Part shown: in pieces, positions 1 through 64,000 of the stretch
Layout: the number at the start of each line of letters is the position of its first letter
Position numbering within the stretch: the stretch's first letter is position 1
Source of the DNA: a virus
Strand: one strand, 5' to 3'
Virus record (IMG/VR): IMGVR_UViG_3300036770_005682
Span: 32,001-96,000 of that record
DNA length: 64,000 bases
Notes under the pieces: generated by a model
The model's input: the letters and a program-made list of their open reading frames with translations, nothing else
Databases searched by the model: none
What the model was told of the DNA's origin: nothing
Translations under genes and position numbers: made by a program

Positions 1-3000
1 TACAACGGCGCTTGGATTATTGATTGGGCAAATGTTACAAATCCCCAGAATAATCCATTCGTCGACGACATGATAGATGCCGCCAGAAGGTTAAAGAATA
101 CTTCTTATACAGGTTCAAAATTTAGTGGCAGAAAAATAGACCTACAAAACGATTTGACAACGTTCTACGACAATTTGGCTTGGGCGTTTCAAAACAACAT
201 TACTCATGATGTGGGCGACTTAGTAATTATGGCTGCTGCGGTGGGAGGGGAATACGCAACAGTCAATGGCGTCGAGACATCAGCAGAATTTTATGCATGG
301 AGAAGATTGTTCGGCGAACTTAGGGGAAATGCGGCAGCAAGCAGAATGCCAATAGGCAGGGATATTCTCCAAGAGGGTCCTTTTGATTTAACCCCAAGCG
401 ACATCGATTTACGCACAACAAATGCAAGAAACAGCCCTACCGCAAATCTTCTTACACATTTTGCCGCCGCTTGGGCAGTGCAAGAACGTGACCGGGCTAT
501 GCAACCAGGTGGGGCCCTAGACCAAATTCAACAGCAGCTTCCACCTGGCGTAGGTTTGCCACAATCAATCATAGATAACTTTGAACAAAACGCTGCTGCG
601 GATGCTGTCGCTAGATTGAATCAAGTTGGGCAATCATCATTTGGCGTCAGCCCAACGGGGTGGAACATATCTGGGCGCATGGGGAACATGCAGGGACCAA
701 ACGACCGCCCGCAAACATTGCATGCTCGTAGAGTCAGGAACGCTGTTCGTTCGTACGACGCCAATAAGACAAGAGTAAAAACAAGCTTTAGCATCTCTGG
801 ACGCATGGGGACACCAGACCCTGTAAAACCGCAAAGACCGCGAGAGCCAGATAATGGTCCATTCACTGGAAAGTTTCTTGATGTTCTTCGTGGCGCTTCC
901 ACCTGGAAAGAGTTTGCAAGCAAATACCGCAAACAGACGGTTGTATTTTTTGACTACGAAACGACCGGATTTGGTGATGATGGGAACATGCCGGTTCAGA
1001 TAGGCGCGGTAAAAATGCGCGGCGGTAAAGTTGTAGAAAGATTTAACGTTTTTGTTAACCCCGGTATCCCACTTGGCGACTGGGCAAAAAAGAATTTGAA
1101 AAATGATAAAGGCGAGCCACTAACCGATGAGTGGCTAGCATCAAAAGCGGGAATGCGCCAGGCCCATGAACAGCTGCTTGAATTTTTTGGCGAAGATGCG
1201 CTGTTAGGTGGGCAATATACGCCATTTGACCTAGAAGTACTAGAGCGTATTCTCAAACAAGAAGGTATTGATTACAAACCAGCCGGTGTAATTGACTCAA
1301 AAGCGATGGCTGACGAACTACTTCCGCGATGGTCTCCCCAAAATCCCGATGGCCCAACAATGGTTGACCCTAAAACAGGAGAGAAAAAAGCATCAAACTC
1401 TCTTGGACCATTAGCCGAATATCTAGAGGTCGACCTCGGGGATGGCTGGCATACTGCAGACGCTGACTCTGAGGCATCAGCAATGATTATTGAGAAGATG
1501 CTAGATAGGGCAGCGTCTAAGCAAGACACATCAAAACGGCTATTGGACGTAGACCAAGTCCCACGAATTGTCCAGGAACGTCGCGCGAAATACGAGCGCG
1601 ACATGGCTGATTATCAAAAGGCAAAGGCAGAATACGACCAGCTTATTTCTGGCCGTATGGGTGTTGTGCAGTTTGAAACTGCTAATGGCTCTGTTTACAC
1701 AAGGCAAGCTGACGGCAGATTCCGTCGCAGAAAGAGCGCAGTGCTCGGCACGACCATAGAAGATTCTGACGTTGAGTCCACCTTTGACAACACCGTATTT
1801 GTTAATGACAATGACGCGTATGCAATTATGGCCAAAGGACAACGTGGCCGGATAGTAGACGACAGTGGGAATTTGATTGGTCGCATATATGACGACACTA
1901 ATCTAGATAGTTCTAAATTCATGTCTCTTCGTCGTGATGGAGACGATTTTGATACCGCTTATAGAAAAGCAGGCGGAACGATAAAAGATGAAGCAATCCC
2001 GGCAGCACGCATATACAGGGAACCACAGACCGGTTTAGCCCCAATTGAGTGGAACAACGCAGACAACAAGTACCACGTAGGAAGCAGTGTTTCGTCCGTG
2101 ACAACAGAGCCATCTACGTCTATATCTGGAAGAATGGGAAATCCTGAGCGCGCATCGAAAGCAAAGACCGCACAGGTAAAAGAAGTTTTGTCGACCACAA
2201 AAAGCTCTGTCGGAGCAAACATGAGCGACGAATACGTAGATAATTGGGAATCAATAGAACCGCGACTCAGTGGAGAATTGGGCATTAGAAAGCCACTCAA
2301 AAAGGCAGAAGCTAGAGCCCAAAGCAGCGAAGCAATGAGACGTTTTGGTTCAATGTTGCGAGACTCAATCGGCAACGAGAATAAACCGGCACAGCAGACT
2401 CCATACAGCCCTCTGTTTGCTGGCGTCGAATTAGATTTTATGGCTCACATTGGCTCAATGACTGATGAAGAAATTGAAAACGAATTAGTAGATGCAATGA
2501 CTGAGTTCCATGCTGGACTCGACCCACGCCCTAGGGTGCAAGTATGGCAGGGAGATTTGACACGCATACTGCAACACGGGTATAAAACGACACACAACAT
2601 CACCAGTGACCACAGTTCTAGCCCAATGCGTAAAACGTATGAAGCAGAAATTGGCATTCATCCTGATTTCCCAGACACGATGAGACCAGCTTCAGGATAC
2701 ATGGTTCATTCTGATTGGCTGAATGCTGAAGAAACTATTGCCTCTGCCGCAGTGGAGGCGCTCCCCGGAGCTGATGAAGAAACAAATTTCCCCGAATACA
2801 TGGATAGAAAAGGCATAGAAGACCACCGTGGTCCAGTTAGCGTATACGGAGGAGCGGAAATAATTCTTAGACCGGAGACATCAGGACGCACATACTACGG
2901 GTATGGAGACTCGTTGTCAATGAGATTCACGCCAGTGTCTATAAATTCCACTGACCCAGATGAAATAGTGCGCCCTATGGCCATGGGTGGGACAATAGCC

Positions 3001-3600
3001 GGCACAAATATGTTTGATTTGCTTTATGGCAAATGGAAGGGTGACTACTCGGCACTCAGGTATCAGCCCAATGGTAAGAGCGGGCGGCATTATTTCGAAT
3101 CGATGGTTGTCGGCGGATTTGACGCTGCAGACATAGAAGAAGTAGTTATCCCTAATTCTGGAGCCATCCCTGTTGGGGTTTTGTTTGAGCCGGACAACCT
3201 TCCCGAATCAAGAGGAAACATAACAGGCTCCGATTACGACGATATGGCCACAATCCCGGCATTCGCAAAAATGTCTGACGCACAGTATTGGATTGATAAC
3301 GCTGGCTCATCTGAAGAGCAGGCATCAGAAATAGTCAAGATGATAAATGACAAAAAGATGCTGACTGTTAGGGCCAACCCCCAGCTCGCCCGTGGACTAG
3401 CAGCCCAGAAAATTAAAGAGCGCCTGCTTGAAGCTGGCGCAAAACTGACAGTTAGAAACCAGCAGGGGATGGACTATTTTGACCCCCAAAGCTGGGTTGA
3501 CGACCTTAAGGCAAAGACATTAGAAGATGCTATAGAGATGGCTATGAGAAACAAGGTAATGAGGGCCATTAGCCAGGCAATGAAAGAAGCACAGCGATGA
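1..3600 (+). CDS. Giant multidomain virion-associated protein, 5'-truncated; DEDDh 3'-5' exonuclease (~940-1510) and C-terminal DUF3626/ART-like domain (~2530-3150); 4 ISGRMG motifs
   Basis: Frame is open from base 1 (YNGAWIIDW...), so the ATG at 70 is probably not the true start. Motifs FFDYETTG...PFDLEVL...HTADAD (DEDDh) and RPASGY...YGGAEIILRP...GDSL...YFESMVVGG (DUF3626-like). Confidence 0.8.
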   Translation, partial: YNGAWIIDWANVTNPQNNPFVDDMIDAARRLKNTSYTGSKFSGRKIDLQNDLTTFYDNLAWAFQNNITHDVGDLVIMAAAVGGEYATVNGVETSAEFYAWRRLFGELRGNAAASRMPIGRDILQEGPFDLTPSDIDLRTTNARNSPTANLLTHFAAAWAVQERDRAMQPGGALDQIQQQLPPGVGLPQSIIDNFEQNAAADAVARLNQVGQSSFGVSPTGWNISGRMGNMQGPNDRPQTLHARRVRNAVRSYDANKTRVKTSFSISGRMGTPDPVKPQRPREPDNGPFTGKFLDVLRGASTWKEFASKYRKQTVVFFDYETTGFGDDGNMPVQIGAVKMRGGKVVERFNVFVNPGIPLGDWAKKNLKNDKGEPLTDEWLASKAGMRQAHEQLLEFFGEDALLGGQYTPFDLEVLERILKQEGIDYKPAGVIDSKAMADELLPRWSPQNPDGPTMVDPKTGEKKASNSLGPLAEYLEVDLGDGWHTADADSEASAMIIEKMLDRAASKQDTSKRLLDVDQVPRIVQERRAKYERDMADYQKAKAEYDQLISGRMGVVQFETANGSVYTRQADGRFRRRKSAVLGTTIEDSDVESTFDNTVFVNDNDAYAIMAKGQRGRIVDDSGNLIGRIYDDTNLDSSKFMSLRRDGDDFDTAYRKAGGTIKDEAIPAARIYREPQTGLAPIEWNNADNKYHVGSSVSSVTTEPSTSISGRMGNPERASKAKTAQVKEVLSTTKSSVGANMSDEYVDNWESIEPRLSGELGIRKPLKKAEARAQSSEAMRRFGSMLRDSIGNENKPAQQTPYSPLFAGVELDFMAHIGSMTDEEIENELVDAMTEFHAGLDPRPRVQVWQGDLTRILQHGYKTTHNITSDHSSSPMRKTYEAEIGIHPDFPDTMRPASGYMVHSDWLNAEETIASAAVEALPGADEETNFPEYMDRKGIEDHRGPVSVYGGAEIILRPETSGRTYYGYGDSLSMRFTPVSINSTDPDEIVRPMAMGGTIAGTNMFDLLYGKWKGDYSALRYQPNGKSGRHYFESMVVGGFDAADIEEVVIPNSGAIPVGVLFEPDNLPESRGNITGSDYDDMATIPAFAKMSDAQYWIDNAGSSEEQASEIVKMINDKKMLTVRANPQLARGLAAQKIKERLLEAGAKLTVRNQQGMDYFDPQSWVDDLKAKTLEDAIEMAMRNKVMRAISQAMKEAQR

Positions 3601-3920
3601 AAAAGTCACTAGTTGGCAAAACTAGAGATGGCGGAAAGTTGTTTTTCGTGTCAGGAGGCCGCAGTACAGGGATATTCCAAATTGGCAGAACCATGACAGA
3701 AATCAACTTCTGGGATTTTGTTGACAAGAGGCCTGACCTAGAAGAGATGATGATAACGCCAATGCAGAAAAGGCTTTGGTCAAGAAATATCTCAGACCCT
3801 CAGTGGGTTGCGCAGTTCATGCCGGCGCATTGGAGAAAGCGGGAAGATGAAAACCCATACAACCAAAAAGTTAGCCAGGCATTAGATACAATAAGAACAA
3901 CGACAGATTTGCTGTTCTAG
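3597..3920 (+). CDS. Small hypothetical protein, translationally coupled to the giant ORF (candidate immunity/partner)
   Basis: 107-aa ORF with ATGA overlap on the upstream stop. Confidence 0.65.
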   Translation: MKKSLVGKTRDGGKLFFVSGGRSTGIFQIGRTMTEINFWDFVDKRPDLEEMMITPMQKRLWSRNISDPQWVAQFMPAHWRKREDENPYNQKVSQALDTIRTTTDLLF

Positions 3921-3948
3921 TATTACGAATGTCGCATAAGGACCGCCA

Positions 3949-4593
3949 GTGGACAACTTTGAAAAATTCCTGAGTAATAAAATAATAATTGTAGACGAGG
4001 AAAAGGCCGGAGGCCCAGCTGGCGCTGTGATACCTCAGGAAAACATCACAGGTGACGTACTTAAAGGACGTGGTCCACGCAGGGGAAATCTAGAAAGACT
4101 ACTCAGGTATTGGCGTCCAATAATGAAAAAACCCGGAGGATTCCGCCGTTGCCGCGTGATACTTGCGGACCATCCGGAGCTGTACCCTCTTGAAAACATC
4201 TGTGCCTGGCTGCACCATGAGACAACAGGATTATGGCCGAACGAGGGTTGTCACCATCCAGGTATGAAAAACTGCCGCAAAAAGTTGAAAAACGTCACCA
4301 ATGGCAGTATATGGACAGACAAAGATTTTGATGAAAGAATAAGGAAACTTACATCCAGGGGGACCAGAAAGAGTCTACAATTTTCTGGAGTAGTTGTTCC
4401 CGATGAGCCCTTCACACCAGTCGTAACAAACGAAGATTACGACCATGCCTTCAAGGTTCTGCAAGACTTTATGGACATGGAGCCAGATTTCTGCAAAACA
4501 TTGATGGATGAGTCGAACTGGGAACATTTGCACGGCATGCAGTCCACCGAACTGAAACATATTGCGCCAGATGAAGACAGTATCTCTTTCTAA
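3949..4593 (+). CDS. Head-module protein with a Cys/His motif resembling one seen in actinophage head-maturation proteins
   Basis: GNLERLLRYW...GGFRRC...ICAWLHHETTGLWP motif; co-oriented in the structural block. Confidence 0.55.
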   Translation: MDNFEKFLSNKIIIVDEEKAGGPAGAVIPQENITGDVLKGRGPRRGNLERLLRYWRPIMKKPGGFRRCRVILADHPELYPLENICAWLHHETTGLWPNEGCHHPGMKNCRKKLKNVTNGSIWTDKDFDERIRKLTSRGTRKSLQFSGVVVPDEPFTPVVTNEDYDHAFKVLQDFMDMEPDFCKTLMDESNWEHLHGMQSTELKHIAPDEDSISF

Positions 4594-6628
4594 TTGCTGC
4601 GATGAAAAATCGCTGACACCAATTGTACAAACACGTCATGTAACGCCAGAGTTGGCGCTTACACACGTAAACGCATTCACCCAGCCATTGCCCAAAGATG
4701 GCAATTATAAAAATGCTGTAATGTACAAGTGTGCTATGCAGCGTCGAGGCGGACGAGTAAATCTAGAGGTAAAAGTCGGTTCGGTGACATCGACTAGTCC
4801 TGTTTTGCAGGGGCTTCAATCTGTCGGCTCAATGATTATCCCCGGAGATACGGCACCACTCAGAAGCCCTCTTCGCTCAGGGCTGGCTAGGGCCATAACG
4901 CCTGGCGGCGGCAGAGGAATTAATCCGTTTGCCTATGGTAAACCCAATCGCGGATACAGATGTCCAGAGGGTTACCAATATGGTGGACGCTTTACAGATT
5001 CCAGATTCTCAACATGTGGAAAACAATTGTTTGACCTTCCTGGGATAATTGGAGCAGCAATCGGCACAGCAATTAGACGTTCTGCCGCCGGTGTCGCCAA
5101 TTTTGAACCAAGCGGACGTCGGGTTGGGGCCCTATCCGTCTCTGGTGACATTATCCAAAGTCGCGCACCGCAAATTCCTAAAGTTTCAGCATTAAATAAG
5201 CGCGACAGAAACGCTAATATCGCATCTATTGTTGCTGCTATGGCCGGTGTTGCCGAACCATACAGAAGAATGGTCCGTCGTGATGGTTTCGTTCTTGAGC
5301 CAGTAGTAAGCAACGCAGTACTAAGAACAATCCCAGACAACAGGGATATGGAAGGTGCAACATTTGTTCAGACTGCCCTGGATAGAGCAGTTATAGGGAA
5401 AGATGAACTTGGGTTGCTATCCAATACTGGTGTCCAAAAGCTTGTTTATGTTTTGCCTGGTGGCTCGACGCTAAATATAGAAAAAGCGCGCCCATTAACA
5501 GTTGGCGAACGACGCAAATTGGGCAAGACGGTTAACGTAGCCATTAATGCAGAAAACAATTCTGACCCAGCATCTAGGTTGCGTTTCGTTGCAGAGCAGA
5601 TGGGCGATGCTATTGCCTACAGCGAGTCCTTTAACGACATAAAGGACCCCAATGCAATAATTACAGTGACGTTGCCTGGCACAAAGCGGAAAACTCAACT
5701 GAAGAGATGGGTTTACGAATCGTTTTATAAGCGCAAGCCAGACGTTCCAACCCCTTCAGAAACTGAAATAACAGAAGGCGATTCAGTAGGGCCAAGCGAA
5801 AAAATCGACAACCTTTCGGGGGCAGTGAGGCACCTCAATGCTGGAGGCTCACTAGAAAACATATCCAGCTCATTGCGGGTTGAAGCACTGAGGCGGAGCA
5901 GGCTTTACAAGAGTGGAAAACTCAAAGAGGGCGTAATCCTTCATGAGCGCGCAGATGGGCAAACCGTATTCGAAATACGTCCGAAGCGAGATTTTGAACA
6001 TATTGGGGCTTCGGTTGCTTCTGAGGTGCAACGTTCGTTAGGCCTGAGTGCGCCAAAAGTAAGATTGTCTGGCTCTGGAAATAGGAGAACCTATCTTATA
6101 GGGGAAGCGCAGGATACGCCAATTGCCGGTTCACAAAATAGAGCAAGCGGTTTAGAAAATGTTGCTGTGGAGGATTTGGTTGGACTAGCTGTCGCAGACT
6201 GGCTTTTGGACACTCACGGCAGAACTCCGGCAAACATTTCTCCTATAAATATATCTGGAGCCATGAGGGCGGTTGCATCGATTAACCCGATGTCTGGAGG
6301 AATATCTGCAAGAGGCAATAACAGGCAACGTTTCGACATAGACATGAACGATTTTTTCGGACAAGAATTGCGCGAAATGTACCGTCGCAATTTCGAAAAA
6401 CTAAAACTTGAGCAGAGGCGCAAGGCTCTCAACATGATTGCAACATATATAGAAAGAGCTCAAAATATAGATTTCCCAGAATTGCGCAAAAGGCTGAGTC
6501 TCGACGGTGAAATGTCCGAAGCAGAAAAGCGACACCTTTCTATTATTGAAACACTGTTCAATAGAAGACTAGAAACACTGAGAACATCCAGAGCCGCATT
6601 CATGTCTGCACTAGGATTGCGGCAGTAA
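4562..6628 (+). CDS. 688-aa virion-associated protein; RCPxG..GGRFT motif and degenerate HipA/PI3-4-kinase-like C-terminal domain
   Basis: SEVQRSLGLSAPKV...ADWLLDTHGRTPANI resembles the DxLxxNxDRHxxN kinase loop without the catalytic Asp. Confidence 0.55.
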   Translation: MRQMKTVSLSNCCDEKSLTPIVQTRHVTPELALTHVNAFTQPLPKDGNYKNAVMYKCAMQRRGGRVNLEVKVGSVTSTSPVLQGLQSVGSMIIPGDTAPLRSPLRSGLARAITPGGGRGINPFAYGKPNRGYRCPEGYQYGGRFTDSRFSTCGKQLFDLPGIIGAAIGTAIRRSAAGVANFEPSGRRVGALSVSGDIIQSRAPQIPKVSALNKRDRNANIASIVAAMAGVAEPYRRMVRRDGFVLEPVVSNAVLRTIPDNRDMEGATFVQTALDRAVIGKDELGLLSNTGVQKLVYVLPGGSTLNIEKARPLTVGERRKLGKTVNVAINAENNSDPASRLRFVAEQMGDAIAYSESFNDIKDPNAIITVTLPGTKRKTQLKRWVYESFYKRKPDVPTPSETEITEGDSVGPSEKIDNLSGAVRHLNAGGSLENISSSLRVEALRRSRLYKSGKLKEGVILHERADGQTVFEIRPKRDFEHIGASVASEVQRSLGLSAPKVRLSGSGNRRTYLIGEAQDTPIAGSQNRASGLENVAVEDLVGLAVADWLLDTHGRTPANISPINISGAMRAVASINPMSGGISARGNNRQRFDIDMNDFFGQELREMYRRNFEKLKLEQRRKALNMIATYIERAQNIDFPELRKRLSLDGEMSEAEKRHLSIIETLFNRRLETLRTSRAAFMSALGLRQ

Positions 6629-9600
6629 TGAAATCTATATCGCTAGTTAGAGACAAGATTGACGGCTCTCCATTTGCTGTATTGCTTATCAACAAAGATG
6701 ATGTAACTGCATTCGGGTCATCTGGCCAAGGAAAAAATTGGGCCGATTGGGTAAATAGTCAAAACACTCAATTTGACAGCATTGATGACCTACTTGATGT
6801 AAGGCTAATTGCTGATACACCTGTACCGGCAAAAACGTTCAATGAAAGCAACCTGAGCAGCTATTTAGACCAGGAAAACATGGACCTGGTTATGCAGGAG
6901 CTGAATAAAAAAGTATTGCTAGAAGTAGTCAATACTAAATCAGCACAGCAAGAAGAGCCAATATTCAATGACGAGGAAGATGACTTACCAGACTTCATTC
7001 CGATGTCAATGTGGCCACTTTCTGATATTTCCCTTGCCTCGATAGATGTTGCATTTAAGTCAAATCTTGCAGCCTACAAAGCAAAGGCATTCAACCTAGA
7101 TAGAGACAGGCGAGCAATAGAGCTCGAGGTTAAATGGGCTCGTGCTATTTGGGACAATGACAGACAAGGGTGGCGCTGCCCACCAGAAACCCCTAATGGT
7201 GGTCAGTTTACCAACCGAATGGGCCTTGGATGCACAACAGGAATGATACGACGCCTTGGCCAGACGTTGATGAGCATCGAGGACCGCAACAAACTTCAAA
7301 TGACACTTCCGGGCCTTGAAGACCCACGCGGATTTCTATACAGAGCTGGAGCTCTGATAGATGAAAGAGCAGAGACGCGAGTAAGGAAATTTGCTGAGCG
7401 CAAAGAGCGTAGAGCAGCAAGGCGAGTTCGTAACATAATCGCCAAAGAAGGGAAAAAAGAACAGGAAAAACTGCAAAAAGAAAAGCGCCGCCATAATAGG
7501 TCTGGTGAATCAATAGGTGACATCTACAGAAGCCTTACTCCAGATGCAACCAGAACATCGAGAGTCCGCGCTGCCGGCGCAGTAAAGCTACGTAGATTTG
7601 CAGCACGAATAGAAGAAGAATCGCTTAGGGACGTAGGTCAAAGTCAACAGCGTCGTGACCGCAGAATGAGAGCTGTCACTGAAGAGCGTCTCAGCCCAAG
7701 AAAACTAAAACAATTACGCGACCAGGGCGGAAGAATACCCGGCTCCGACCTTGGTGGATATGTCCAAATGGACGTCAAGAGCGATGACGAAACATACAGG
7801 GCGATGGACGTCAATGGACAACTTATGGTGCCACGTGTCCTTGTGGACATGGACGAAATGCACTCTAATCCATTCTATGGTCGCCCAACATTGAAGGATG
7901 ACACAGGAAAAGAAATACCAAACCCACATGTTGACCATAAGTGGGTCACGGTTGAAGAAGTTCTCGCCATGTCATCTGTTAACCGCGCAACAAAACCAGT
8001 TCACGACTGGATTGAGATGCGCAAAGGACGTGGCTTTCCCGGTGATGAAACAATCAGCTACGTAGACGCCAAAGAATTAAAAAAGATACAAAAAGAGAAC
8101 GGCAGTATTGGCGTTAGGGTAAAGCTAAAAGACGACGGTAAAGGCACGTCTGCTGGGCGCGGAAAAGGAAAAGCAAAAACTAAACCGGCGCAAGGTGGCC
8201 CAATAGGTGATTTGGAGTGGCAGCCGGACGAGCTACCGCCGACGACTGCAAAGCAAATCCGCGACTCCTGGAGGGAAAGCAGAAAGCGTCTCGGCTCATG
8301 GATAGCAAGTCTCGACCCTTTGTCAGAGGACGACGGGAAAACACGTCGCGAAAAACGAAGAGAAAAACGCTCTAAAGCAAACAAGCCTGTTAGTGCAGTA
8401 ACTGCGGATGGATTTTGGTCCTCACTTTATCCCGATATCGAATCCCCGATTGAGGCTATGGATAGAGCAAGAGAAGCAAGCAGCGCTTCTGACAGCTTCA
8501 GGCAATGGTTTGAATCTGGTCAGTCGGGGAACTCACGCCGCTGGGGCTATAACGAAGTAATCGGAACTCCAACGCCGGAATTTGCCGCTTTTAAACGACT
8601 AGCCGACGGTGTTATTAGCGAACACGGAGGAGAAGTTCTCGTCGAAGGACCAGATTCAGGACACCCCCTGCGAAACGAGCTAGACAATAATTTTGAATTC
8701 AATACTAACTACAGAACATCATCTCCATTTCAACTTTACAACCTACGAGTCGTCACGTTAAATGATGGCGTAGAAGAGCGTAAAGTAATAGTTCTCGACA
8801 CGGTGTTTGCTAATGCTTGGACGGATAATCCACGAGATGAAAACAATAGACAATTAGACCCTACAGAAGCAGGTGTCCTACAACTTGCAACAAAATCAAC
8901 AGTTCTTGATGTTCCCCAAGATATTGTCGAACAAGCGGAAAAAGGAGATATGCGCGTTTGGGACTTTCTCGAAAGTGCAAACTTCGCGTTAATGTCAGGA
9001 CGACCAGGAACAACTCCAGGAAGCGTGTGGCTCGGATTCCCCCCAGCAGATGGAGCGCAAAACTTCGGCGGCGACAGGGTAATACGGTTTAATAAACGAG
9101 GAGCACCACTAAGCATTGCTTCTGGCTACCACGCAAGGAGCAATACGCCAAACCTTATCGGCGTAAAGACAGTGCACCTTGGCGGTACTAGCAATGCAAC
9201 AATAGACCTCCGAACTGGAGCAATGATTTCTGGTCGCATGGGTCCAGAGACGATACTTACACCAGATGGAGAAAAAGTACTTGATGACCCATCAATAAAC
9301 CCATTTACTGGCGAAAAAGAAAAAATGTGGATAGACAGGCTACCTGGCGCACGCAGGGGACGAAAGTCTCGTCGCCGCGTCGTCGGAGATAGGCCAGAAC
9401 AACCAGGAATAATCAGCCGCGTTGCCACAGCAGAGGGGCGACAGTTCTCTAGAGAGCGTCGAGCCGCCAGAAGAATGATTAAGGGCAAGACGCCTAGGGA
9501 CACAAGACCGCTCCGCCAGAGAATTGAAGCATCTTTATACGAGCGTTCACGTAGACGTACTGGCGATATCCGTCCGGAATGGCTACAGGCTCCAGATATA

Positions 9601-12600
9601 AATCCAGCAATAATCGAACAAGAGATACGCGATGCAGCTAGGTCGAATGACCCAGAAATAATTGCATCGCTGCCTGAAATAGGTGGAGTTTACGGTTGGC
9701 TTCTTCCTGAATCGTACCCAACAGGGACTTCCTGGTGGGACTCCGGCGTGAATAAACAAAGAGTTGATGCTCTCAATGCTTCTCTACACGAATTAGGTGG
9801 TTCATTTTTCCCACCAGTTACGCAAGAAGACATAGACAGGCTCCCCGAACTAGCAGAACAGGGGAGACTATGGTTGGAAGACATAAATGACCCAGACCAG
9901 CAAAGCACCCCTGGTGAAGTATCAAACTGGGGATTTGCTGAGTGGAAAGAATTCGAAGGGATGACGTATGTATACGATTCCCGAAATGAAACAAAACCAC
10001 CTATAGCAATAGTTCATAATGCATCTGGGACGACGCACCTAATTGGGAAAGACGGCAAGCATCTACTTTCCCTTGTCCCAAGGCTATCTAGCAACGGCGA
10101 AAATGTTTTCGTACCAATTGGTTCCCCTGAACTTCATAGAAAACTAGAAACCCCAAGCCAGGAAACTGGATTTTTGCAAACGCTTCTAGGGAAATTTAGA
10201 CGACGCGATAGACAGCAAGTCGAAACAGAACAAGTTATCCCAGGACTACGAGGTAGACGCAGAACATTTACGCGTGGGGATACAAGCATCAACGACGTAC
10301 GGGCAATATTCGAAGCCGGAGATGCTGGCTCTAGCCCAACATGGCCCTACTCATTTGCCACGCAGCAGAGAACTGGTTCGCAAATTCTTCCTAAAGCAAT
10401 GTCTGACGCTCAGATAGCGTTGGTTTTGGCTTCAGCAGAAAAAATGCAGGCGCAGCTAGAAGCATCCTTTAGACGGCAACTCGGTTTGCCACAAAACGAA
10501 TCTCTTACAGAAGATGGCATAAAAGACTTCATTGATGAACTATCTCGCAACGGCCGGAAACGCGAGGCTGGCATAGTAATAAATAATTTGCACGACCTTG
10601 CTGTGCTGGATGACCTTCTTTTTACTCAGGATATTGGCCACGTTAATAACCTAAAGCCTGGTAGGCGTCACATGATAATGCTTGATGCTGGAATTCCATT
10701 GTCAGACGCAGAGAAAAAGTCTAGACGTCGGATGACGCCTGACTTAATTTGGATAACGAAAGATACGGCTGGAAGTTCATATTTCAGGCTCTCCGACACT
10801 GGCGAACGAGGTCAATTCACATCTAGACGAACATTCCCCCAAGGAGATGTAAATCTATTAGATGTTGCTACTCCGCAAGGTCCATCATCTCCACGGCCAA
10901 CACCAACTGGGCCAGCGCTAATTCCCGGCACAGGGGACGTGACTGGAACAATCATTTATAGGGGTGGCTTATACTTTGACACTTCGACCGGCAGATACGT
11001 TGAAGACCTGACTGGTCTTGACTCAGATGGCGCGGACTTCTTGCATAAGCCTGTTCCTTTAGAAAACTATACGTTCAATGCGCTTGGAGATTTACAGGGC
11101 CAAGAATTTCCAAAGATTATTCTAAGCAGTGGACCAGGTGCTCCAAGGAGAGAGCTAGCAGTTGCTGCTCCTGGAATAAATCCACAAGACAAACGAGTTG
11201 CTGTTCAAACTAGACCTGACCTTGTGGAGGCTATAGTCACACAGCCATCATCGTTTACAGAGCTTTTCTACATGCTTAGAAACAGATGGCGCGCACTTGG
11301 TTCAGCTCAAAAATCGGAAGCCAAACTGCAGAAGCTGGGGCGGAATCCTGTTGCAACCGCCGACCTGATAAGTGGTATCAACAGCCCGCTACTAGCCAGA
11401 GCAGACGGCCTAGAAACAGAAGAGGGGATGTCTCTGTTTACATCGCCGGTAAATGCACCGGGCAGAACTATAAATAATGCTGCGGAAGTTCTTCGCGCGA
11501 TAAGAAATGCATCACGCAAGACCCCAACTGAAAATGGCCTATTTGATGAGTATTTGCCCGGGAGTGCTGGCGATTTAAGGCGTCAATCAACTGTAGTTTC
11601 AGGACCACACGAACTGCACCACTTACACGTTTTGGACAGTCTTGGGATAATGGAATCACTTCCATTTGAAACTGTTTACCTACCAAGCACACAACCAATA
11701 GGCAACCAAGTTGACATGCAAGCCTACGGTTACGGTCTTCCGCACATAGACAATGGTCTTTTCATGCCGCTCAACTCGGCTCTGCAACTTGATTTTGCCG
11801 CGAGGACAATGCGCAGATTGCTTGATTCTGGCAGCCAGCAAGACCGAGATGGATGGGATAGGACTTGGGGTAGGCGTGCTGGCGGCAGGTACGACATAAA
11901 TAAAGCAGACGTTGAAGAAGTAGAAAGAATGAGCGCCCTTGCATGGAAGCATGCAGCAGATGAACTTTCTAGAGTTGCCTCAGAATATGGAAACAAAAGA
12001 AATGACGCACTAGGAAGGTGGAGAGTAGGCAATGGGGTTGGGGAGAAAGACAACGATAAAGACCTGGCAGAAGTAACAAATTACGTCATGAATGGTGTCA
12101 TAGCTGAGCAGGCAGAATATCTATTGCACAGACACATCATTACTAACGATGACGTAATGCAGCAGATTGCTGAATCACATATTGCAGACATGACGAGACG
12201 CTCAATAGATGCGAACAAGAGAATCGACAGGCTTGAACAACTGCGCTCCGCTCAAACAGCAGTAGGTCGCAGAGCGACTGGCGGATATTCTCCAGACGAT
12301 GTCGACCCAATCGAATTGTTGCCCATACTTGACCGTCACGGAGATGGAGTAACAACAACTGCTCCGCTTAGAGATTTAGGCGAAATATCCGAAATAATGG
12401 CAGACCATAAAGCTCTCGGTTTTGCCGCCCCACTTGAGATAGACCCCGTAACAGGAGAGTTTGTTCCTCAAATTCTCACAGATGACCAAATAGAAGCCCT
12501 AGCGCTAATTGACTATGCATACAAGCGCCACAACATCATGACAAACATGATGGGGCAATCCAGGAATGCGGCAATAGAGGAAGCTCGTGCTGAATTCGGT

Positions 12601-14007
12601 TACGCGCCAGGTTCGCCAGAAGCAGACACAGCTTATGGACATATTGATATAGATGCGCTGGACGGAATTTACAAACTTGGTCAGCGCCCCAACATGGGTG
12701 ACAACATATTGTGGGGTTTCCTGCAAGCTTCTGGTTTCAATGACAACCCACTATTGCTAGACGTACAAGAATTGAGAGAAATAGCTCAGACAGAAGACGG
12801 GAATGGCAAACGTCAAGCAATTTTGATGTCGCGAGGGGTTAATTCAACCGTTGACGCTAGCGGAAGAAGCGTCCCCGCAACGCGTTTTGTCAACATGCTT
12901 TTGCGACTAAAGAGGTCGATAACTGGACGTGGCGGGCAACAGCATGGTACGGGAGAATATTGGAGCTCTCAACCAACAGAATGGGCCCCAAACAACGATG
13001 GTGCTGCTATCGGCGTATTGGCTAGAGACATGGCCCGCATTGCTTCGCATGAGGTCATGGTTGGCCCAAATTCCAGCGCCACCACCAATGGAGCAGGTGG
13101 AATAGTATCAAGCCACATGTACGAAGCTCTATGGGCGATAGCTAACGCATTGGGTGCGCGAGGGTTTGGGAGAGGCCCCAACGCACTCCATGGAAGCGAA
13201 TACCAAACAGACATACCTGTCAACTCGGTGAATTTCGACCCGGTAACTGGCCTCTATGACCAGGGGGGCTTGGATGCTTTGCGAGACAAGGTGATGGAAC
13301 TTCTTGAGGAATACAACCCAAATGTTCCAGGTTCACAGGGAGGCCTAATGACAGTCGAAAACTGGTCATTGCGGACAGGACGCTTCCAGAGCTCAATAAT
13401 CCCAGATATGGGCCAGGGTTCAATTGTTAACCAAGAACGTAACGATGCTGCCCAGCGTGAACGCCGCCATCTAAACGCTTGGTTGGGGCAGCAAGCAAGC
13501 TGGCTAATACAATTAGCTCAACTACGGAGAGACGAATCAGACCCGGTAAACGGAGACGAAAACAAAGAGTGGAATCGCCGCCTTGAGGCTGCCGGCCATT
13601 CGCTCGTAATGATGGCACCGAATGGAAGAGCTGCGCTAATGGGATACGACGCACTAATACGAAACACCCAAGACTCAATACAGGTTGGTGGTTTAACTAA
13701 TGCTGACAACAGGTTCAGTGACTACGACTTCTGGGAAGACGATATTAGTAGAATCACATTATACCCGCCTAAAGTTGTAGTACTTCTGAATAGGACTTCA
13801 GTTCCGATGCTGCGCATAGCACACGAGCCGACTCAGACAGTTACCAATTATTCGCGGACAAGACAATTTATGGGATGGCTAGAAAACACCGGACTAACAT
13901 GGGACGACATTGTTCCAGAACCTATGGCAAACCCAACCACACAAGAAGAAATTGACCTTGCAAGAAGGCTCACTACGTATCTCCGGCGCTGGGGGTTAAG
14001 CCAATGA
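6628..14007 (+). CDS. Giant 2459-aa polyvalent protein; one ISGRMG (9226-9243); C-terminal ADP-ribosyltransferase-like region (~12720-13800)
   Basis: Long uninterrupted ORF; GFNDNP...LMSRGV...GRGGQQHGTGEYWS...GYDALI...VLLNR pattern. Confidence 0.7.
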   Translation: MKSISLVRDKIDGSPFAVLLINKDDVTAFGSSGQGKNWADWVNSQNTQFDSIDDLLDVRLIADTPVPAKTFNESNLSSYLDQENMDLVMQELNKKVLLEVVNTKSAQQEEPIFNDEEDDLPDFIPMSMWPLSDISLASIDVAFKSNLAAYKAKAFNLDRDRRAIELEVKWARAIWDNDRQGWRCPPETPNGGQFTNRMGLGCTTGMIRRLGQTLMSIEDRNKLQMTLPGLEDPRGFLYRAGALIDERAETRVRKFAERKERRAARRVRNIIAKEGKKEQEKLQKEKRRHNRSGESIGDIYRSLTPDATRTSRVRAAGAVKLRRFAARIEEESLRDVGQSQQRRDRRMRAVTEERLSPRKLKQLRDQGGRIPGSDLGGYVQMDVKSDDETYRAMDVNGQLMVPRVLVDMDEMHSNPFYGRPTLKDDTGKEIPNPHVDHKWVTVEEVLAMSSVNRATKPVHDWIEMRKGRGFPGDETISYVDAKELKKIQKENGSIGVRVKLKDDGKGTSAGRGKGKAKTKPAQGGPIGDLEWQPDELPPTTAKQIRDSWRESRKRLGSWIASLDPLSEDDGKTRREKRREKRSKANKPVSAVTADGFWSSLYPDIESPIEAMDRAREASSASDSFRQWFESGQSGNSRRWGYNEVIGTPTPEFAAFKRLADGVISEHGGEVLVEGPDSGHPLRNELDNNFEFNTNYRTSSPFQLYNLRVVTLNDGVEERKVIVLDTVFANAWTDNPRDENNRQLDPTEAGVLQLATKSTVLDVPQDIVEQAEKGDMRVWDFLESANFALMSGRPGTTPGSVWLGFPPADGAQNFGGDRVIRFNKRGAPLSIASGYHARSNTPNLIGVKTVHLGGTSNATIDLRTGAMISGRMGPETILTPDGEKVLDDPSINPFTGEKEKMWIDRLPGARRGRKSRRRVVGDRPEQPGIISRVATAEGRQFSRERRAARRMIKGKTPRDTRPLRQRIEASLYERSRRRTGDIRPEWLQAPDINPAIIEQEIRDAARSNDPEIIASLPEIGGVYGWLLPESYPTGTSWWDSGVNKQRVDALNASLHELGGSFFPPVTQEDIDRLPELAEQGRLWLEDINDPDQQSTPGEVSNWGFAEWKEFEGMTYVYDSRNETKPPIAIVHNASGTTHLIGKDGKHLLSLVPRLSSNGENVFVPIGSPELHRKLETPSQETGFLQTLLGKFRRRDRQQVETEQVIPGLRGRRRTFTRGDTSINDVRAIFEAGDAGSSPTWPYSFATQQRTGSQILPKAMSDAQIALVLASAEKMQAQLEASFRRQLGLPQNESLTEDGIKDFIDELSRNGRKREAGIVINNLHDLAVLDDLLFTQDIGHVNNLKPGRRHMIMLDAGIPLSDAEKKSRRRMTPDLIWITKDTAGSSYFRLSDTGERGQFTSRRTFPQGDVNLLDVATPQGPSSPRPTPTGPALIPGTGDVTGTIIYRGGLYFDTSTGRYVEDLTGLDSDGADFLHKPVPLENYTFNALGDLQGQEFPKIILSSGPGAPRRELAVAAPGINPQDKRVAVQTRPDLVEAIVTQPSSFTELFYMLRNRWRALGSAQKSEAKLQKLGRNPVATADLISGINSPLLARADGLETEEGMSLFTSPVNAPGRTINNAAEVLRAIRNASRKTPTENGLFDEYLPGSAGDLRRQSTVVSGPHELHHLHVLDSLGIMESLPFETVYLPSTQPIGNQVDMQAYGYGLPHIDNGLFMPLNSALQLDFAARTMRRLLDSGSQQDRDGWDRTWGRRAGGRYDINKADVEEVERMSALAWKHAADELSRVASEYGNKRNDALGRWRVGNGVGEKDNDKDLAEVTNYVMNGVIAEQAEYLLHRHIITNDDVMQQIAESHIADMTRRSIDANKRIDRLEQLRSAQTAVGRRATGGYSPDDVDPIELLPILDRHGDGVTTTAPLRDLGEISEIMADHKALGFAAPLEIDPVTGEFVPQILTDDQIEALALIDYAYKRHNIMTNMMGQSRNAAIEEARAEFGYAPGSPEADTAYGHIDIDALDGIYKLGQRPNMGDNILWGFLQASGFNDNPLLLDVQELREIAQTEDGNGKRQAILMSRGVNSTVDASGRSVPATRFVNMLLRLKRSITGRGGQQHGTGEYWSSQPTEWAPNNDGAAIGVLARDMARIASHEVMVGPNSSATTNGAGGIVSSHMYEALWAIANALGARGFGRGPNALHGSEYQTDIPVNSVNFDPVTGLYDQGGLDALRDKVMELLEEYNPNVPGSQGGLMTVENWSLRTGRFQSSIIPDMGQGSIVNQERNDAAQRERRHLNAWLGQQASWLIQLAQLRRDESDPVNGDENKEWNRRLEAAGHSLVMMAPNGRAALMGYDALIRNTQDSIQVGGLTNADNRFSDYDFWEDDISRITLYPPKVVVLLNRTSVPMLRIAHEPTQTVTNYSRTRQFMGWLENTGLTWDDIVPEPMANPTTQEEIDLARRLTTYLRRWGLSQ

Positions 14008-14393
14008 AAAAAATAGACAAATCAGAGCTGAGTCGTGATGAATTTGCAATGTATTCGCAAAGCAAATTAAAACTCACACAAGCAGTTGAGGAGCTTATCA
14101 ACCTGCTTGGGTATCCGCCATTCGGATTTGATAAAACCGGCAAGTCAAGCGAAATGTATGCCGAAGTCATGGCTGACATAAATGAAACTTTAAACAACAT
14201 TGATGAGGAAGATTTCATTACAGATAGATACGTGCCACTAGCCGAAATAAAGAAAAAATACGCAACAGAAATATCTCAAGCCAAGCGGCTGAGAGATGCA
14301 CATCCAAACATTGGCGCTGCGATTAAAGCATGGTTCGAAGATAATAAATTACAATTAGACGAGTCGATTGCATACCAATATGGCATTGGCTGA
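14004..14393 (+). CDS. Small acidic hypothetical protein coupled to the giant ORF (candidate immunity/partner)
   Basis: 129-aa ORF, ATGA overlap. Confidence 0.65.
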   Translation: MKKIDKSELSRDEFAMYSQSKLKLTQAVEELINLLGYPPFGFDKTGKSSEMYAEVMADINETLNNIDEEDFITDRYVPLAEIKKKYATEISQAKRLRDAHPNIGAAIKAWFEDNKLQLDESIAYQYGIG

Positions 14394-14395
14394 AC

Positions 14396-17300
14396 ATGGA
14401 AGACGAAGCAAAAAAACCGGATAATAGAAAAAATCGCCGGAAGAAAAAGAACTGGGAAAAACTGAAAGAATCTCCGATAGTCGGTATTTCAACCCTTCCT
14501 GGCGGGGGACTTGTTTCCGCACCGATAATGGGAAAAGCTCTGGGCTCAAGAATAGGTCGCCGAATAGGCGGAGCAGGCAAAACACCAACAGACATGAACC
14601 CGGCAACCGCCAGAGATGCTGACAAGGACATGATAGTTCTTGAAGGTGTACCCACCATAAATCAGGGTAGAGGAGTACCCGACCCAACGCCAGGCGGTGA
14701 AATATCAGGCCGCATGGGGAGGGAACAAAACAAAGAAGAATTTGTGGGCTTAGAAAAGTTGCTCAGGCAACATTTTGGCCAATTTGCAAAATTCCAAGAA
14801 TGGACGAGAAACAAAGATTGGCGCGCATTCCACAGAAACCATTTTGACTGGTGGATGTTCCCAATCCCAAGGGGCTCTAATACGTATCGCGATGAGTACA
14901 ACGTCGCAGGCGAGCCACTGGCAGAACTATTAAACAATAGACGATATATGGAAACCTTGCCAGCAGCAATGCGAATGTATCTTCGCTCAATCGGCTGGGA
15001 CATGGATAAGAAAAACTGGATTGCTGATGCTGATATAGAAAACGGTCAAGAGCCGGTACGAAGTCTAAATCAAGCTCGCTTGTATAAAATCGCTCAGTCC
15101 GCAGAAGCACACAACTTGATTGACGAACTGCGCTCAGTGAGTCTGATGGTTGACGATATGCGAGCCAGTGGGATACGCGTAGGAAATGATAATTATTGGA
15201 ACTCTATTTCTGGTCGCATGGCCAACAACGAATTTGTAAAACCAGATTTTCCAGAAAATGCAAAACCTGGAGACAAGTACTCGACAGGCGTTGAAGGTGA
15301 TACGCGCGAGTGGCAATTTGACGGCAGACTATGGGTAAGACAGGACTCAGGCGGCAAGCGCGCGGCAACAATGGGGTTCCGCAAAGCTGGTGGAAGTACA
15401 GGGAAAAGTATTTCGCCATCCGCTACATCAATTGCTGTTGGCCAAAACAAAAGAGCAATGACATATGGGACTCCAGAATTTGATGAAATATGGGCCCGCA
15501 GGGACGCCAATAACGAAGCCGGGGAAGGCGATGGAGTTACGTTTGACTGGAAAGATGAATCCTCGAGACTCCAATACATAGCATTAATGAATGGCTCCGG
15601 ATTCCCGATGAAACACCCGAAGACCAGAAAACGTGTTGGTTGGGCAAAATTCGGAGAAGGGGCAAACCCTCCAGGGGATTATCCGAGAAGGGGTGTGCCC
15701 GGATGGGTCGACAGGCTTAAACCAGAACTAAAGGACCTCGGAATAGCAATAGTACCCAAAGACCACAGCACAATGGGGGACCAGTACGGTTCATGGATTT
15801 CTTTTTCTGGCACCCCTGGTTCGCCCTCCGCTGAAGGCCAAGCAGCAAAACAACTTTTAACACATTTGGCAGAAACTATAAGCCCAGATACGTTTTATGA
15901 ACACTTTGAAGCGTGGTTACGAAATCCTTACGTGACTGCGAAAAAAAATGGGAAAGATGTTGGCGTTAGGCTTGCGTTTAATAACGATAGAGAGCGCTTA
16001 CTAAATGAATACAGGCGTCGCGTCATTGCTCTACGAGATTCTATGTATGACTACTTCGGTAACCCAATGGATGAAGTTGGCGCAACGATGGTTAAACCTG
16101 TTGTAGACGATGAACTATCCCCATCTACTCAAATAGGAAGCACTGGGAACGACTGGAAAGACATAACATCATCTGCCCCTTGGGCTGCACAGCGCATTGC
16201 AGCTGCCGCAACAGAGGCTGCAGCAGACGAAATACCACGCAGCAAAGACAGACTGAAGCACATGATTCAATCACGTGTTCAAATGACATTGCCGCAAGAA
16301 ATAGTTGATTTAATCGGCACATCTGAATCATTGATTGACACGCTCTTGCGAGAGAATTTCAAAAATAGAGATTGGGGCCGTGATTCGGAATTTGACGCCC
16401 CAGATATTTTGCCGTCAGGTGACGCAGAAACTCTGGAAATTGTCGATGAACTAGGAGACCAGTTTATTGAATTAATAACCAGTAGAGAATCAACCACAGA
16501 AATAACAGACAATGACGCAATAGAGTTCGCTAGAGACATGGCAGATGACAGCGTGAACATGCGAGCAGTAAAGCCGTTTCTCCAGAAAAAATTAGACGCA
16601 AAAATATCTGGCAGGATGGGAAACAAACCAGAAACAAACGTTGAAGCCGAGAACATAGATTTTCTCCCAGAGTCACCGAATCATCTCGGCAACCACTTCA
16701 CATCGCGCCACGAGGGCTATGACATCAGGCCGGACCCCGTTGACTCGATACAGGAGGCTCGCAGAACTGGAGCTCCATTAAAGGGTCTTACTCCTGGCTC
16801 TTACAGCGAACAAATCCAGAAATATATGAACGGGCTTACAGATTATGTAATTGGTCTTGGGTTTACAAGCTACATGCAAACCAACCCAGATTTCTATATT
16901 GGCTCACAAGATGAAGAGGGTAGACAGAGGGCCGCTGATTTTCGCGGCTACCTCGGAGGATGGATTGGCACCGTATCTGCCGCAATAATGGATTTGGGCA
17001 CCTTTGGTGAAGATTTTGAGCTAGACGATGAACACAGAGAATTTCTGCGTCCATTCCTGGGTTCATCGGTAGACAAAATGAAAAATTTTTCCGACATACC
17101 AGACGAGGACCCTTCTGGGTATGGCGGCAACACAATGCAGGTGCTAAAGGGTTTGCTTTCCAGGGGTGTTGTGACAAGCACCCCAACAGATGGCAACGAA
17201 CTTAATGACATTGCTACAGGGTTGGCAATGAGGGCCATACATGCAGCAATAAAAACCAATAACCATGAACGAATCGGCGTTTCTGATGCACGGCAAGCAA

Positions 17301-18190
17301 CAGAAGACACGCTTGACTGGTGGAATGACGCCATAGGTGCTGCACTACTTACGACATCGCCTTCCGACTATGAATCAATCGATGATATTGGTTACTCAAA
17401 TCTAATGACCGAATCAGAAGTGTCAGTGGCTATGCCGGTATCAGCTGCTATACAAATGCTGAGGGAAGGCGAATTCAAAACACTCTTCGAAACAGATACA
17501 AGCCAAGGTAATAGCAACAAGTCTGCAAGGAGGACAGCAGAGTTTGCAATGTTTGGCATTTTGCCATCATATGCAGGCAAGCGCCCATCTTATGGCGTCC
17601 TTCATGTCGGAGGAATAACAGAGGATGCCCTTCAAAACACCAATCAATACGGCCCAGTACGTATTGTATTGAAAAAAGATGTCAATAAAGACGTTACATG
17701 GACCGAAATAGACTCTCTATCTTTGATGTCGTCAGCCTCAACGTTGCAAAAGCCGTCAAAACACAGTCTTTTCGGGCAGAGGCTAACCGCCGATACGCCA
17801 TTCACTAGAGTGAGCGCAGAGGACATCATTGCTCTAATTGAAAGAGGAAGAAATACTGGTTCAGCCGACGATAAAACAGCAATCGGAAGAACCAAGTATG
17901 CAGAAGCTCAAATTCATAAGTCAATTACCCCCGACGATATTGCATACATAATTATTGACGACACTGAATGGTACGGAACCCCTACACCTGATTTTCCGCC
18001 GCTGCGAGCCAATGGCGCTGCCATCAATGACGACTCAGCTGAATACGAAGCTGCCATGGACGTGTACCCAGATGACATAATGGATTATGACGGGTACATA
18101 CAGATATCAAAAATTGCTGAATCTCTTAACATACCCGTGATTCGTGCTTCAGACACCTATGACGCCGGCGAGGAAATAATTAGGCCATGA
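14396..18190 (+). CDS. 1264-aa polyvalent protein; OGFr/DUF1810-like domain, central unknown domains, C-terminal DUF3626/ART-like domain; 3 ISGRM motifs
   Basis: HFDWWMFP motif (~14840); GEFKTLFETDTSQG...RPSYG...QYGPVRIVLK...DSL...YAEAQIH (DUF3626-like, ~17420-17960). Confidence 0.75.
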   Translation: MEDEAKKPDNRKNRRKKKNWEKLKESPIVGISTLPGGGLVSAPIMGKALGSRIGRRIGGAGKTPTDMNPATARDADKDMIVLEGVPTINQGRGVPDPTPGGEISGRMGREQNKEEFVGLEKLLRQHFGQFAKFQEWTRNKDWRAFHRNHFDWWMFPIPRGSNTYRDEYNVAGEPLAELLNNRRYMETLPAAMRMYLRSIGWDMDKKNWIADADIENGQEPVRSLNQARLYKIAQSAEAHNLIDELRSVSLMVDDMRASGIRVGNDNYWNSISGRMANNEFVKPDFPENAKPGDKYSTGVEGDTREWQFDGRLWVRQDSGGKRAATMGFRKAGGSTGKSISPSATSIAVGQNKRAMTYGTPEFDEIWARRDANNEAGEGDGVTFDWKDESSRLQYIALMNGSGFPMKHPKTRKRVGWAKFGEGANPPGDYPRRGVPGWVDRLKPELKDLGIAIVPKDHSTMGDQYGSWISFSGTPGSPSAEGQAAKQLLTHLAETISPDTFYEHFEAWLRNPYVTAKKNGKDVGVRLAFNNDRERLLNEYRRRVIALRDSMYDYFGNPMDEVGATMVKPVVDDELSPSTQIGSTGNDWKDITSSAPWAAQRIAAAATEAAADEIPRSKDRLKHMIQSRVQMTLPQEIVDLIGTSESLIDTLLRENFKNRDWGRDSEFDAPDILPSGDAETLEIVDELGDQFIELITSRESTTEITDNDAIEFARDMADDSVNMRAVKPFLQKKLDAKISGRMGNKPETNVEAENIDFLPESPNHLGNHFTSRHEGYDIRPDPVDSIQEARRTGAPLKGLTPGSYSEQIQKYMNGLTDYVIGLGFTSYMQTNPDFYIGSQDEEGRQRAADFRGYLGGWIGTVSAAIMDLGTFGEDFELDDEHREFLRPFLGSSVDKMKNFSDIPDEDPSGYGGNTMQVLKGLLSRGVVTSTPTDGNELNDIATGLAMRAIHAAIKTNNHERIGVSDARQATEDTLDWWNDAIGAALLTTSPSDYESIDDIGYSNLMTESEVSVAMPVSAAIQMLREGEFKTLFETDTSQGNSNKSARRTAEFAMFGILPSYAGKRPSYGVLHVGGITEDALQNTNQYGPVRIVLKKDVNKDVTWTEIDSLSLMSSASTLQKPSKHSLFGQRLTADTPFTRVSAEDIIALIERGRNTGSADDKTAIGRTKYAEAQIHKSITPDDIAYIIIDDTEWYGTPTPDFPPLRANGAAINDDSAEYEAAMDVYPDDIMDYDGYIQISKIAESLNIPVIRASDTYDAGEEIIRP

Positions 18191-18411
18191 ACGAACTATT
18201 TGCAGAGGGTATTGGAGGGGGTGCCAAAATGTATAAAACCCATACTACATTTGTTGGAGATAGCCCTATCTACTTCGGGTACATCCTGAAAAATGGACAA
18301 AAAGGTGGAATAATTAATTTGTCTTCCGTTGTTGCCTCCAACCCTTCCTGGAAGGTTGTGGACGAATTTGCTACTACTAACGAACCTCTAGAAAACCCTA
18401 GAAATCAATGA
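18187..18411 (+). CDS. Small hypothetical protein (candidate immunity/partner)
   Basis: 74-aa ORF overlapping both neighbours by ATGA. Confidence 0.6.
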   Translation: MNELFAEGIGGGAKMYKTHTTFVGDSPIYFGYILKNGQKGGIINLSSVVASNPSWKVVDEFATTNEPLENPRNQ

Positions 18412-21400
18412 ACGAAAATAACGATTTACAATTTGATGAAAAGGACATACTTGGCGCTCCACGGATGGTGCGCGTCACGGACCCAGATGTTTTTTCAGAC
18501 CCAGACTCAGCGCGAGTAGCAGCTAGGCGCTTGGGGTGTATTGGAATCAGAAGATACTTAAACCGTTCCGGCGGTGAGTCATGGATGCCGTGTACAAACG
18601 AATCAGACTACAGAAAATACAGCGGCATAGGTGTTTCTGGAAGAAGATTTAGACGTCAACAGCTAGAAAGAGAAATACGTCAAATAACCGGCCGTGGCAA
18701 ACTAGCAAAAAAGACTATCGATTCTGCTGTAGAAACAAAAGCATCCAAGGCGAACAACTACACCAAACCCGAACTGCGCGAACGCCTCAAGCAGCGTATT
18801 ATGGCTGGTTCTGACGGAGGTGCACCTGGTCAGTGGTCTGCGCGCAAGGCACAAATGCTGGCTCAAGCGTACAAAAAAGCTGGCGGTGGATATAAGACTG
18901 GTGGAAAATCAAAAACGCAGCGTTCACTTTCTACATGGACAAAGCAAAACTGGCGAACAAGCGACGGCAAAAAAGCCAGACGAGGAAACTACACAAGGAG
19001 ATACCTCCCAGCTAAAGCGTGGTCAAAACTAACACCAGCGCAAAGAGCTGCAACGAATAAGAAGAAAATAGAAGGCTCAAAACAAGGTGAGCAGTTTGTG
19101 CCTAATACTGCCGCTGCTCGCTCCGCAAGAAAGCGGTCTGTTCGCGGGGCAAAACATTCTGCTTTTTATGAACTTCTTGAAATAAAAAGCATAGAAGGTT
19201 TAATAGAAGTAAAAGCCTTGCCTAGAAGAGCTGCCAGAAGAACACTGCAAACACCAGGCGCACTAAAGCCGCGCCTTAACTCAATGGGGAGAGACCTCAA
19301 CCCCGCTACGGCGCGAAACGCCGACAAAGACCCGTATGTTCTTGAAGGAATCCCAACAATCAACCGTGGGCGAGGCGTTCTTGACCCCACGCCTGGAGGA
19401 AAGCCAAGCCGGTGGGTTCCTCGCGTAAGAAAAGCGCCTTCCAAACCTGAAGTAGCTCCAGAAGCAAAGCCTGCACGTGTTTTACAGAGACAAGCAGAAC
19501 GCCTACCAAAACCACCACAGACACAGCGGCGAGAGTCTTCTTTCGATTGGCTACCTTCAGATTCAGATACATGGACAGAAGAAAACAAGAGACGTCTATT
19601 CGGGTTGCATAAAGAATCAGGGTTTTCTTACTCTGAGTTTGCTAAACGAAATGGTTTATTCGCGGACGACGTACGTGAGTCTGTCGAGACCATAAAGAAC
19701 AAGCGCAAGTCACGGCTCAACGCATTCAAGAAAAATCACCCCAAGTTGATGTCCGTAATTGGTTCGTTTGGTGCCGTGCGAGATGAAGCCATGGAAGCTG
19801 TCGCAGACGGAAAAGTAAAGGATTGGCCTTCCGTTGTGTCATGGGCATTCAAGGACCCCGAACTACGCCGCCAGCGTCTTTCAGACAGAGCAGTTAACGA
19901 CCTTTTCAATAGTGTAAGTAATGGCCTTGACCCCGATGGCAAGTCAGACACTGTTCTCGGATTTATACCCTCTAAAACAAAACCAGGAAAATCTGTTAAA
20001 ACGTTTGCAAAGCGTGGAGCACTCCCCCCAGATTTCACCAGTAGATTCACAACACGCAGAACAGCAGTAGCGCCAGCAAGAAGCATTACATCTATACCAG
20101 AAAGAGCGATACGCCGCCCAGAACGACGCATACAGCGAATTAGTCGCGATATCGAGCGCACGGCGGCAGCATACGAACGTCTTGATGCGATATCGGGTCG
20201 AATGACATCAATATCCGGGCGTATGGCTACGCCCCCTGGCCCAGACTCATCATGGTCGAACCAGCAAAAAGCTCAATGGAAAGCAGAGCAATGGCGGAAA
20301 CGATTCCTATTTGACGAAGCGTTGAATTCAGCAAGAGTCAATCTTTCACCAGAGCTTCAGGCGCACATTGCTAAGTATCCAGATACAGCCACTGCGGCAC
20401 GAGCGATAATGGATATGTCCGACAAGGACCTAGACGCACTGTTCAAGGCTCATAATGATGCACTCAAGGGAGCCAACATAACCATTAAGCCACCTCGTAG
20501 AGATGAGCTCCCTCTTCTGCCGTCCGAAGTGGCCGAAGCAGCCCAAATCAAACGCCCATTGGTTAGAGCATTCCTTGATGAATACAGGAAAATGGCACCG
20601 AACGGAACACTGTCGAGGCTCGATGTCGACACAATGTCAAATGAAGACGTCGAAGAAATGTTCAACCGCTATATCTTGCCGGAAATGGTTGACCCAACAC
20701 GCTTGGATGCAGCAGGTGTTGTAGACGTTGCGCAGAGAATCTCCCAGCCAGGTCAGGAAAATTCCCCTCTCCGTCTGTTGGACAATCTCGCCTACATGGC
20801 CAGCGACGACATGATGAGCCTAGAAGCTCGACGCAGGATTTTAGAAGAACGACTGAATGCTGGTATTGCGGCTGGAACAATGACTCCGGCGCAGCAGCAA
20901 GCTACGCAAAATGCTCTAGACGCAATAGACATGGAACTAGCGAAACTAGTTGCCGATTACGAGGCAGGTCAGCCGCTAGATACATCAATTCCATTTATCC
21001 CTGAAAACATACCTGACCCACGCAAAATGCCTCTCTGGGCTGGGGGACGTCGAGCCCTGGATTTCAACGACCCCGTTACAGCAGAAGATTACGTCATGTT
21101 CCTTCTAGAAAACGACGACGTAGGATTTCACCCTGAGTGGGGCCCCATAACACGCCAGGAATGGAACAACTGGGATGAAGATATAGAACAACGTATACAA
21201 CGAGCAGTCGAAGTGCATTACGAGGGTGGCGAGCTAGAAGCGGAAGATGCAATGAACGCTCTCACGGCCGAATACCAACAATGGTACAACGTTGGCATTG
21301 AAGCAGGCTGGATTGAAGGACAAGAAGAAGAAGAGCCACAACCCGAAAGGCCAATACGAGACGAATTTGGTGTACTCGATGAAGACTGGGTTTGGAATAC

Positions 21401-24400
21401 TGAATTTGGTTCACCCGAAGAGCTCGGCGTCACGGATGACCCATCAACATGGGCTCTACATCCGGACAACGTGCAGGATGATGGTGTAACCCCAATTGAG
21501 TTAGATGAACTTGAGCAGCTCATACTTAAATATGCACCGCGTAAATTTCAAGCCGACTTACTTGAAATGCTCAAGCCAAGTGAATGGACAGACCCTCATA
21601 GTGGCCACATTGACCAGCGCTATGTTGACCTGCCTCCAGAAATGATTGATTATTTTGTTGCTCAGGCTATGGGCACAATGCCACCTATGCCATCCGGTTC
21701 AGGAAATTTACCCACACCGAATATGGGCGGCGTCCAAGGAGATGGAGTAGGAATTTCAGACCCTGGCGGTCCGCGTCTGCGTCGCGGTATACCGTTTATA
21801 CCCAGAAACATAAACTGGGATTCAGCCTTGCGAATGTTCAAACGAATTATCGACAGACAGGGAACTTCTGCATCTGCTCCAGGTTCGTATCGCACCGCAT
21901 CGCTACGTTATGACCCAGCACTTGGTGTATATGAAGACTGGGGACCACTTCAGCTGCAAAACCAGTTTGTTGAAGCGGCTAAAGCAGCAAGAGAACTATA
22001 TGTATCGGGCACTGGGCAAGACTCACGGAAAGCAAGAGAGCAGGTATGGAACCTTCTCCAAGCGGGCAGAACCCCAGAAGAAATAGGACATGAGCTAATA
22101 ATCTTTGGAGCAGACCAGCCAGATACAAATAGGCCGCCACAGCCACTGGATGTATCTGACCTTGTGAAAGCCGCAGCGACAGCGTATGCAGTTGAAAACA
22201 ATCTCCCAGTTGCTGATGTTTCCAAAATGCTTAATGCAAATGCTAAAGCGTTCAATGCTGACGCTACACGCCAAGAAACTCTCCGCCGCTCACAACTGGA
22301 AAGGCTTCGTGCTGATTTAGATAGGCTTCTCAGTGGTCAAAGCATGGACCAAATTATCAAGTCCATTGACGGTTTGATTGAAGAAACAGAACGTAAGAAA
22401 TGGTTTGCTGACCAGGCCTACAGAATTGAGCGCGGCCATGACGCGCGACTACGGAAAGCTATTCTGGACCTAGCGGAAATGTACCCATTGCCTACGGCAC
22501 GCCGCCAAATATTTATGGAGCCAGACGGCTCTATCACTGGTACACCTTCGCGAAACTCAAGGACGTTGTACCAAGAGCCATACACGGGCGAAATATCGGC
22601 TGACGCAAATCTTGGCTGGCCATTAGCTTTTGATGAAGGTTATGACCCCACAAAAATTACTAGGGCTAGGCAGGCTAACAGAATTTACAGATGGTGGCGT
22701 CAGAACTGGGGCTATGTTGACCGCGATGAAAATGGTGAAATAATTCGTCAGTATGTTGGCCCGCTCCAGGGAACGTTAACTGCTCACCAAACTCACGCCA
22801 GAAAATATGGCAACGCGGGTCTATCTGGCACAACAGCATACGCAACCAAAACAGCTGATGCTCGAGTTAGGCAGCTAAAAGAAGTACAAAAACTTCTCAG
22901 TGAAGCCCGCCGCGAAGGCCGCAACTTTAACATCAGTGGATACATGCGTAATGCTGGTCCAAATCTTTATGAGTCATATTCACGCAATGCTGCGCGCTCA
23001 CTAGTTGCTGGGCGTAAAAATAAAAAATCTGCATCAATGCTTCTTGGTTTTGATTCAGAAAACATGCCTGTGACAAGAGCTATGAGGATTGCCTTCACTG
23101 GTGGTTCAGGAAAATTTAGTGATGCCGAAAATATGCATTCTTTTGCATCAATAATGAATCCAGAAAACATCGATTACTTTAATCACCTTTCTCCGGTAGA
23201 AAAAGATTATTTTAGGTCTCTTTATTCTGACGCTGAATTCGTTGTAGCCGTACCTCGAGACGCTGCAGTTTCGGCCAGTCGTTCAATTCGCGGGAAAGAC
23301 GGACTTACACCAGATGAAAAGCTAAGTCAGGCTTTCTATAAAGCAATGTCAGATACACGCCCAACTATTTCTGGACAGATGGGACTTAAGAGAAATCTGT
23401 CAAAAGCAAGGGGAATGGCAAGACGCAACCCTGAGTTGTGGCAGCGCCGCTACATGACTGCGCGTAATAGCTTCAGGATGGCGACGCCATTTAGACGGAC
23501 CACATTGCAAAACTATGACCTAGAACTCAGGCAGGTTGATGACAGCGTGTTTGGGCCAATTTCGGGTCTCTACCTTGTTGATAGAGCAACGGGAAATGTA
23601 ATCGATGGCCCATACAAATCAACGGAATTGATGTCGGCTGTGGATGCAGGCCGTGGCGCCATGAGGAAGGTCAAGGAACAAAATTATCCTCGCCCATGGG
23701 AGCAAATGCCGGAAATACAGAAAGCAATTGCATATGGCGTATCCAACGAAATGCGCGATTTCCTGACTCTCGATGCATATAAGTTGAGCGACATACGCAG
23801 TACGGTAAATGAGAGAGCTCTATCCTTGGATAAGGGCATTCCACAAGAAGCAGCAGATACCGCCGTATTTAGTCGTGACCCAGATACTAGCGACCTAATG
23901 GTTCTTATGATTCAGCGTGAATGGGGACCACATAAGGACGACACGGGCGCATGGGTACTGCCTGGTGGTTTCTCCGACCCAGGTGAAACATCACTAGAAA
24001 CAGCCATGAGAGAGCTCGCAGAAGAGACTGGGATAAAACTTCCAGCAGAGTCTTCCGACCCACAATGGTGGACGACAGAAGGTGCTAAAGCTTTCCGCCT
24101 CAAGCAAATAGGCACAATAGAAGCTCCAGACTGGGATGTGCGATTTACCAAAGGTGTAAAAGTTGGAGGCGCAGCATTGTTTGTATCTCCGGACATAGCG
24201 TTCTCGGCGGGGGATGATGCACGCAGGGCACAATGGATTAGTGTTCGCGACATTGCTGATGGCAAGATACCAGTTGGCTTCGGGCATATAGCTTGGATAA
24301 AGAACGCTTTGGGCCTAGAAAAAGATGACCCAGACGAACTTGATAGCGACCTTACGGACATTGGCTCAAAGCTGGAAAGAATAGAGCGCGCGACTAGAGC

Positions 24401-27400
24401 AAGAAACAAAGAGCTCATAGAAATATCGAATGACTGGCGTAAAAAACTCAACGCAAGTCGCGATAAAGATAATCAAATACCGCTATTCGATGAAAAAAAT
24501 CTTGGCTCCTACTCATCTTGGGAGTTAATACCATCCGATGACCTGATGTACATGGGTGCATTGTCCAAGCTCAAAGTGACAGGAAAACCGCATTCAGATG
24601 CTGACGTAAAAGCAGAAGTGGAGCGAACACGTGAAGTTCGCTTAGGCAGGGTTGGAACGAATTTTGGTCCATCCATATCTGGCCAAATGGGCAATATCGG
24701 ACCGGTCGACATCTACAAAATGCACATATCCGGCAAGACCTCAAACGACATATCTGAATCACTTCCCAGTACAGAAGCAATGCTTAGAGCAACACTGGCT
24801 CTTGGTATGCCGCTCAGTAAAGAGAGCCACAATATTAATCCCCAGGATGAACGAATTTTTCTTTCATCTGCTGTTCGTGGAGAGAATATTGCCGACATCG
24901 CGAGAAGAAACAACATGTCAGTGTCGGAAGCAAACAGTGTCGTCCAGAATTTCGCAAAAATGCGTGAATCTACGGAACCGGCAATCAATAAATCTTTCCG
25001 CAAAGCAATAAAACAAGACAAAAAACTTTCTGGAGCAGAAAAACAAGCCCTTACTCGTCGCCTTAACGGCGCAACAGTCAAAGAAGCGGCCGACTTCCTC
25101 GGTGTAAAGGAAGATGCTTATATACGGCGAGAGGCAAAACTGTTAAACGCCATTCGCGAATCGAATCCTAAAATGTTCAAATCGAACGGAGCCTGGTCAG
25201 ATAACCCACGCGCCCTGGCAGTAGACCAGGAAATATTTATGCGCTTTGTTCATGATGGCCAGCCAGCCTCACGTATAGCAGGCAACATGGGCATGACCGA
25301 AAAGCTTGTGAACAACATTGTCAAGCGCTACGCAAGATGGAGAGACTCCAATGCGCCAATTGAAACAAGCTCTATTAAAAACGCATTGCTCCGTCATTCG
25401 GATTCTTTAACTCCTGGCGAAAATATATTAATGAGTCGCATAGCAGATGGTGAGTCTGTATATGACTTTGCGAAGCGGACTAGAATGCCACGTAAAAGCG
25501 CTGAGCGTATGTATAACTCAGCAATGCTCAAGCTTCATATTGAGTCCGGTGTTGCTCCGAGCTCCAGGGTATTTAGCGCAAACATTTTCAAGGCTGCTCC
25601 AAAGCGTTGGATTTCGCCAATTATGCCAGCAGATATTTTGGCCAAAAAACCAAAAATATCTGGGCGCATGAGTAATAACGACAAAGCTATTTCAACCATC
25701 AAAGAATCTAATGCGTTTAACGAAACGGAACGTGGATTTGTTTCTGCGCCAATGAATGTTTTACGTGAAATGGCTATTGATATACGTCAGGAACTTCGCG
25801 ACCAAGTTGCAGATTTGTCACAAACTTCAGCAGAAATGCATCCGGTGCTCGGAGGGCATGAAGGCGTAAAGAAAATGGCGACACTGGGTGCATATATATC
25901 CAGGACACTAGAAGAGTCTCGTATTTCGGCATTGCTAGACGAATACAAGAGCGCAAAAACAAAATTCATATCGCGCGAACGAAGAGAGTCGGTCGAAAAG
26001 CAGGCAATACTTGACGCAACAAAAAAGCTTTCGGAAGAGCTATGGCTTAAAAAGCAATTTATGGATTTGGCGTCAAACATCTACGACGCTTATGAAAGAG
26101 CATCTTGGCCATGGTTGAAATGGGACAAGTCAAGCCCTGAGTGGAAACGACATTTAGGTGTCTTTGAAACAATGGAAATGTACAAAATCGACACTCCTAG
26201 CGGCAGAAGAAAATACATCAATGATGGCTATTACATGCCGCTGAACCCACGAGAAATGGAAGCATTCCTTGATGCTGTTAATACAAACAACGGCATTACT
26301 GGAAGGATGTCCAACCCGCGCCAATGGGCACGCTCTAGAGACCTATATGAAATCCTTGGTGTTCCAGATACTGCAAGCCCTGAAGATTTAAAGAAAGCTT
26401 TTAGGACAAAATCCAGGGAACTGCATCCAGACGTTAATAAGCGTGCTGACGCAGATGAGCAGTTCAAAGAGCTTGGTTTTGCTTGGGAAACTCTAAGTAA
26501 TTCGAGCCTTAAAGCTCAATACGACTCCTGGAGAACACGCAATGCATCTGGAGCTGCTGCTGACGGCGAAGTAGATAACTTTGAAGAAGATGCCAACTTT
26601 AAAGTCGACGACAACATGTACATTACGGACGAGCGTGGCCGACTATGGCCGCGTCATAATGCAAATAGGGACGACTGGCCGACAGTTCCATTTACAGAAA
26701 ATACAGTGTTCCCGCAGCGCAAATGGGCAGAAAAAGAGTTTGACGAATGGTCGGATTGGACAAGCCACAAAATACAACCATCGAGACCAGCCGGAAGTGC
26801 CCTATGGGGAGAGCGTGGCCCTGGCGACGACATAAGAGATGGTATCGAAACTGACTTTGGTGGAGGAGGCGGTGGGTTCCCAGAGGGCTTCATGTATCGA
26901 GAATCACCAGAGGAATTCGAGAGGCGACTAAGAGATGAATTTGAGAAGCGGCTAAGGGATGAGGGTGCTCAGTTTTGGGATGAGCGGACAATGGGCCCTC
27001 CCCCACGGCCTGATGATTTTCCTGGACCCCCTGGCTTCCCGTCACCTGAAGGGTCTATCAGTGGCAGGATGAGCAATTTCGCCCCACTAGATGACACTAC
27101 GAGGCAGCGTCTCGGTATAGGGGACCTTCCAAGTCTTTACGACCAGCAACAGCTAACTGCGCAATACCCCAAAGACACCGCCATGTTTTATGCTGCTAAG
27201 CCGGGAGAACCAGCAATAGAGGTAACAACAACATTTGGCGGGAAACTAAACCTGGCGCAGCATAGATACGACAACGTATATAGGCCAATTATTGACGCAA
27301 TGATAAATGCAGTCCGCCAAAATAATCGTGGACGTAAAAGGTTCATATCGGTAGGTGGCCCTGCCGGTTCGGGTAAAACAACTGACAGAAAAACTGGCGC

Positions 27401-28796
27401 TCACGGCATACCAACAGTGGAAAATGCCCTCCATGTTGATGCTGACGAGATAAAAACTCTAATACCTGAAGCCAGGGCACTGCATGCCGCAGGAAACCCA
27501 CAATGGGCTGGAGCAGTGCATGAAGAATCAAGAATCATTGCTGACCTTGCTCTTCAAGAAGCAATAGCAAATGGTTTAGACGTTGTATACGACTCAACGG
27601 GTCAGTACAACTCTGGTTTTGGAACGTTGCAGGCTGCACGCAATGCTGGATACGACATTGTTATGCACTACAACACCGCAGAGCCAGACGCCCTTGCCGC
27701 AGCAATTGAAAGCCGCTCGCAGACAGATTCGCGTCGCCTACCATCTGGCTTTAACAATGCTGTTATGCAACGCAATAAGACAATTATGCCTAGTGTTGCT
27801 AAAGCCGCAGATGAGTTCTATTTGTGGGATTCATCTGACATAAAATCACGCAAATTGCTGGCCCAAAAGCAAACTCCACAGTCAATGCTTCAGATAATGG
27901 ACCCGAACGCATACGTTTATGGAAGCTTCGATGAAGCAGGCCAAGCAATAACCAAGGGTGGCAGGCCAACTGCCCGCCTTAACCAGTACAGATATGCGGC
28001 AGAGAGCCCTGAAGGACGAGCAATTCAGGCTTTTGAAAATGGTTCAACAATTGACCAAATATCTGAAACAATGCCCGATATGAAGCGCGACAGAATATTT
28101 GATGTTGTCACCGGAGGGGTAATTGACCCATCACTCCAATACAGGCCGCCAGTATCACCATCACAAAGGCCTGCAATCAACCCAGAAAAGAAGATTGATG
28201 ACTTCGTATCTGATGACAACCTTGAGAATATATGGAACAGCCTGGAAGAAGCACAACAACAAATCGTAAGAAATGTTCTCAAAAAACAACCAGGCGCTAT
28301 GGACGAGTTTGATGATTCGGGCCTACCGATGGACATAATTATCTGGGCCGCGCAAAACAATATCAGTGGGAGAATGGGCGCTGTCTACGATAGAGATAGA
28401 TATAGCGCCGATGATGTGAATAATGCAATTCTTGAGGTTTATGGTCGTGGCCTACAGGCTGCAGAAATGCTCGAAACGCTCAAGAGCGAGTACGACATTT
28501 CAATGGCTCGGGCAGACCTAACAGCACGAATCACCAGACTGAGAAAAGCTGGCAAATTAGACACTTATCGTCTTCCGAATAAAAAGAAAACAGCAAGACG
28601 AATAAAGAAAAGCGCAACTCAAAAATTTGTTGACAAGCGAGATAAGCAAATAGTTCGTTTAGCCAAAACAAGACCCAACCTAACAGCGAACCAGATAGCT
28701 CAAATAATCAACAACATGCCTATTCCTCCGGGAGTAGCAGTGCAGCCAATGAGTGCTAGTTCCGTGTCGCGGATAGTAAACAGCAAAGGCAAATAA
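18408..28796 (+). CDS. Giant 3462-aa polyvalent protein: DUF5872-like N-terminal region, Nudix hydrolase, 4 tandem sigma70-r4-like HTHs, DnaJ J-domain, zeta-toxin-like P-loop kinase; 9 ISGRM-type motifs
   Basis: GGAPGQWSARKAQMLAQAYKKAGGGY; Nudix box GGFSDPGETSLETAMRELAEETG (23964-24032); DLYEILGV...LHPDVN (J-domain ~26340-26525); GGPAGSGKT...VDADEIK...HEES...DST (~27350-27840). Confidence 0.85.
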   Translation: MNENNDLQFDEKDILGAPRMVRVTDPDVFSDPDSARVAARRLGCIGIRRYLNRSGGESWMPCTNESDYRKYSGIGVSGRRFRRQQLEREIRQITGRGKLAKKTIDSAVETKASKANNYTKPELRERLKQRIMAGSDGGAPGQWSARKAQMLAQAYKKAGGGYKTGGKSKTQRSLSTWTKQNWRTSDGKKARRGNYTRRYLPAKAWSKLTPAQRAATNKKKIEGSKQGEQFVPNTAAARSARKRSVRGAKHSAFYELLEIKSIEGLIEVKALPRRAARRTLQTPGALKPRLNSMGRDLNPATARNADKDPYVLEGIPTINRGRGVLDPTPGGKPSRWVPRVRKAPSKPEVAPEAKPARVLQRQAERLPKPPQTQRRESSFDWLPSDSDTWTEENKRRLFGLHKESGFSYSEFAKRNGLFADDVRESVETIKNKRKSRLNAFKKNHPKLMSVIGSFGAVRDEAMEAVADGKVKDWPSVVSWAFKDPELRRQRLSDRAVNDLFNSVSNGLDPDGKSDTVLGFIPSKTKPGKSVKTFAKRGALPPDFTSRFTTRRTAVAPARSITSIPERAIRRPERRIQRISRDIERTAAAYERLDAISGRMTSISGRMATPPGPDSSWSNQQKAQWKAEQWRKRFLFDEALNSARVNLSPELQAHIAKYPDTATAARAIMDMSDKDLDALFKAHNDALKGANITIKPPRRDELPLLPSEVAEAAQIKRPLVRAFLDEYRKMAPNGTLSRLDVDTMSNEDVEEMFNRYILPEMVDPTRLDAAGVVDVAQRISQPGQENSPLRLLDNLAYMASDDMMSLEARRRILEERLNAGIAAGTMTPAQQQATQNALDAIDMELAKLVADYEAGQPLDTSIPFIPENIPDPRKMPLWAGGRRALDFNDPVTAEDYVMFLLENDDVGFHPEWGPITRQEWNNWDEDIEQRIQRAVEVHYEGGELEAEDAMNALTAEYQQWYNVGIEAGWIEGQEEEEPQPERPIRDEFGVLDEDWVWNTEFGSPEELGVTDDPSTWALHPDNVQDDGVTPIELDELEQLILKYAPRKFQADLLEMLKPSEWTDPHSGHIDQRYVDLPPEMIDYFVAQAMGTMPPMPSGSGNLPTPNMGGVQGDGVGISDPGGPRLRRGIPFIPRNINWDSALRMFKRIIDRQGTSASAPGSYRTASLRYDPALGVYEDWGPLQLQNQFVEAAKAARELYVSGTGQDSRKAREQVWNLLQAGRTPEEIGHELIIFGADQPDTNRPPQPLDVSDLVKAAATAYAVENNLPVADVSKMLNANAKAFNADATRQETLRRSQLERLRADLDRLLSGQSMDQIIKSIDGLIEETERKKWFADQAYRIERGHDARLRKAILDLAEMYPLPTARRQIFMEPDGSITGTPSRNSRTLYQEPYTGEISADANLGWPLAFDEGYDPTKITRARQANRIYRWWRQNWGYVDRDENGEIIRQYVGPLQGTLTAHQTHARKYGNAGLSGTTAYATKTADARVRQLKEVQKLLSEARREGRNFNISGYMRNAGPNLYESYSRNAARSLVAGRKNKKSASMLLGFDSENMPVTRAMRIAFTGGSGKFSDAENMHSFASIMNPENIDYFNHLSPVEKDYFRSLYSDAEFVVAVPRDAAVSASRSIRGKDGLTPDEKLSQAFYKAMSDTRPTISGQMGLKRNLSKARGMARRNPELWQRRYMTARNSFRMATPFRRTTLQNYDLELRQVDDSVFGPISGLYLVDRATGNVIDGPYKSTELMSAVDAGRGAMRKVKEQNYPRPWEQMPEIQKAIAYGVSNEMRDFLTLDAYKLSDIRSTVNERALSLDKGIPQEAADTAVFSRDPDTSDLMVLMIQREWGPHKDDTGAWVLPGGFSDPGETSLETAMRELAEETGIKLPAESSDPQWWTTEGAKAFRLKQIGTIEAPDWDVRFTKGVKVGGAALFVSPDIAFSAGDDARRAQWISVRDIADGKIPVGFGHIAWIKNALGLEKDDPDELDSDLTDIGSKLERIERATRARNKELIEISNDWRKKLNASRDKDNQIPLFDEKNLGSYSSWELIPSDDLMYMGALSKLKVTGKPHSDADVKAEVERTREVRLGRVGTNFGPSISGQMGNIGPVDIYKMHISGKTSNDISESLPSTEAMLRATLALGMPLSKESHNINPQDERIFLSSAVRGENIADIARRNNMSVSEANSVVQNFAKMRESTEPAINKSFRKAIKQDKKLSGAEKQALTRRLNGATVKEAADFLGVKEDAYIRREAKLLNAIRESNPKMFKSNGAWSDNPRALAVDQEIFMRFVHDGQPASRIAGNMGMTEKLVNNIVKRYARWRDSNAPIETSSIKNALLRHSDSLTPGENILMSRIADGESVYDFAKRTRMPRKSAERMYNSAMLKLHIESGVAPSSRVFSANIFKAAPKRWISPIMPADILAKKPKISGRMSNNDKAISTIKESNAFNETERGFVSAPMNVLREMAIDIRQELRDQVADLSQTSAEMHPVLGGHEGVKKMATLGAYISRTLEESRISALLDEYKSAKTKFISRERRESVEKQAILDATKKLSEELWLKKQFMDLASNIYDAYERASWPWLKWDKSSPEWKRHLGVFETMEMYKIDTPSGRRKYINDGYYMPLNPREMEAFLDAVNTNNGITGRMSNPRQWARSRDLYEILGVPDTASPEDLKKAFRTKSRELHPDVNKRADADEQFKELGFAWETLSNSSLKAQYDSWRTRNASGAAADGEVDNFEEDANFKVDDNMYITDERGRLWPRHNANRDDWPTVPFTENTVFPQRKWAEKEFDEWSDWTSHKIQPSRPAGSALWGERGPGDDIRDGIETDFGGGGGGFPEGFMYRESPEEFERRLRDEFEKRLRDEGAQFWDERTMGPPPRPDDFPGPPGFPSPEGSISGRMSNFAPLDDTTRQRLGIGDLPSLYDQQQLTAQYPKDTAMFYAAKPGEPAIEVTTTFGGKLNLAQHRYDNVYRPIIDAMINAVRQNNRGRKRFISVGGPAGSGKTTDRKTGAHGIPTVENALHVDADEIKTLIPEARALHAAGNPQWAGAVHEESRIIADLALQEAIANGLDVVYDSTGQYNSGFGTLQAARNAGYDIVMHYNTAEPDALAAAIESRSQTDSRRLPSGFNNAVMQRNKTIMPSVAKAADEFYLWDSSDIKSRKLLAQKQTPQSMLQIMDPNAYVYGSFDEAGQAITKGGRPTARLNQYRYAAESPEGRAIQAFENGSTIDQISETMPDMKRDRIFDVVTGGVIDPSLQYRPPVSPSQRPAINPEKKIDDFVSDDNLENIWNSLEEAQQQIVRNVLKKQPGAMDEFDDSGLPMDIIIWAAQNNISGRMGAVYDRDRYSADDVNNAILEVYGRGLQAAEMLETLKSEYDISMARADLTARITRLRKAGKLDTYRLPNKKKTARRIKKSATQKFVDKRDKQIVRLAKTRPNLTANQIAQIINNMPIPPGVAVQPMSASSVSRIVNSKGK

Positions 28797-28798
28797 CA

Positions 28799-28978
28799 AT
28801 GAATAAGCCAATACTTCAGGATGAACTTGAAAAAATCTACATCGCCGCGATAAGAAACGAAGACCTGTCGCAACATGGCGTCAAAGAAACTCCAGAAAAC
28901 ATAGCGCTGTATTGGAGGTTGATGGCAGAAGCTCGCGAAATAGCTAATTCTGGCGACGCTTTACACATTCCAAATTAG
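28799..28978 (+). CDS. 59-aa hypothetical protein after the giant ORF (not in the ORF track)
   Basis: Manually translated MNKPILQDELEKIYIAAIRNEDL...HIPN*, starting 2 nt after the upstream stop. Confidence 0.55.
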   Translation: MNKPILQDELEKIYIAAIRNEDLSQHGVKETPENIALYWRLMAEAREIANSGDALHIPN

Positions 28979-29123
28979 TTGTTATTTCTATTAATACTTC
29001 CACTACAACGGATATTAGGTTTGGTACATTAGGTATCAGGACACAGGAGCTGGGTGCTTACCTAAGCAGATGTATCTGACCCATAATCCAAAAATCCAAA
29101 ACTTCTACAAGGAGAAAATCCAA

Positions 29124-30461
29124 ATGTCTTACGACGAAGCAAGAGTGCGTGAGCTTCAAAGCGCACTAAGAGTAAAGATGGCCGAGAACAAGCAAATTGC
29201 TGATTCGTTCAAGGTCGAGGACGGCACCGTTGTCGTTTCCTCAGAGCAAAAGTCAGCTTTTGACAACAACATGCGTGACATCCGCGAAATTCGTAGCCTC
29301 ATCGATGGCCTCGAGCAGATGAAGGATGTCGACGGCTGGAGCCGCGAAGAGGGTTCTTCCGTTGCTGTTGAGTATGCAGCCAAGAGTGCGGAGAATGCCC
29401 TTAACGAGGCAGCCCGCGAGTTCGGCTTCAAGTCAATCGGCGAAATGTTCGTCAACTCACCAGAGTTCAAGTCACTCCAGGGTGGCCGCAATGGCGCAAA
29501 CATGGTTACCCCATGGCAAGCCGGTCTTTCACTCACCAGCTATGGTGTGAAGGACGTTTACTCGGCGCTGCCTTCAGGTACACCAGGCTCATTCGGCACC
29601 ATCCAGCGTGACCCGATTGTCACACCTCCGACCCGCACAAAGCGTGTTCGCGACCTGTTCCCAACTCGTACCACGACAGCAGCTGTCATTGAGTACTTCC
29701 GCCAGCTTGGTTTCACAAGCGCCGGCGGCGGCACCAATAACGCCGCTGCTGTTGCAGAGCGCAGTGGAAGTGCATTCGGTGCAAAGCCACAGTCGAGCAT
29801 GGTGTTCGTTGGTGAGCAAGCTCCAGTTCGCACACTCGCACACTGGGAAGCTGCACACCGCAACGTTCTAGCCGACGAGCCACAGCTCCGCAGCATCATC
29901 GACAATGAGTTGATGTACGGTCTACGTCTTCTCGAGGACGACCAAATCCTCAACGGAGACGGAACTGGTGAGAACCTCACTGGCGTTCTGCAGACAACGG
30001 GTATCCAGGAGTACGCATGGTCGGATGGTGCAACCCTTCCGGTCGCCGACACCAAGGCGGATGCAATCCGTCGTGCGGCTACTCTCTCGTTCTTGTCATA
30101 CTACGAGCCAACTGGCGTGGTTATGCACCCGAACGACTGGGAAGACATCGAACTGACCAAGGATGCCAACGGCCAATACCTCGTCGCAGTTTCAGTTGCG
30201 ATGGGTGGCGAGCCAAAAATCTGGCGTCTCCCAATCATCGACACACCAGCAATCGCAGAGGGCACAGCTCTCGTCGGAGCTTTCGGCACCGGCGCACAGC
30301 TGTACGACCGCGAGCAGGCAAGTATCAGAATCTCTGAGCAGCACGCAGACTTCTTCGTGCGCAACGCGATTGTGGTACTCGCTGAGCAGCGTCTCGCCCT
30401 CGCGGTTAAGCGTCCAGAGGCCTTCGTAAAGGTGACATTCGACGGCGCACCAACCGTTTAG
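29124..30461 (+). CDS. Major capsid protein, HK97 fold, with N-terminal coiled-coil delta domain
   Basis: AAGGAG RBS before ATG 29124; KSIGEMFVNSPEFK; EDDQILNGDGTGENLTGVL; VVMHPNDW; FVRNAIVVLAEQRLALAVKRPEAFVKV. Confidence 0.95.
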   Translation: MSYDEARVRELQSALRVKMAENKQIADSFKVEDGTVVVSSEQKSAFDNNMRDIREIRSLIDGLEQMKDVDGWSREEGSSVAVEYAAKSAENALNEAAREFGFKSIGEMFVNSPEFKSLQGGRNGANMVTPWQAGLSLTSYGVKDVYSALPSGTPGSFGTIQRDPIVTPPTRTKRVRDLFPTRTTTAAVIEYFRQLGFTSAGGGTNNAAAVAERSGSAFGAKPQSSMVFVGEQAPVRTLAHWEAAHRNVLADEPQLRSIIDNELMYGLRLLEDDQILNGDGTGENLTGVLQTTGIQEYAWSDGATLPVADTKADAIRRAATLSFLSYYEPTGVVMHPNDWEDIELTKDANGQYLVAVSVAMGGEPKIWRLPIIDTPAIAEGTALVGAFGTGAQLYDREQASIRISEQHADFFVRNAIVVLAEQRLALAVKRPEAFVKVTFDGAPTV

Positions 30462-30484
30462 TAAATAGCCGCTACTAAGGACCG

Positions 30485-30514
30485 AGCCCCTGGGTGTAAA
30501 AACCCGGGGGCTTT
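30485..30514 (+). terminator. Intrinsic terminator after the capsid gene
   Basis: AGCCCCTGGGT/ACCCGGGGGCT stem followed by a short T run. Confidence 0.75.
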
Positions 30515-30536
30515 GTCTATGTGGGATAATGTTTAT

Positions 30537-30935
30537 ATGAGCCAGCGTTTTTGGTACGGAGCAACAGTTTTGAATGTCGTTGATGGTGACACAATCGACC
30601 TAATGATTGACCTTGGGTTTAATATTCACCATAAAATTAGAGTACGCCTTTATGGTGTTAATACACCAGAATCCAGGACATCAAACAAGGAAGAAAAGGC
30701 TCTTGGCCTTAAAGCAAAAGGTTTCACTAAGGACTGGCTGGATTCACATAAGTGGGTTTATGTAAATACCATTCCAGACAAAAACGACAAGTACGGTCGT
30801 ATCCTTGCAAAAATATATAGCTCTGAGAACATCAACGATACCGCTACGGCATGTCTAAACAATGACATTATTGAGTCAGGATTGGCACGTGAGTACTATG
30901 GTGTCGGAGACAAAACATGGGTGGAATTTAAATGA
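30537..30935 (+). CDS. Thermonuclease (SNase-like) family nuclease
   Basis: VVDGDTID...RVRLYGVNTPE...DKYGRILA motifs. Confidence 0.9.
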   Translation: MSQRFWYGATVLNVVDGDTIDLMIDLGFNIHHKIRVRLYGVNTPESRTSNKEEKALGLKAKGFTKDWLDSHKWVYVNTIPDKNDKYGRILAKIYSSENINDTATACLNNDIIESGLAREYYGVGDKTWVEFK

Positions 30936-31288
30936 ACGAGAATAACTCATTAATGAACATAATCTCGGCGCTTGTTGGGGGCGGCGGCATCAGGATTGTA
31001 AAAATACAGCAAGAGAAGCCAACGCTCCAGCCGGAAGAAAGAGAACTAGCAGACGCCTTAGTTTCAATATCCAAGAAATACGGGAAATTTAACGAAGATG
31101 GCAAGGGGATATGGGCTGGATATAAATCTGCAGCAGAAAATCAGAAAGCTTCGATAGGGGTTAAGTGCTCTAATTGCGTTCTATACCAGGGCGGTTCATC
31201 TTGCAAAATACTTGCAATACCAGTAGAGTCTGATGGCAAATGCAGATTTGCAGTGATACCAGACGGCGTAGTTAAAGGGTACAAGTGA
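30932..31288 (+). CDS. Small protein with HiPIP-like four-Cys motif
   Basis: Y...KCSNCVLY...C.......DGKCRF spacing. Confidence 0.5.
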   Translation: MNENNSLMNIISALVGGGGIRIVKIQQEKPTLQPEERELADALVSISKKYGKFNEDGKGIWAGYKSAAENQKASIGVKCSNCVLYQGGSSCKILAIPVESDGKCRFAVIPDGVVKGYK

Positions 31289-31554
31289 AGAAGAAGTTCA
31301 GCGACGACGTAGAAAGCCTAAAAGGCGAGATAGACGCCCTTGAGCGTGAGGTTGCATTTCTGAAGAAAGAAATTGAATCAATCTACAAGACCATGCAATT
31401 CTATGTAGAGAGACTCAAGCAAGTTGAATCACAAAAACAGAAGGCCTATACGCGCGGAATACAGCTCACAAATACGGCCGAAGACACACTGGGTGGTTTG
31501 CTGCAGAATATTGGTCAAACATATGGCCAAATAGGCGACATCACCCACAAATAG
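31285..31554 (+). CDS. Coiled-coil hypothetical protein
   Basis: Heptad pattern LKGEIDALEREVAFLKKEIE; GTGA overlap with the upstream gene. Confidence 0.55.
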   Translation: MKKKFSDDVESLKGEIDALEREVAFLKKEIESIYKTMQFYVERLKQVESQKQKAYTRGIQLTNTAEDTLGGLLQNIGQTYGQIGDITHK

Positions 31555-31851
31555 CTATCTGTAGTGGTTTCTCCACTGTGAAGGTGAGTGCGATTCCTCT
31601 ATAGCCTGACGATGTTCGTCATCCTCATACAAACGCACAATATGCACGCATGGGTCATGCTCTTCGAACTCTTCATCTTCTGCTGGCGAAGTCGGCAACC
31701 CGTCATGGGTGTAGCAGACAGGTGGCCCGCACCAACCCATTTTTATGCCATAGGACATCCATTCATTAAATGACATACCCTGGGCTTTGTAGTAATCATG
31801 GTCCATATTTGGTGCGTCTTGACCAACCACTATTTGCTCCTTCTTATGCAT
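31555..31851 (-). CDS. Hypothetical protein (Cys/His-containing)
   Basis: GWCGPPVCYTHDGLP...DPCVHIVRL; true start may be later. Confidence 0.6.
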   Translation of the reverse strand: MHKKEQIVVGQDAPNMDHDYYKAQGMSFNEWMSYGIKMGWCGPPVCYTHDGLPTSPAEDEEFEEHDPCVHIVRLYEDDEHRQAIEESHSPSQWRNHYR

Positions 31852-32027
31852 GACTCACAGGTCACTATATTGCGGTCGTTTGATATCTGTTCTGATGGCG
31901 GGTTTATCCAGCCACATACAGTTACGTCAACGACGGAAATATTATCTTTGTCAATTCGCTCCCCGTACCAGAGGTGAATTGGTTTTATTTCTGGCTTTTC
32001 TTCCCTGCGGCGAATCATGGACATATT

Positions 32028-33224
32028 TTATCCCGGGTATCTGCCGGATGTTGCTTTCCAGTGATGCATTCCGCCATTATCGTAAAGATAACGAGCTACA
32101 GCCAGATTGCAGCTGGGCCGTAACAAGACGGTCATATCCCCCCACTTTGACTTGCAGACCCGGGATGTAACGGTAACCCACGAGCTATTAATCTGCAAGA
32201 GGCCACTGTCATACGACTTGACTGCATCGCACTTTTTGTACACCTGAGCTGGTGCCAACTTGCAGCTCCAGTGCCCCATGCCGCTCTTGTAATTCCAGCC
32301 GATTGCCTTTGGTTGGCAACGACTCTCCCTCCACATAATGTACGAAAAGTCCTTTACTGGGAGCTTGTATTTTTTGATTAACTTTTCCCATTTTGGGCAT
32401 CGCTTCACGGTCTCTTTTGTGCTTTCGGTATTGGCGCTCTGTGCGGACACCGTGCCGCCACCAACCTCCGCCGTGCGTACAGCATGCTTCTTGAGGTATG
32501 CCTTGTGTGCTGCTCTGGTTTTGGGGCCGTACCAACCGTCTACTTTGACGCCAAGAAATACCTGCAGGTCGTGGGCGGCTTTGCTTTTTTCATTTCGCGT
32601 AAACGTGAAATGAACGACGTCCTGGTAGTTCTCGTAGTAATACATCTGTGGTTTTTGCATGCGGTACTTTCCAGTCGATTTTGACTTGTAGCAGCCCCAC
32701 CCATTTAGCCCAACGGGCTTTTGGTTCCATACGTACTGCACTGGAACACCGTTGCGTCGTGCCCAATCGGGGTCCCTGTAAACAATCTGAGAATATCCCT
32801 CAACGGCAATGCGATTAGCGACAATGATTTGCTCATCCTTTGTTGCGCGGTCTGGCGATGGGGCAAACTGCTCTCCTCCATACCTTTCCCATGTTCCCAT
32901 GGACGGCTTGGGGAAGGAACTATTCGTCATTATTCCTAGGCCGCCTGCAAAACGGCCTCCATCTTTCCAGTTCTGCGCTGTTTCACACTGAGCTAATTGC
33001 TCCCAGAATTGGATGGTGGGGTATGCGTGGTTCCGTGGTGTTGACGATTTTCGAAGGTCATAATTTGAGACCTGTGTGGGATGTATCCCCCTGCGTGAAT
33101 CAATATTTGACCGGCTAACCACCCCCTCTACTGAAGAAGGGCTGGCGGACAGCTTTGCCGGTGCTGCCCCAATAACAACAATACTTAACATGAGAAATGC
33201 GAATAACCGCTTTGCTTTTTCCAA
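32028..33224 (-). CDS. Secreted muralytic enzyme: Rpf-like transglycosylase + peptidoglycan-binding segment + second lytic transglycosylase domain
   Basis: N-terminal hydrophobic signal; WEQLAQCE...GGLGI...TWERYGG...ATKDEQIIVA (Rpf); LQVFLGVKVDGWYGPKT (PG-binding); IMWRESRC...DSGLLQIN...NLAVARYLY (SLT-like). Confidence 0.85.
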   Translation of the reverse strand: MEKAKRLFAFLMLSIVVIGAAPAKLSASPSSVEGVVSRSNIDSRRGIHPTQVSNYDLRKSSTPRNHAYPTIQFWEQLAQCETAQNWKDGGRFAGGLGIMTNSSFPKPSMGTWERYGGEQFAPSPDRATKDEQIIVANRIAVEGYSQIVYRDPDWARRNGVPVQYVWNQKPVGLNGWGCYKSKSTGKYRMQKPQMYYYENYQDVVHFTFTRNEKSKAAHDLQVFLGVKVDGWYGPKTRAAHKAYLKKHAVRTAEVGGGTVSAQSANTESTKETVKRCPKWEKLIKKYKLPVKDFSYIMWRESRCQPKAIGWNYKSGMGHWSCKLAPAQVYKKCDAVKSYDSGLLQINSSWVTVTSRVCKSKWGDMTVLLRPSCNLAVARYLYDNGGMHHWKATSGRYPG

Positions 33225-33372
33225 TGTTCGTTCCTTTGTTCGGCCAATATTTCTCCGGCTGTGCCGGGCTACTTAATATGTATCTATCTATTATACCCCA
33301 GGGGCAGAATTTGAAACCCCAAATTTGTGCCAATACTTAACAAGAGCGGCATAAAACCCTTGCCGTATATGG

Positions 33373-33406
33373 AAAAACCGGCTGTGACCAAAGTCACAGC
33401 CGGTTT
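33373..33406 (-). terminator. Terminator after ssb
   Basis: Perfect stem AAACCGGCTGTGAC/GTCACAGCCGGTTT. Confidence 0.8.
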
Positions 33407-33413
33407 CCTAGGC

Positions 33414-33893
33414 TCAGAACGGCTCTTCGTCGCTCAAATCTTCGCGGCTGACCGCTGGGCGGGAAGCCTTCTTGGCTGGCTGTGTGGACTTACGAGAAGC
33501 AGTAGCTACGTTCTCATCAGCAATCCCTGCAGAGCCGCCGCCGCGACGACGCTCTACGGACTCGATTGCCATGGAGTGGATTGCGATGTTGTCGGCGATG
33601 ACGACAATCTTGGAGCGCTTCTCTCCGCTCTCCTTGTCATCCCATGTCTGCTGCTCCAGCTTGCCCATGACAACAACGCGGATTCCCTTCTCGACTACGC
33701 GAGCAATGTCTTCAGCGGTATAACGCCATCCTTCGACATTGAAGTAGGACACCTGCTCCTTCTTCTCGCCGCTCTCATCATTCCAGTAACGGTTGACAGC
33801 GAGACCGAATGTTGCCTTGGCTGTTCCGTTTTGGAAGTACTTCAATTCTGGGTCGCCAGTCGCGTTCCCAATCAGGGTGACATATGTAGTCAT
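33414..33893 (-). CDS. ssb: Single-stranded DNA-binding protein
   Basis: VTLIGNATGDPELKY...KGIRVVVMGKLEQ; acidic tail ending DEEPF. Confidence 0.95.
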   Translation of the reverse strand: MTTYVTLIGNATGDPELKYFQNGTAKATFGLAVNRYWNDESGEKKEQVSYFNVEGWRYTAEDIARVVEKGIRVVVMGKLEQQTWDDKESGEKRSKIVVIADNIAIHSMAIESVERRRGGGSAGIADENVATASRKSTQPAKKASRPAVSREDLSDEEPF

Positions 33894-33962
33894 CTTATTC
33901 TCCTTGTTTAGTGGCCGTAGCCTGTGTGAGGACCACTCTACACCCAGTGATAGAGTGTTGCA

Positions 33963-34208
33963 ATGGCAAACGACAAAAAGTTTTCAGAGGCGCTTACCAG
34001 CATTCAAAACTACATAAAAGAAGAATTTCTTGACATGACTGACCCCGGCGACCTGTCAGACAAAGAATTGATAGAGCTTGACAATTCCATGGGGGAGCTG
34101 AGCCGCGCAGTGATGCATATATTGGGTCTCGAGATAACAGAAGTGAAATCCGATACGGAGTTTGTCGCATCTATATCGCTGCAAAGCACGGAGACATTGG
34201 ACATATGA
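33963..34208 (+). CDS. Hypothetical protein, probably leaderless
   Basis: TGnTAGAGT -10 box 6 nt before the ATG. Confidence 0.6.
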   Translation: MANDKKFSEALTSIQNYIKEEFLDMTDPGDLSDKELIELDNSMGELSRAVMHILGLEITEVKSDTEFVASISLQSTETLDI

Positions 34209-34957
34209 TTCATGAAAATCTTTCGGGCCTTCTGCTCCCGATAGACGCACTGCATCCACTCGAGGGCAACCCGCGTCGTGGCAACGTCGATGCGATTGCC
34301 GCTTCTTATAGGGAGTTTGGTCAGGTCAAGCCCATAGTTGTGAAACCTAACGGTGATGGCTCCTACACTGTAATAGCCGGGAACCACCAGCTTGAGGCAG
34401 CAAAATCGCTCGGCTGGGAAAGTATTGCAGCAGTTGTTCTAGATGTTGATGACAAAGCAGCAATTGCTTTTGCCATAGCCGACAATCGCACAGTAGAGCT
34501 TGGATATACAGACGACTCGGCGCTCTTTGAAATGCTCAACGACGTATCAGATGACTACTCCTACCTTCTGGAGCAGCTGCAGTGGGACGACTTTGAGATG
34601 GCCGCCCTGTCAGAGCATGCCGAGAAATATGACGAAGACTACGTTCAGGGGTATGTCCCACCAGAGATAGTCAAACCAATAGAAGCAATATCGACAATGG
34701 ACCCGACAACCGGAGAAAAACGGCTGGAGGCAAAACCTGACGCAGATAAAACTGTGGCGGCATCACTGGGTAGCACAGCAATCAGTGCAAGCGGCAGTGA
34801 AAAAGCAATTGTCCAGTACACCTTGGTATTTGACTCCGCAGACCAGCAGCGCAGGTGGTACGACTTTATTCGTTACCTCAAGTCTTCAGCTGTATATGGC
34901 GGGAACACAACAGCAGAGCGTCTTTTCGAATTTATCGACGCCCACGCAGACTTTTAA
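34205..34957 (+). CDS. ParB/Srx N-terminal domain protein
   Basis: NPRRGNVDAIAASYREFGQVKPIVV...IAGNHQLEAAKSLGW...IADNRT. Confidence 0.85.
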   Translation: MIHENLSGLLLPIDALHPLEGNPRRGNVDAIAASYREFGQVKPIVVKPNGDGSYTVIAGNHQLEAAKSLGWESIAAVVLDVDDKAAIAFAIADNRTVELGYTDDSALFEMLNDVSDDYSYLLEQLQWDDFEMAALSEHAEKYDEDYVQGYVPPEIVKPIEAISTMDPTTGEKRLEAKPDADKTVAASLGSTAISASGSEKAIVQYTLVFDSADQQRRWYDFIRYLKSSAVYGGNTTAERLFEFIDAHADF

Positions 34958-35066
34958 CTATTCCCACATTTCGTGGTGGTTGCGTTCAATTCTATTTAGC
35001 CATGAACGCAGAGCAAGAACCCCTGCCGTAGCAATTGATATGGAGGCAATAAATACTGCCGTTACC

Positions 35067-35282
35067 TTATTCTTCGCCATCAGAGCCTGCCTTACAATCG
35101 ATTTCTTTTAATTTATCGCGCATTGCTCTTACTAGGTACTTTTCGCGCCAGCGGTCGCGTGACTCTGTCATTACTCGCAATTCATTGGAAAGCGCATTGT
35201 TTTTGGTGTCTTTTTTAAAACACGTCAATCGTCCCAAAATGAAAGAGCACACAATAGATACAGAGAAGATTACGAATTCCAT
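35067..35282 (-). CDS. Small membrane-anchored hypothetical protein
   Basis: N-terminal hydrophobic helix followed by a coiled segment. Confidence 0.5.
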   Translation of the reverse strand: MEFVIFSVSIVCSFILGRLTCFKKDTKNNALSNELRVMTESRDRWREKYLVRAMRDKLKEIDCKAGSDGEE

Positions 35283-35503
35283 ATAGCCCCCGTAAAGATT
35301 TATTTGTCGTTGCGATTTTTCTTTTGCCGCGAGCCGAGAGTAAATCCAACCATCAACCCAACGGTACTACCAACCGTCAAGCCACTGAAATACATGAAGT
35401 ACATATGAAATTCCACCTCACCACCCCAGTAACAGCACAGCTATACCAAGGATAATCGCTCCAATAGCTACGCAGGCAGCAGCTTTTTGTTCATTTTCCA
35501 TAG

Positions 35504-35576
<73 letters not shown>

Positions 35577-35582
35577 GAGATG

Positions 35583-35882
35583 TCAGTCTGCGACTGATTC
35601 CTTCTCCTGCTGCCGCTTTACACGGCGCAGAACATCGACAGTCACAGGAAGGCCACGCGCAGCACGCTGCTCATCTGTCTCTCCTCCCCATATCCCGGAT
35701 GACTGCGTTGCCACCCCATACTCACGGCAAGGGTCGGACACTGGGCACTGCCCACAAATTTCCAACGCCTGCTGAGTGAGCTTGGCACGCTTGCGGCCAG
35801 TCACGTTGCTCGGCGGGAAGAATAGGTGCCCCTTGCCGCGACACAGAGAAAAGTCCATCCAGTTAATATTTATGTAGGTCAT
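35583..35882 (-). CDS. whiB: WhiB-family Fe-S transcription factor
   Basis: C...FFP...ICGQCPVSDPC...GIWGG. Confidence 0.92.
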   Translation of the reverse strand: MTYININWMDFSLCRGKGHLFFPPSNVTGRKRAKLTQQALEICGQCPVSDPCREYGVATQSSGIWGGETDEQRAARGLPVTVDVLRRVKRQQEKESVAD

Positions 35883-35924
35883 GGTTGCAGTGTAGCCCTC
35901 CTGTTTTAATTTGTCAACTATTTT

Positions 35925-35999
35925 TGGAGCCCCCGGTCGGGATTGAACCGACGACCGCTCGCTTACAAGGCGAGTGCTCTACCACTGAGCTACAGGGGC
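35925..35999 (-). tRNA. tRNA-Thr(TGT)
   Basis: CTCGC-CTTGTAA-GCGAG anticodon arm; encoded CCA. Confidence 0.93.
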
Positions 36000-36003
36000 G
36001 GGA

Positions 36004-36291
36004 TTATGAGAAATGTTTAATTATCGCTGTCGTCGCCAGAATTACCCACAGGACATTGAACAAAATTATTGTTGGAAGAGTTTTGACAGTAGAGGACCAT
36101 ATCAGGGCAATGCTGGATGCGATGGCAAAAATATACAGCCACCAGAACTGTCTTCCAAACAGCAGGCCAGGGAAAATTATTGCAATTTTTGTCGCGAAAC
36201 CCCAAGCTTCAACAGTATTGGCTTTATTCCAATACCCAGCCGAGCTCATGGTTTTAACCGCGTTCATTATGTTCGTGAAAAATTTTTTCAT
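36004..36291 (-). CDS. Small multi-pass membrane protein
   Basis: Three hydrophobic segments; start set just downstream of tRNA-Pro. Confidence 0.65.
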   Translation of the reverse strand: MKKFFTNIMNAVKTMSSAGYWNKANTVEAWGFATKIAIIFPGLLFGRQFWWLYIFAIASSIALIWSSTVKTLPTIILFNVLWVILATTAIIKHFS

Positions 36292-36295
36292 CTTG

Positions 36296-36369
36296 TCCGG
36301 ACAGCAGGATTTGAACCTGCGACCCCCTGCTCCCAAAGCAGGTGCGCTACCAAACTGCGCTATGTCCGG
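36296..36369 (-). tRNA. tRNA-Pro(TGG)
   Basis: CCTGC-TTTGGGA-GCAGG anticodon arm; GGTTCAAATCC T-arm. Confidence 0.92.
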
Positions 36370-36384
36370 GTAACACGAGAATAT

Positions 36385-37011
36385 CTATTCTATGTCATAA
36401 AAATACCTGTCATCATCTGACGTGCGCCATTTTGCTGCATCTTCGACATCCCATTTGCGAGTGTTTATCAACCTCTCTATCAACGTTCCCGACTTTGTCG
36501 TAAAAGAAGGGTCAAATAAACGCACCCTATTATTTGGCTGAATAGCGAAATTTCCATCATCTCGCAATATCACATGTCCGCACTTGTGTTGCCCAGGGTT
36601 CAGACTAAAACCAGCATTGATGACGTTGTCGTCTGGTGCGTGCCAGTCAAGTGTGAATAAATACTTGCCATTGACGAACTCTCCAGACCTAGCAACATAT
36701 GTCATACGCATGTTGCGCATTGCTTGAAATTCTGTGACTGTCACGTGTGAACTGAACGAGTTCCACAGCACAAGCTCATGAATATCTACTTCTTTAATAC
36801 CGGGCTCTGCGCAGAAAGCAGATATTGGCATTCTCCACCAAACTCCACCATCTTCCATAAGAAAATGAAACAATGGGGACCTACCTTGTATTGACGCAAT
36901 ACCAAAAATCATGCATGGGAAGTATTGGTCATGAGAATCAACTTGATTGCGTAGATAATTCCCACGAACATAGCATTCAATAGCTGGAATATTTGCATTT
37001 AGTTCTGGCAT
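36385..37011 (-). CDS. Conserved-looking phage hypothetical protein
   Basis: MPELNANIP...HKCGHVI...GNFAIQPNNR; TAATGT 7 nt upstream of the ATG. Confidence 0.7.
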   Translation of the reverse strand: MPELNANIPAIECYVRGNYLRNQVDSHDQYFPCMIFGIASIQGRSPLFHFLMEDGGVWWRMPISAFCAEPGIKEVDIHELVLWNSFSSHVTVTEFQAMRNMRMTYVARSGEFVNGKYLFTLDWHAPDDNVINAGFSLNPGQHKCGHVILRDDGNFAIQPNNRVRLFDPSFTTKSGTLIERLINTRKWDVEDAAKWRTSDDDRYFYDIE

Positions 37012-37035
37012 ATCTGCTACATTACATTCGTTTTG

Positions 37036-37107
37036 CTGGGGAGCGAGGACTCGAACCCCGAACTTCAGGACCAAAACCTGACGTGTTGCCAATTACACCA
37101 TTCCCCA
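37036..37107 (-). tRNA. tRNA-Gln(TTG)
   Basis: TCAGG-TTTTGGT-CCTGA anticodon arm. Confidence 0.92.
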
Positions 37108-37112
37108 TGGAG

Positions 37113-37185
37113 CGCCCTCGGCAGGACTCGAACCTGCGGCCAACGGTTTAGGAAACCGGTGCTCTATCCGCTGAGCTACGAAGGC
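37113..37185 (-). tRNA. tRNA-Arg(CCT)
   Basis: CGGT-TTCCTAA-ACCG anticodon arm; GGATAGAGC D-arm. Confidence 0.9.
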
Positions 37186-37189
37186 AAAG

Positions 37190-37262
37190 TGGGCGTAGTG
37201 GGATTCGAACCCACGCTGAAGGGATTTTAAGTCCCCTGCCTCTGCCGCTGGGCTACACGCCC
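37190..37262 (-). tRNA. tRNA-Leu(TAA), short variable arm
   Basis: GGGGA-CTTAAAA-TCCCT anticodon arm. Confidence 0.88.
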
Positions 37263-37372
37263 TTCGGTTTATTTCAGTGAACGACCCATAAAAATGCCAC
37301 AACATAAGACGGCGACATAGCCGATAATCATGGAAATAAATTCTGACATATTTCTCCTTTTTCGTAGGCGCT

Positions 37373-37624
37373 TCAGATTACTTTGCCACAGCATCCATCG
37401 CAACCGTGCACCGTTTCTACTTCAGGGAGTTCGTCTGGGTCCGGATGCCCAACTCCATGTTGACAAATACGTTCCATTATTCCCCTGTCGAAACGGTAAT
37501 TCTGTGGCCAAGAGCGCATGTGGTGATTGCTTCGATTATGTACTGTGCAAAACTCTCCGAGGCACTTCGCTAAGTCATGAACGCTTATCTCAACGTCAGA
37601 GTTTTCCAACTTTACTTTTTCCAT
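37373..37624 (-). CDS. Cys/His-rich small hypothetical protein
   Basis: CTVH...ERICQHGVGHPDPD...HGCDGCC. Confidence 0.65.
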   Translation of the reverse strand: MEKVKLENSDVEISVHDLAKCLGEFCTVHNRSNHHMRSWPQNYRFDRGIMERICQHGVGHPDPDELPEVETVHGCDGCCGKVI

Positions 37625-37626
37625 TG

Positions 37627-37698
37627 TGGGCGCTGAGGGTCTCGAACCCCCGACCTACTCGGTGTAAACGAGTTGCTCTACCGCTGAGCTAAGCGCCC
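37627..37698 (-). tRNA. tRNA-Val(TAC)
   Basis: ACTCG-TTTACAC-CGAGT anticodon arm. Confidence 0.92.
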
Positions 37699-37704
37699 GC
37701 TCTA

Positions 37705-37887
37705 CTAGTTGTGTTTCACGTAGTAGTTGATGCACTCAATGATGAACATTGCTTTATCTTTTTCCACTCCACGGACAAAGATTTCACCAGTAGCATCTTC
37801 CGTGTCTACTTCGATTATGTCGCCCATATCTGCAGACTCATCTTGAAATGGGCCTGCCGGGTACTGAACGAAAATCATTTTGTTCAT
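37705..37887 (-). CDS. Small hypothetical protein
   Basis: AAGGAGAG RBS upstream. Confidence 0.55.
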   Translation of the reverse strand: MNKMIFVQYPAGPFQDESADMGDIIEVDTEDATGEIFVRGVEKDKAMFIIECINYYVKHN

Positions 37888-37923
37888 TTTCTCTCCTTGT
37901 TTTGTTTTGTTAATTCGAGCCGG

Positions 37924-37996
37924 TGCCCCCGGCGAGAATTGAACTCGCGGCCAACACTTTATAAGAGTGCTGCTCTAACCACTGAGCTACGAGGGC
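37924..37996 (-). tRNA. tRNA-Ile(TAT)
   Basis: GCACT-CTTATAA-AGTGT anticodon arm; full cloverleaf. Confidence 0.88.
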
Positions 37997-38044
37997 GTGT
38001 TGTCACGGCCGTATTCGTAGAGCAGTTAGAGACAGCATCTCTAA

Positions 38045-38290
38045 TCAGTCTTCGTTTGCTTGGATGTTTGCGAGTTCGCGCTGGTACAGCTCGGAGAACT
38101 CGTCGCGGTAGTTGTGCTGCAGAACCATCGCTGCACGACGACGGGCTTCTTGGCGCTGGCGATTTGCGAGATTCTCGCGCTCCTTGCGCTCAGCAATTTC
38201 CTTTGCGGTGAGCTTTGTCTTCTTGCGGCCGCGCTTTACTTCGCCAGCCTGCTTCAGCTCTGAATATGAACGTGGTTTCTTTGTTGCCAT
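38045..38290 (-). CDS. Basic hypothetical protein, possibly DNA-binding
   Basis: AAGGAGGAG RBS; KRGRKK stretch. Confidence 0.65.
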   Translation of the reverse strand: MATKKPRSYSELKQAGEVKRGRKKTKLTAKEIAERKERENLANRQRQEARRRAAMVLQHNYRDEFSELYQRELANIQANED

Positions 38291-38402
38291 ATCTCCTCCT
38301 TCGAGATGTTCTTGATATTAGCCTCGTCGCTAACGCCTTGCAACCTATCCGGCAATTTTTTTATTAGTTGATTTTTTCGCTGCTGCATGATAGACAATAG
38401 TC

Positions 38403-38852
38403 ATGACTGGCTACTTCCCGCAATACGATATCGCTGCCCCAAATTTCCTGAAAGACTTGGAGTTCGGCCAGCAAGGGGAAGGGCTAATCGCTAAATTTAT
38501 CGACGACATAGCCTCCGGCGATATTGAAGTGAAAACGGACAGATACCGCAACGGGAAAATGGTCATAGAAACAGAGCAATGGCCTGGTCGGCGTCGTGAT
38601 GCACAGGGAAACGAAATATGGGTTCTTAGTGGGATAAATGTCACAACAGCAAAGTGGTGGGTGTATCAATACCACCTAGACGGCGCATTTACCGTAGTGG
38701 CAGTTGACAGAATCAAACGGTATCTGCGTAAAAATAGTTCGCTGTTGAGTAAAACGACATTTGCGGGCAGCAGCGACAACCCGGCCAAAGGCTTTCTGCT
38801 ATTGCCTCATCAGGTTTCTGACCTAATGCTCAATGAACAATATGATTTGTGA
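38403..38852 (+). CDS. Putative PD-(D/E)xK-fold nuclease-like protein
   Basis: DLEFGQQGE...IEVKTD...IE...SGINVTTAKWW. Confidence 0.6.
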   Translation: MTGYFPQYDIAAPNFLKDLEFGQQGEGLIAKFIDDIASGDIEVKTDRYRNGKMVIETEQWPGRRRDAQGNEIWVLSGINVTTAKWWVYQYHLDGAFTVVAVDRIKRYLRKNSSLLSKTTFAGSSDNPAKGFLLLPHQVSDLMLNEQYDL

Positions 38853-38968
38853 CATTGCGTTAGTGTGTATTTAATTATTAGCTTACTAAACGTTAAGCGT
38901 AGCTTCCCGTGCAAGGCAGAATCTTGTGCCATAATTGTTCAAACGGTACAACACCATAAGGAGAAACC

Positions 38969-39319
38969 ATGTCAACTGCAGTTCTTGCACCAACAACAAT
39001 CACGCTAACCATTCCTGGCACGCTCAGCACATCGAGCGTCGTCACAATGGCAATGCCTTTTAACGGAAAAATCACAGGCGCATATGTAGCCGTCACGACA
39101 GCACCTGCCGGCTCAGCCCTTACTGCAGACCTCAAGGTTGGCTCTGACGTTGCTGCTGCGTTCTCTATCGCCGATGCTGGTACTTCAGACGAGGGAACAC
39201 TAACCGCTGCAAACGTCGACTTCGTCGCGGGTGACCTTGTCAGTCTCGATGTTTCTGCTGTCGGTTCAGGCACAGCTGGCGCAAACATGACAGTTGCTTT
39301 CACGGTCACACAGGGCTAA
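38969..39319 (+). CDS. Beta-rich Thr/Ala/Val protein, candidate capsid decoration/structural protein
   Basis: AAGGAG RBS, own terminator, composition typical of virion beta-sandwich proteins. Confidence 0.55.
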   Translation: MSTAVLAPTTITLTIPGTLSTSSVVTMAMPFNGKITGAYVAVTTAPAGSALTADLKVGSDVAAAFSIADAGTSDEGTLTAANVDFVAGDLVSLDVSAVGSGTAGANMTVAFTVTQG

Positions 39320-39334
39320 TACAAGTACTCTCCG

Positions 39335-39371
39335 AAAGAGGGCGCTCCCTTTATTGGGGGCGCTCTTTTTT
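39335..39371 (+). terminator. Intrinsic terminator
   Basis: GAGGGCGCTCCC/GGGGGCGCTC stem followed by a T run. Confidence 0.8.
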
Positions 39372-39394
39372 GTGCCCCAAAATAAAAGTTGGTG

Positions 39395-39423
39395 TTGACG
39401 GTTTCGAAGAAAACCAATATGAT
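39395..39423 (+). promoter_or_regulatory. Sigma70/SigA-type promoter
   Basis: TTGACG-17 bp-TATGAT. Confidence 0.7.
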
Positions 39424-39654
39424 GGAAATGCTCAAAGACCATTGAAAAAACGACAACATTTTTGCATAACAGCTCAAATGAAGTGCAGAATCAATGCATC
39501 CGATGAGTTACACCCCAAGAGGGGTCCCCAGTTTCGGCTTGGGCGGTCTTAGTAGCCTGGCGACGGCGCTACTAATCCGGTTTTAAAGCTTCGTCGCGCA
39601 GGTTGGCCTAGGGGGTACTATTTCTCCTAGGCTTTCCTGTTTAGAAAGGATGAA

Positions 39655-39912
39655 ATGTCACAAGACGATAACCTCGCCAAACAACTTGGTATCCGGAAAG
39701 AAGATATCAATGTCGAATATTTGGTAAATAAGGTGATAGAAGAGTTCCTCTTCCATGAAGAAATGGCAGAGATAACAATGAACAAGATGGCGCAGGCCAA
39801 AGACAAAACATCAGAGTTTATGGCGGCGTTCGACGTGTACAACAACATGTCCTACCTACTCCGTGACATGCTGCTCAAGGCAACGGACAAGGAAGACAAT
39901 GCCGCTAAGTGA
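39655..39912 (+). CDS. Hypothetical protein
   Basis: GAAAGGA RBS; 85 aa. Confidence 0.6.
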   Translation: MSQDDNLAKQLGIRKEDINVEYLVNKVIEEFLFHEEMAEITMNKMAQAKDKTSEFMAAFDVYNNMSYLLRDMLLKATDKEDNAAK

Positions 39913-40081
39913 CCCGGAAAAGCGCAGGGACTACGAGCGCGAAAGAAAACAAAAACTCAGGCTCGAGAAAATCATGAGCCTTCCGGAAACAGAAAAAACA
40001 ATCGCCCTAGAACGCAATCAGCGCAGGCGCGGCCATTCGATGAGGTGGAAACGTCACTCTTCTTCGCCGAATGACTTATAG
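39899..40081 (+). CDS. Small basic hypothetical protein
   Basis: MPLSDPEKRRDYERERKQK; overlaps the upstream gene end. Confidence 0.5.
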   Translation: MPLSDPEKRRDYERERKQKLRLEKIMSLPETEKTIALERNQRRRGHSMRWKRHSSSPNDL

Positions 40082-40269
40082 ATAAGCTCGACACGTTCTT
40101 CTTCAGTCATCTTCATCGACTTTTCGGTTGCTCCCCAGAGCCATTCACCATCTTCATTCACGCCGATGACCTCGATAAGGCCAATCCGGCGCAATTCTTC
40201 CATGTCACGAAACAAATCTTCTTTGCTGTAGTCGCTCATATTTTTCCCTTCGTTAAATTTATCCGACAC
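40054..40269 (-). CDS. Small acidic hypothetical protein
   Basis: GLIEVIGVNEDGEWLW. Confidence 0.55.
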   Translation of the reverse strand: MSDKFNEGKNMSDYSKEDLFRDMEELRRIGLIEVIGVNEDGEWLWGATEKSMKMTEEERVELIYKSFGEEE

Positions 40270-40357
40270 TGGCGGAGAGGGTGGGATTTGAACCCACGGT
40301 GAGTTGCCCCACGCTTGTTTTCAAGACAAGTGCCTTCGGCCGCTTGGCTACCTCTCC
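40270..40357 (-). tRNA. tRNA-Ser(TGA)
   Basis: CTTGT-CTTGAAA-ACAAG anticodon arm, long variable arm, encoded CCA. Confidence 0.93.
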
Positions 40358-40627
40358 AAAGAGCCACGTTCACACCGTGACTAAATACTACCCGCTTCTG
40401 CTTCATCAAACAAGTCCAAAACTTCATCGTATCCGCACTTGCATTTGTTCATGTTGCACAAGCAGCCATATAACCCCAAATGAATGCGCAGCACTGTAGC
40501 GACATGACGCCAATTGTCACGTTCTTTCTCGAGGCATACGTAACACAGGTGTCCATCCATATTGGCGCAGTCACATTTCGCAACTTGAGAGATATCTCTC
40601 ATTTTGTGAGAAATACGTCGGATAAAT

Positions 40628-40981
40628 TTATCCGCCACCCGTCTCACCCTCTGTATTTTGGGTGAAGTAGATATTTGTGAAATCGAATTCACCGGCGTCC
40701 AATCTTCCCTTCAACGTCAATGACTCTGTATACCACTGACAATCTAGACACTCATCATTTAAGTGACCATCAGGGGGAGCGCCGAGACTTATCCCATGCT
40801 CCACTTCTTTTTGCATATAGGGAAGAAGTTCGTCGATAGCTTTTTTCATGCGCTCAATAACATCGGCAGCATTCATCATAGTCTCACCAGGGAAATAGTC
40901 ATTCCCGTCGTTATCCGTGAACCATTCGTCGAAAATTTCACCTTCGTGACGTAATTGCGCTATAAAAGTGATTAATTCCAT
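40628..40981 (-). CDS. Hypothetical protein (AADVIERM motif)
   Basis: Part of a run of small co-oriented genes; start uncertain. Confidence 0.55.
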   Translation of the reverse strand: MELITFIAQLRHEGEIFDEWFTDNDGNDYFPGETMMNAADVIERMKKAIDELLPYMQKEVEHGISLGAPPDGHLNDECLDCQWYTESLTLKGRLDAGEFDFTNIYFTQNTEGETGGG

Positions 40982-40986
40982 TCTTC

Positions 40987-41205
40987 CTACAATTCGTGTT
41001 TCGTGTTCTGCGCCTCTATCCACACCCGTGCGCCACAAGAGTCTGGCACATCCGACTGTACAACTGTTGCCGCAACATGTCCACAGCCACAGGGGCAAAT
41101 AATGTCAACACGACGGTGATGAGTCGAACCTTTATAGGTCCGGTCAATAATCGCATCCAAGCCTTTGCGTATCTTCTGCTGATGTACATGAAGTATGTGT
41201 TTCAT
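40987..41205 (-). CDS. Small hypothetical protein (CPCGC)
   Basis: Coupled to the upstream gene by ATGA overlap. Confidence 0.55.
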   Translation of the reverse strand: MKHILHVHQQKIRKGLDAIIDRTYKGSTHHRRVDIICPCGCGHVAATVVQSDVPDSCGARVWIEAQNTKHEL

Positions 41206-41534
41206 TTTGTTGTCTTATTCCGAAGCTGATGTATTCTGCGCGCTTCACATAGTGTCTCTAGGGCTCCATCAATAGCTCGGTGAAGTGTTGGCCATTCCTT
41301 GCGATGTTTTTTCATTACCGCCCGATGGTACGACGGGCTGGGTCCTTCGTCAACGATTGCTTTTTCAATCTTTGCAAGTGCTCCCCGTAGGCGTTCAATC
41401 TCATCTGCTGCGTCAGTTATGAACATTTCTGCCCATACCGCCTCAAGGCATCCACATTCGGAGTAATTCCACGCTCCGCAAGTGCATCCTTCTCCGTGAG
41501 ATTCTCGTAGTCGGGTCACAATGTCATCACTCAT
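41202..41534 (-). CDS. DDIVTRL...ADEIERLR-type small phage protein
   Basis: Paralogous to the adjacent gene. Confidence 0.65.
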   Translation of the reverse strand: MSDDIVTRLRESHGEGCTCGAWNYSECGCLEAVWAEMFITDAADEIERLRGALAKIEKAIVDEGPSPSYHRAVMKKHRKEWPTLHRAIDGALETLCEARRIHQLRNKTTK

Positions 41535-41815
41535 TAGATTCCCCTACTCATACAAAATGATTCCCATAGATGTTCAGCACCATGCCAGCCACAGTCGGAA
41601 TGGGCGCAATAACCAAACTCATCTTCGTATTCCCGACATTTTCCTTCATCAGCGAAGAGTTTTGTTATATCTAGCAGTTCTTTAATGTCCGCCCGCAGGC
41701 GTTCAATCTCCTTGACGGTATCGCTAAGCAACTTCGCTTCAGCAAGAACATGAGGATGGATTGCGTATGGGATGCGTTCCTGTAGTCGGGTCACAATGTC
41801 ATCAGTCATTTCCAT
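41534..41815 (-). CDS. DDIVTRL...EIERLR-type small phage protein
   Basis: Paralogous to the adjacent gene. Confidence 0.65.
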   Translation of the reverse strand: MEMTDDIVTRLQERIPYAIHPHVLAEAKLLSDTVKEIERLRADIKELLDITKLFADEGKCREYEDEFGYCAHSDCGWHGAEHLWESFCMSRGI

Positions 41816-41957
41816 AACACTCCAAACTCATGCTTGCCAATAATTATAGTGAAACCACCCCACCTGCTGATACGGATAAAAGGCCTCATCGGCGGGTTCA
41901 TCTTTTGTTGCTTGTGATGGTGTAGTCGCAGACGTGTCACGGCATCATTTTCCATAG

Positions 41958-42037
41958 TGGGCCCGGAGGGACTCGAACCCTCACTCCGTGGAACCAGGAC
42001 CTAAACCTGGCGCGTCTGCCAATTCCGCCACGAACCC
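41958..42037 (-). tRNA. tRNA-Leu(TAG)
   Basis: CCAGG-TTTAGGT-CCTGG anticodon arm; GGCGGAATTGGCAGACGC D-arm. Confidence 0.92.
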
Positions 42038-42258
42038 TAAGTGTCTGCCTTCCACCGTCTGACATTTTTGATGTAGACGACGATGTAAGCGATAGAACCA
42101 AGGATAAAGCCATATGTGCCAGTTTGCAAGGCGAAAACTATCCACAGGCATTCCATGACGATGAGCCACAAGAACGCCTCCCAGCGCTTCTTGCCGACGA
42201 AATACATGCCGGCGACGCCCATGCACGCCAAAAGCCAGGACCACTGTAGTTCGCTCAT
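42037..42258 (-). CDS. Small 3-TM membrane protein
   Basis: Three hydrophobic helices; 73 aa. Confidence 0.65.
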   Translation of the reverse strand: MSELQWSWLLACMGVAGMYFVGKKRWEAFLWLIVMECLWIVFALQTGTYGFILGSIAYIVVYIKNVRRWKADT

Positions 42259-42280
42259 AAGGGAATTAGCTTATACCCAG

Positions 42281-42353
42281 CGCCCTGAGTAGGGGTCGAA
42301 CCTACAACCTACAGATTAGAAGTCTGTTGCTCTATCCATTGAGCTATCAGGGC
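42281..42353 (-). tRNA. tRNA-Arg(TCT)
   Basis: ACAGA-CTTCTAA-TCTGT anticodon arm. Confidence 0.92.
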
Positions 42354-42498
42354 CTTCCAGGTAGAATAACGCACAAGCACCGGGGGATTTCGGATAAATC
42401 CAGCCGAAGTCCATGAGGTGAAAATTGTGGCGTACGCTCCCACACACACCACCACGGCGAGTGGAAAGTTTACAAGAGCCCCGTTACTCGCAGGACAT

Positions 42499-42541
42499 TT
42501 GATGCCGCCACATATAAATATTTATATTGATGCCGCCACAT
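42499..42541. repeat. 15-bp direct repeat flanking a 16-bp AT-only palindrome
   Basis: TTGATGCCGCCACAT at 42499 and 42527; ATATAAATATTTATAT at 42512-42527. Confidence 0.85.
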
Positions 42542-42584
42542 GTATTAGCGTTTGAGGCCGGCGTCGCCAGTGTCCCAAACGACA

Positions 42585-42613
42585 TTGACAAACCTGACAC
42601 ACAAGAGTAACGT
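42585..42613 (+). promoter_or_regulatory. Sigma70/SigA-type promoter
   Basis: TTGACA-17 bp-TAACGT. Confidence 0.65.
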
Positions 42614-42637
42614 TGCTGATGTAGAAAGGCAGAACCT

Positions 42638-43078
42638 ATGAACAACCTGCTCCCAGAGACCCTTTACCACGCCACTTTCCCAGACGCCGTCGATGCAATC
42701 CTAATGTCAGGCTTAGACGAAAACCAAGAAGGCGTAGTCAACCTAGCGAACAACCCTATCTATGCAGCAGGATTCGTTTCGATACGAGACTTCTCCCGCC
42801 TGGGGGAGATAACTATTGTGGATATCGACGGTATCCCGACTCCCAATATCGACCGCCAGCGCTTCGATGTGGCTCAGGTGTTGGCGATAGATGCGCGACG
42901 CCTTGACCCAGAGAAGCTTGAGATTAACCACGAAGAGGTTCGTGCCTCAGCAATAGGGGCTTTGCCCAGCGACCTAGTCACCTACCGATACAAGGGGCAC
43001 ATCCCTCGTGAGGCGATTCACATAGCTGACATATTCATTCGTAACGACAGCCGCATCCCGCCCCACTTCGCTCCATAG
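42638..43078 (+). CDS. Tpt1/KptA-like ADP-ribosyltransferase-fold protein
   Basis: LYHAT...AILMSGL...VNLA...VLAID...YKGHIPREAI pattern. Confidence 0.6.
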   Translation: MNNLLPETLYHATFPDAVDAILMSGLDENQEGVVNLANNPIYAAGFVSIRDFSRLGEITIVDIDGIPTPNIDRQRFDVAQVLAIDARRLDPEKLEINHEEVRASAIGALPSDLVTYRYKGHIPREAIHIADIFIRNDSRIPPHFAP

Positions 43079-43095
43079 TCCACGGGTGACACGGG

Positions 43096-43725
43096 TCACA
43101 TCCACTGACAAGCGAAGCCGCGTTTCATAAGACCATCGCCTATCGCTGCGTAGTAGGTCGCCTCGTCTTCAGGTGGCATCTCGTTCTCCACCTCTCGCAG
43201 TACCCTGCCAAATAAGTTTGGATACATGGCATTCTGACCCCTCACCTTGGTGCTGCCAGGAAAGTACAGCTCCTCGTCCCACTCAACCTTCCTGCCCCAC
43301 ATCTCTTTGTAAGGCTTGGCTATGAAGGTGACCTCGTCGTTTTCAACGTGTGTGATAGTCAGACAAGTGCTCACGGGTGACTCTGGCGCAAGATAGGCGA
43401 CATGTAGCTCCTGTCCTGCTGTTGCTTCAGGATTGGTACTGACCCACCCTTCTGCCACCATCGTGAACGCATCTATGTGCCATGCCTTCTTGACTATGCA
43501 CACAGCATCACTGACACGCTTGAACCGCTCAGTGTGGTCTCTCACCTCAGGCGTCAACGCCATAGATAGGACTAACTCTAAAGCGTGGTCTTTCCAGCAA
43601 AAGATTGACATAGGCAGGTCTTCTCCTATGCCAAATTCCTTGACACACTGCTCCTTTGCATTGACAGCACTGAGCATAGATATAGCAATCTTGTCAAGAC
43701 GATGTGTATAGCGAACGTTTCCCAC
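43096..43725 (-). CDS. Hypothetical protein
   Basis: 209-aa ORF; TAGTAT 6 nt before the GTG. Confidence 0.7.
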   Translation of the reverse strand: MGNVRYTHRLDKIAISMLSAVNAKEQCVKEFGIGEDLPMSIFCWKDHALELVLSMALTPEVRDHTERFKRVSDAVCIVKKAWHIDAFTMVAEGWVSTNPEATAGQELHVAYLAPESPVSTCLTITHVENDEVTFIAKPYKEMWGRKVEWDEELYFPGSTKVRGQNAMYPNLFGRVLREVENEMPPEDEATYYAAIGDGLMKRGFACQWM

Positions 43726-43783
43726 ATCTGAATACTAGCCCTACTTCCGCCACGGGTGACATCGGACGACTAATGTATGGCAC

Positions 43784-44122
43784 ATGGCTCAGAAGAAAAC
43801 CAATAAGACAAAGAAGACTGCAGAGAAGAAGGCTCCGGCAAAGAAGAAGCCAGCCAAGAAAGCTGTAGCTAAGAAGACAGCAGCTAAGAAGACTCCTGCG
43901 AAGAAGGCTGCGCCTAAGAAGGCAGCACCCAAGAAGGCGGTACCAAAGGCTGTCGCAACAAGTTCCCAGACAAGCACAAGCACAGTCGACGCTGATGTGA
44001 TTTGGACAATCTTCAATTCAGAGACCACTGTCGACGCCACAGTAAACGGCGAAGTCATCTATGCAAATGACGTCAAGCCTGCTTCAGTAAAGAAGCGTTT
44101 CCTCGCCTGGTTCAAGCGCTAA
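43784..44122 (+). CDS. Histone H1-like Lys/Ala/Pro-rich protein
   Basis: Repeated KKAPA/KKTAA pentapeptides. Confidence 0.75.
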   Translation: MAQKKTNKTKKTAEKKAPAKKKPAKKAVAKKTAAKKTPAKKAAPKKAAPKKAVPKAVATSSQTSTSTVDADVIWTIFNSETTVDATVNGEVIYANDVKPASVKKRFLAWFKR

Positions 44123-44155
44123 AGGCTCACGGGTGACCCCGTGTAAAATATTCAA

Positions 44156-44470
44156 GTGAGCGATTCATTCAGAAGTCAAGACACTGTATTCGGCATACCC
44201 ATACTTAGAGCAGGTAGAGCAGAGTGTCCAGTCTGTCAGCATCCCACTGGCGACTGTTCGGAACATGAAGGTATAGAGCCAGCTGGATTGAATCACATCG
44301 CATTCACTGACAGCACTATCGAAACAATGAAAGACATACAAACAGTTCTTGTCGAAGAAAATATCTATGAAGACAGACAGATAACTCCCTTTACAAAAGT
44401 TCGCGTGATTGTTCATCACAAAGGAAGTTATGTGACAGTAGACAAAGCGAAAGAGTTAGGAATTATCTAG
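44156..44470 (+). CDS. Hypothetical protein with CPVC-H-C motif
   Basis: TAAAAT 6 nt before the GTG. Confidence 0.65.
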   Translation: MSDSFRSQDTVFGIPILRAGRAECPVCQHPTGDCSEHEGIEPAGLNHIAFTDSTIETMKDIQTVLVEENIYEDRQITPFTKVRVIVHHKGSYVTVDKAKELGII

Positions 44471-44536
44471 ACTGACTTGCCTACGGGTGCTGCTGTACAA
44501 TAGAGTTTCCTATCGTAAGGGACCTATACAGAAAGC

Positions 44537-46468
44537 ATGGTTATGTCGGTATTCACCTCAGAATTCCTCTCTTCATACGCATCAAAACAGACCCCTTGGG
44601 GGTTTGGCGGCCTAGGGGAGGTCGTATATCTGAGGACGTATAGCCGCCCTATTGATGGACTTAATCGTAATGAGACTTGGCCTGAAACCATCGTACGGGC
44701 TATTGACGGCGCTATTGAGATTGGTGCGCCACTCAAACAAGAGCAAGCAGAAAAACTCTTCGACCACATGTTCAATCTCCGTTGCTCTCTATCAGGGCGC
44801 GCACTGTGGCAGCTTGGTACACCTCTGGTGCAAAAGTTCTCTGGCACTTCACTGAACAACTGCTACTTCACAAACATCGAGAAGATTGAGGACTTCGAAC
44901 TGCTGTTTGACTATCTCATGCTTGGTGGCGGCGTTGGCTTCTCAGTAGAGCGCAGCAAGATTCACGAACTGCCAAAAGTAAAAGCAGGCGTCAACATCAC
45001 ACATGAACGTACCAATGACGCAGACATCATCGTGCCAGACAGTCGCACAGGATGGCGTCGCCTTTTGCACAGCGTCTTGAAGTCGTTTTTTGACACGGGT
45101 AAGTCTTTCTCGTACTCCACAATTCTGGTTCGCGAATTTGGAGCACCACTCAAGACATTTGGTGGAACAGCAAGCGGACCTGGCGCGCTCATCGAAGGCA
45201 TTGACGACATCTGCAAGGTGATGAAGAATCGCGAAGGAAAGAAGCTTCGCTCCATCGATGTTCTCGACATCTGCAACATCATAGGAAAGATTGTCGTATC
45301 AGGTTCATCGCGTCGCTCTGCACAGATTGCTATTGGCGACCCCGATGATGTTCTCTTCCTCCGTGCAAAGAATTGGTCCACGGGTAATGTTCCGGCGTAT
45401 CGTGCGAACTCCAACAACAGCATCTACGCAGACCACTTCGATGAGATTCTGCCAGAACTATGGAAAGGCTATGACGGTTCAGGCGAGCCCTATGGTTTGG
45501 TCAATCGTCGTCTCGCACGTACACATGGACGTCTTGGAGAGCGCAAGCTGGACAACACCATCGAAGGCTTCAACCCATGTGCCGAGATTGGTCTCGGAGA
45601 TGGCGAGTCGTGCAACTTGTCAACGCTGTTCTTGCCGAATATCGAATCGTTTGAGCAACTGTGCGAAATCTCCGAACTTCTCTACATCGTTCAAAAGAGC
45701 ATCACTCGCCTGAACTACCCATATGACAAGACGACAGACATCGTCCGCAAGAATGCTCGTCTTGGCCAGAGCATCACGGGTGTTCTTCAGTGTTCGCCAG
45801 AAAAGATTTCATGGCTGTCACCTGCTTACGAAAAGCTCGAAGCAATGGACAAGGAATACTCAAAGAAGCACGGGTTGCCAACATCAGTGCGTCTGACGAC
45901 AGTCCAGCCATCCGGAACGCTGTCCCTTCTTCCTGGTGTGACCCCAGGCATCCACCCTGCGTACGCTAAGTACTACATCCGTCGTGTTCGCTTTGGTGCC
46001 GCTGACCCACTTGTCGCAGCATGTCGTGCTCGCGGGCACAAGGTCCAATGGGATATCGGTCTCGACGGCCGTGAAGACCATACTCGCTATGTTGTGGAGT
46101 TCCCATGCATGTCGCCTGAGGGCTCTGTGCTCGCCGCCGAGATGACGGCAATAGAGCAACTTGAGTGGGTGAAGAAGATGCAGACGGAGTGGGCTGACAA
46201 CGCCGTATCTGTGACCGTTTATTACCGCAAAGAAGAGCTTGCGGGAATCAAGGAATGGCTCGAAAAGAACTACGACAGCAGCGTCAAGAGTGTGTCGTTC
46301 CTTCTCCACACAGACCATAACTTCCCACTGCCGCCATACGAAGAAATTGACGAGCAGACGTACAGCAAGTTGGTCAACAAGCTAGATATGACAGTACCGC
46401 TCCAATTGACTACGGGTGGCCTGTTGGAGTTGGACGATTGCTCTACGGGAGCTTGTCCGGTTCGCTAG
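44537..46468 (+). CDS. nrdJ: Class II (adenosylcobalamin-dependent) ribonucleotide reductase
   Basis: YLRTYSR, LMLGGGVG, RRSAQI, NPCAEI, TTVQPSGT, C-terminal CSTGACPVR. Confidence 0.93.
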   Translation: MVMSVFTSEFLSSYASKQTPWGFGGLGEVVYLRTYSRPIDGLNRNETWPETIVRAIDGAIEIGAPLKQEQAEKLFDHMFNLRCSLSGRALWQLGTPLVQKFSGTSLNNCYFTNIEKIEDFELLFDYLMLGGGVGFSVERSKIHELPKVKAGVNITHERTNDADIIVPDSRTGWRRLLHSVLKSFFDTGKSFSYSTILVREFGAPLKTFGGTASGPGALIEGIDDICKVMKNREGKKLRSIDVLDICNIIGKIVVSGSSRRSAQIAIGDPDDVLFLRAKNWSTGNVPAYRANSNNSIYADHFDEILPELWKGYDGSGEPYGLVNRRLARTHGRLGERKLDNTIEGFNPCAEIGLGDGESCNLSTLFLPNIESFEQLCEISELLYIVQKSITRLNYPYDKTTDIVRKNARLGQSITGVLQCSPEKISWLSPAYEKLEAMDKEYSKKHGLPTSVRLTTVQPSGTLSLLPGVTPGIHPAYAKYYIRRVRFGAADPLVAACRARGHKVQWDIGLDGREDHTRYVVEFPCMSPEGSVLAAEMTAIEQLEWVKKMQTEWADNAVSVTVYYRKEELAGIKEWLEKNYDSSVKSVSFLLHTDHNFPLPPYEEIDEQTYSKLVNKLDMTVPLQLTTGGLLELDDCSTGACPVR

Positions 46469-46775
46469 GCCGATTACGAGCATAAAGGTGCTCGGGATAG
46501 TATTCCATGACTATCTCGGGCACCTTTCTGCATATTCCGCACGTTCCGCGTCTATAGAGTGCCTCTGGGTAGTGGCATGGCCAATCCCTGCAACAGCGAA
46601 GAATGATTAACCCGTCAGACGGAGGCATTGGGCTTATTTTTCCGCTTCTTTATTTTGTAGCCATTCAGGCGCAGCACCGTCTCGATGTGCTCAGGTATTC
46701 CATCAGTAATGGGGATGCCCTTGTGATTTAGTGCTTTGCGGATTATGTCTTGTTTCTTGCTCATGTTTTATCCAG

Positions 46776-46848
46776 TCGGTCTGGTGGGACTCGAACCCAC
46801 AACTCTCGGGTTAAAAGCCCGTTACTCTGCCAATTGAGTTACAGACCG
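46776..46848 (-). tRNA. tRNA-Lys(TTT)
   Basis: CGGG-CTTTTAA-CCCG anticodon arm. Confidence 0.9.
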
Positions 46849-46854
46849 GAGTCA

Positions 46855-47172
46855 TTAACCCAAATAAGCTTTTATTTTCTCTACGAACTTGTCTTTAGGG
46901 TATGCGCCAACAACCTGTTTGTCAACACGCCCATCAACAAATACGAGAACCGTAGGAATACTCATGACGCTGTAGCGCTGAGCAATATTGGGGTAGTCGT
47001 CAACATTAAGCATGCCCACGGAAATATGCTGAGCATGCTCACGGGCTACTTCCTCAATAATAGGGCTAAAGAATGAACATGGGCCACACCAGGATGCCCA
47101 TACGTCTACCAGCACGGGCTTATCAGAAGACCTGATAAAGGAATCAAAATTCTTGTCTGTTAGCTCATTCAT
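46855..47172 (-). CDS. trxA: Thioredoxin
   Basis: WASWCGPC active site; SIPT. Confidence 0.95.
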   Translation of the reverse strand: MNELTDKNFDSFIRSSDKPVLVDVWASWCGPCSFFSPIIEEVAREHAQHISVGMLNVDDYPNIAQRYSVMSIPTVLVFVDGRVDKQVVGAYPKDKFVEKIKAYLG

Positions 47173-47461
47173 TGTTTATATCCGCCATCAAAACTTCTCT
47201 CATAACCCGAATCTGCTTGATTTTGGCGAGTTTCTCATTATACAGTCTAACTACTTCGGAACAGACCAAATCATTTATTTCGTCGTAATGAAAAGGGTCG
47301 AGTTTTGTTCCTCGAATGGCGTTTGCAATGTCTGGGTGCTCCAGGTGCATGATATTGAAGAACGCCTGCCCTAGTCGCTCCATTTGACGCTGAGCTCGAT
47401 ATCCAGCAGCGGGCAGCAGAAATGCCAAGTACTCCTCACCTGTGGAAAACCGAGGTTCCAT
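47165..47461 (-). CDS. Hypothetical protein
   Basis: RLGQAFFN...DPFH; co-oriented run. Confidence 0.6.
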   Translation of the reverse strand: MEPRFSTGEEYLAFLLPAAGYRAQRQMERLGQAFFNIMHLEHPDIANAIRGTKLDPFHYDEINDLVCSEVVRLYNEKLAKIKQIRVMREVLMADINNE

Positions 47462-47469
47462 ACGTCTAT

Positions 47470-47796
47470 TTAACCACTCAATCTCTTATTGCACGACAAA
47501 CAGAATGTTGCCCACGGGTAATTCTTGCGGGATTCAACTGGGTGTTGACAGTCTCCAGCCTTAACGCATGCGTCATTGACTGCAAGACGTATGAACTCAG
47601 CCATGGACATCCCAGACTTCTCTGCTGACGATTTCCATATCTCGTGGTCAGCATCGGTTACCCGGACAATTACCTGCTTCTGGGCTGGTTCGCCAGGAGC
47701 TGAACCAGTATTCTTCTTGCGGGTTGGGGTTATCCCCTCAGCAACCTTGGCCATCGCGGCATCGAGGTTGTCAATCTGCTCGTCTTTACTGGTCAT
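47470..47796 (-). CDS. Ribbon-helix-helix-like DNA-binding protein with C-terminal Cys/His motif
   Basis: QVIVRVTDADHEIWKSSAEKSGMSMAEFIR; CQH...CLSC. Confidence 0.65.
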   Translation of the reverse strand: MTSKDEQIDNLDAAMAKVAEGITPTRKKNTGSAPGEPAQKQVIVRVTDADHEIWKSSAEKSGMSMAEFIRLAVNDACVKAGDCQHPVESRKNYPWATFCLSCNKRLSG

Positions 47797-48427
47797 CTTC
47801 CATGTCCTCCACAACCTCGGCGTCAACTATGTCTTCATCTGGAATAGTAATCGTCTCCAGCTGTCTACCCTTGTTAAGTATTGAATCAATGTAGTCAGCT
47901 GGCATGACACCTGACTTACCCATCAATTCAAGCAACTTGCGTGCTTCTGCCTCTGGGCTGAATTCGTCGATGGCAGCCTTGGGCGTAGCACCAGCCAAGA
48001 CAGCACGGGCTGGAATCCGTTGCCCGATATCCACATTCACGTTCACATTCTGTTGGTCCATGCCCAGGAGCTTTGCTCTTCTATCCATAATCGACAGCAC
48101 TGACGTAATGGCCTTCAGGTCGGGCTCAATCTGGACTTCACTGCCGTCCGGCTGAGTCATCTTGCGATGCTGTGTCATGGGCCAGATGGCCTGCTGGAGG
48201 GCATCAAGGCGCTCAAGCTCCATACGGAGGACTTCTGGGTATGCCAGCAACGCCTCTTGGTTAAGTTTCTCTAACTGCCTTGAAATAGCATTAGTGACAG
48301 CTTTTGTCGTGATGTTGAATCGCCGTGCAATCTCGTTATGCGGCACGCCAGCTTGGCGCATCTTGAATATTCTCAAGTCGCGCTCGGCAAGGAACTCGCG
48401 TGTCAAGCCATTGGATTTTTCCGCCAT
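47786..48427 (-). CDS. HTH DNA-binding protein (possible terminase small subunit)
   Basis: MRQAGVPHNEIARRF; ELERLD...IMDRRAKLLG. Confidence 0.65.
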   Translation of the reverse strand: MAEKSNGLTREFLAERDLRIFKMRQAGVPHNEIARRFNITTKAVTNAISRQLEKLNQEALLAYPEVLRMELERLDALQQAIWPMTQHRKMTQPDGSEVQIEPDLKAITSVLSIMDRRAKLLGMDQQNVNVNVDIGQRIPARAVLAGATPKAAIDEFSPEAEARKLLELMGKSGVMPADYIDSILNKGRQLETITIPDEDIVDAEVVEDMEDDQ

Positions 48428-48435
48428 ACTATTTC

Positions 48436-50229
48436 CTAAGAGTGTTTAGTAAATTCTAGTACGACGAATGGCCAATCTGTGCCACGGGCGAGCTGCTTGG
48501 GCCAGTCGCGCTGGTCACGGGCTCCACGGAAGTGCCCCACGTTGTACACGTATCCGCTGGGGTTTGTCGGGTCTGGGGTGAGTGCGAGACCAAACTCGGG
48601 CCAGCGAGACCATACAGAAGACCCAAACGGACGCAGGTCACGAGACGACATGGAGGTTCCCAGGGGGGCGTGGTGTTCAAGCCACAAAGCGCACCCATAC
48701 ACATCACGAATCATGTCAAGGTACTTTGCTACCTCAACGGCGAGAGCCTCGCTTGTACGGGTGCCATTGTCAACAAAGGACTTGTACATAGGGCCCATGC
48801 AGATGAGTTGAGGCTGGATTTGCTCAATGTATTGCTCAATGAGAATACGGTCGCGAGCACTCGTAAGGTCCAACCCATCTGGTTTCACGACCAAGTGCGC
48901 ATCTACATGCTTTGCACCAGAGTGACGTATCGCCTGTTGCATGATGCTGCGTGAGGTACGACGAATAATGCGCTCTGGGTTTTCCAGGTCAATTGTCAGC
49001 GTTCTGACGGGTGGGATTTTTTGGAAGGTAAATGGGTGTACCCCAGCCGCTGCACAGAGTGCGACTTGGCGGGCCAGCATTGTCTTGCCGACGCCCTCCG
49101 CAGCAACGACCATAACGCGCTCGCTGCGTTCCAAAATTCCAGGAATAACCCATTCATATGATTCATCATCTGCCTCCTCTAGGAACTCCTGCCACACGAC
49201 AAGGCGGCCAGGGTTGGGATTAATGTGTTGGGTGTCAGCGCTGTTCAGCAACAGCACCGAGCGATTTATTTTCTGCTGAAGAGTGAGCTTGTCTTTGTCA
49301 AATACATCAATGATTTGAGCCAGCAATGAATCCTCTGGCTTGTCTGTCTCTTCGATTTGCTCTAACTCCGGCAGCGACGATGCGCGCTCATAAAACTCGA
49401 GCTCTACTAAATCCTCAATGTTCTTGCCAGCCGTTATGTGGTCAGTAATGTCCTTACCTACGGGTGACATCCATATGTTGCACCCACGGGCTCCCGCTGC
49501 CTTCAATAGTGCTGCCACAGCAAGAGCGTGCTGCTTTCCTACTTCATCATTGTCGGCCACTATCTCCACATGGGCTCGTGACAAGATTTCCGTATAGGAC
49601 TGGTCCCACTTGCCAGCACCGCTGTCCATAGTCGTTGCACAGATACCCAGACCAACGAGGGTTTCTACGTCTTTCTCACCCTCAACGAGCCATACGGGCT
49701 CCCCTGCTTCAATAGCCTTGATAACGCTGGGCAAACGATAGAGAACACGACGAACCGGCGGGTCCTTGAGATTCCAAATGAATTCACCAGGGCGATTTGG
49801 GTCTGGCTGTCGGTTAGCGAACGACTTACCGCCATCATCCAGGCGGAAGCGAACCTTCTCATAAAGCAGAACTCCATCTTCGTCATAGTAGGGATATGTG
49901 GTCTCTACTTTCTTTCCGACGTTGCGCTTAGCAGATGGGCTACGAGTATCTGTTTCAAACTTTGGTGCAGGCACCCACTCGTCATCGTCATCAGCGAATA
50001 GTTCACGCGGCTCCATCCCTATCGACTTACATATCTCATCGAGCGAACATGAATTTCCACGATGACAGTGCAGCAGCGCAGTGCCCTCTTCGTTCTGCGA
50101 GATTGCTAGCGATGGATTTGAGTCATCATTACGACAAGGACAGCGTGCCATCCACTGATTGCGTCCTGTTTGTCGCACGCCATCAAGGAGGCCAAGGACT
50201 GTGTCTACTGGTTTAGAGATGTTGTTCAT
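48436..50229 (-). CDS. Primase-helicase (Zn finger + TOPRIM + RepA/RecA-type ATPase)
   Basis: ARCPC...LHCHRG; VEGEKD; ADNDEVG; AAEGVGKT. Confidence 0.9.
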   Translation of the reverse strand: MNNISKPVDTVLGLLDGVRQTGRNQWMARCPCRNDDSNPSLAISQNEEGTALLHCHRGNSCSLDEICKSIGMEPRELFADDDDEWVPAPKFETDTRSPSAKRNVGKKVETTYPYYDEDGVLLYEKVRFRLDDGGKSFANRQPDPNRPGEFIWNLKDPPVRRVLYRLPSVIKAIEAGEPVWLVEGEKDVETLVGLGICATTMDSGAGKWDQSYTEILSRAHVEIVADNDEVGKQHALAVAALLKAAGARGCNIWMSPVGKDITDHITAGKNIEDLVELEFYERASSLPELEQIEETDKPEDSLLAQIIDVFDKDKLTLQQKINRSVLLLNSADTQHINPNPGRLVVWQEFLEEADDESYEWVIPGILERSERVMVVAAEGVGKTMLARQVALCAAAGVHPFTFQKIPPVRTLTIDLENPERIIRRTSRSIMQQAIRHSGAKHVDAHLVVKPDGLDLTSARDRILIEQYIEQIQPQLICMGPMYKSFVDNGTRTSEALAVEVAKYLDMIRDVYGCALWLEHHAPLGTSMSSRDLRPFGSSVWSRWPEFGLALTPDPTNPSGYVYNVGHFRGARDQRDWPKQLARGTDWPFVVLEFTKHS

Positions 50230-50543
50230 AGGTTTTCAGTAATAGGAATCTTTGTAAATAGTTTGAGCGTGCCGTCTTTCTTGCGTTGACGGATTACCTT
50301 CTCTCGTTCTTCTAGGCTAAGCCCTCCCCAGATGCCGTGCATTTCCTGTGCTGATATTGCGTATTCAAGACATTCTGACTTGACATGGCACTCACGACAT
50401 ATTTCCTTAGCAACTAGAAAGTCTCGTGCTCGTTCCCCTTTTGCATGCCTCTCTGGAAACCACCAGTCAGTTGGATAACCGATGCATGCACCATCCTGAG
50501 GTGGATGCACTTCGTATGGTAGTACCCAGCGTATTGCTGACAT
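50226..50543 (-). CDS. whiB: Second WhiB-family transcription factor
   Basis: GAC...WWFP...ICRECHVKSECLEYA...GIWGG. Confidence 0.92.
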   Translation of the reverse strand: MSAIRWVLPYEVHPPQDGACIGYPTDWWFPERHAKGERARDFLVAKEICRECHVKSECLEYAISAQEMHGIWGGLSLEEREKVIRQRKKDGTLKLFTKIPITENL

Positions 50544-50601
50544 TTAGCCTCCCTGCGTGACAGCAAGTGAGACTAGTTCGTCAAGAACAAAAACGCAACG
50601 G

Positions 50602-51069
50602 CTAATCGAACAAATCTGCTACGCGGCGAATTGCAGAGGCGACACGCTCGCGAGCTGTGCGCCGAATGCCTAAGTGGTTTTCGACAAACTCTTGCGCATG
50701 ACGATTTGACACTGAAGTTATCTCGTACACCATGTTGCGATATGAATCGGAATTAATGAAATGCTCCCACAAGAATGGGTCAAAGCCATCAAACATGTGG
50801 AACGTCATTGACTCAAGACCAGCTTTGTCAGCAATTATCTCAAGACGCCAATCAGTGTTCTTTTCGATAGCTATGAGCAATTCCGTCATAGCTGTTGCAC
50901 CATCATTATTGAATGCTGCCTTGACAAAAGCATTTATTTGACGCTGCCGGTGCAATGTCCATGCATCGTCAATCTCTTCTAGCTCCTCATCCGTCATGGA
51001 TTCGGTGCTCACCTCGATGTCGTCGTCGTCTTCCCAGTCGAACATGTCATCGGCGAAAAAATCTCCCAT
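50602..51069 (-). CDS. Acidic hypothetical protein
   Basis: 155-aa ORF in the replication cluster. Confidence 0.65.
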   Translation of the reverse strand: MGDFFADDMFDWEDDDDIEVSTESMTDEELEEIDDAWTLHRQRQINAFVKAAFNNDGATAMTELLIAIEKNTDWRLEIIADKAGLESMTFHMFDGFDPFLWEHFINSDSYRNMVYEITSVSNRHAQEFVENHLGIRRTARERVASAIRRVADLFD

Positions 51070-51073
51070 GTGT

Positions 51074-52102
51074 CTAGTTTAGCACCAACGAATGAGTTAG
51101 CAATTTTTTCTGAGTGACACTTGATGTATCGTCCATTGACGCCATCGCATTGCTGTACTTGTCATCTGTTCTTGAGTGGTCTAAGAACTCACCTATTGCG
51201 TTATACAAAGCCCACCCATTAAAGCCATATCCGCCTGCATTGCGGTCATTCATATAAATGTCGAGCACGTGCTCAATCAGTGATTCCCTATTTTGCTTCT
51301 GTCTTTCTGTCTCATTGCGCTGAGCGGGGAACACGCCATTGATTACATCGCTGAGTTTTTTGCTTCGCAGAGGGGTGTTTATGGAAAGCATGCGCTCGGC
51401 TTCCTTCTTGAAAGAATCGCTCCATGCAGTAGAAAGGCGCAGCACTGTCTTGGCGTCATCTATTACTGTGTCGACATTTCTTGTGTGGCGAGCAGTGAAG
51501 ACGCGCTCAGCGTTGCGAAGGCCGAGGACAACGGTGTTATTGCAGACAGCACGAATGTCGGTGTTGGCGTAACGAATTGGCCACACACCATCATGCCCTG
51601 TTGACACGACCAGGTAACGAGCAATCTTGTCATTGACTCCGGCTGGGTCAACGAATGTTGCACCCATCTCAATAGTGGCGAAGAAACGAGCTCCACCTCG
51701 GAGACATCCGACAGTATCCATGACAGCATCGCCGGATGAAGCACCAACAACTGCTAGCGCCCTCTCTAGTACTTCCCTGTTCTGCCTGACGACATAACGG
51801 GTGCCCACTGTCGCGATTGGGTCAATACTGCCGTCAGTATTTTGACGAACAGTTGCCCTGCTGTCATTGATAATCACTACAGAGCCGTCTGAATTGCGTA
51901 TTAGTTCGCCATTGTCGTCCACTGCGGCTACGCGTGTCAGGAGTACGTCATAATCAGCATCGGCTGCTTCTAGCATCGCATCAACCGTCTGGAGACCAGC
52001 CATGGGTGTTCCAAGCCTGTGCCAGGGGATTACCCTGTCACCCCCTGTGGCATAAGCCATGCGAGCTTCGCCGTTTGCCCTGAAATCTAGTTCGTGACTC
52101 AT
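51074..52102 (-). CDS. DUF932 phage/plasmid protein
   Basis: PWHRLG...GHDG...RAVCNNT...RHT...WALYNAIGEFLDH. Confidence 0.85.
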   Translation of the reverse strand: MSHELDFRANGEARMAYATGGDRVIPWHRLGTPMAGLQTVDAMLEAADADYDVLLTRVAAVDDNGELIRNSDGSVVIINDSRATVRQNTDGSIDPIATVGTRYVVRQNREVLERALAVVGASSGDAVMDTVGCLRGGARFFATIEMGATFVDPAGVNDKIARYLVVSTGHDGVWPIRYANTDIRAVCNNTVVLGLRNAERVFTARHTRNVDTVIDDAKTVLRLSTAWSDSFKKEAERMLSINTPLRSKKLSDVINGVFPAQRNETERQKQNRESLIEHVLDIYMNDRNAGGYGFNGWALYNAIGEFLDHSRTDDKYSNAMASMDDTSSVTQKKLLTHSLVLN

Positions 52103-52247
52103 ATAAATTCACCTGGAAGTACAATAGCAGCAAGGCTTTGCGGGGGGCAGAACATTTTCTGTGCTAAGGGGTTGCAAATCCCTTGAACTCATGTCTATCA
52201 TGACTCCATCCCCAACGTAGGGTTGGGGCCTTACCCGAAGGAAACCT

Positions 52248-53285
52248 ATGATTATCAAGGGAACCGACGCGGCGAAGACACCCGCGACTGGCACGGCAGA
52301 CACCGTGAGCATCATCAACACTGGAATCCAGACTCTTGGTTCATACAACCATGGTCGTGGGCTGACTATGAACGACATTGTCGTGACGTCTCTTACCCAG
52401 CCTGGCCACGTGATGAAGGCAACAATCACCCCAGAGCTTGCTCAGGCAATGCTTGAAACAATCAATGGCGAAAATCGCCCGCTGTCCCATGCCCGCGTCA
52501 AGCAGTATGCAGACGTCTTGACCCGCGGCCAGTACGTGTTCAACGGGGAATCAATCCAGGTTGGAGTCAAGGATGACAACACACTCGTCCTGCTCAATGG
52601 TCAACACCGCCTCAGTGCATGCGTGACATCCGGTGTGTCGTTCGACACAGTGCTTGTTCTCGGCCTCCCTCAGACAGTGTTCTCCACAATCGACCGTGGC
52701 AAGACCCGCAGTCATGCCGATGTGCTGTCCGTTGCTGGATACAAGAACACTCACAACATCCAGCCTGCAGCACGTATTCTCGTGTCGATGGAGGCAGGAT
52801 TCAGCCCGACAGTGCGTTCAACCCTGAACCTCGTCACCGCTGAGGACATCCTGCAGTACGTCAAGAACAACGAGGAGTTGCTCCAGGAGGCGCATGCGAT
52901 TGCCTGCCGCATCAACTCTGTCGTTGGAGGCATCAGCAGCGCATGGATTATCGCCTACGTCCGCTTGATGCAGGAGCGCCAGGCTGCTGGACACTCTGGC
53001 ATCGAGGTCGCTCAGTTCTGCCACATCGTGGAGACGGGAATCGGCCTCTCGTTTGGGAACCCTGCTCTCGCACTGCGTCAGTGGTTTGGGCGTGGCGGCT
53101 CCAAGCGCAAGGGCGCATCTGGCAAGAACGTACTGGAAGCAGCAACAATCATCACGACTTTCAACAAGTGGGTCAATGGTGAGGCTCTCCAGGTCTGTCG
53201 TCCTTGGTCTGCAGACTCAACTGACTTCCCGTCAGTCACGACGGCACCACTCAGCGCAACTGCCATTTGGCACATTGGTCGCTAA
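52248..53285 (+). CDS. ParB-like (DGQHR-type) domain protein; start may be later (~52368)
   Basis: ITPELAQAML...NRPLS...NGESI...LNGQHRL...IDRGKTRS. Confidence 0.75.
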   Translation: MIIKGTDAAKTPATGTADTVSIINTGIQTLGSYNHGRGLTMNDIVVTSLTQPGHVMKATITPELAQAMLETINGENRPLSHARVKQYADVLTRGQYVFNGESIQVGVKDDNTLVLLNGQHRLSACVTSGVSFDTVLVLGLPQTVFSTIDRGKTRSHADVLSVAGYKNTHNIQPAARILVSMEAGFSPTVRSTLNLVTAEDILQYVKNNEELLQEAHAIACRINSVVGGISSAWIIAYVRLMQERQAAGHSGIEVAQFCHIVETGIGLSFGNPALALRQWFGRGGSKRKGASGKNVLEAATIITTFNKWVNGEALQVCRPWSADSTDFPSVTTAPLSATAIWHIGR

Positions 53286-53384
53286 TGATTAAGGCGCTCT
53301 GAGAAGCGCTATCATCGTTTGGAACGTTCGTCAGCGTCGCACAAGTTCGAACGCGGCGCTGGCGAACTCCATACGGGAGGAAAT

Positions 53385-53621
53385 ATGCCAGTTGAATATG
53401 GACACGGAGTGAAGCAACACCTCTCGGATACCGAAGGTGCCATCACCCAATACACAAAATGGTTTGAAATGCATGGGTATGACTACAGCCTCATGTATCA
53501 GAACAAGTCTTTCTACGTTTTGGCCTACAAGCGTGGAACAAGCGAAACAATCCGCTGCGAAGCCGCTGACACCGTGCAAGCAGCACTACATAACGCTTAT
53601 TGCAAAATTAAATACAAGTGA
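53385..53621 (+). CDS. Hypothetical protein
   Basis: GGGAGG RBS before ATG 53385. Confidence 0.6.
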   Translation: MPVEYGHGVKQHLSDTEGAITQYTKWFEMHGYDYSLMYQNKSFYVLAYKRGTSETIRCEAADTVQAALHNAYCKIKYK

Positions 53622-53627
53622 GGGGTA

Positions 53628-54047
53628 ATGCAAACCTTTGTACCTTATGACACGTTCGCTCTGTCTGCGGCATGTCTTGATTATCGTCGCCTTGGGAAAC
53701 AGCGGGTAGAGACCTACCAACTTCTCCGCGCAAACCTTGGTATTGCTGGCGGGTGGAAGAACCATCCTGCTGCAGTGATGTGGCGCGACAACCCCAACGG
53801 CCTCATTGCATATGGCGTCGCAATGTGTGATGAATGGGTCAAGCGTGGCTACAAAGACACAACAAAAGAGAAAATTCTTGCGCTTGGAGAATCAAACGCA
53901 TTAGACCTTCCTTGGTGGTGGGGAGATGAGGCCGTGCACTCTTCGCATCGTTCTAACCTGCTCCGCAAGGACGCCGTATGGTATTCCCAGTGGGAATGGG
54001 AAGACGACCCAAATGCACCATATGTCTGGCCCGCGCTTGTAGCATGA
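53628..54047 (+). CDS. MSMEG_6728 / pyrimidine-dimer glycosylase-like protein
   Basis: MQTFVPY...LDYRRLGKQRVE...HPAAVMW...SHRSNLLRKD. Confidence 0.85.
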   Translation: MQTFVPYDTFALSAACLDYRRLGKQRVETYQLLRANLGIAGGWKNHPAAVMWRDNPNGLIAYGVAMCDEWVKRGYKDTTKEKILALGESNALDLPWWWGDEAVHSSHRSNLLRKDAVWYSQWEWEDDPNAPYVWPALVA

Positions 54048-54051
54048 TTGC

Positions 54052-54246
54052 ATGAACCGCCGAACCTTCCTCCGCAGTGCTGGCTCCATTGCAGCAATCT
54101 CCCCGGTTGTGCTGATGTCGAAGCTCGCTGATATTGGACGACAAAAACGTGAACCAATGCAGCCGATGAAAACAGGTCAAGTGCTAACTGCCTCGTACCT
54201 CAACGAAATCACAGACCGAATAAATGAATTAGAGCAGCGCCTGTGA
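54052..54246 (+). CDS. Small protein with twin-arginine-like N-terminus
   Basis: MNRRTFL. Confidence 0.5.
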   Translation: MNRRTFLRSAGSIAAISPVVLMSKLADIGRQKREPMQPMKTGQVLTASYLNEITDRINELEQRL

Positions 54247-55394
54247 CACGACAACGCCTATTTCTTGATATGACATGTGTCGATGCCGCGCGTGAGCGCA
54301 TGCGTCACGTATACGACACATTTGACACTGTGTGTGTACAGTTCTCAGGCGGGAAGGACAGTACTGCTGTTCTATATCTAGCTAAAGAGATTCACGAAGA
54401 ACGAGGCCTAGGACCAGTTAAAGTCATCTTCCGTGACGAAGAAATGGTCTCACCTGCAGTAATCAGGTTCATTGAAGAAGTCCGTGATTACGACTGGGTG
54501 GATATGGAGTGGTACTGCCTACCCACCGGACAAGAGGTATGGGTGCTTGGTCGGCGCGAATACTGTCTGCTGTGGTCCCCATACAGGGCTTCGCAGGGGC
54601 GATTGGTCAGAGAGATGCCGCCATACGCTATTCGTGCAGAGCACTTCGGGTTGAACCCCTCAGAAGTGCTGCCGCAGTCAATCGATTACTACACAATGCA
54701 GGGTAAAAAGGGGCGTGTTGCGTTCCTCACAGGGGTGCGGGCTAATGAATCAATGATTCGCTACCGCTCCTGTGTGCAAAAGCTGCATGAAAACTACATC
54801 GTCACCCCTTACCGCATGAAGAAAAATATCCCCCTGCGGTTTGCTAAAGTTATATATGACTGGACAACAGACGACGTGCTCAAATTCATTACTGAAGAGC
54901 ACGGTGCGACGTACTGTGAGTATTATGACCGCGCTGCGATTACAGGGTCTAATACAAGGGTTGGTATACCTCTCCATGCTGTGGCAATTCGAAGACTCAA
55001 TGATGTCTGCAATACGGAGCCAGAGTTCTATGACCGACTCTACGAATGCTTCCCCCACATCGACGCCCAAAGGCGACTCTGGGCAGACTACGACCTAGAC
55101 GCCCGCATCATGTCATACGCAATAGACGGTTGGAATGGTGTTCGCCGTTGCGTGGAGGAGAACATCGTCACTCCTGGATTGAAGAACCGAGCTATGGCGT
55201 TTTGTTCCGAGTTTCGCAAAAAGCACAACAAAGACCCACGCTCTTACCCTCTGCATTGGTTGGTGCGAAATCTTCTGATTAATGAATTCAGCGTCACTTC
55301 GGTAACACCAATTGGACCAGGCACACGTGCCTACACGATTCAATCACAAATCGATGAGTCGCTAGACAGGTTTGATGAGATTATTGATGGCTGA
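54243..55394 (+). CDS. PAPS-reductase-family (PP-loop) protein, IbrA-like
   Basis: FSGGKDS; FRDEE; TGVRANES; IYDWTTDDV. Confidence 0.85.
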   Translation: MTRQRLFLDMTCVDAARERMRHVYDTFDTVCVQFSGGKDSTAVLYLAKEIHEERGLGPVKVIFRDEEMVSPAVIRFIEEVRDYDWVDMEWYCLPTGQEVWVLGRREYCLLWSPYRASQGRLVREMPPYAIRAEHFGLNPSEVLPQSIDYYTMQGKKGRVAFLTGVRANESMIRYRSCVQKLHENYIVTPYRMKKNIPLRFAKVIYDWTTDDVLKFITEEHGATYCEYYDRAAITGSNTRVGIPLHAVAIRRLNDVCNTEPEFYDRLYECFPHIDAQRRLWADYDLDARIMSYAIDGWNGVRRCVEENIVTPGLKNRAMAFCSEFRKKHNKDPRSYPLHWLVRNLLINEFSVTSVTPIGPGTRAYTIQSQIDESLDRFDEIIDG

Positions 55395-55808
55395 GGGCCC
55401 CAAAAACACCATCGCCTGAGACACGACCATCTCTCCTGTCTCTGTCTCCGCAACGATTAGCTCGACATCGGATACCGTCACGCCCAGTGCGGCTGCAAGC
55501 GAAGCCCGCATGCGACCCACTTCCTGCTCCTTGGTTGCTATTTCTGTAGCGAATACATCATGGATGTCGGCAGTGTCTACAAACACGGGTGAAGCGCTGG
55601 CTAGTGTCGCGAGTGTGTCTTCTGCCATCTTTGCTTTGACACAGCCTGTGCAGGCAATGTATTTAGTGCCTGAAACCCGCTTCCTGGTCTCGGTGTGGCC
55701 ACACTCCAGCCTGTGCAGGTACTCAACATGCCCCCAGTGGCCAGTTTTGATTATTTCAAGTACCGCCCTTTGTGGGGCACTCTTCTTGTTAATCTTCATC
55801 ATCTTCAA
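55362..55808 (-). CDS. Hypothetical Zn-finger-like protein
   Basis: LECGH...CTGC. Confidence 0.6.
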   Translation of the reverse strand: MKMMKINKKSAPQRAVLEIIKTGHWGHVEYLHRLECGHTETRKRVSGTKYIACTGCVKAKMAEDTLATLASASPVFVDTADIHDVFATEIATKEQEVGRMRASLAAALGVTVSDVELIVAETETGEMVVSQAMVFLGPSAINNLIKPV

Positions 55809-55951
55809 ACATATCAGCGATGAGCTTGGTGAATTCGTGGAATTCTGGGGTTAGCTTGAACAACGGTTCACCGTCGAAGCCTTCACCGATGAATTCAACC
55901 AGCCCGTTCTCGAGCATGAAAAATAACTGCCACTCGAGTTCCCACTCGTCG

Positions 55952-57934
55952 TCAGTCATCCACTCCATTTAATTTGCTCCGGCGTAAGCCTTCTGCAAAG
56001 TAGTCAAGAACAAGCTGCTGGTTTCCATCACTAAATTCTACATCGCTATTCGTATGAATAGCTTCTAGGTCGTTACCTTCTGTGGCTTGATTGACAACAT
56101 CGCGCTTCGACTCGATGAGACCATAAATCTTTTCATCGATTGTCCCTTCAGCGAGAATGTACGTAGCCATGACGGAGCCCTTCTGTCCAATGCGATGGCA
56201 ACGACTATAAGTTTGGTCGACATCGGCGGGCGTCCATGGAAGCTCAACAAACACGACATCCTGTGCTGCAGTTAGTGTGTGACCCGTCTTTGCTGCCTGG
56301 ATGGAGAGAACCATCACGGGAGCGTCGTCTATCGGCATCGTCTGGAAAAGGCGCTTGTTCTCTTCGACGTCCTCTACCCTCATGCCGCCTTGAATCTTTA
56401 GGCCCCCGTACTTCTTTGCAATGAGGTCAACTATTTCTCGGTGGTGAGCCGCAACAACAACCTTGTCTCCGGCTGTCAGTTTTCCGTCAATCCACTCATT
56501 CACCGCATCCATCTTTGCCTTGGCAGCAAGACGGCGAAGCACGGATATTCGGACTAGGTGTTCATTGGATTCAGCTTTGATGCGGGCCTGCACGGCTGCA
56601 GAGTATGGAGACTTGCCGAGTTCCTTGGCTAGCTCTTTGGCGCGATTTGCCATGTACTCGATGATGTCGTCTTCAGCCTTGGTGTATTCAGCCATGGCTG
56701 TGGGGTTGGGTGCAACAACTATCTTCGAATGCCGTACGGGTGGCAGCTCTTCGAGTACATCTGCTTTGATGCGGCGGATATAACACTGGCTGCGCAGCAT
56801 GTCATTCAGTTCGTCAAGATGTGATGCACCGTCGATATGCCACTGCCCGAACCTGTCGCGGAATGCTCCGCAGTACCGCCGGTAGAACCCCCACAGGCCG
56901 CCAAACTTGTTTAGGTTCCCCAGGATGTCCAGCTGGCTGGCATACTCGGCTGGCCGGTTGGTTATTGGTGTACCAGTGAGACACAGAACAATTCCCTCTT
57001 TGGGGGCGGAACGAGCCATCTTGACGGCAGCCTTGGTCCGCTTTGCCGTAGGCGTCTTTGCGTAGTGCGACTCATCGTAAACATACGACCGATGACCCTT
57101 TAATTCATTCTGCCAGTGGTCAATGTTGCTATACCCAACAACAAGGACATCATAAGTCCCAGCTTCAGGGAAGTCTTTGCGGTTAGTGACCGTTGCGACA
57201 CGTCGTAGTGGCAGCCACTTTTCGTATTCCTTTGCCCAGTTGAGAACGAGGGTTGGAGGACAAACGACTACAGCCGGGTAGGAGTCATGGACGTACTCGA
57301 GAGTTGCTATGGCTTGCATTGTTTTGCCTAGGCCCATGTCATCGGCAATGAAGCAGCGGCGCGCATTGGCCGCATATTTGACCCCGGCACGCTGGTAGGG
57401 GAGAAGTTCGCCCTGGAGATTCGGTATCCGTATCTCCGCATCTCGTGCCCTGGATGCTGCGATGGTCTCGTTCTTGCTCTTCTCCATAGCGGAGGCAATA
57501 ACCCTGACCCGCTCGGCTATCGGTTCATCGAACTTGTCGGCCCAGGCTATGGCGTCATGAATAACCGCCAGTGGGACTCGCCATGCCTTTGTTGGTGGGT
57601 GCCATGTAACGGATGGCAACGACTTGACAGAACGCACTTTTACTGGGTCATACAAAAAACTGAGATACACCCAGTCTTCGTCAACGTAGACACCGGCGGC
57701 TTTGTTGGTCGACTCTGGCAGATTGAACTTGAGTACCTCATTGTCAACTTTGAACCGGTTACGCTCGGCAAACTCACGGGCTTCGTGCAGGCTAGTCATG
57801 GGTATGCGCCACACCCTGGCTACCTTGTCCCACTTTGACCCCGGTATCGCCTTGACTTGAGATACTTGCTCAGCGTTGTATGGGAAAGATGCGGCAAGGT
57901 GGTCATCCCAAATAAATAGCGTACTATCATCCAT
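55952..57934 (-). CDS. SNF2-family helicase with two N-terminal HARP-like repeats (SMARCAL1-like)
   Basis: LLPYQ, DDMGLGKT, DESH, LTGTP, RCHRIGQ; repeats KWDKVARVWRIP / TWHPPTKAWRVP. Confidence 0.9.
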   Translation of the reverse strand: MDDSTLFIWDDHLAASFPYNAEQVSQVKAIPGSKWDKVARVWRIPMTSLHEAREFAERNRFKVDNEVLKFNLPESTNKAAGVYVDEDWVYLSFLYDPVKVRSVKSLPSVTWHPPTKAWRVPLAVIHDAIAWADKFDEPIAERVRVIASAMEKSKNETIAASRARDAEIRIPNLQGELLPYQRAGVKYAANARRCFIADDMGLGKTMQAIATLEYVHDSYPAVVVCPPTLVLNWAKEYEKWLPLRRVATVTNRKDFPEAGTYDVLVVGYSNIDHWQNELKGHRSYVYDESHYAKTPTAKRTKAAVKMARSAPKEGIVLCLTGTPITNRPAEYASQLDILGNLNKFGGLWGFYRRYCGAFRDRFGQWHIDGASHLDELNDMLRSQCYIRRIKADVLEELPPVRHSKIVVAPNPTAMAEYTKAEDDIIEYMANRAKELAKELGKSPYSAAVQARIKAESNEHLVRISVLRRLAAKAKMDAVNEWIDGKLTAGDKVVVAAHHREIVDLIAKKYGGLKIQGGMRVEDVEENKRLFQTMPIDDAPVMVLSIQAAKTGHTLTAAQDVVFVELPWTPADVDQTYSRCHRIGQKGSVMATYILAEGTIDEKIYGLIESKRDVVNQATEGNDLEAIHTNSDVEFSDGNQQLVLDYFAEGLRRSKLNGVDD

Positions 57935-57969
57935 GAACAGAAGTCTAATGCGTTAAGGATTGGAAGACA

Positions 57970-58284
57970 ATGCCGGAAGAAGTATTTTACGACCCAGAAG
58001 ACGTGTCTCGTTCGTGGACCGAATTGAACATCGGCACACCCGGTATACGCACTACTCCACCGTTGCTCGAGTACTTGGAGCTGCTCGAGTCAGTCCGGTG
58101 GATGCTGCCGCGCGTAATGGCCTACTACTCCGAGCAGGACTGGTGTGCTGGTTGGCTTGTAGACCTCGAAAAGATACTTCCCGACCGCTACCCACAAATA
58201 GGCGTAGCAGCTAAGCATCTTGGGTCAATCTGTACATACTGGGACGGCAGCGAAGGCAGTCCTGGTGAATGGGGAGAGTTTTAG
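57970..58284 (+). CDS. Hypothetical protein
   Basis: 104-aa ORF; SEQDWCAGW. Confidence 0.55.
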   Translation: MPEEVFYDPEDVSRSWTELNIGTPGIRTTPPLLEYLELLESVRWMLPRVMAYYSEQDWCAGWLVDLEKILPDRYPQIGVAAKHLGSICTYWDGSEGSPGEWGEF

Positions 58285-58622
58285 TCTTCTCCCCGCAACG
58301 AACGTCGGTTAGCGTTGCGCTTTGACACCCTGATGTAGCCGTCAAGTCCCTTGGCTGTTATTGAATACTGGCCATTCGGAAGTTTCTGGATGAAACCCAT
58401 CGTGGCGAGCTTCTTTATTGCATTGGTGAACATTTCCTTCTTGGGTGGAGAGGTAACTCGAAATGAGCAGTAGTCCTCATAACTGAAAATCCCACTCGGT
58501 CGTATCTTCCGCACAAAGAACGCGTATCCGAGAACCCTCTCAGCCCAAGAGTTGCGATTGAGAACCTTGAATGGGATTCCATAGTCTGGGTAACGCTGGT
58601 CCCACGGGATTTGCTTAGACAT
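58281..58622 (-). CDS. Winged-helix-like DNA-binding protein
   Basis: IKKLATMGFIQ...YSITAKG. Confidence 0.6.
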   Translation of the reverse strand: MSKQIPWDQRYPDYGIPFKVLNRNSWAERVLGYAFFVRKIRPSGIFSYEDYCSFRVTSPPKKEMFTNAIKKLATMGFIQKLPNGQYSITAKGLDGYIRVSKRNANRRSLRGED

Positions 58623-58833
58623 ACTGGCAGTCTACGGCCGCCACCACAAAATCAAACATACGGGGCTTTTAAGAACCCCGTTATTAAAAGCCGGGGCTGC
58701 GAAGCAGTTGTGAAGCGAGGTGTTCTGGGGCAAAACAAAAGGGGCGCACCAGAAGGTACGCCCCCAAAGTTCAGGCTTTTATGATGTCGCCATCAAAGCG
58801 ACTAACGCCAAAGTGACAACTACGGCAACCATC

Positions 58834-59028
58834 TCACCCCCCTATCTCGGCTGTTGGGTCAAAGTACGGGTCGGGTACTGTCGTATCCCACGGACACGGG
58901 TAGTGAAAGTACTCGCAGTCGGGTACATCGCTCACGCCGAACTCCATTTTGGAACAAGCGAACGCTCCAAGACAGAGGCAGATGAACAACAAACCCCACC
59001 GCACGCACGAGCGTACGAAGTAGTACAT
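58834..59028 (-). CDS. Small membrane/lipoprotein-like hypothetical protein
   Basis: AAAGGA RBS; downstream of a consensus promoter. Confidence 0.5.
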   Translation of the reverse strand: MYYFVRSCVRWGLLFICLCLGAFACSKMEFGVSDVPDCEYFHYPCPWDTTVPDPYFDPTAEIGG

Positions 59029-59060
59029 AACAGTCCTTTCTTAGGACTCCGCCCATCTGA

Positions 59061-59089
59061 AATGTACAGGTGACAAGAGCAAATGTCAA
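59061..59089 (-). promoter_or_regulatory. Early-type promoter
   Basis: TTGACA-17-TACATT. Confidence 0.75.
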
Positions 59090-59692
59090 GGTTTTCGCCT
59101 GTGTTCTCCGTCACACGGCTCAAAGTCACCGAAAGCCGTCGGGCGACCTGCCGGAAGAACTCCAACTGACCGGCGATGCTGGCTCAACAGTCCCGTATAG
59201 CTCTTAGAGCTCTACGGGGCTAACGCGGCGGGAAGAAGGTTTCCTGCGGGAAGTTCCGCAACCTAACACGAAAAACTCAAAAGTCAAGTTTTTGGAACCT
59301 TGAAAATAAAGGATTTCAAGTTTTGGGTTTTTGAAAATAAAAAACAAGAAACTGAAAACTCGGTTTTGCCGTCGGCACGAGTGCCATCTGAGTCCCCGTG
59401 CGGCTGACCTCGGCAGCCCCGCCGCCAGCATCTCAAAAAGATTTGACGGTGGCGGAAGAGCGGGTTCGGGTCAGGGTTTTGTGCCAAACCTAGACGCTCA
59501 GAACGGCTCAGGCTGAAACGGGGTCACCGATACCGCAGAAGAGGACGAACTCCCGTGAGAGGGCGTGTGAGGGGGCTATCCGAGGCGTTTAGGGGCATGG
59601 CAAAGCCGACCCACCCAACTGGCAGGTCGGCTCAACCGATAACTACTAGACGAAGAACAGCGCAGTCAAGGCGATGACTACAACGATGGCGG

Positions 59693-59965
59693 TCATGCTT
59701 GGGGAATACCCAAAGCGGCGAGCGTTGGGTGCGTTGAGTGTGTTTCTCCCTGTGCGTCTACCCACACAACAACATCACGACGAGGTGGTTCTTGCCCGCA
59801 TGGGTAAAAGGCTGCCTTGTGCCAACCCTTAGAGCCACAGTTGTCGCAGTAGCGTTCCCAGTCTTGCGGGTCGTCCCACCACGCATGAGTTGCGTAGTTC
59901 GCATCTGCTTCTTCTTGTGTCCCAGCGAAAGGGACTGGTTCGTTTATGAGTTGGATTACCTTCAT
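59693..59965 (-). CDS. Leaderless early hypothetical protein (CDNC)
   Basis: ATG 7 nt after the -10 box. Confidence 0.6.
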   Translation of the reverse strand: MKVIQLINEPVPFAGTQEEADANYATHAWWDDPQDWERYCDNCGSKGWHKAAFYPCGQEPPRRDVVVWVDAQGETHSTHPTLAALGIPQA

Positions 59966-59972
59966 GTTGTGA

Positions 59973-60001
59973 AGTGTACCTAGCACATCGCAGAAAGTCA
60001 A
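59973..60001 (-). promoter_or_regulatory. Early-type promoter
   Basis: TTGACT-17-TACACT. Confidence 0.75.
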
Positions 60002-60439
60002 GCGATGTCGGAAGAAACTTTCGAGACCTTCCTGGACGCCTGGCTGATGAACCCGATAGTCCCGTATCCCCAAGATGGGTATACGGGGCTGATGGCACGG
60101 GAAGGAAAACTTCCGGAGTTGACTTTTCACGGGCGGCTTGTTAGGTTATGCGTTTTGGTGTTTTGAGGTTTTTCACCACTTTTAGTGGTTTTTGAGCAAA
60201 GTTCGCCACGGAAAGTGGCGATTCCGAGAAAAACAACAAAACAACAACGAAGTTCTCGCCCGCCGAACGTGCGCTGAGCCGACATCAACTGGGTCGTCTG
60301 CGGGGCTGATGACCCAGTCACATTTACGACGGTGGCGGAAGACGGGCAACAAGAAAGCCCGCCCCCTTTCGGAGACGGGCTCTTGGTCAAACTGCCAGCA
60401 GAAGAACAACTGCCAGCGTAATCACTAACGCTGTCACTC

Positions 60440-60637
60440 TTAGTTTGTGTCCCCCTCTTCGGGGGAAACGATGTAATCAACATCGCCCCAAACTATTTCG
60501 TGCTCTCGCACTGCTTTTACTTTTCCCAATTCGTTGGTGATGAGGTCAAGGTATGCCTCCACCTTCGCTTCTGCTTCACTTTCTGACTTTGCGTCAAAAG
60601 TGTGAACCATCAGCGTGATGTTCGCTATGTATTTCAC
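60440..60637 (-). CDS. Leaderless early hypothetical protein
   Basis: GTG 6 nt after the -10 box; terminator hairpin downstream (~60355-60384). Confidence 0.6.
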   Translation of the reverse strand: MKYIANITLMVHTFDAKSESEAEAKVEAYLDLITNELGKVKAVREHEIVWGDVDYIVSPEEGDTN

Positions 60638-60643
60638 AGGTGG

Positions 60644-60672
60644 AATGTACACCCTGTACAACACAACGTCAA
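60644..60672 (-). promoter_or_regulatory. Early-type promoter
   Basis: TTGACG-17-TACATT. Confidence 0.75.
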
Positions 60673-61155
60673 TGTGTTCTGCGTCACACCTACGTCCAGC
60701 CGATGACCTGTCGTTGCTGTGAGATGTCAGCCGCCGCAGCGATGACCAGCATCTCGTGGGCTGAGCCCCAGGTGGGCAAAAGCCCCGATGGGGTAATACC
60801 CCAGCACGGGGCTGCCAGGCGCAACCGGCCGGAAGGCCTCGATGGCCGGCCCTCCCCGAGTTATTCGAATAAGTTTTGGTCTTTGTCGAGCAAAAACGAC
60901 CACTTTTTGTGGTTTTTGGATAAATCCGACCACGGAAAGTGGTTTTTCCTAAAACTAAAACGGAAAAGTCGAGCTCAGCTCCTCGAGCTCACGTAGCTTC
61001 GCCAGCTATGCGGGGTTGTGGGGCGGGGCTCACAACCCCGACGCATCTACTTTGACGGTGGCGGAAGACGGCTAGCGCACCTGAGCCGAGACAGCAACAA
61101 GCCCGCCGTGCGGGGGGAAGGGGCACGGCGGGCTTGTGCGATTGGTGAGAATGGA

Positions 61156-61518
61156 CTACTTCCAGCAGGCAGCGGAATAGACGACTTCGCTCAGGTTGTC
61201 GCAATAGACATCAAGCACTTCGTGCTCAACGACTAGCGTACCTTTCGCTTCGCCACGGTTCACGAGTCGGACACGGCGCACTTCGTACAGGTCTAGGTAG
61301 TTGAGTACCACCTCAACCGCACGACTCTCTCCGCACAGCATTAGCAAGCCAATGGTCACGCCATCGCTAGCGTTCACCTTTGCCCACTTTCCACCGCACA
61401 CAGCGAGAAAGGTCATCTTGCCCATTTGGGCTATGACCTCTTGCGGGTCGCAGTCACGACCTGAACGGTCAAGGTTGCGCAAGGCAATCAGAGACAGGTC
61501 GGTTTTCGTTGCTTTCAT
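61156..61518 (-). CDS. Early hypothetical protein
   Basis: GAAAGGGGGTG RBS; DLYEVRR...DVYCDNLSEVV. Confidence 0.7.
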   Translation of the reverse strand: MKATKTDLSLIALRNLDRSGRDCDPQEVIAQMGKMTFLAVCGGKWAKVNASDGVTIGLLMLCGESRAVEVVLNYLDLYEVRRVRLVNRGEAKGTLVVEHEVLDVYCDNLSEVVYSAACWK

Positions 61519-61541
61519 TTCTTCACCCCCTTTCACCTTGC

Positions 61542-61570
61542 AGGGTACAAGTCGCAAGTGGGTAAGTCAA
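61542..61570 (-). promoter_or_regulatory. Early-type promoter
   Basis: TTGACT-17-TACCCT. Confidence 0.7.
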
Positions 61571-61589
61571 TAGGACAAGTGTCACACTC

Positions 61590-61651
61590 GCCAGCCAGCC
61601 CGCCCGCACGCCCGCCCGCACGCCCGCCCGCACGCCCGTACGCACGCGCGC
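61590..61651. repeat. GC-rich tandem repeat (GCCCGCCCGCAC)x~3
   Basis: Read directly from the sequence. Confidence 0.8.
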
Positions 61652-61783
61652 GTAAGAGTCCCGGACGGGATTTATTCCCGACGGGGCTCCCGCACGGGAT
61701 TGACGGTGGTGGAAGAGTTCCGATGCGGGCACAAACAAAATGCCCGCCCCCTTGCGGAGACGGGCAGTTCGTTGGAGTTTCAG

Positions 61784-62140
61784 TTAGCGGTCTGGATTCG
61801 GCGTTGCCTTCACCGTAAAAGTTCCGCTTGCATCGTGGTGGGCGAGGTGGCAAGTGAGCACTTTCGTTTCAGGGTCAAGCGAGTAACGCAATGACCATTC
61901 CGAACGGACAGTGATACTTTCCAACAACTTCATCGGAGTATCGGCGTGGAAAATGCCGTCTATCGTGCGTGCCCACAAAGGGAATCCTTCAATGCGCCAC
62001 CAAGTGTCGCCTTCGTGAAGTTCCTTGTTGTGTTCAAGCATGACTTCGGCAGTCATGGCAAACAAGTCTGTCGCCATGTCCCACTCCCACTCTTCGGAAG
62101 TGTTGCTTACCTCTTCCCACTCCAAGTCGGAGTCAAGCAT
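61784..62140 (-). CDS. Early hypothetical protein
   Basis: GAAAGGGGGGAG RBS; AHHDA motif; downstream hairpin ~61741-61766. Confidence 0.7.
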   Translation of the reverse strand: MLDSDLEWEEVSNTSEEWEWDMATDLFAMTAEVMLEHNKELHEGDTWWRIEGFPLWARTIDGIFHADTPMKLLESITVRSEWSLRYSLDPETKVLTCHLAHHDASGTFTVKATPNPDR

Positions 62141-62170
62141 GACTCCCCCCTTTCATGAGTTGAGAATGAC

Positions 62171-62199
62171 AGACTACCGACTTAGTAGCGATTAGTCAA
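62171..62199 (-). promoter_or_regulatory. Early-type promoter
   Basis: TTGACT-17-TAGTCT. Confidence 0.7.
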
Positions 62200-62556
62200 G
62201 TAGGCATCGTGTGACATTAGGCACTTCCGAGTAAGACGATAAGAATAAGGACTACAAAGATAGGCACTAATGACATGACAGCAACTTACCGCACCTGAGC
62301 CGAAAAAACAACAACCCGATGTCGGCGATGTCGGGATGGGACGGGAGCCCCGGAGGCCCGCTGCCGGCCCACGGGGCTAACGGGTATCCGACGGTGGCGG
62401 AAGAAGGGCTCGCACTTCTCGTCGGGCTGACTTGGTCTGCTCAGTTTCAGTCGTGCTGTTTCGTGCGAACGCCTGTTCGGGTCGTGAGACGCTCTGCCCC
62501 TGTGTGTCTCATGCGAACACCTGTTCGGCGAACATCTGTTCTGTGACAAACGACAC

Positions 62557-62585
62557 TTGCAATGTGTCCTTGACACCTGTACCCT
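62557..62585 (+). promoter_or_regulatory. Early-type promoter (divergent)
   Basis: TTGCAA-17-TACCCT. Confidence 0.6.
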
Positions 62586-62719
62586 ACTAGGTGGGACAAC
62601 CTGCCCGCCTAGCCTGTGGTGAAGCGACCTGCGTCACGGGGGGAACTAGAAAAGGTAGGGGGTGCGCCGTAGGGAAGGCGTACCTGTCCCACTCAACATA
62701 AGAACCGAGAAGGGGAACC

Positions 62720-62896
62720 ATGACACGCAAAGATTATGTCTTGCTTGCCAGTCATCTCCGCTACGCTCGTACGGGCGTTTCCGTCTCTCTGCTTGCAGGG
62801 TTTGACGAAGCCGTAGAAGCAATAGCGGACGCACTCGCAAGTGAGAACCACCGTTTTGACCGCGATAAGTTTTTGGAAGCGGTGAACCCGAACTAA
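62720..62896 (+). CDS. 58-aa MTRKDY...NHRFDRDKF small phage protein (not in the ORF track)
   Basis: Manually translated; GAAGGGGA RBS; followed by a terminator. Confidence 0.75.
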   Translation: MTRKDYVLLASHLRYARTGVSVSLLAGFDEAVEAIADALASENHRFDRDKFLEAVNPN

Positions 62897-62920
62897 ACAT
62901 TCCCAACACCACAGGCACAG

Positions 62921-62952
62921 AAAGCCCCATGCCGTTTGGCGTGGGGCTTTTT
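62921..62952 (+). terminator. Intrinsic terminator
   Basis: AAAGCCCCATGCC/GGCGTGGGGCTTT followed by TT. Confidence 0.8.
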
Positions 62953-63185
62953 GTTTGCCCTCAACTCCCAGTCGGAACACCTCGCCAGATGGCTTTGATG
63001 GCATCTGGTAGCCCCGGAAGCCGTGCGGCAGCAACGGGGCTCCCACAGGAGTGCGACGGTGGTGGAAGTCCCCTGGTCTCCGCCTCTCCTCGCCTACCTC
63101 GCCCGCTGTCATCATTCGTCTGTCTCAAACTGATGTGACAAACGTCATGTTGTGATGTGTACCTGACAGGTGTAGTGTGCTATGT

Positions 63186-63773
63186 ATGGAAACAGCAACG
63201 AAGGAAGCCATAGCACTACGGGTGCTTGCCGAATACTGGCAGACAGATGTAGCCCCAATGGTGAACCCACGAGCCTGTGTGCTTGCTGGACGCTTGGCGA
63301 CTGTTGTGCTTGGTCGCATCGGCATTTCCACCGCCGTCTACCACACCGACACCGTTGCTATGAATGACCTGTGGTACAACCTGTTCATCGTCAAGGGGCT
63401 TGGTCAGCAGTTCCTTCCCCCTGAGGCATGGTGTGTTGGTGCTGTCACCGCAGATGTCAAGGGAACGCACAGCACGATGGTTGGCGGTTTCAGCGGTCAC
63501 CTTGTTGTGACAACCCCGCACCACTTTGTAGACCTGAGCGCAAGCCAGTTTGACCGTCCCTCACATGACATCGTGACTGGCTCGCCACTCATCGTCCCCC
63601 GTGAGAACATCACAGACACGCCACATGGCAAGATGGTTCCGATACAGCGTGGTGTTTACATCACGAAGCCTGCCGAGAACCCTGCGTCATACCAATGGAC
63701 ACCCGACTGGCAGACCAACTACAAGACCTTTGCGAAGCCACTCATCACCCGCCTGCGGGAGATGTTCTCGTGA
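63186..63773 (+). CDS. Leaderless hypothetical protein, possible transglutaminase/papain-like Cys-His-Asp triad
   Basis: RACVLA...GHLVV...VDLSASQF; TAGTGT 7 nt before the ATG. Confidence 0.6.
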   Translation: METATKEAIALRVLAEYWQTDVAPMVNPRACVLAGRLATVVLGRIGISTAVYHTDTVAMNDLWYNLFIVKGLGQQFLPPEAWCVGAVTADVKGTHSTMVGGFSGHLVVTTPHHFVDLSASQFDRPSHDIVTGSPLIVPRENITDTPHGKMVPIQRGVYITKPAENPASYQWTPDWQTNYKTFAKPLITRLREMFS

Positions 63774-64000
63774 CCGTACGAGACTGGTACGAGTTTGTGG
63801 AAACGGACTTGGAGAACTACGAGCGTGAGAAGTTTCGTGAGATGCTGTCCGACATCGGCTTTGATGACCTGTATGTGGAACGCACCGATGACCACGGCAT
63901 TTGCTACTTGTGCGAGCGTGATGGAGTGTTGTACCTTGTAATGAACAGAGGACAACTGCGTGAGACAAATGCCTACTACCTTTGCTCTACCTGTACTAAC

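Follow-up and report, generated by a model that had tools for sequence, protein, structure and literature searches.

What function might be served by a short peptide that recurs within several giant proteins of one phage? The question is raised by a 64,000-nt stretch of DNA (the window) from the complete 137,811-bp (138 kb) genome of an uncultured, WhiB-encoding myophage, an actinophage-like myovirus. Four giant genes (gA, gB, gC and gD) lie between the genes for an S78 (HK97-type) prohead protease and the major capsid protein. The head module runs in the order of a portal protein with Phage_Mu_F (8.6e-07; 30.1 bits versus a Pfam cut-off of 29.6), the S78 protease, a 481-aa protein, the four giants with four small proteins between them (107, 214, 688 and 129 aa), and the capsid protein. 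This gene order places both the protease and its putative substrates in the head module.

Polyvalent phage proteins have been suggested since 2017 to undergo processing, but no cut site was known, and a defined junction peptide makes the proposal testable. Iyer, Burroughs, Anand, de Souza and Aravind suggested that embedded peptidases release polyvalent domains, drawing an analogy with RNA-virus polyproteins (Iyer et al., 2017; PMC5512222); no junction peptide is named in the passages of that paper considered here, and the word "linker" is absent from its main text.

Recurrence of the ISGRM Peptide

A six-frame scan of the window detects 13 exact copies of ISGRM, all on the plus strand and all within the four large ORFs. 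Together with the variants ISGYM (22932), ISGQM (23367 and 24675) and ITGRM (26295), these make 17 sites in all. The coordinates of all these peptides, and of an ISGAM at 6251, had been recorded correctly in the initial annotation. No further ISGRM is present in the six frames of the whole 137,811-bp genome. In the four giants (8,945 aa), 0.006 copies of ISGRM are expected from composition versus 13 observed, and 0.14 copies of I[ST]GxM versus 17 observed. An excess over shuffled sequence is likewise evident: ISGRM reaches a maximum of one copy across 2,000 shuffles of the giants, and the top count of any 5-mer is at most three copies across 300 shuffles.

Synonymous codons vary between the ISGRM copies, and the motif is therefore conserved at the protein level, as previously suggested. 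Ile is encoded by ATA (7), ATC (3) and ATT (3), Ser by TCT (8), AGT (2), TCA (1), TCG (1) and TCC (1), and Arg by CGC (6), CGT (2), AGA (2), AGG (2) and CGA (1), such that both Ser and both Arg codon families are used. The residue after Met is G, S, A or T at 16 of the 17 sites, consistent with the small residue noted earlier, and the sequences flanking different sites are unrelated to each other. Judged from these copies and their counterparts in relatives, the general form of the motif is [IVL]-[ST]-G-x-M-small, represented here by I-S-G-R-M-(G/S/A). The pattern [ILV][STA]GxM[GSAT] has 17 matches in the giants (8,898 aa) versus five in 146 non-giant genes (greedy gene calls; 33,203 aa), three of the five being in the tape measure protein.

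Location of the Sites at Module Borders

All features described here are on the plus strand, and the relatives used for each site are G001, G002, G003 and G004, whose giants were aligned. The gA protein (1,713 aa) contains an HExGH module and a DEDDh exonuclease module (RNase_T in Pfam, 5.9e-10; fold match with Z 15.0 and rmsd 3.6 over 188 residues). Its gene starts at genome position 30459, 1,541 nt before the window begins, and its 3' part occupies 1..3600; the upstream part has no further ISGRM. The first of the four gA sites (667..681; aa 737) lies in a pLDDT<50 segment and has an aligned counterpart in every relative except G004. The second and third sites, at the N-terminal (793..807; aa 779) and C-terminal (1645..1659; aa 1063) borders of the exonuclease module, are kept in all four relatives and have low pLDDT, though the latter is close to the end of the modelled piece; at the former, G and M are invariant across 12 gA sequences. 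The fourth site (2122..2136; aa 1222) is kept in three of the four relatives.

The gB protein (6628..14007; 2,459 aa) has one site (9226..9240; aa 867), kept in G001 and G002 only; searches of Pfam and PHROG gave no match for gB, and an Atlas search gave no usable one. In the AF2 model of gC (14396..18190; 1,264 aa), a tag-bearing N-terminal piece is followed by the HFDWWMFP module, a middle module and a DUF3626 module (1.5e-05, below the Pfam cut-off), and a weak SopF/DarT-like fold match is detected (E 3e-3). The three gC sites fall in low-pLDDT regions: that at 14702..14716 (aa 103), kept in all four relatives, lies within the stretch 1-113, that at 15206..15220 (aa 271) in the segment 272-283 and that at 16604..16618 (aa 737) in the segment 737-764. 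Immediately after the site at aa 737, an extra module is inserted in the homologues P0010-P0017.

The gD protein (18408..28796; 3,462 aa) carries nine sites and combines Nudix, HTH, J-domain and zeta-kinase-like modules, with Pfam matches to NUDIX (3.2e-12), DnaJ (2e-18) and Zeta_toxin (1.9e-20); HTH_23 and Sigma70_r4_2 are both below the cut-off. Several unrelated effector-type domains thus reside within single polypeptides. A tandem ISGRM-TS-ISGRM (20190..20225; aa 595 and 602, with copies at 20190 and 20211), of which a site is kept in all four relatives, is followed by an atypical ISGYM (22932..22946; aa 1509), at which, in each of the five genomes, x is aromatic and M is followed by a basic residue. 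ISGQM precedes the Nudix module (23367..23381; aa 1654) and recurs between the Nudix and HTH modules (24675..24689; aa 2090), ITGRM precedes the J-domain (26295..26309; aa 2630) and ISGRM precedes the zeta-kinase-like module (27057..27071; aa 2884); these four sites are kept in all four relatives. The ISGRM after the zeta-kinase-like module (28362..28376; aa 3319) is kept in three of the four, and that at 25656..25670 (aa 2417) in G001 and G002 only.

As claimed in the initial annotation, the Pfam domains of the giants sit between sites, and none spans one. The sites were also expected to fall in disordered linkers, and all six modelled sites are indeed in pLDDT<50 linkers bordering confident domains; several other low-pLDDT linkers have no motif. 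The ISGAM at 6251, previously listed as a possible site, is rejected as a chance match: it lies in a conserved ungapped block and diverges in four relatives (ISGSM, VRGKM, IDGQI and VGGRM), and is therefore not a site of the junction kind.

A longer linear tag, NPATAR..D..VLEG.PTIN.GRGV.DPTPGG (14597..14701), stands immediately before the first gC site, and a second copy is found in gD from aa 298 (19299..19403); the tag regions of gC and gD are 40.7% identical over 108 aa (BLASTP, E 2e-13). Many residues of the gC tag are invariant in 27 homologues and the model is unstructured there, and this tag is a candidate targeting element.

Conservation and Concerted Change of the Motif in Relatives

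Sites are kept at aligned positions in 17/17 cases in G001, 17/17 in G002, 12/17 in G003 and 11/17 in G004, where they sit amid gap-rich, variable flanks, and they persist at 35-65% overall protein identity. The 27 gC homologues all share G105, G273 and M275, and at least 90% of them retain G739 and M741. G and M of the motif are near-invariant, and position 4 is the least conserved (R, K, A, S, Q, F, Y or H). Its predominant residue differs by genome, being R at 14/17 sites in the present genome (G000), R at 13/18 in G001, K at 8/15 in G002 and A or S at 14/18 in G003, in which position 2 has also switched from S to T (16/18). Concerted change of x across all sites of a genome is the pattern expected of one co-evolving reader, and these comparisons support the view that selection maintains the motif at module borders as a signal read in trans. 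Relatives clearly differ by shuffling of modules, and certain indel boundaries fall at sites, although of the 13 large indels that distinguish orthologous giants, only 6 have a site within 20 aa of a boundary. Standardised joints, if this view is true, would allow free swapping of modules.

Different lineages use different variants ("dialects") of the peptide: ISGRM, I[ST]GKM, ITGAM, PVGxM, EAGM and LSSG, the last three being the junction peptides of more distant relatives. In one distant lineage the peptide is [RK]LSSG; G-[DP]-x-EAGM-[AS] occurs in eight copies in one 3,523-aa protein, and G-P-[VI]-G-x-M in about 19-21 copies in three proteins of one complete genome. In the LSSG, EAGM and PVGxM lineages, a motif-bearing polyprotein of 2,947 to 3,534 aa has the S78 domain as its N-terminal module. 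Such fusion of the protease to a motif-bearing chain is found only in relatives of motif classes B-D, and the protease of the present phage is encoded by a separate gene. The expectation that related phages would have different motifs covarying with the protease is borne out in that motif classes group together on the protease tree, with 7 changes versus a shuffled mean of 16.4 (0/200 shuffles as low), but this agreement is expected for any gene because the motif classes are clade-specific.

Ten motif-less loci were also examined; at eight of them, all genes following the protease are of 425 to 1,912 aa, and no peptide recurs. At the motif-less locus L156, RCP.G is repeated three times. At L171 (identical to L172), S78 is N-terminal in a 3,515-aa protein, in which none of the four motif patterns nor another junction peptide was found, the only repeat being PEKVP. 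In the cultured relatives Cantare and ChisanaKitsune (49% capsid identity), the genes are small and separate and no GxM peptide recurs, and the motif was not found in cultured relatives.

No copy was seen initially in the capsid or replication proteins. The capsid protein indeed has no canonical copy. In the tape measure protein, however, the motif proper to the lineage is present, at about aa 45-60, 555-600 and 826-854. There are three tape measure copies each in G000, G003 and G004, where about 0.37 would be expected, and the G005 protein has LSSG at 42 and 586 (versus 0.16 expected); with strict patterns, one copy is found in G001 and none in G002, G006 and G007. As the tape measure is tail-assembled and not capsid-internal, its motif does not fit a strictly prohead-confined process.

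Proposed Cleavage and Candidate Proteases

The motif is probably a protease cleavage code of some kind. In the reading preferred here, to which we give a rough probability of 0.45, [IVL]-[ST]-G-x-M-(small) would be a cleavage signal in the flexible joints between modules of the four giant polyvalent proteins, read in trans by a phage-encoded protease, most likely S78. The giants would be cut into about 21 pieces, including the DEDDh exonuclease, Nudix, HTH, J-domain, zeta-like kinase and ART-like modules and others, by the S78 prohead protease acting as T4 gp21 or the phiKZ and SPN3US proteases do on head-internal and ejection proteins. We infer cleavage, its enzyme, bond and timing, and the packaging or ejection of its products; it is gene position that suggests packaging of the giants in the capsid and their ejection. 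The scissile bond is more likely to follow the invariant Gly or the invariant Met than to be R|M, as had been proposed, because R is at the least conserved position. If the cut is confirmed, the motif would be a rule for splitting unannotated giant ORFs of metagenomic phages, thousands of residues in all, into functional units, with better annotation of injected anti-host and anti-defence enzymes; the dialects, set against a near-constant protease, would be a natural system for the evolution of protease specificity and a possible source of orthogonal, sequence-specific proteases.

A protease gene had been predicted upstream of the window, and an S78 gene is present 3.4 kb upstream. Its 789-aa product matches Peptidase_S78 (PF04586; 43.6 bits versus a cut-off of 21, aa 30-175) and the phrog_80 head maturation protease (8.8e-29), and H70 and S134, which we take to be the catalytic His and Ser of the family, are invariant in 20/20 aligned S78 domains. 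No solved structure related by sequence to the S78 domain was found. The probability that S78 is the reader falls a little short of even. This domain is 72-94% identical across lineages with strongly different motifs, which is odd if the S78 domain alone sets specificity. The residues beside the invariant His70 vary by motif class, being HNWNE in 13/13 class A sequences and one of class D, HDWNS in class C and HSWND in class B. As the dialects change while S78 remains so similar, either specificity depends on a handful of residues flanking the putative catalytic His or there is a second reader. The protease protein also has a motif-like SGRMG after DUF6321; the residues aligned with it in classes C and D are GRA, and its role may lie in structure and not in self-cleavage.

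Less probably, the reader might instead be the HExGH (zincin-like) module of gA or another non-S78 protease, which would use the same cleavage code with other timing: cutting could follow virion exit, and the giants and tape measure would all be processed, as travelling with the DNA. This corresponds to the model of Iyer et al. (2017; PMC5512222) for polyvalent proteins. The HExGH module, in the N-terminal part of gA upstream of the window (aa 470), is invariant in 12/12 aligned gA homologues and lies in a predicted helix of a confident domain. An HMM of the region has matches at E<=1e-3 in class A loci only; the gA homologue of the class D genome G006 has HEFGH, and the giants of G005 contain two HExxH motifs. 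The tape measure motif would be easier to reach for an ejected protease than for a prohead-confined one, the near-constancy of S78 between motif classes points the same way, and zincin-like peptidases have been proposed as processors of polyvalent proteins (Iyer et al., 2017; PMC5512222). However, the region has no Pfam match at E<=10, save one unrelated chance row, and no PDB sequence match, and the fold-search lists of gA are filled by the exonuclease module. Moreover, the S78-fused polyproteins of classes C and D have 6-10 sites and no HExxH in cis, and presence or absence across lineages does not separate S78 from HExGH. The claim of a site for a sequence-specific protease is upheld by the comparisons as to a selected border signal, with S78 and HExGH as candidate enzymes.

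It is less likely still that the motif is left uncut and serves as a short linear docking or handling element in flexible joints, binding the capsid interior, portal or scaffold during loading, or a chaperone or the tail channel while the giants and the tape measure thread out as long, partly unfolded chains. Its location in predicted unstructured stretches would suit such an element, as would the other conserved linear tags in the giants, the J-domain module among the cargo and the fact that the tape measure shares with the giants only the exit through the tail. But one element per protein would be enough for docking, whereas the motif lies between nearly all recognisable module pairs, at times in tandem, and only in lineages with modules fused into giants. 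Fusion of the relatives' protease to the motif-bearing chain, like that in viral polyproteins, and the small residue after Met at nearly all sites, typical of a scissile-bond neighbourhood, also argue against docking.

That the recurrence is functionless, being a compositional accident or a relic of linker-cassette duplication or recombination, is close to refuted: the shuffling of modules and the indel boundaries at some sites are in its favour, but the observed copies far exceed expectation, the flanks are unrelated, the sites persist in divergent proteins and the differing codons, including both Ser and both Arg families, leave no shared DNA for recombination.

If the motif is a cleavage signal, it may well be, though with odds below even, that true polyproteins are the strategy of a large clade of uncultured WhiB-encoding myophages. 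Dozens of effector modules would be strung into giants, with a private, fast-evolving junction peptide and a co-evolving phage protease, and the peptide would mark every protein leaving the virion with the DNA, the tape measure included.

Comparison with Known Processing Systems

Prohead-protease maturation of head-internal proteins is known for T4 gp21, with IPI-III and Alt, and for phiKZ gp175, and the cleavage motifs, L/I-x-E in T4 and S/A/G-x-E in phiKZ, are stable over large distances. In SPN3US, as described in reports on its head, cleavage of head proteins is carried out by gp245, and the head is filled with ejection proteins (PMC5694885, PMC10052503, PMC7411985). The present system resembles these three in having a head-module protease gene, many putative substrates nearby, a recurrent short consensus peptide and, by prediction, N-terminal targeting pieces that are removed. 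It differs in that its putative substrates are multi-module giants with up to nine internal sites, in place of single-propeptide proteins, in that the motif also marks the tape measure and in that cleavage is a prediction here. Unlike the T4 gp21 type, the protease belongs to Pfam S78 (HK97 type), and unlike those of T4 and phiKZ, the motif lacks Glu, is longer (5-6 fixed positions) and varies between close relatives.

S78 belongs to the fold family of herpesvirus assemblin, which cuts (V/L/I)-x-A|S, and HK97 gp4. These are likewise serine proteases acting inside procapsids, and the assemblin site would be similar to [IVL]-[ST]-G|x, should the cut follow Gly, but the substrates known for them comprise scaffold, capsid and the protease itself rather than strings of effector modules. 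As in positive-strand RNA virus polyproteins (3C-like), many modules are present per chain with a virus-specific junction peptide, and the protease is inside the chain (here in the class B-D phages only). Unlike those viruses, the present one is a tailed dsDNA phage, its protease has an unrelated fold and is encoded separately in this genome, and any products would serve as virion cargo instead of in replication.

The giants are like polyvalent proteins, as these are described by Iyer et al. (2017; PMC5512222), in that many unrelated enzymatic and DNA-binding domains are encoded beside virion packaging genes, with Mu F association and modules of the zeta-toxin-like kinase and ADP-ribosyltransferase (ART) types. 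In that account zincin-like peptidases are favoured and assemblin-like peptidases are C-terminal only, whereas S78 is separate here and N-terminal in relatives.

A Conserved Peptide in the Capsid Protein

The major capsid protein (29070..30461; Phage_capsid 1.5e-44; phrog_10) has the HK97 fold and an N-terminal helical delta-like region. At the switch from variable to conserved sequence, it carries K-[ST]-I-G-[EQ]-M-F (aa 120-126; window 29433), which shares only G-x-M with the motif. This peptide is kept in 6/6 aligned capsid proteins, appears as KSIG[EQ]MF in an LSSG-type phage also, and is a candidate maturation site.

A recurrent peptide in four giant head-region proteins

The pentapeptide ISGRM recurs in four giant proteins (gA, gB, gC and gD) encoded in the head region of this phage genome. 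A six-frame scan of the window yields 13 exact copies, at 667, 793, 1645 and 2122 (gA), 9226 (gB), 14702, 15206 and 16604 (gC), and 20190, 20211, 25656, 27057 and 28362 (gD), together with the variants ISGYM (22932), ISGQM (23367 and 24675) and ITGRM (26295). All of these lie on the + strand within four large ORFs, as the initial annotation had them, and the six frames of the complete 137,811-bp genome hold no ISGRM beyond the 13 listed. From the composition of the four proteins taken together (8,945 aa), 0.006 copies of ISGRM and 0.14 copies of the pattern I[ST]GxM are expected, compared with 13 and 17 observed. Among 2,000 shuffles of the giants ISGRM reached a maximum of one copy, and among 300 shuffles the most frequent 5-mer of any kind never exceeded three copies.

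Codons vary between copies and are drawn from either Ser family and either Arg family, which indicates selection at the peptide level; on this ground, an internal translation start or a DNA-level role of the ATG was rejected. The residue after Met is small, as previously noticed (G, S, A or T at 16 of the 17 sites), and Asn comes next at nine sites.

Three similar peptides were rejected as sites, all lying in conserved blocks or a helix. ISGAM in a 688-aa protein (6251, + strand), formerly listed as a possible variant, and ASGYM in gA are chance matches, each located in a conserved ungapped block at which relatives do not keep the motif; IEGRM, located before HEAGH, is likewise not kept in relatives.

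Gene order and domain content

The window comprises bases 32001-96000 of one 137,811-bp contig, which IMG/VR classes as a complete genome with direct terminal repeats. The gene order starts with a large terminase, on the strand opposite to the following genes, and continues with a portal protein carrying a C-terminal Mu F domain and a 789-aa protein that combines an N-terminal Peptidase_S78 domain (HK97-type prohead protease, hereafter S78) with DUF6321. A protease gene had been anticipated upstream of the window, and this one is indeed located there (43.6 bits, cut-off 21). An acidic 481-aa protein separates it from gA (1,713 aa), within which the window starts. Then follow three small proteins, among them the conserved 688-aa protein, gB (2,459 aa), a 129-aa protein, gC (1,264 aa), gD (3,462 aa) and the gene for an HK97-fold capsid protein of 463 aa (Phage_capsid, 1.5e-44). 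Directly 3' of the capsid gene is a 140-aa endonuclease gene (30513-30935; phrog_452, 4.1e-41).

Among the tail genes are a sheath gene and one that weakly matches a tape measure, and the phage is therefore a myovirus. Three WhiB-family genes above the Pfam cut-off, all on the - strand (window 35661-35861 and 50298-50495; genome 110073-110264), suggest an actinobacterial host. Judged by capsid protein (49% identity), the closest named phages are Cantare, which infects Brevibacterium, and the ChisanaKitsune/GMA6 group of Gordonia phages; a megablast search with 20 kb of the window matched no named phage.

The domains that the initial annotation placed between the sites are real (RNase_T, NUDIX, DnaJ and Zeta_toxin), with weak matches for the HTH array, and the exonuclease module has the DEDDh fold (Z 15.0, rmsd 3.6, 188 aligned). 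For gB aa 871-2459, nothing usable came from a search of the Atlas. The C-terminal DUF3626 module of gC (aa about 1000-1264, window 17400-18190) has weak Foldseek matches to ADP-ribosyltransferase-fold proteins, namely SopF (E 3e-3, TM to target 0.37) and DarT (E 0.2-2); it is possibly an ART-like cargo enzyme.

Sites lie in predicted linkers

AlphaFold2 models were built for gC aa 1-1200 (27-sequence alignment, mean pLDDT 64.5) and for residues 290-1100 of the gA ORF (12 sequences, mean pLDDT 66.8). In accordance with the expectation that the sites fall in disordered linkers, all six modelled sites have pLDDT <50 and adjoin confident domains, one of them being within an N-terminal stretch of 113 residues that is unstructured throughout and another close to the end of the modelled piece. 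In the gC model, the low-pLDDT segments containing them are 1-113, 272-283 and 737-764; in the gA model, segment 452-518 contains two sites and segment 778-811 one. Several low-confidence linkers carry no motif.

Concerted change among close relatives

In IMG/VR, 341 stretches are related to this genome by capsid protein and at least 597 by S78 domain. The whole portal-to-capsid region was compared in five relatives (G001-G005), four of which (G001-G004) have the architecture of the genome under study (G000). The 17 sites are kept at aligned positions in 17/17 (G001), 17/17 (G002), 12/17 (G003) and 11/17 (G004) cases, and their flanks are rich in gaps and substitutions. In an alignment of gC with 27 homologues (35-66% identity), drawn from a collection of 5.8 billion proteins, G105, G273 and M275 are invariant, and at least 90% of the sequences have G739 and M741. 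The motif has the general form [IVL]-[ST(A)]-G-x-M-(small). Of 13 large indels that distinguish orthologous giants, only 6 have a boundary no more than 20 aa from a site, which is weak support for the idea that indels begin or end at sites.

The free position x changes in concert across all sites of each genome: it is R at 14/17 sites in G000 and 13/18 in G001, K at 8/15 in G002, and A or S at 14/18 in G003, in which position 2 has also shifted from S to T at 16/18 sites. A single trans-acting reader that drifted together with its targets would be expected to produce change of this kind at many unlinked sites.

Other dialects and the protease tree

More distant relatives have other recurrent peptides in proteins of this kind: [RK]-L-S-S-G-[RKA]; G-[DP]-x-E-A-G-M-[AS], with eight copies within one 3,523-aa protein; and G-P-[VI]-G-x-M-[ASG], with about 19-21 copies over three proteins of a complete 174-kb genome. 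Gly is the sole residue common to all four dialects. The lineages with these other dialects have the S78 domain at the N-terminus of a polyprotein of 2,947 to 3,534 aa.

Ten loci without a motif were examined. In eight, the genes following the protease encode just 425-1,912 aa and contain no recurrent peptide. The two exceptions are L156, whose single recurrent 5-mer is RCP.G, and L171 (identical to L172), in which S78 is fused to a 3,515-aa protein where PEKVP is repeated in tandem 12-13 times and no junction peptide was recognised. As a giant of this kind, the L171 protein speaks against the association of motif and giant proteins.

The initial annotation had raised the possibility that different motifs covary with the protease. 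The motif classes do cluster on the S78-domain tree (seven changes compared with a shuffled mean of 16.4; 0/200 shuffles as low), but as these classes are clades, the same clustering is expected for any gene of these phages.

Candidate readers of the peptide

Known prohead proteases recognise short motifs, at which they cleave proteins of the head interior and ejection proteins. The S78 protease is the natural candidate for the reader, by analogy with T4, phiKZ and SPN3US and because relatives have it fused to the chain that bears the motif. The neighbourhood of its active site also varies with motif class: beside the invariant His70, the S78 alignment has HNWNE in 13/13 class A (ISGRM-like) sequences and also in the PVGxM phage, HDWNS in the EAGM phage and HSWND in the LSSG phage. 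Counting against this candidate, the S78 domains of all the dialects are 72-94% identical, and the capsid protein bears only a partial resemblance to the motif, K-[ST]-I-G-[EQ]-M-F (capsid aa 120-126, window 29433-29453). This capsid sequence is present in 6/6 aligned capsid proteins, that of the LSSG phage included, and sits exactly at the switch from a variable helical N-terminal region to conserved sequence; it has G-x-M in common with the junction peptide and is a possible site of delta-domain cleavage. A complex prediction for the S78 domain with a 60-aa tandem-site linker scored 0.02 against a mark of 0.32 and weighs neither way, and a PDB profile search with the S78 alignment returned one chance match only.

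A second candidate reader is the HExGH module of gA (aa 470, genome 31866, upstream of the window), which may be a zincin-like peptidase. The HExGH sequence is invariant in 12/12 gA homologues, and the model places it in a helix within a confident domain some 450 residues long; the main text of a survey of polyvalent proteins proposes zincin-like peptidases as their processors (Iyer et al., 2017, PMC5512222). However, a Pfam search at E<=10 gives just an unrelated match, a PDB sequence search gives none, and in Foldseek and VIA searches with the 811-residue gA model the exonuclease domain takes up the match lists, so that the HExGH module is assigned to no family or fold.

Thus far the recurrence of the peptide is confirmed, and its proposed role as a processing site for a sequence-specific protease is partly supported by these comparisons. 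Release of domains by embedded peptidases has been predicted for polyvalent proteins (PMC5512222, main text), and the junction peptide makes this old proposal of processing directly testable. No description of such a peptide was found in the main texts of the literature searched, and the supplement of PMC5512222 may list related architectures. Four points appear new: polyvalent giants have a defined junction peptide, this peptide goes together with an HK97-type protease, it changes fast and in concert between close relatives, and it also occurs in the tape measure.

The protease protein itself (genome 26255-28621) contains a motif-like SGRMG after DUF6321. As a self-cleavage site this was downgraded; GRA stands at the aligned place in the EAGM and PVGxM classes, so that SGRMG may be structural, a third point against S78 as the reader. 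Within aa 400-680 the same protein has a Cys/Gly-rich stretch, CGCGG.CGG...CGGSCGGSC, and a proline-rich unit of about 45 aa, directly duplicated, ahead of its conserved C-terminal domain.

Proposed scissile bond and motif copies in the tape measure

Cleavage between R and M, as initially proposed, is unlikely, since no position of the motif is under weaker constraint than R. Assemblins cleave at a hydrophobic-x-small pattern, with the bond after the small residue. A bond after Gly (hydrophobic-x-small) or after Met (with a small residue next) would fit the motif better than R|M, and sequence alone gives no choice between the two.

The 1,698-aa tape measure of this genome (genome 7419-12512, - strand; weak phrog_167 match) contains LAGRM-G (aa 45), IAGAM-G (554) and ISGKM-T (826). 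In tape measures, the lineage's own motif occurs at about aa 45-60, 555-600 and 826-854, with three copies each in G000, G003 (LTGAM, LSGAM and ITGAM) and G004, compared with about 0.37-0.38 expected; that of the LSSG phage G005 has LSSG at 42 and 586, compared with 0.16 expected. There is one copy only in G001, and strict patterns find none in G002, G006 or G007. If the tape-measure sites are real, the reader would not be confined to the prohead, and cutting could plausibly take place after ejection or be done by the protease in a cytoplasmic form.

Other shared elements of the giants

A linear tag of about 36-40 aa, NPATAR.AD.D..VLEG.PTIN.GRGV.DPTPGG, is common to gC (14597-14701, + strand, directly before the first gC ISGRM) and gD (19299-19403, + strand). 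It is strongly conserved in 27 homologues, yet unstructured in the model, and copies are also present in four proteins, several of them giants, of the class D (PVGxM-type) genome G006. The tag may be an element for loading or targeting.

A Cys motif, RCP..P....F[TS]...C, or more fully W..D....RCP..TPN..QFT...G..C, is common to gA (aa 151, genome 30909, upstream of the window) and gB (aa 183, window 7174). The 688-aa protein has a looser copy, YRCPEGYQYGGRFTDSRFSTC, at window about 4958. The RCP.G recurring in L156 is part of this motif, and recurs three times in two relatives without giants, L156 and L183.

Follow-up and report, generated by a model that had tools for sequence, protein, structure and literature searches.

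What do two giant phage proteins that share nothing else gain from the same short peptide near their N termini? The question is raised by two successive genes in the window, by which we mean the whole 64,000-nucleotide stretch analysed here (positions 32,001 to 96,000 of IMG/VR record IMGVR_UViG_3300036770_005682, a complete virus record of 137.8 kb, or 137,811 bp). Both genes lie in a head module that comprises portal-MuF, S78 prohead protease, giant ORFs and an HK97-type capsid protein, and genes for terminase, portal-MuF, S78 protease and capsid protein flank them (Table 1). A preliminary description of this DNA had proposed that the peptide is a removable address label that loads cargo polyproteins into the prohead, analogous to the capsid-targeting sequence (CTS) of phage T4.

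Table 1. Positions in the window of the tag copies, the proteins that carry or lack them, and the predicted cut sites.
Feature	Position	Strand	Remarks
1713-aa protein, C-terminal 1199 aa	1..3600	+	RNase T-type exonuclease; four ISGRM; no tag
2459-aa protein	6628..14007	+	one ISGRM; tag eroded
1264-aa tagged protein, putative cargo polyprotein	14396..18190	+	SGRM sites end at residues 107, 275, 741
Copy 1, upstream half of module	14531..14590	+	GKALGSRIGRRIGG..., KxLGxxIG element and basic stretch
Tag copy 1 (core, 36 aa)	14591..14698	+	residues 66-101 of 1264-aa protein
First ISGRM (predicted prohead-protease site)	14702..14716	+	1264-aa protein
3462-aa tagged protein, putative cargo polyprotein	18408..28796	+	eight [ST]G[RQ]M sites
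Copy 2, upstream basic stretch	19212..19292	+	KALPRRAARR...
Tag copy 2 (core, 36 aa)	19293..19400	+	residues 296-331 of 3462-aa protein
First two ISGRM sites of 3462-aa protein	20190..20225	+	doublet, ISGRMTSISGRM
HK97-type major capsid protein	29124..30461	+	likely start is the ORF's second Met, giving 445 aa
NGANM in capsid protein	29490..29504	+	residues 123-127, end of helical N-terminal part

A shared peptide in two giant proteins

Translation of the two tag copies reproduced the reported peptides letter for letter, and the KAL..R..RR basic stretch said to precede them is present for both. The copies are identical at 29 of 36 residues and at 73 of 108 bases. Nine of the 36 codons match exactly, 20 differ synonymously and 7 differ non-synonymously. 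The divergence at synonymous sites that had been noted is thus real, and because different codons encode 20 of the 29 conserved residues, the persistence of the peptide is due to selection rather than to recent copying. When the 1264-aa and 3462-aa proteins were compared by blastp, the tag was the one significant segment (E = 9e-15); nothing outside it was significant (all E >= 0.35), so the two proteins can rightly be called otherwise unrelated. A 37-sequence profile of the tag, searched without filters against the 137,811-bp genome, found exactly two copies (E = 1.7e-25 and 6.8e-25; next match, E = 0.72).

The two proteins carry different modules. The 1264-aa protein has a weak match to DUF3626 at residues 1020-1195, and the 3462-aa protein holds NUDIX, HTH/sigma-r4, DnaJ and Zeta-toxin-like domains, one in each of four segments between predicted cut sites. 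A second N-proximal label, RCP..FT..C, is found on three further proteins encoded in this phage's head module.

The module across phages

We found the 36-aa tag to be the core of a module of about 55 residues, which reads KxLGxxIG, a short linker, [ND]PxTAx[DN]ADxDxxVLEG and NxGRGxxDPTP[GF]G. The best-conserved part is [DN]-A-D-x-D, which is near-invariant, and 21 of the 37 tagged proteins have a KxLGxxIG-type element ahead of the core. A two-row profile (A1) yielded just weak copies in distant relatives and was superseded by a 28-row profile (A2). A profile search of 1.84 billion protein representatives gave 38 matches at E <= 0.001, 36 of them with the core; P0040 and P0041, repeat proteins without it, were rejected. 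The tagged proteins are almost all giant and represent at least five architectures; they measure 852-6391 aa, except for a pair of 220 and 496 aa. Identity in the core is about 60% between proteins that otherwise lack similarity, from phages that differ in cut motif. In all 37 proteins the tag is N-proximal, starting at residues 29-547, at a median of 5.3% of protein length.

We also looked for the tag outside virion genes, where its presence would have spoken against a loading role. All 48 IMG/VR tag loci (31 contigs) proved to lie in head modules, with the tag on the same strand as portal, protease and other head genes, and each of ten contigs carries 2-4 tags. In 18 of the 48 loci the tag stands in one frame behind an S78 protease with DUF6321; since this is the prohead protease, the tag is attached there to a protein that must enter the prohead. 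Neither 185,579 species genomes nor 50,697 records of isolated phages contained a match to the profile, and megablast of window positions 14000-20000 against isolated phages gave no match. The family is absent from Pfam, PHROGs and NCBIfam; searches of PDB sequences (E <= 10) and of the ESM Atlas returned no match and no usable match, respectively. Among member names in ten clusters one protein was named, as a 'hypothetical protein' of a MAG, and a literature search, with supplementary tables (such as the domain lists of PMC5512222) outside its scope, found no paper describing the peptide. The tagged lineage comprises uncultured phages whose hosts are probably Actinobacteria.

The 789-aa protease encoded by this phage is colinear with the fusions of protease and tag, but its tag is eroded. 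Tagged proteins of other phages have an orthologue in the 2459-aa protein, whose N-terminal domain is homologous to theirs and whose tag is likewise eroded. As it and the 1713-aa protein carry ISGRM motifs without a copy, the tag is neither necessary nor universal for head-module proteins that bear cut sites. Relatives whose capsid protein is 72-79% identical have eroded copies or none. A tag match at E <= 0.1 was found in 10 of 14 related records, and in these, the closest relative excepted, the tags are degenerate and keep mainly ARDADxDxxVxEG; among ten related records at least 90% complete, three had no tag match. An acidic 481-aa protein is present in 16 of 16 relatives regardless of canonical tags, and its presence therefore does not discriminate it as a tag partner.

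Predicted cut sites lie downstream of the tag

In both proteins the tag precedes the first ISGRM, as the preliminary description stated. The motif begins one residue downstream in the 1264-aa protein and 263 residues past the tag in the 3462-aa protein (20190-20204). SGxM occurs eight times in the latter, against 0.48 expected. The capsid NGANM matches the [GA]-x-M form of the cargo sites and is invariant in 76 of 76 relatives examined; the AF2 model of the capsid protein (mean pLDDT 50.3) was used solely for the extent of its N-terminal helices. Enriched, domain-separating and mirrored by this invariant capsid motif, the [GA]-x-M sites look, at the level of sequence, like prohead-protease sites.

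The same order holds across the family. A dominant xxXM motif in at least three copies was found in 26 of the 37 tagged proteins, none of which has a copy upstream of the tag; for 133 sites in 21 of these proteins, 0 lie upstream whereas 6.9 would be expected. [GAS]xM follows DPTP within 12 residues in 8 of 37 (background 8%, binomial P = 0.008). Removability of the label is not general, because no cut motif directly follows the tag in the other 29.

Tag structure

An AF2 model of the tag alone showed a small element with just two short strand pairs (mean pLDDT 66.6); residues 21-50 of the 58 modelled are compact, at pLDDT 74-87. A co-fold pairing the 445-aa capsid protein (29-row alignment) and the 58-aa tag (28-row alignment) scored 0.00 in both runs, made without controls, and weighs neither towards binding nor against it. 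The DADKD segment had been suggested to bind a cation. EF-hand or DxDxDG loops follow the rule D-x-D-x-D-G, with a hydrophobic residue at position 8 and an acid at position 12. The tag loop keeps V at position 8; most copies lack Gly at position 6, and position 10 holds the acid. None of 28 tag sequences matched a Pfam calcium-binding family at E <= 10. By its sequence, the segment agrees with the canonical EF-hand rule in part.

Discussion

These searches establish that the module exists and is conserved, and they show where it sits in proteins and genomes and how it is distributed; cutting at the sites, docking, the identity of a partner and delivery into the host are what we infer. The best reading, to which we give a probability of about one half, is that the tag is a prohead-loading label for giant multi-enzyme cargo polyproteins. 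The polyprotein would be made whole. The tag, always on the first N-terminal fragment, would then attach it to a component inside the prohead during assembly; candidate partners are the scaffold-like N-terminal domain of the capsid protein, the acidic 481-aa protein, portal-MuF and the protease. The S78 prohead protease would next cut at phage-specific [GA]-x-M sites, here I-S-G-R-M, and so free NUDIX, Zeta-toxin-like kinase, DnaJ, HTH and other modules inside the head for delivery with the DNA. The idea of an address label holds up in that the tag is portable over at least five architectures, N-proximal, confined to head modules and fused to the protease in 18 of 48 loci, but two ISGRM-bearing giants and the phage's own protease do without it.

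Several other readings draw on the same observations. Were the tag a functionless remnant of common descent, its erosion in some orthologues would be expected, but the peptide persists although its synonymous sites are saturated, and the roughly 60% identity of the core holds between proteins without other similarity and between phages whose cut motifs differ; this reading, already disfavoured, is highly improbable. The protease fusions could also mean that the tag binds the S78 protease, for example through DUF6321, and so ensures polyprotein processing or cargo co-entry, rather than binding shell or scaffold. That the tag lies in cis behind S78-DUF6321, that at two loci (L034 and L072) the ORF right behind the capsid gene fuses DUF6321 to a degenerate tag, and that a cut motif lies within 12 residues past the tag in eight proteins all fit such docking. 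Yet a protease-binding site has no obvious use on the protease itself, and a tag confined to the first fragment sits far from sites up to 6000 residues away that also need cutting; we consider the explanation unlikely.

Much the same doubt attaches to a structural or metal-binding mini-domain through which tagged N-terminal fragments would self-associate, perhaps via a cation at the DxDxD loop, as part of an inner body or scaffold. The survival of [DN]-A-D-x-D-x-x-V-x-E-G even in eroded copies, the compact stretch in the model and the presence of 2-4 tagged proteins per genome agree with it, whereas the departure of the loop from canonical EF-hand or DxDxDG spacing, the missing Pfam calcium-binding match and the low overall model confidence argue against it. 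Less probable still is a leader that, at infection, steers cargo out by way of portal and tail into the host cell. Its N-proximal place on proteins that are probably delivered, and the MuF domain joined to the portal of this module, would suit an exit signal, but if the predicted sites are cut, the tag stays on the first fragment and the downstream enzyme modules would be leaderless.

Building on the prohead-loading label, we tentatively entertain a broader version. The module may be a portable loading signal of HK97/S78-type phages that docks the protease and a changing set of injected polyproteins to the capsid interior, possibly via a cation-dependent loop, that is interchangeable with the RCP..FT..C label, and that forms with [GA]-x-M joints a plug-in grammar of loading and release. 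If the tag is a loading signal, it would provide a sequence rule that lists the proteins carried in the heads, and probably injected, of a large uncultured freshwater-type phage group, among them NUDIX, Zeta-toxin-like kinase, DUF3626, exonuclease, metallopeptidase-like and DNA-binding modules. HK97-type heads that use an S78 protease, and true polyproteins, would then join T4, P1 and the jumbo phages as instances of capsid targeting. Injected effectors would become predictable from sequence, and the tag could serve as a compact means of placing foreign proteins in phage heads.

Comparison with known systems

The HK97 protease has a C-terminal targeting region (reportedly the subject of work by Duda and colleagues in 2013), and encapsulin cargoes have loading peptides; both are short, bind the interior of an HK97-fold shell and bring in protease or cargo. 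These peptides are usually C-terminal and shorter than the module described here. The KxLGxxIG element may resemble the Gly/Leu/Ile-rich loading peptides of encapsulin cargo.

The CTS of T4 (IPI-III, Alt) is a short conserved N-terminal element on diverse head-internal proteins; it works ahead of prohead-protease cleavage, and a protease site comes after it. It spans 10-20 residues at the extreme N terminus, and the T4-type protease gp21 cleaves at L/I-x-E (PMC3012670, PMC5694885). Our tag too is common to otherwise unrelated proteins, putatively head-internal by their gene context. The analogy drawn in the preliminary description holds for the proposed function but not for length, position, cut motif or protease family. 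The core has 36 aa within a module of about 55 and starts at residues 66 and 296, with the module lying 30-600 residues into the tagged proteins, the sites are repeated I-S-G-R-M or [GA]-x-M, the protease is a Peptidase_S78 of HK97 type, the cargo is giant polyproteins, and the two elements have no sequence similarity.

Ejection proteins of phiKZ and SPN3US carry propeptides that exceed 100 residues, for which prohead targeting was inferred, and the diverged paralogues gp53 and gp54 have identical N termini (PMC5694885). The resemblance lies in a long N-terminal region proposed to target the prohead and kept between diverged proteins. Those proteins are paralogues from jumbo phages, whose protease is T4-type and whose sites are A/S-x-E, whereas here one sequence-defined module spans unrelated architectures, the protease included. 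In P1, a phage without a separate scaffold, the first 30 residues of the 250-kDa anti-restriction protein DarB suffice to send a reporter into the capsid (PMC9024508). [quoted passage not shown]

Polyvalent proteins (Iyer et al. 2017) are multi-domain effectors encoded beside portal and terminase genes and predicted to be packaged and delivered; the part of that article available to us describes no shared N-proximal tag and no phage-specific cut motif between domains (PMC5512222). The 3462-aa protein has at least two effector-type domains (NUDIX, DnaJ, Zeta_toxin, HTH/sigma-r4), and the tagged genes adjoin those for terminase, portal-MuF, S78 protease and capsid. The tagged proteins are of the polyvalent-protein kind.

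Two tagged proteins in the head module

Both copies of the 36-residue peptide (the tag) were exact translations of the DNA, and every detail that the preliminary description gave of them was borne out. A KAL..R..RR stretch precedes each copy, and ISGRM begins one residue past the tag in the 1264-aa protein, with 263 residues between tag and ISGRM in the 3462-aa protein. The two carriers, described as otherwise unrelated, shared a single significant blastp segment, the tag itself (E = 9e-15; all other segments, E >= 0.35). The copies were identical at 29 of 36 residues and 73 of 108 bases, and the reported synonymous divergence extended to 20 of the 29 conserved residues, which were encoded by different codons. 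This pattern argues that purifying selection maintains the peptide and excludes recent copying.

The source record (137,811 bp, with direct terminal repeats), of which the window covers bases 32001-96000, is rated complete. Upstream there are genes for a tail sheath and baseplate J as well as a tape-measure-like gene, indicating a contractile-tailed phage. The closest isolated relatives by capsid protein were Brevibacterium and Gordonia phages (47-49% identity), and these, together with an Rpf-type transglycosylase domain, make an actinobacterial host likely.

Head-region gene order, tag copies and other features (window coordinates unless stated)
Feature	Position	Strand	Remarks
Large terminase		-	First in head-region gene order
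Portal fused to MuF			After large terminase
789-aa protein, Peptidase_S78 + DUF6321	Genome 26255-28624, upstream of window		After portal-MuF
481-aa protein, very acidic, PepSY match			After 789-aa protein
1713-aa protein, RNase T-type exonuclease			After 481-aa protein
214-aa and 688-aa proteins			After 1713-aa protein
2459-aa protein			After 688-aa protein
129-aa protein			Between 2459-aa and 1264-aa proteins
Tagged 1264-aa protein	14396-18190	+
Tag copy 1	14591-14698	+	Residues 66-101 of 1264-aa protein (translation)
Tagged 3462-aa protein	18408-28796	+	After 1264-aa protein
Tag copy 2	19293-19400	+	Residues 296-331 of 3462-aa protein (translation)
NUDIX	Residues 1819-1883		3462-aa protein (Pfam)
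Sigma-r4 and HTH	Residues 2206-2309		3462-aa protein (Pfam)
DnaJ	Residues 2645-2706		3462-aa protein (Pfam)
Zeta toxin	Residues 2972-3131		3462-aa protein (Pfam)
HK97-type major capsid protein			After 3462-aa protein
RCPx(6-10)FTx(4-9)C motif	4958-5030; 7174-7250; genome base 30909 (1,091 bases before window start)
Rpf-type plus SLT transglycosylase	32028-33224	-
ParB-like protein	34205-34957
Class II ribonucleotide reductase	44537-46468
PAPS-reductase-like protein	54243-55394
SNF2 helicase	55952-57934	-

A tag family restricted to head modules

We searched 1.84 billion cluster representatives with a two-row profile built from both tags in the window and obtained 38 proteins at E <= 0.001. The tag core was present in 36 of these, the other two being low-scoring repeat proteins without it; the 36 and the window's second protein formed our analysis set (n = 37). 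The consensus reads KxLGxxIG, 5-10 residues, then [ND]PxTAx[DN]ADxDxxVLEG[IV]PxxNxGRG[VI]xDPTP[GF]G. Positions that never varied in a 28-row alignment were A and both D in ADxD, E in VLEG, one N, two G and DPTP. The KxLGxxIG-type element, found upstream of the core in 21 of 37, may resemble encapsulin cargo peptides. Carriers had at least five architectures: proteins of ~5000-6400 aa whose N-terminal domain is DUF3721-like (tag near residue 125); proteins of ~1000-2800 aa (residues 30-60); fusions of S78 protease and DUF6321 (near 540-570); proteins of ~900 aa with an HExxH motif (40-80); and proteins of ~1850-2040 aa homologous to the N terminus of the 2459-aa protein (205-260). The tag has no family in Pfam, PHROGs or NCBIfam and no match among PDB sequences; ten clusters looked up held one named member, a 'hypothetical protein', and the literature searched (supplementary files excepted) contained no description of the peptide.

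An IMG/VR scan with the 28-row alignment yielded 48 loci on 31 contigs, ten of which carried 2-4 copies each. In all 48 loci the frame with the tag was accompanied by at least one same-strand homologue of this phage's portal, protease or 481-, 688-, 1713- or 2459-aa protein, and their relative order was constant. An S78 protease precedes the tag in one frame in 18 of these loci, its start lying ~460-600 residues ahead. The tag was not found in 185,579 prokaryotic species (one genome each) or in 50,697 isolated phage records, and the search for it in non-virion proteins, named as a refutation in the preliminary description, has found none so far. In two related loci (L034:11498-13117 and L072:12051-13661), the ORF right after the capsid gene comprises an acidic N terminus, DUF6321, a degenerate form of the tag (ALGxSIGQR..NP..VDxDxDGxIFDGT) and a long region of Pro-rich repeats. 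It corresponds to a protease fusion reduced to its back half, with no protease part.

Predicted cut sites and position of the tag

Within the head module the pattern [ILV][ST]G[RQK]M occurred in frame 16 times, spread over four giant ORFs on the plus strand; the rest of the genome had it in frame only once, as ISGKM in the tape-measure-like gene. A looser pattern also picked up ASGRM in the 789-aa protease (residues 325-329, between DUF6321 and the conserved middle domain). Sites in the 3462-aa protein end at residues 599, 606, 1658, 2094, 2421, 2634, 2888 and 3323, with every Pfam domain in an inter-site segment of its own, and SGxM occurs there 8 times versus 0.48 expected from composition. 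Related proteins of other phages repeat ISGNM, PSGSM, GPVGxM, (A/G)EAGM, TASM or DTGxM, the common form being [GA]-x-M. The giant proteins thus look like protease-jointed polyproteins with predicted cut sites.

The cargo of the two tagged proteins includes NUDIX, a Zeta-toxin-like kinase and DUF3626 (weak, below the Pfam cut-off). These three also occur together in the plant-pathogen effector HopAG1, which is tied to NAD+ metabolism; that the cargo counters NAD-based defence would be a guess. HExxH motifs such as HEFFHHYLGQG and HEMGHYLD are frequent in tagged proteins of other phages (P0011, P0015, P0016, P0020, P0031 and P0037-P0039 of the profile search), which suggests packaged metallopeptidase-like modules.

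Measured along the protein, the median tag start was at 5.3% of total length. None of the 26 proteins having their commonest motif at least three times had a copy upstream of the tag. Across 21 proteins with 133 sites, 0 lay upstream versus 6.9 expected by position alone; this sum omits P0008, P0014, P0019, P0024 and P0026, also free of upstream sites. The tag would therefore always be on the first fragment. A [GAS]xM lay within 12 residues past DPTP in 8 of 37 proteins (background 8%, P = 0.008) and was missing there from 29.

The capsid protein carries NGANM at residues 123-127, invariant in 76 of 76 relatives examined (the capsid ORF was recovered by our filter from 76 of 80 loci). N-terminal helices are predicted for residues 5-121, with NGANM just beyond (poor model, mean pLDDT 50.3), and the Phage_capsid family match begins ~35 residues past it. 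These features are consistent with a scaffold-like N-terminal domain that, as in HK97, would be removed, here at a predicted [GA]-x-M-type site. The listed capsid start is 18 codons too early (29070-29123). Relatives have in-frame stops ahead of the conserved MSxD..R..ELQ start, which makes 29124 the probable first base and 445 aa the probable length.

Missing and eroded tags

Several findings weigh against the tag as a plain address label. An unfiltered search with a 37-sequence profile confirmed the two copies and only these in this genome; the 1713-aa and 2459-aa proteins have cut motifs and lack the tag. The phage's own 789-aa protease aligns lengthwise with the protease-tag fusions and has only FDGDSDGFRTGPDGRD at the tag's place; it also contains a Pro-rich stretch of ~60 residues that is duplicated directly in tandem (PRMPETEEPIELPDEIPVPEP...). 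The first ~180 residues of the 2459-aa protein are common to tagged proteins of other phages, with a mere remnant at the tag position. Tag matches at E <= 0.1 were found in 10 of 14 related records and, except in the closest relative, were eroded, mainly to ARDADxDxxVxEG; 3 of 10 records at least 90% complete had no match at all. Given such gain and loss among orthologues, the tag cannot be the sole route into the head, if it is a route at all. Presence in relatives did not single out the acidic 481-aa protein as a partner, as it occurred in 16 of 16, with canonical tags or not.

A second motif near the N terminus, RCPx(6-10)FTx(4-9)C, is shared by the 688-aa (residue 133), 2459-aa (residue 183) and 1713-aa (residue 151) head-module proteins and has no other occurrence in a six-frame translation of the genome. 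It is missing from the five orthologues of the 2459-aa protein that carry the tag, and may be an alternative label.

Interpretation and comparison with known systems

The reading that accounts for most facts, to which we assign a probability of about one half, is that the tag would act on the polyprotein before cutting, as a docking or loading module. It rests on the single copy, the invariable place on the first fragment, the attachment to unrelated cargo and to the protease, the confinement to head modules and the strong selection amid changing surroundings. A docking element for the protease or DUF6321 is conceivable but unlikely. We are similarly doubtful that the tag is a metal-binding structural piece of an inner core. 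An exit leader seems very improbable, and a functionless remnant, set beside the codon divergence of the two copies, scarcely credible.

The HK97 protease has a C-terminal targeting region, a possible parallel to a docking or loading tag. The analogy with the T4 capsid targeting sequence proposed earlier holds for function and not for membership: the tag departs from the T4 family in length, position, cut motif and protease family alike, and falls outside it. As far as the cited passages describe them, functional likenesses exist to the T4 sequence (PMC3012670, PMC5694885), the long propeptides of phiKZ and SPN3US head proteins (PMC5694885) and the N-terminal signal of P1 DarB (PMC9024508), and the carriers match the polyvalent proteins outlined by Iyer et al. 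2017 (PMC5512222). Signals of this kind are already known, and the tag would add a new sequence-defined family, from HK97/S78-type phages that encode true polyproteins.
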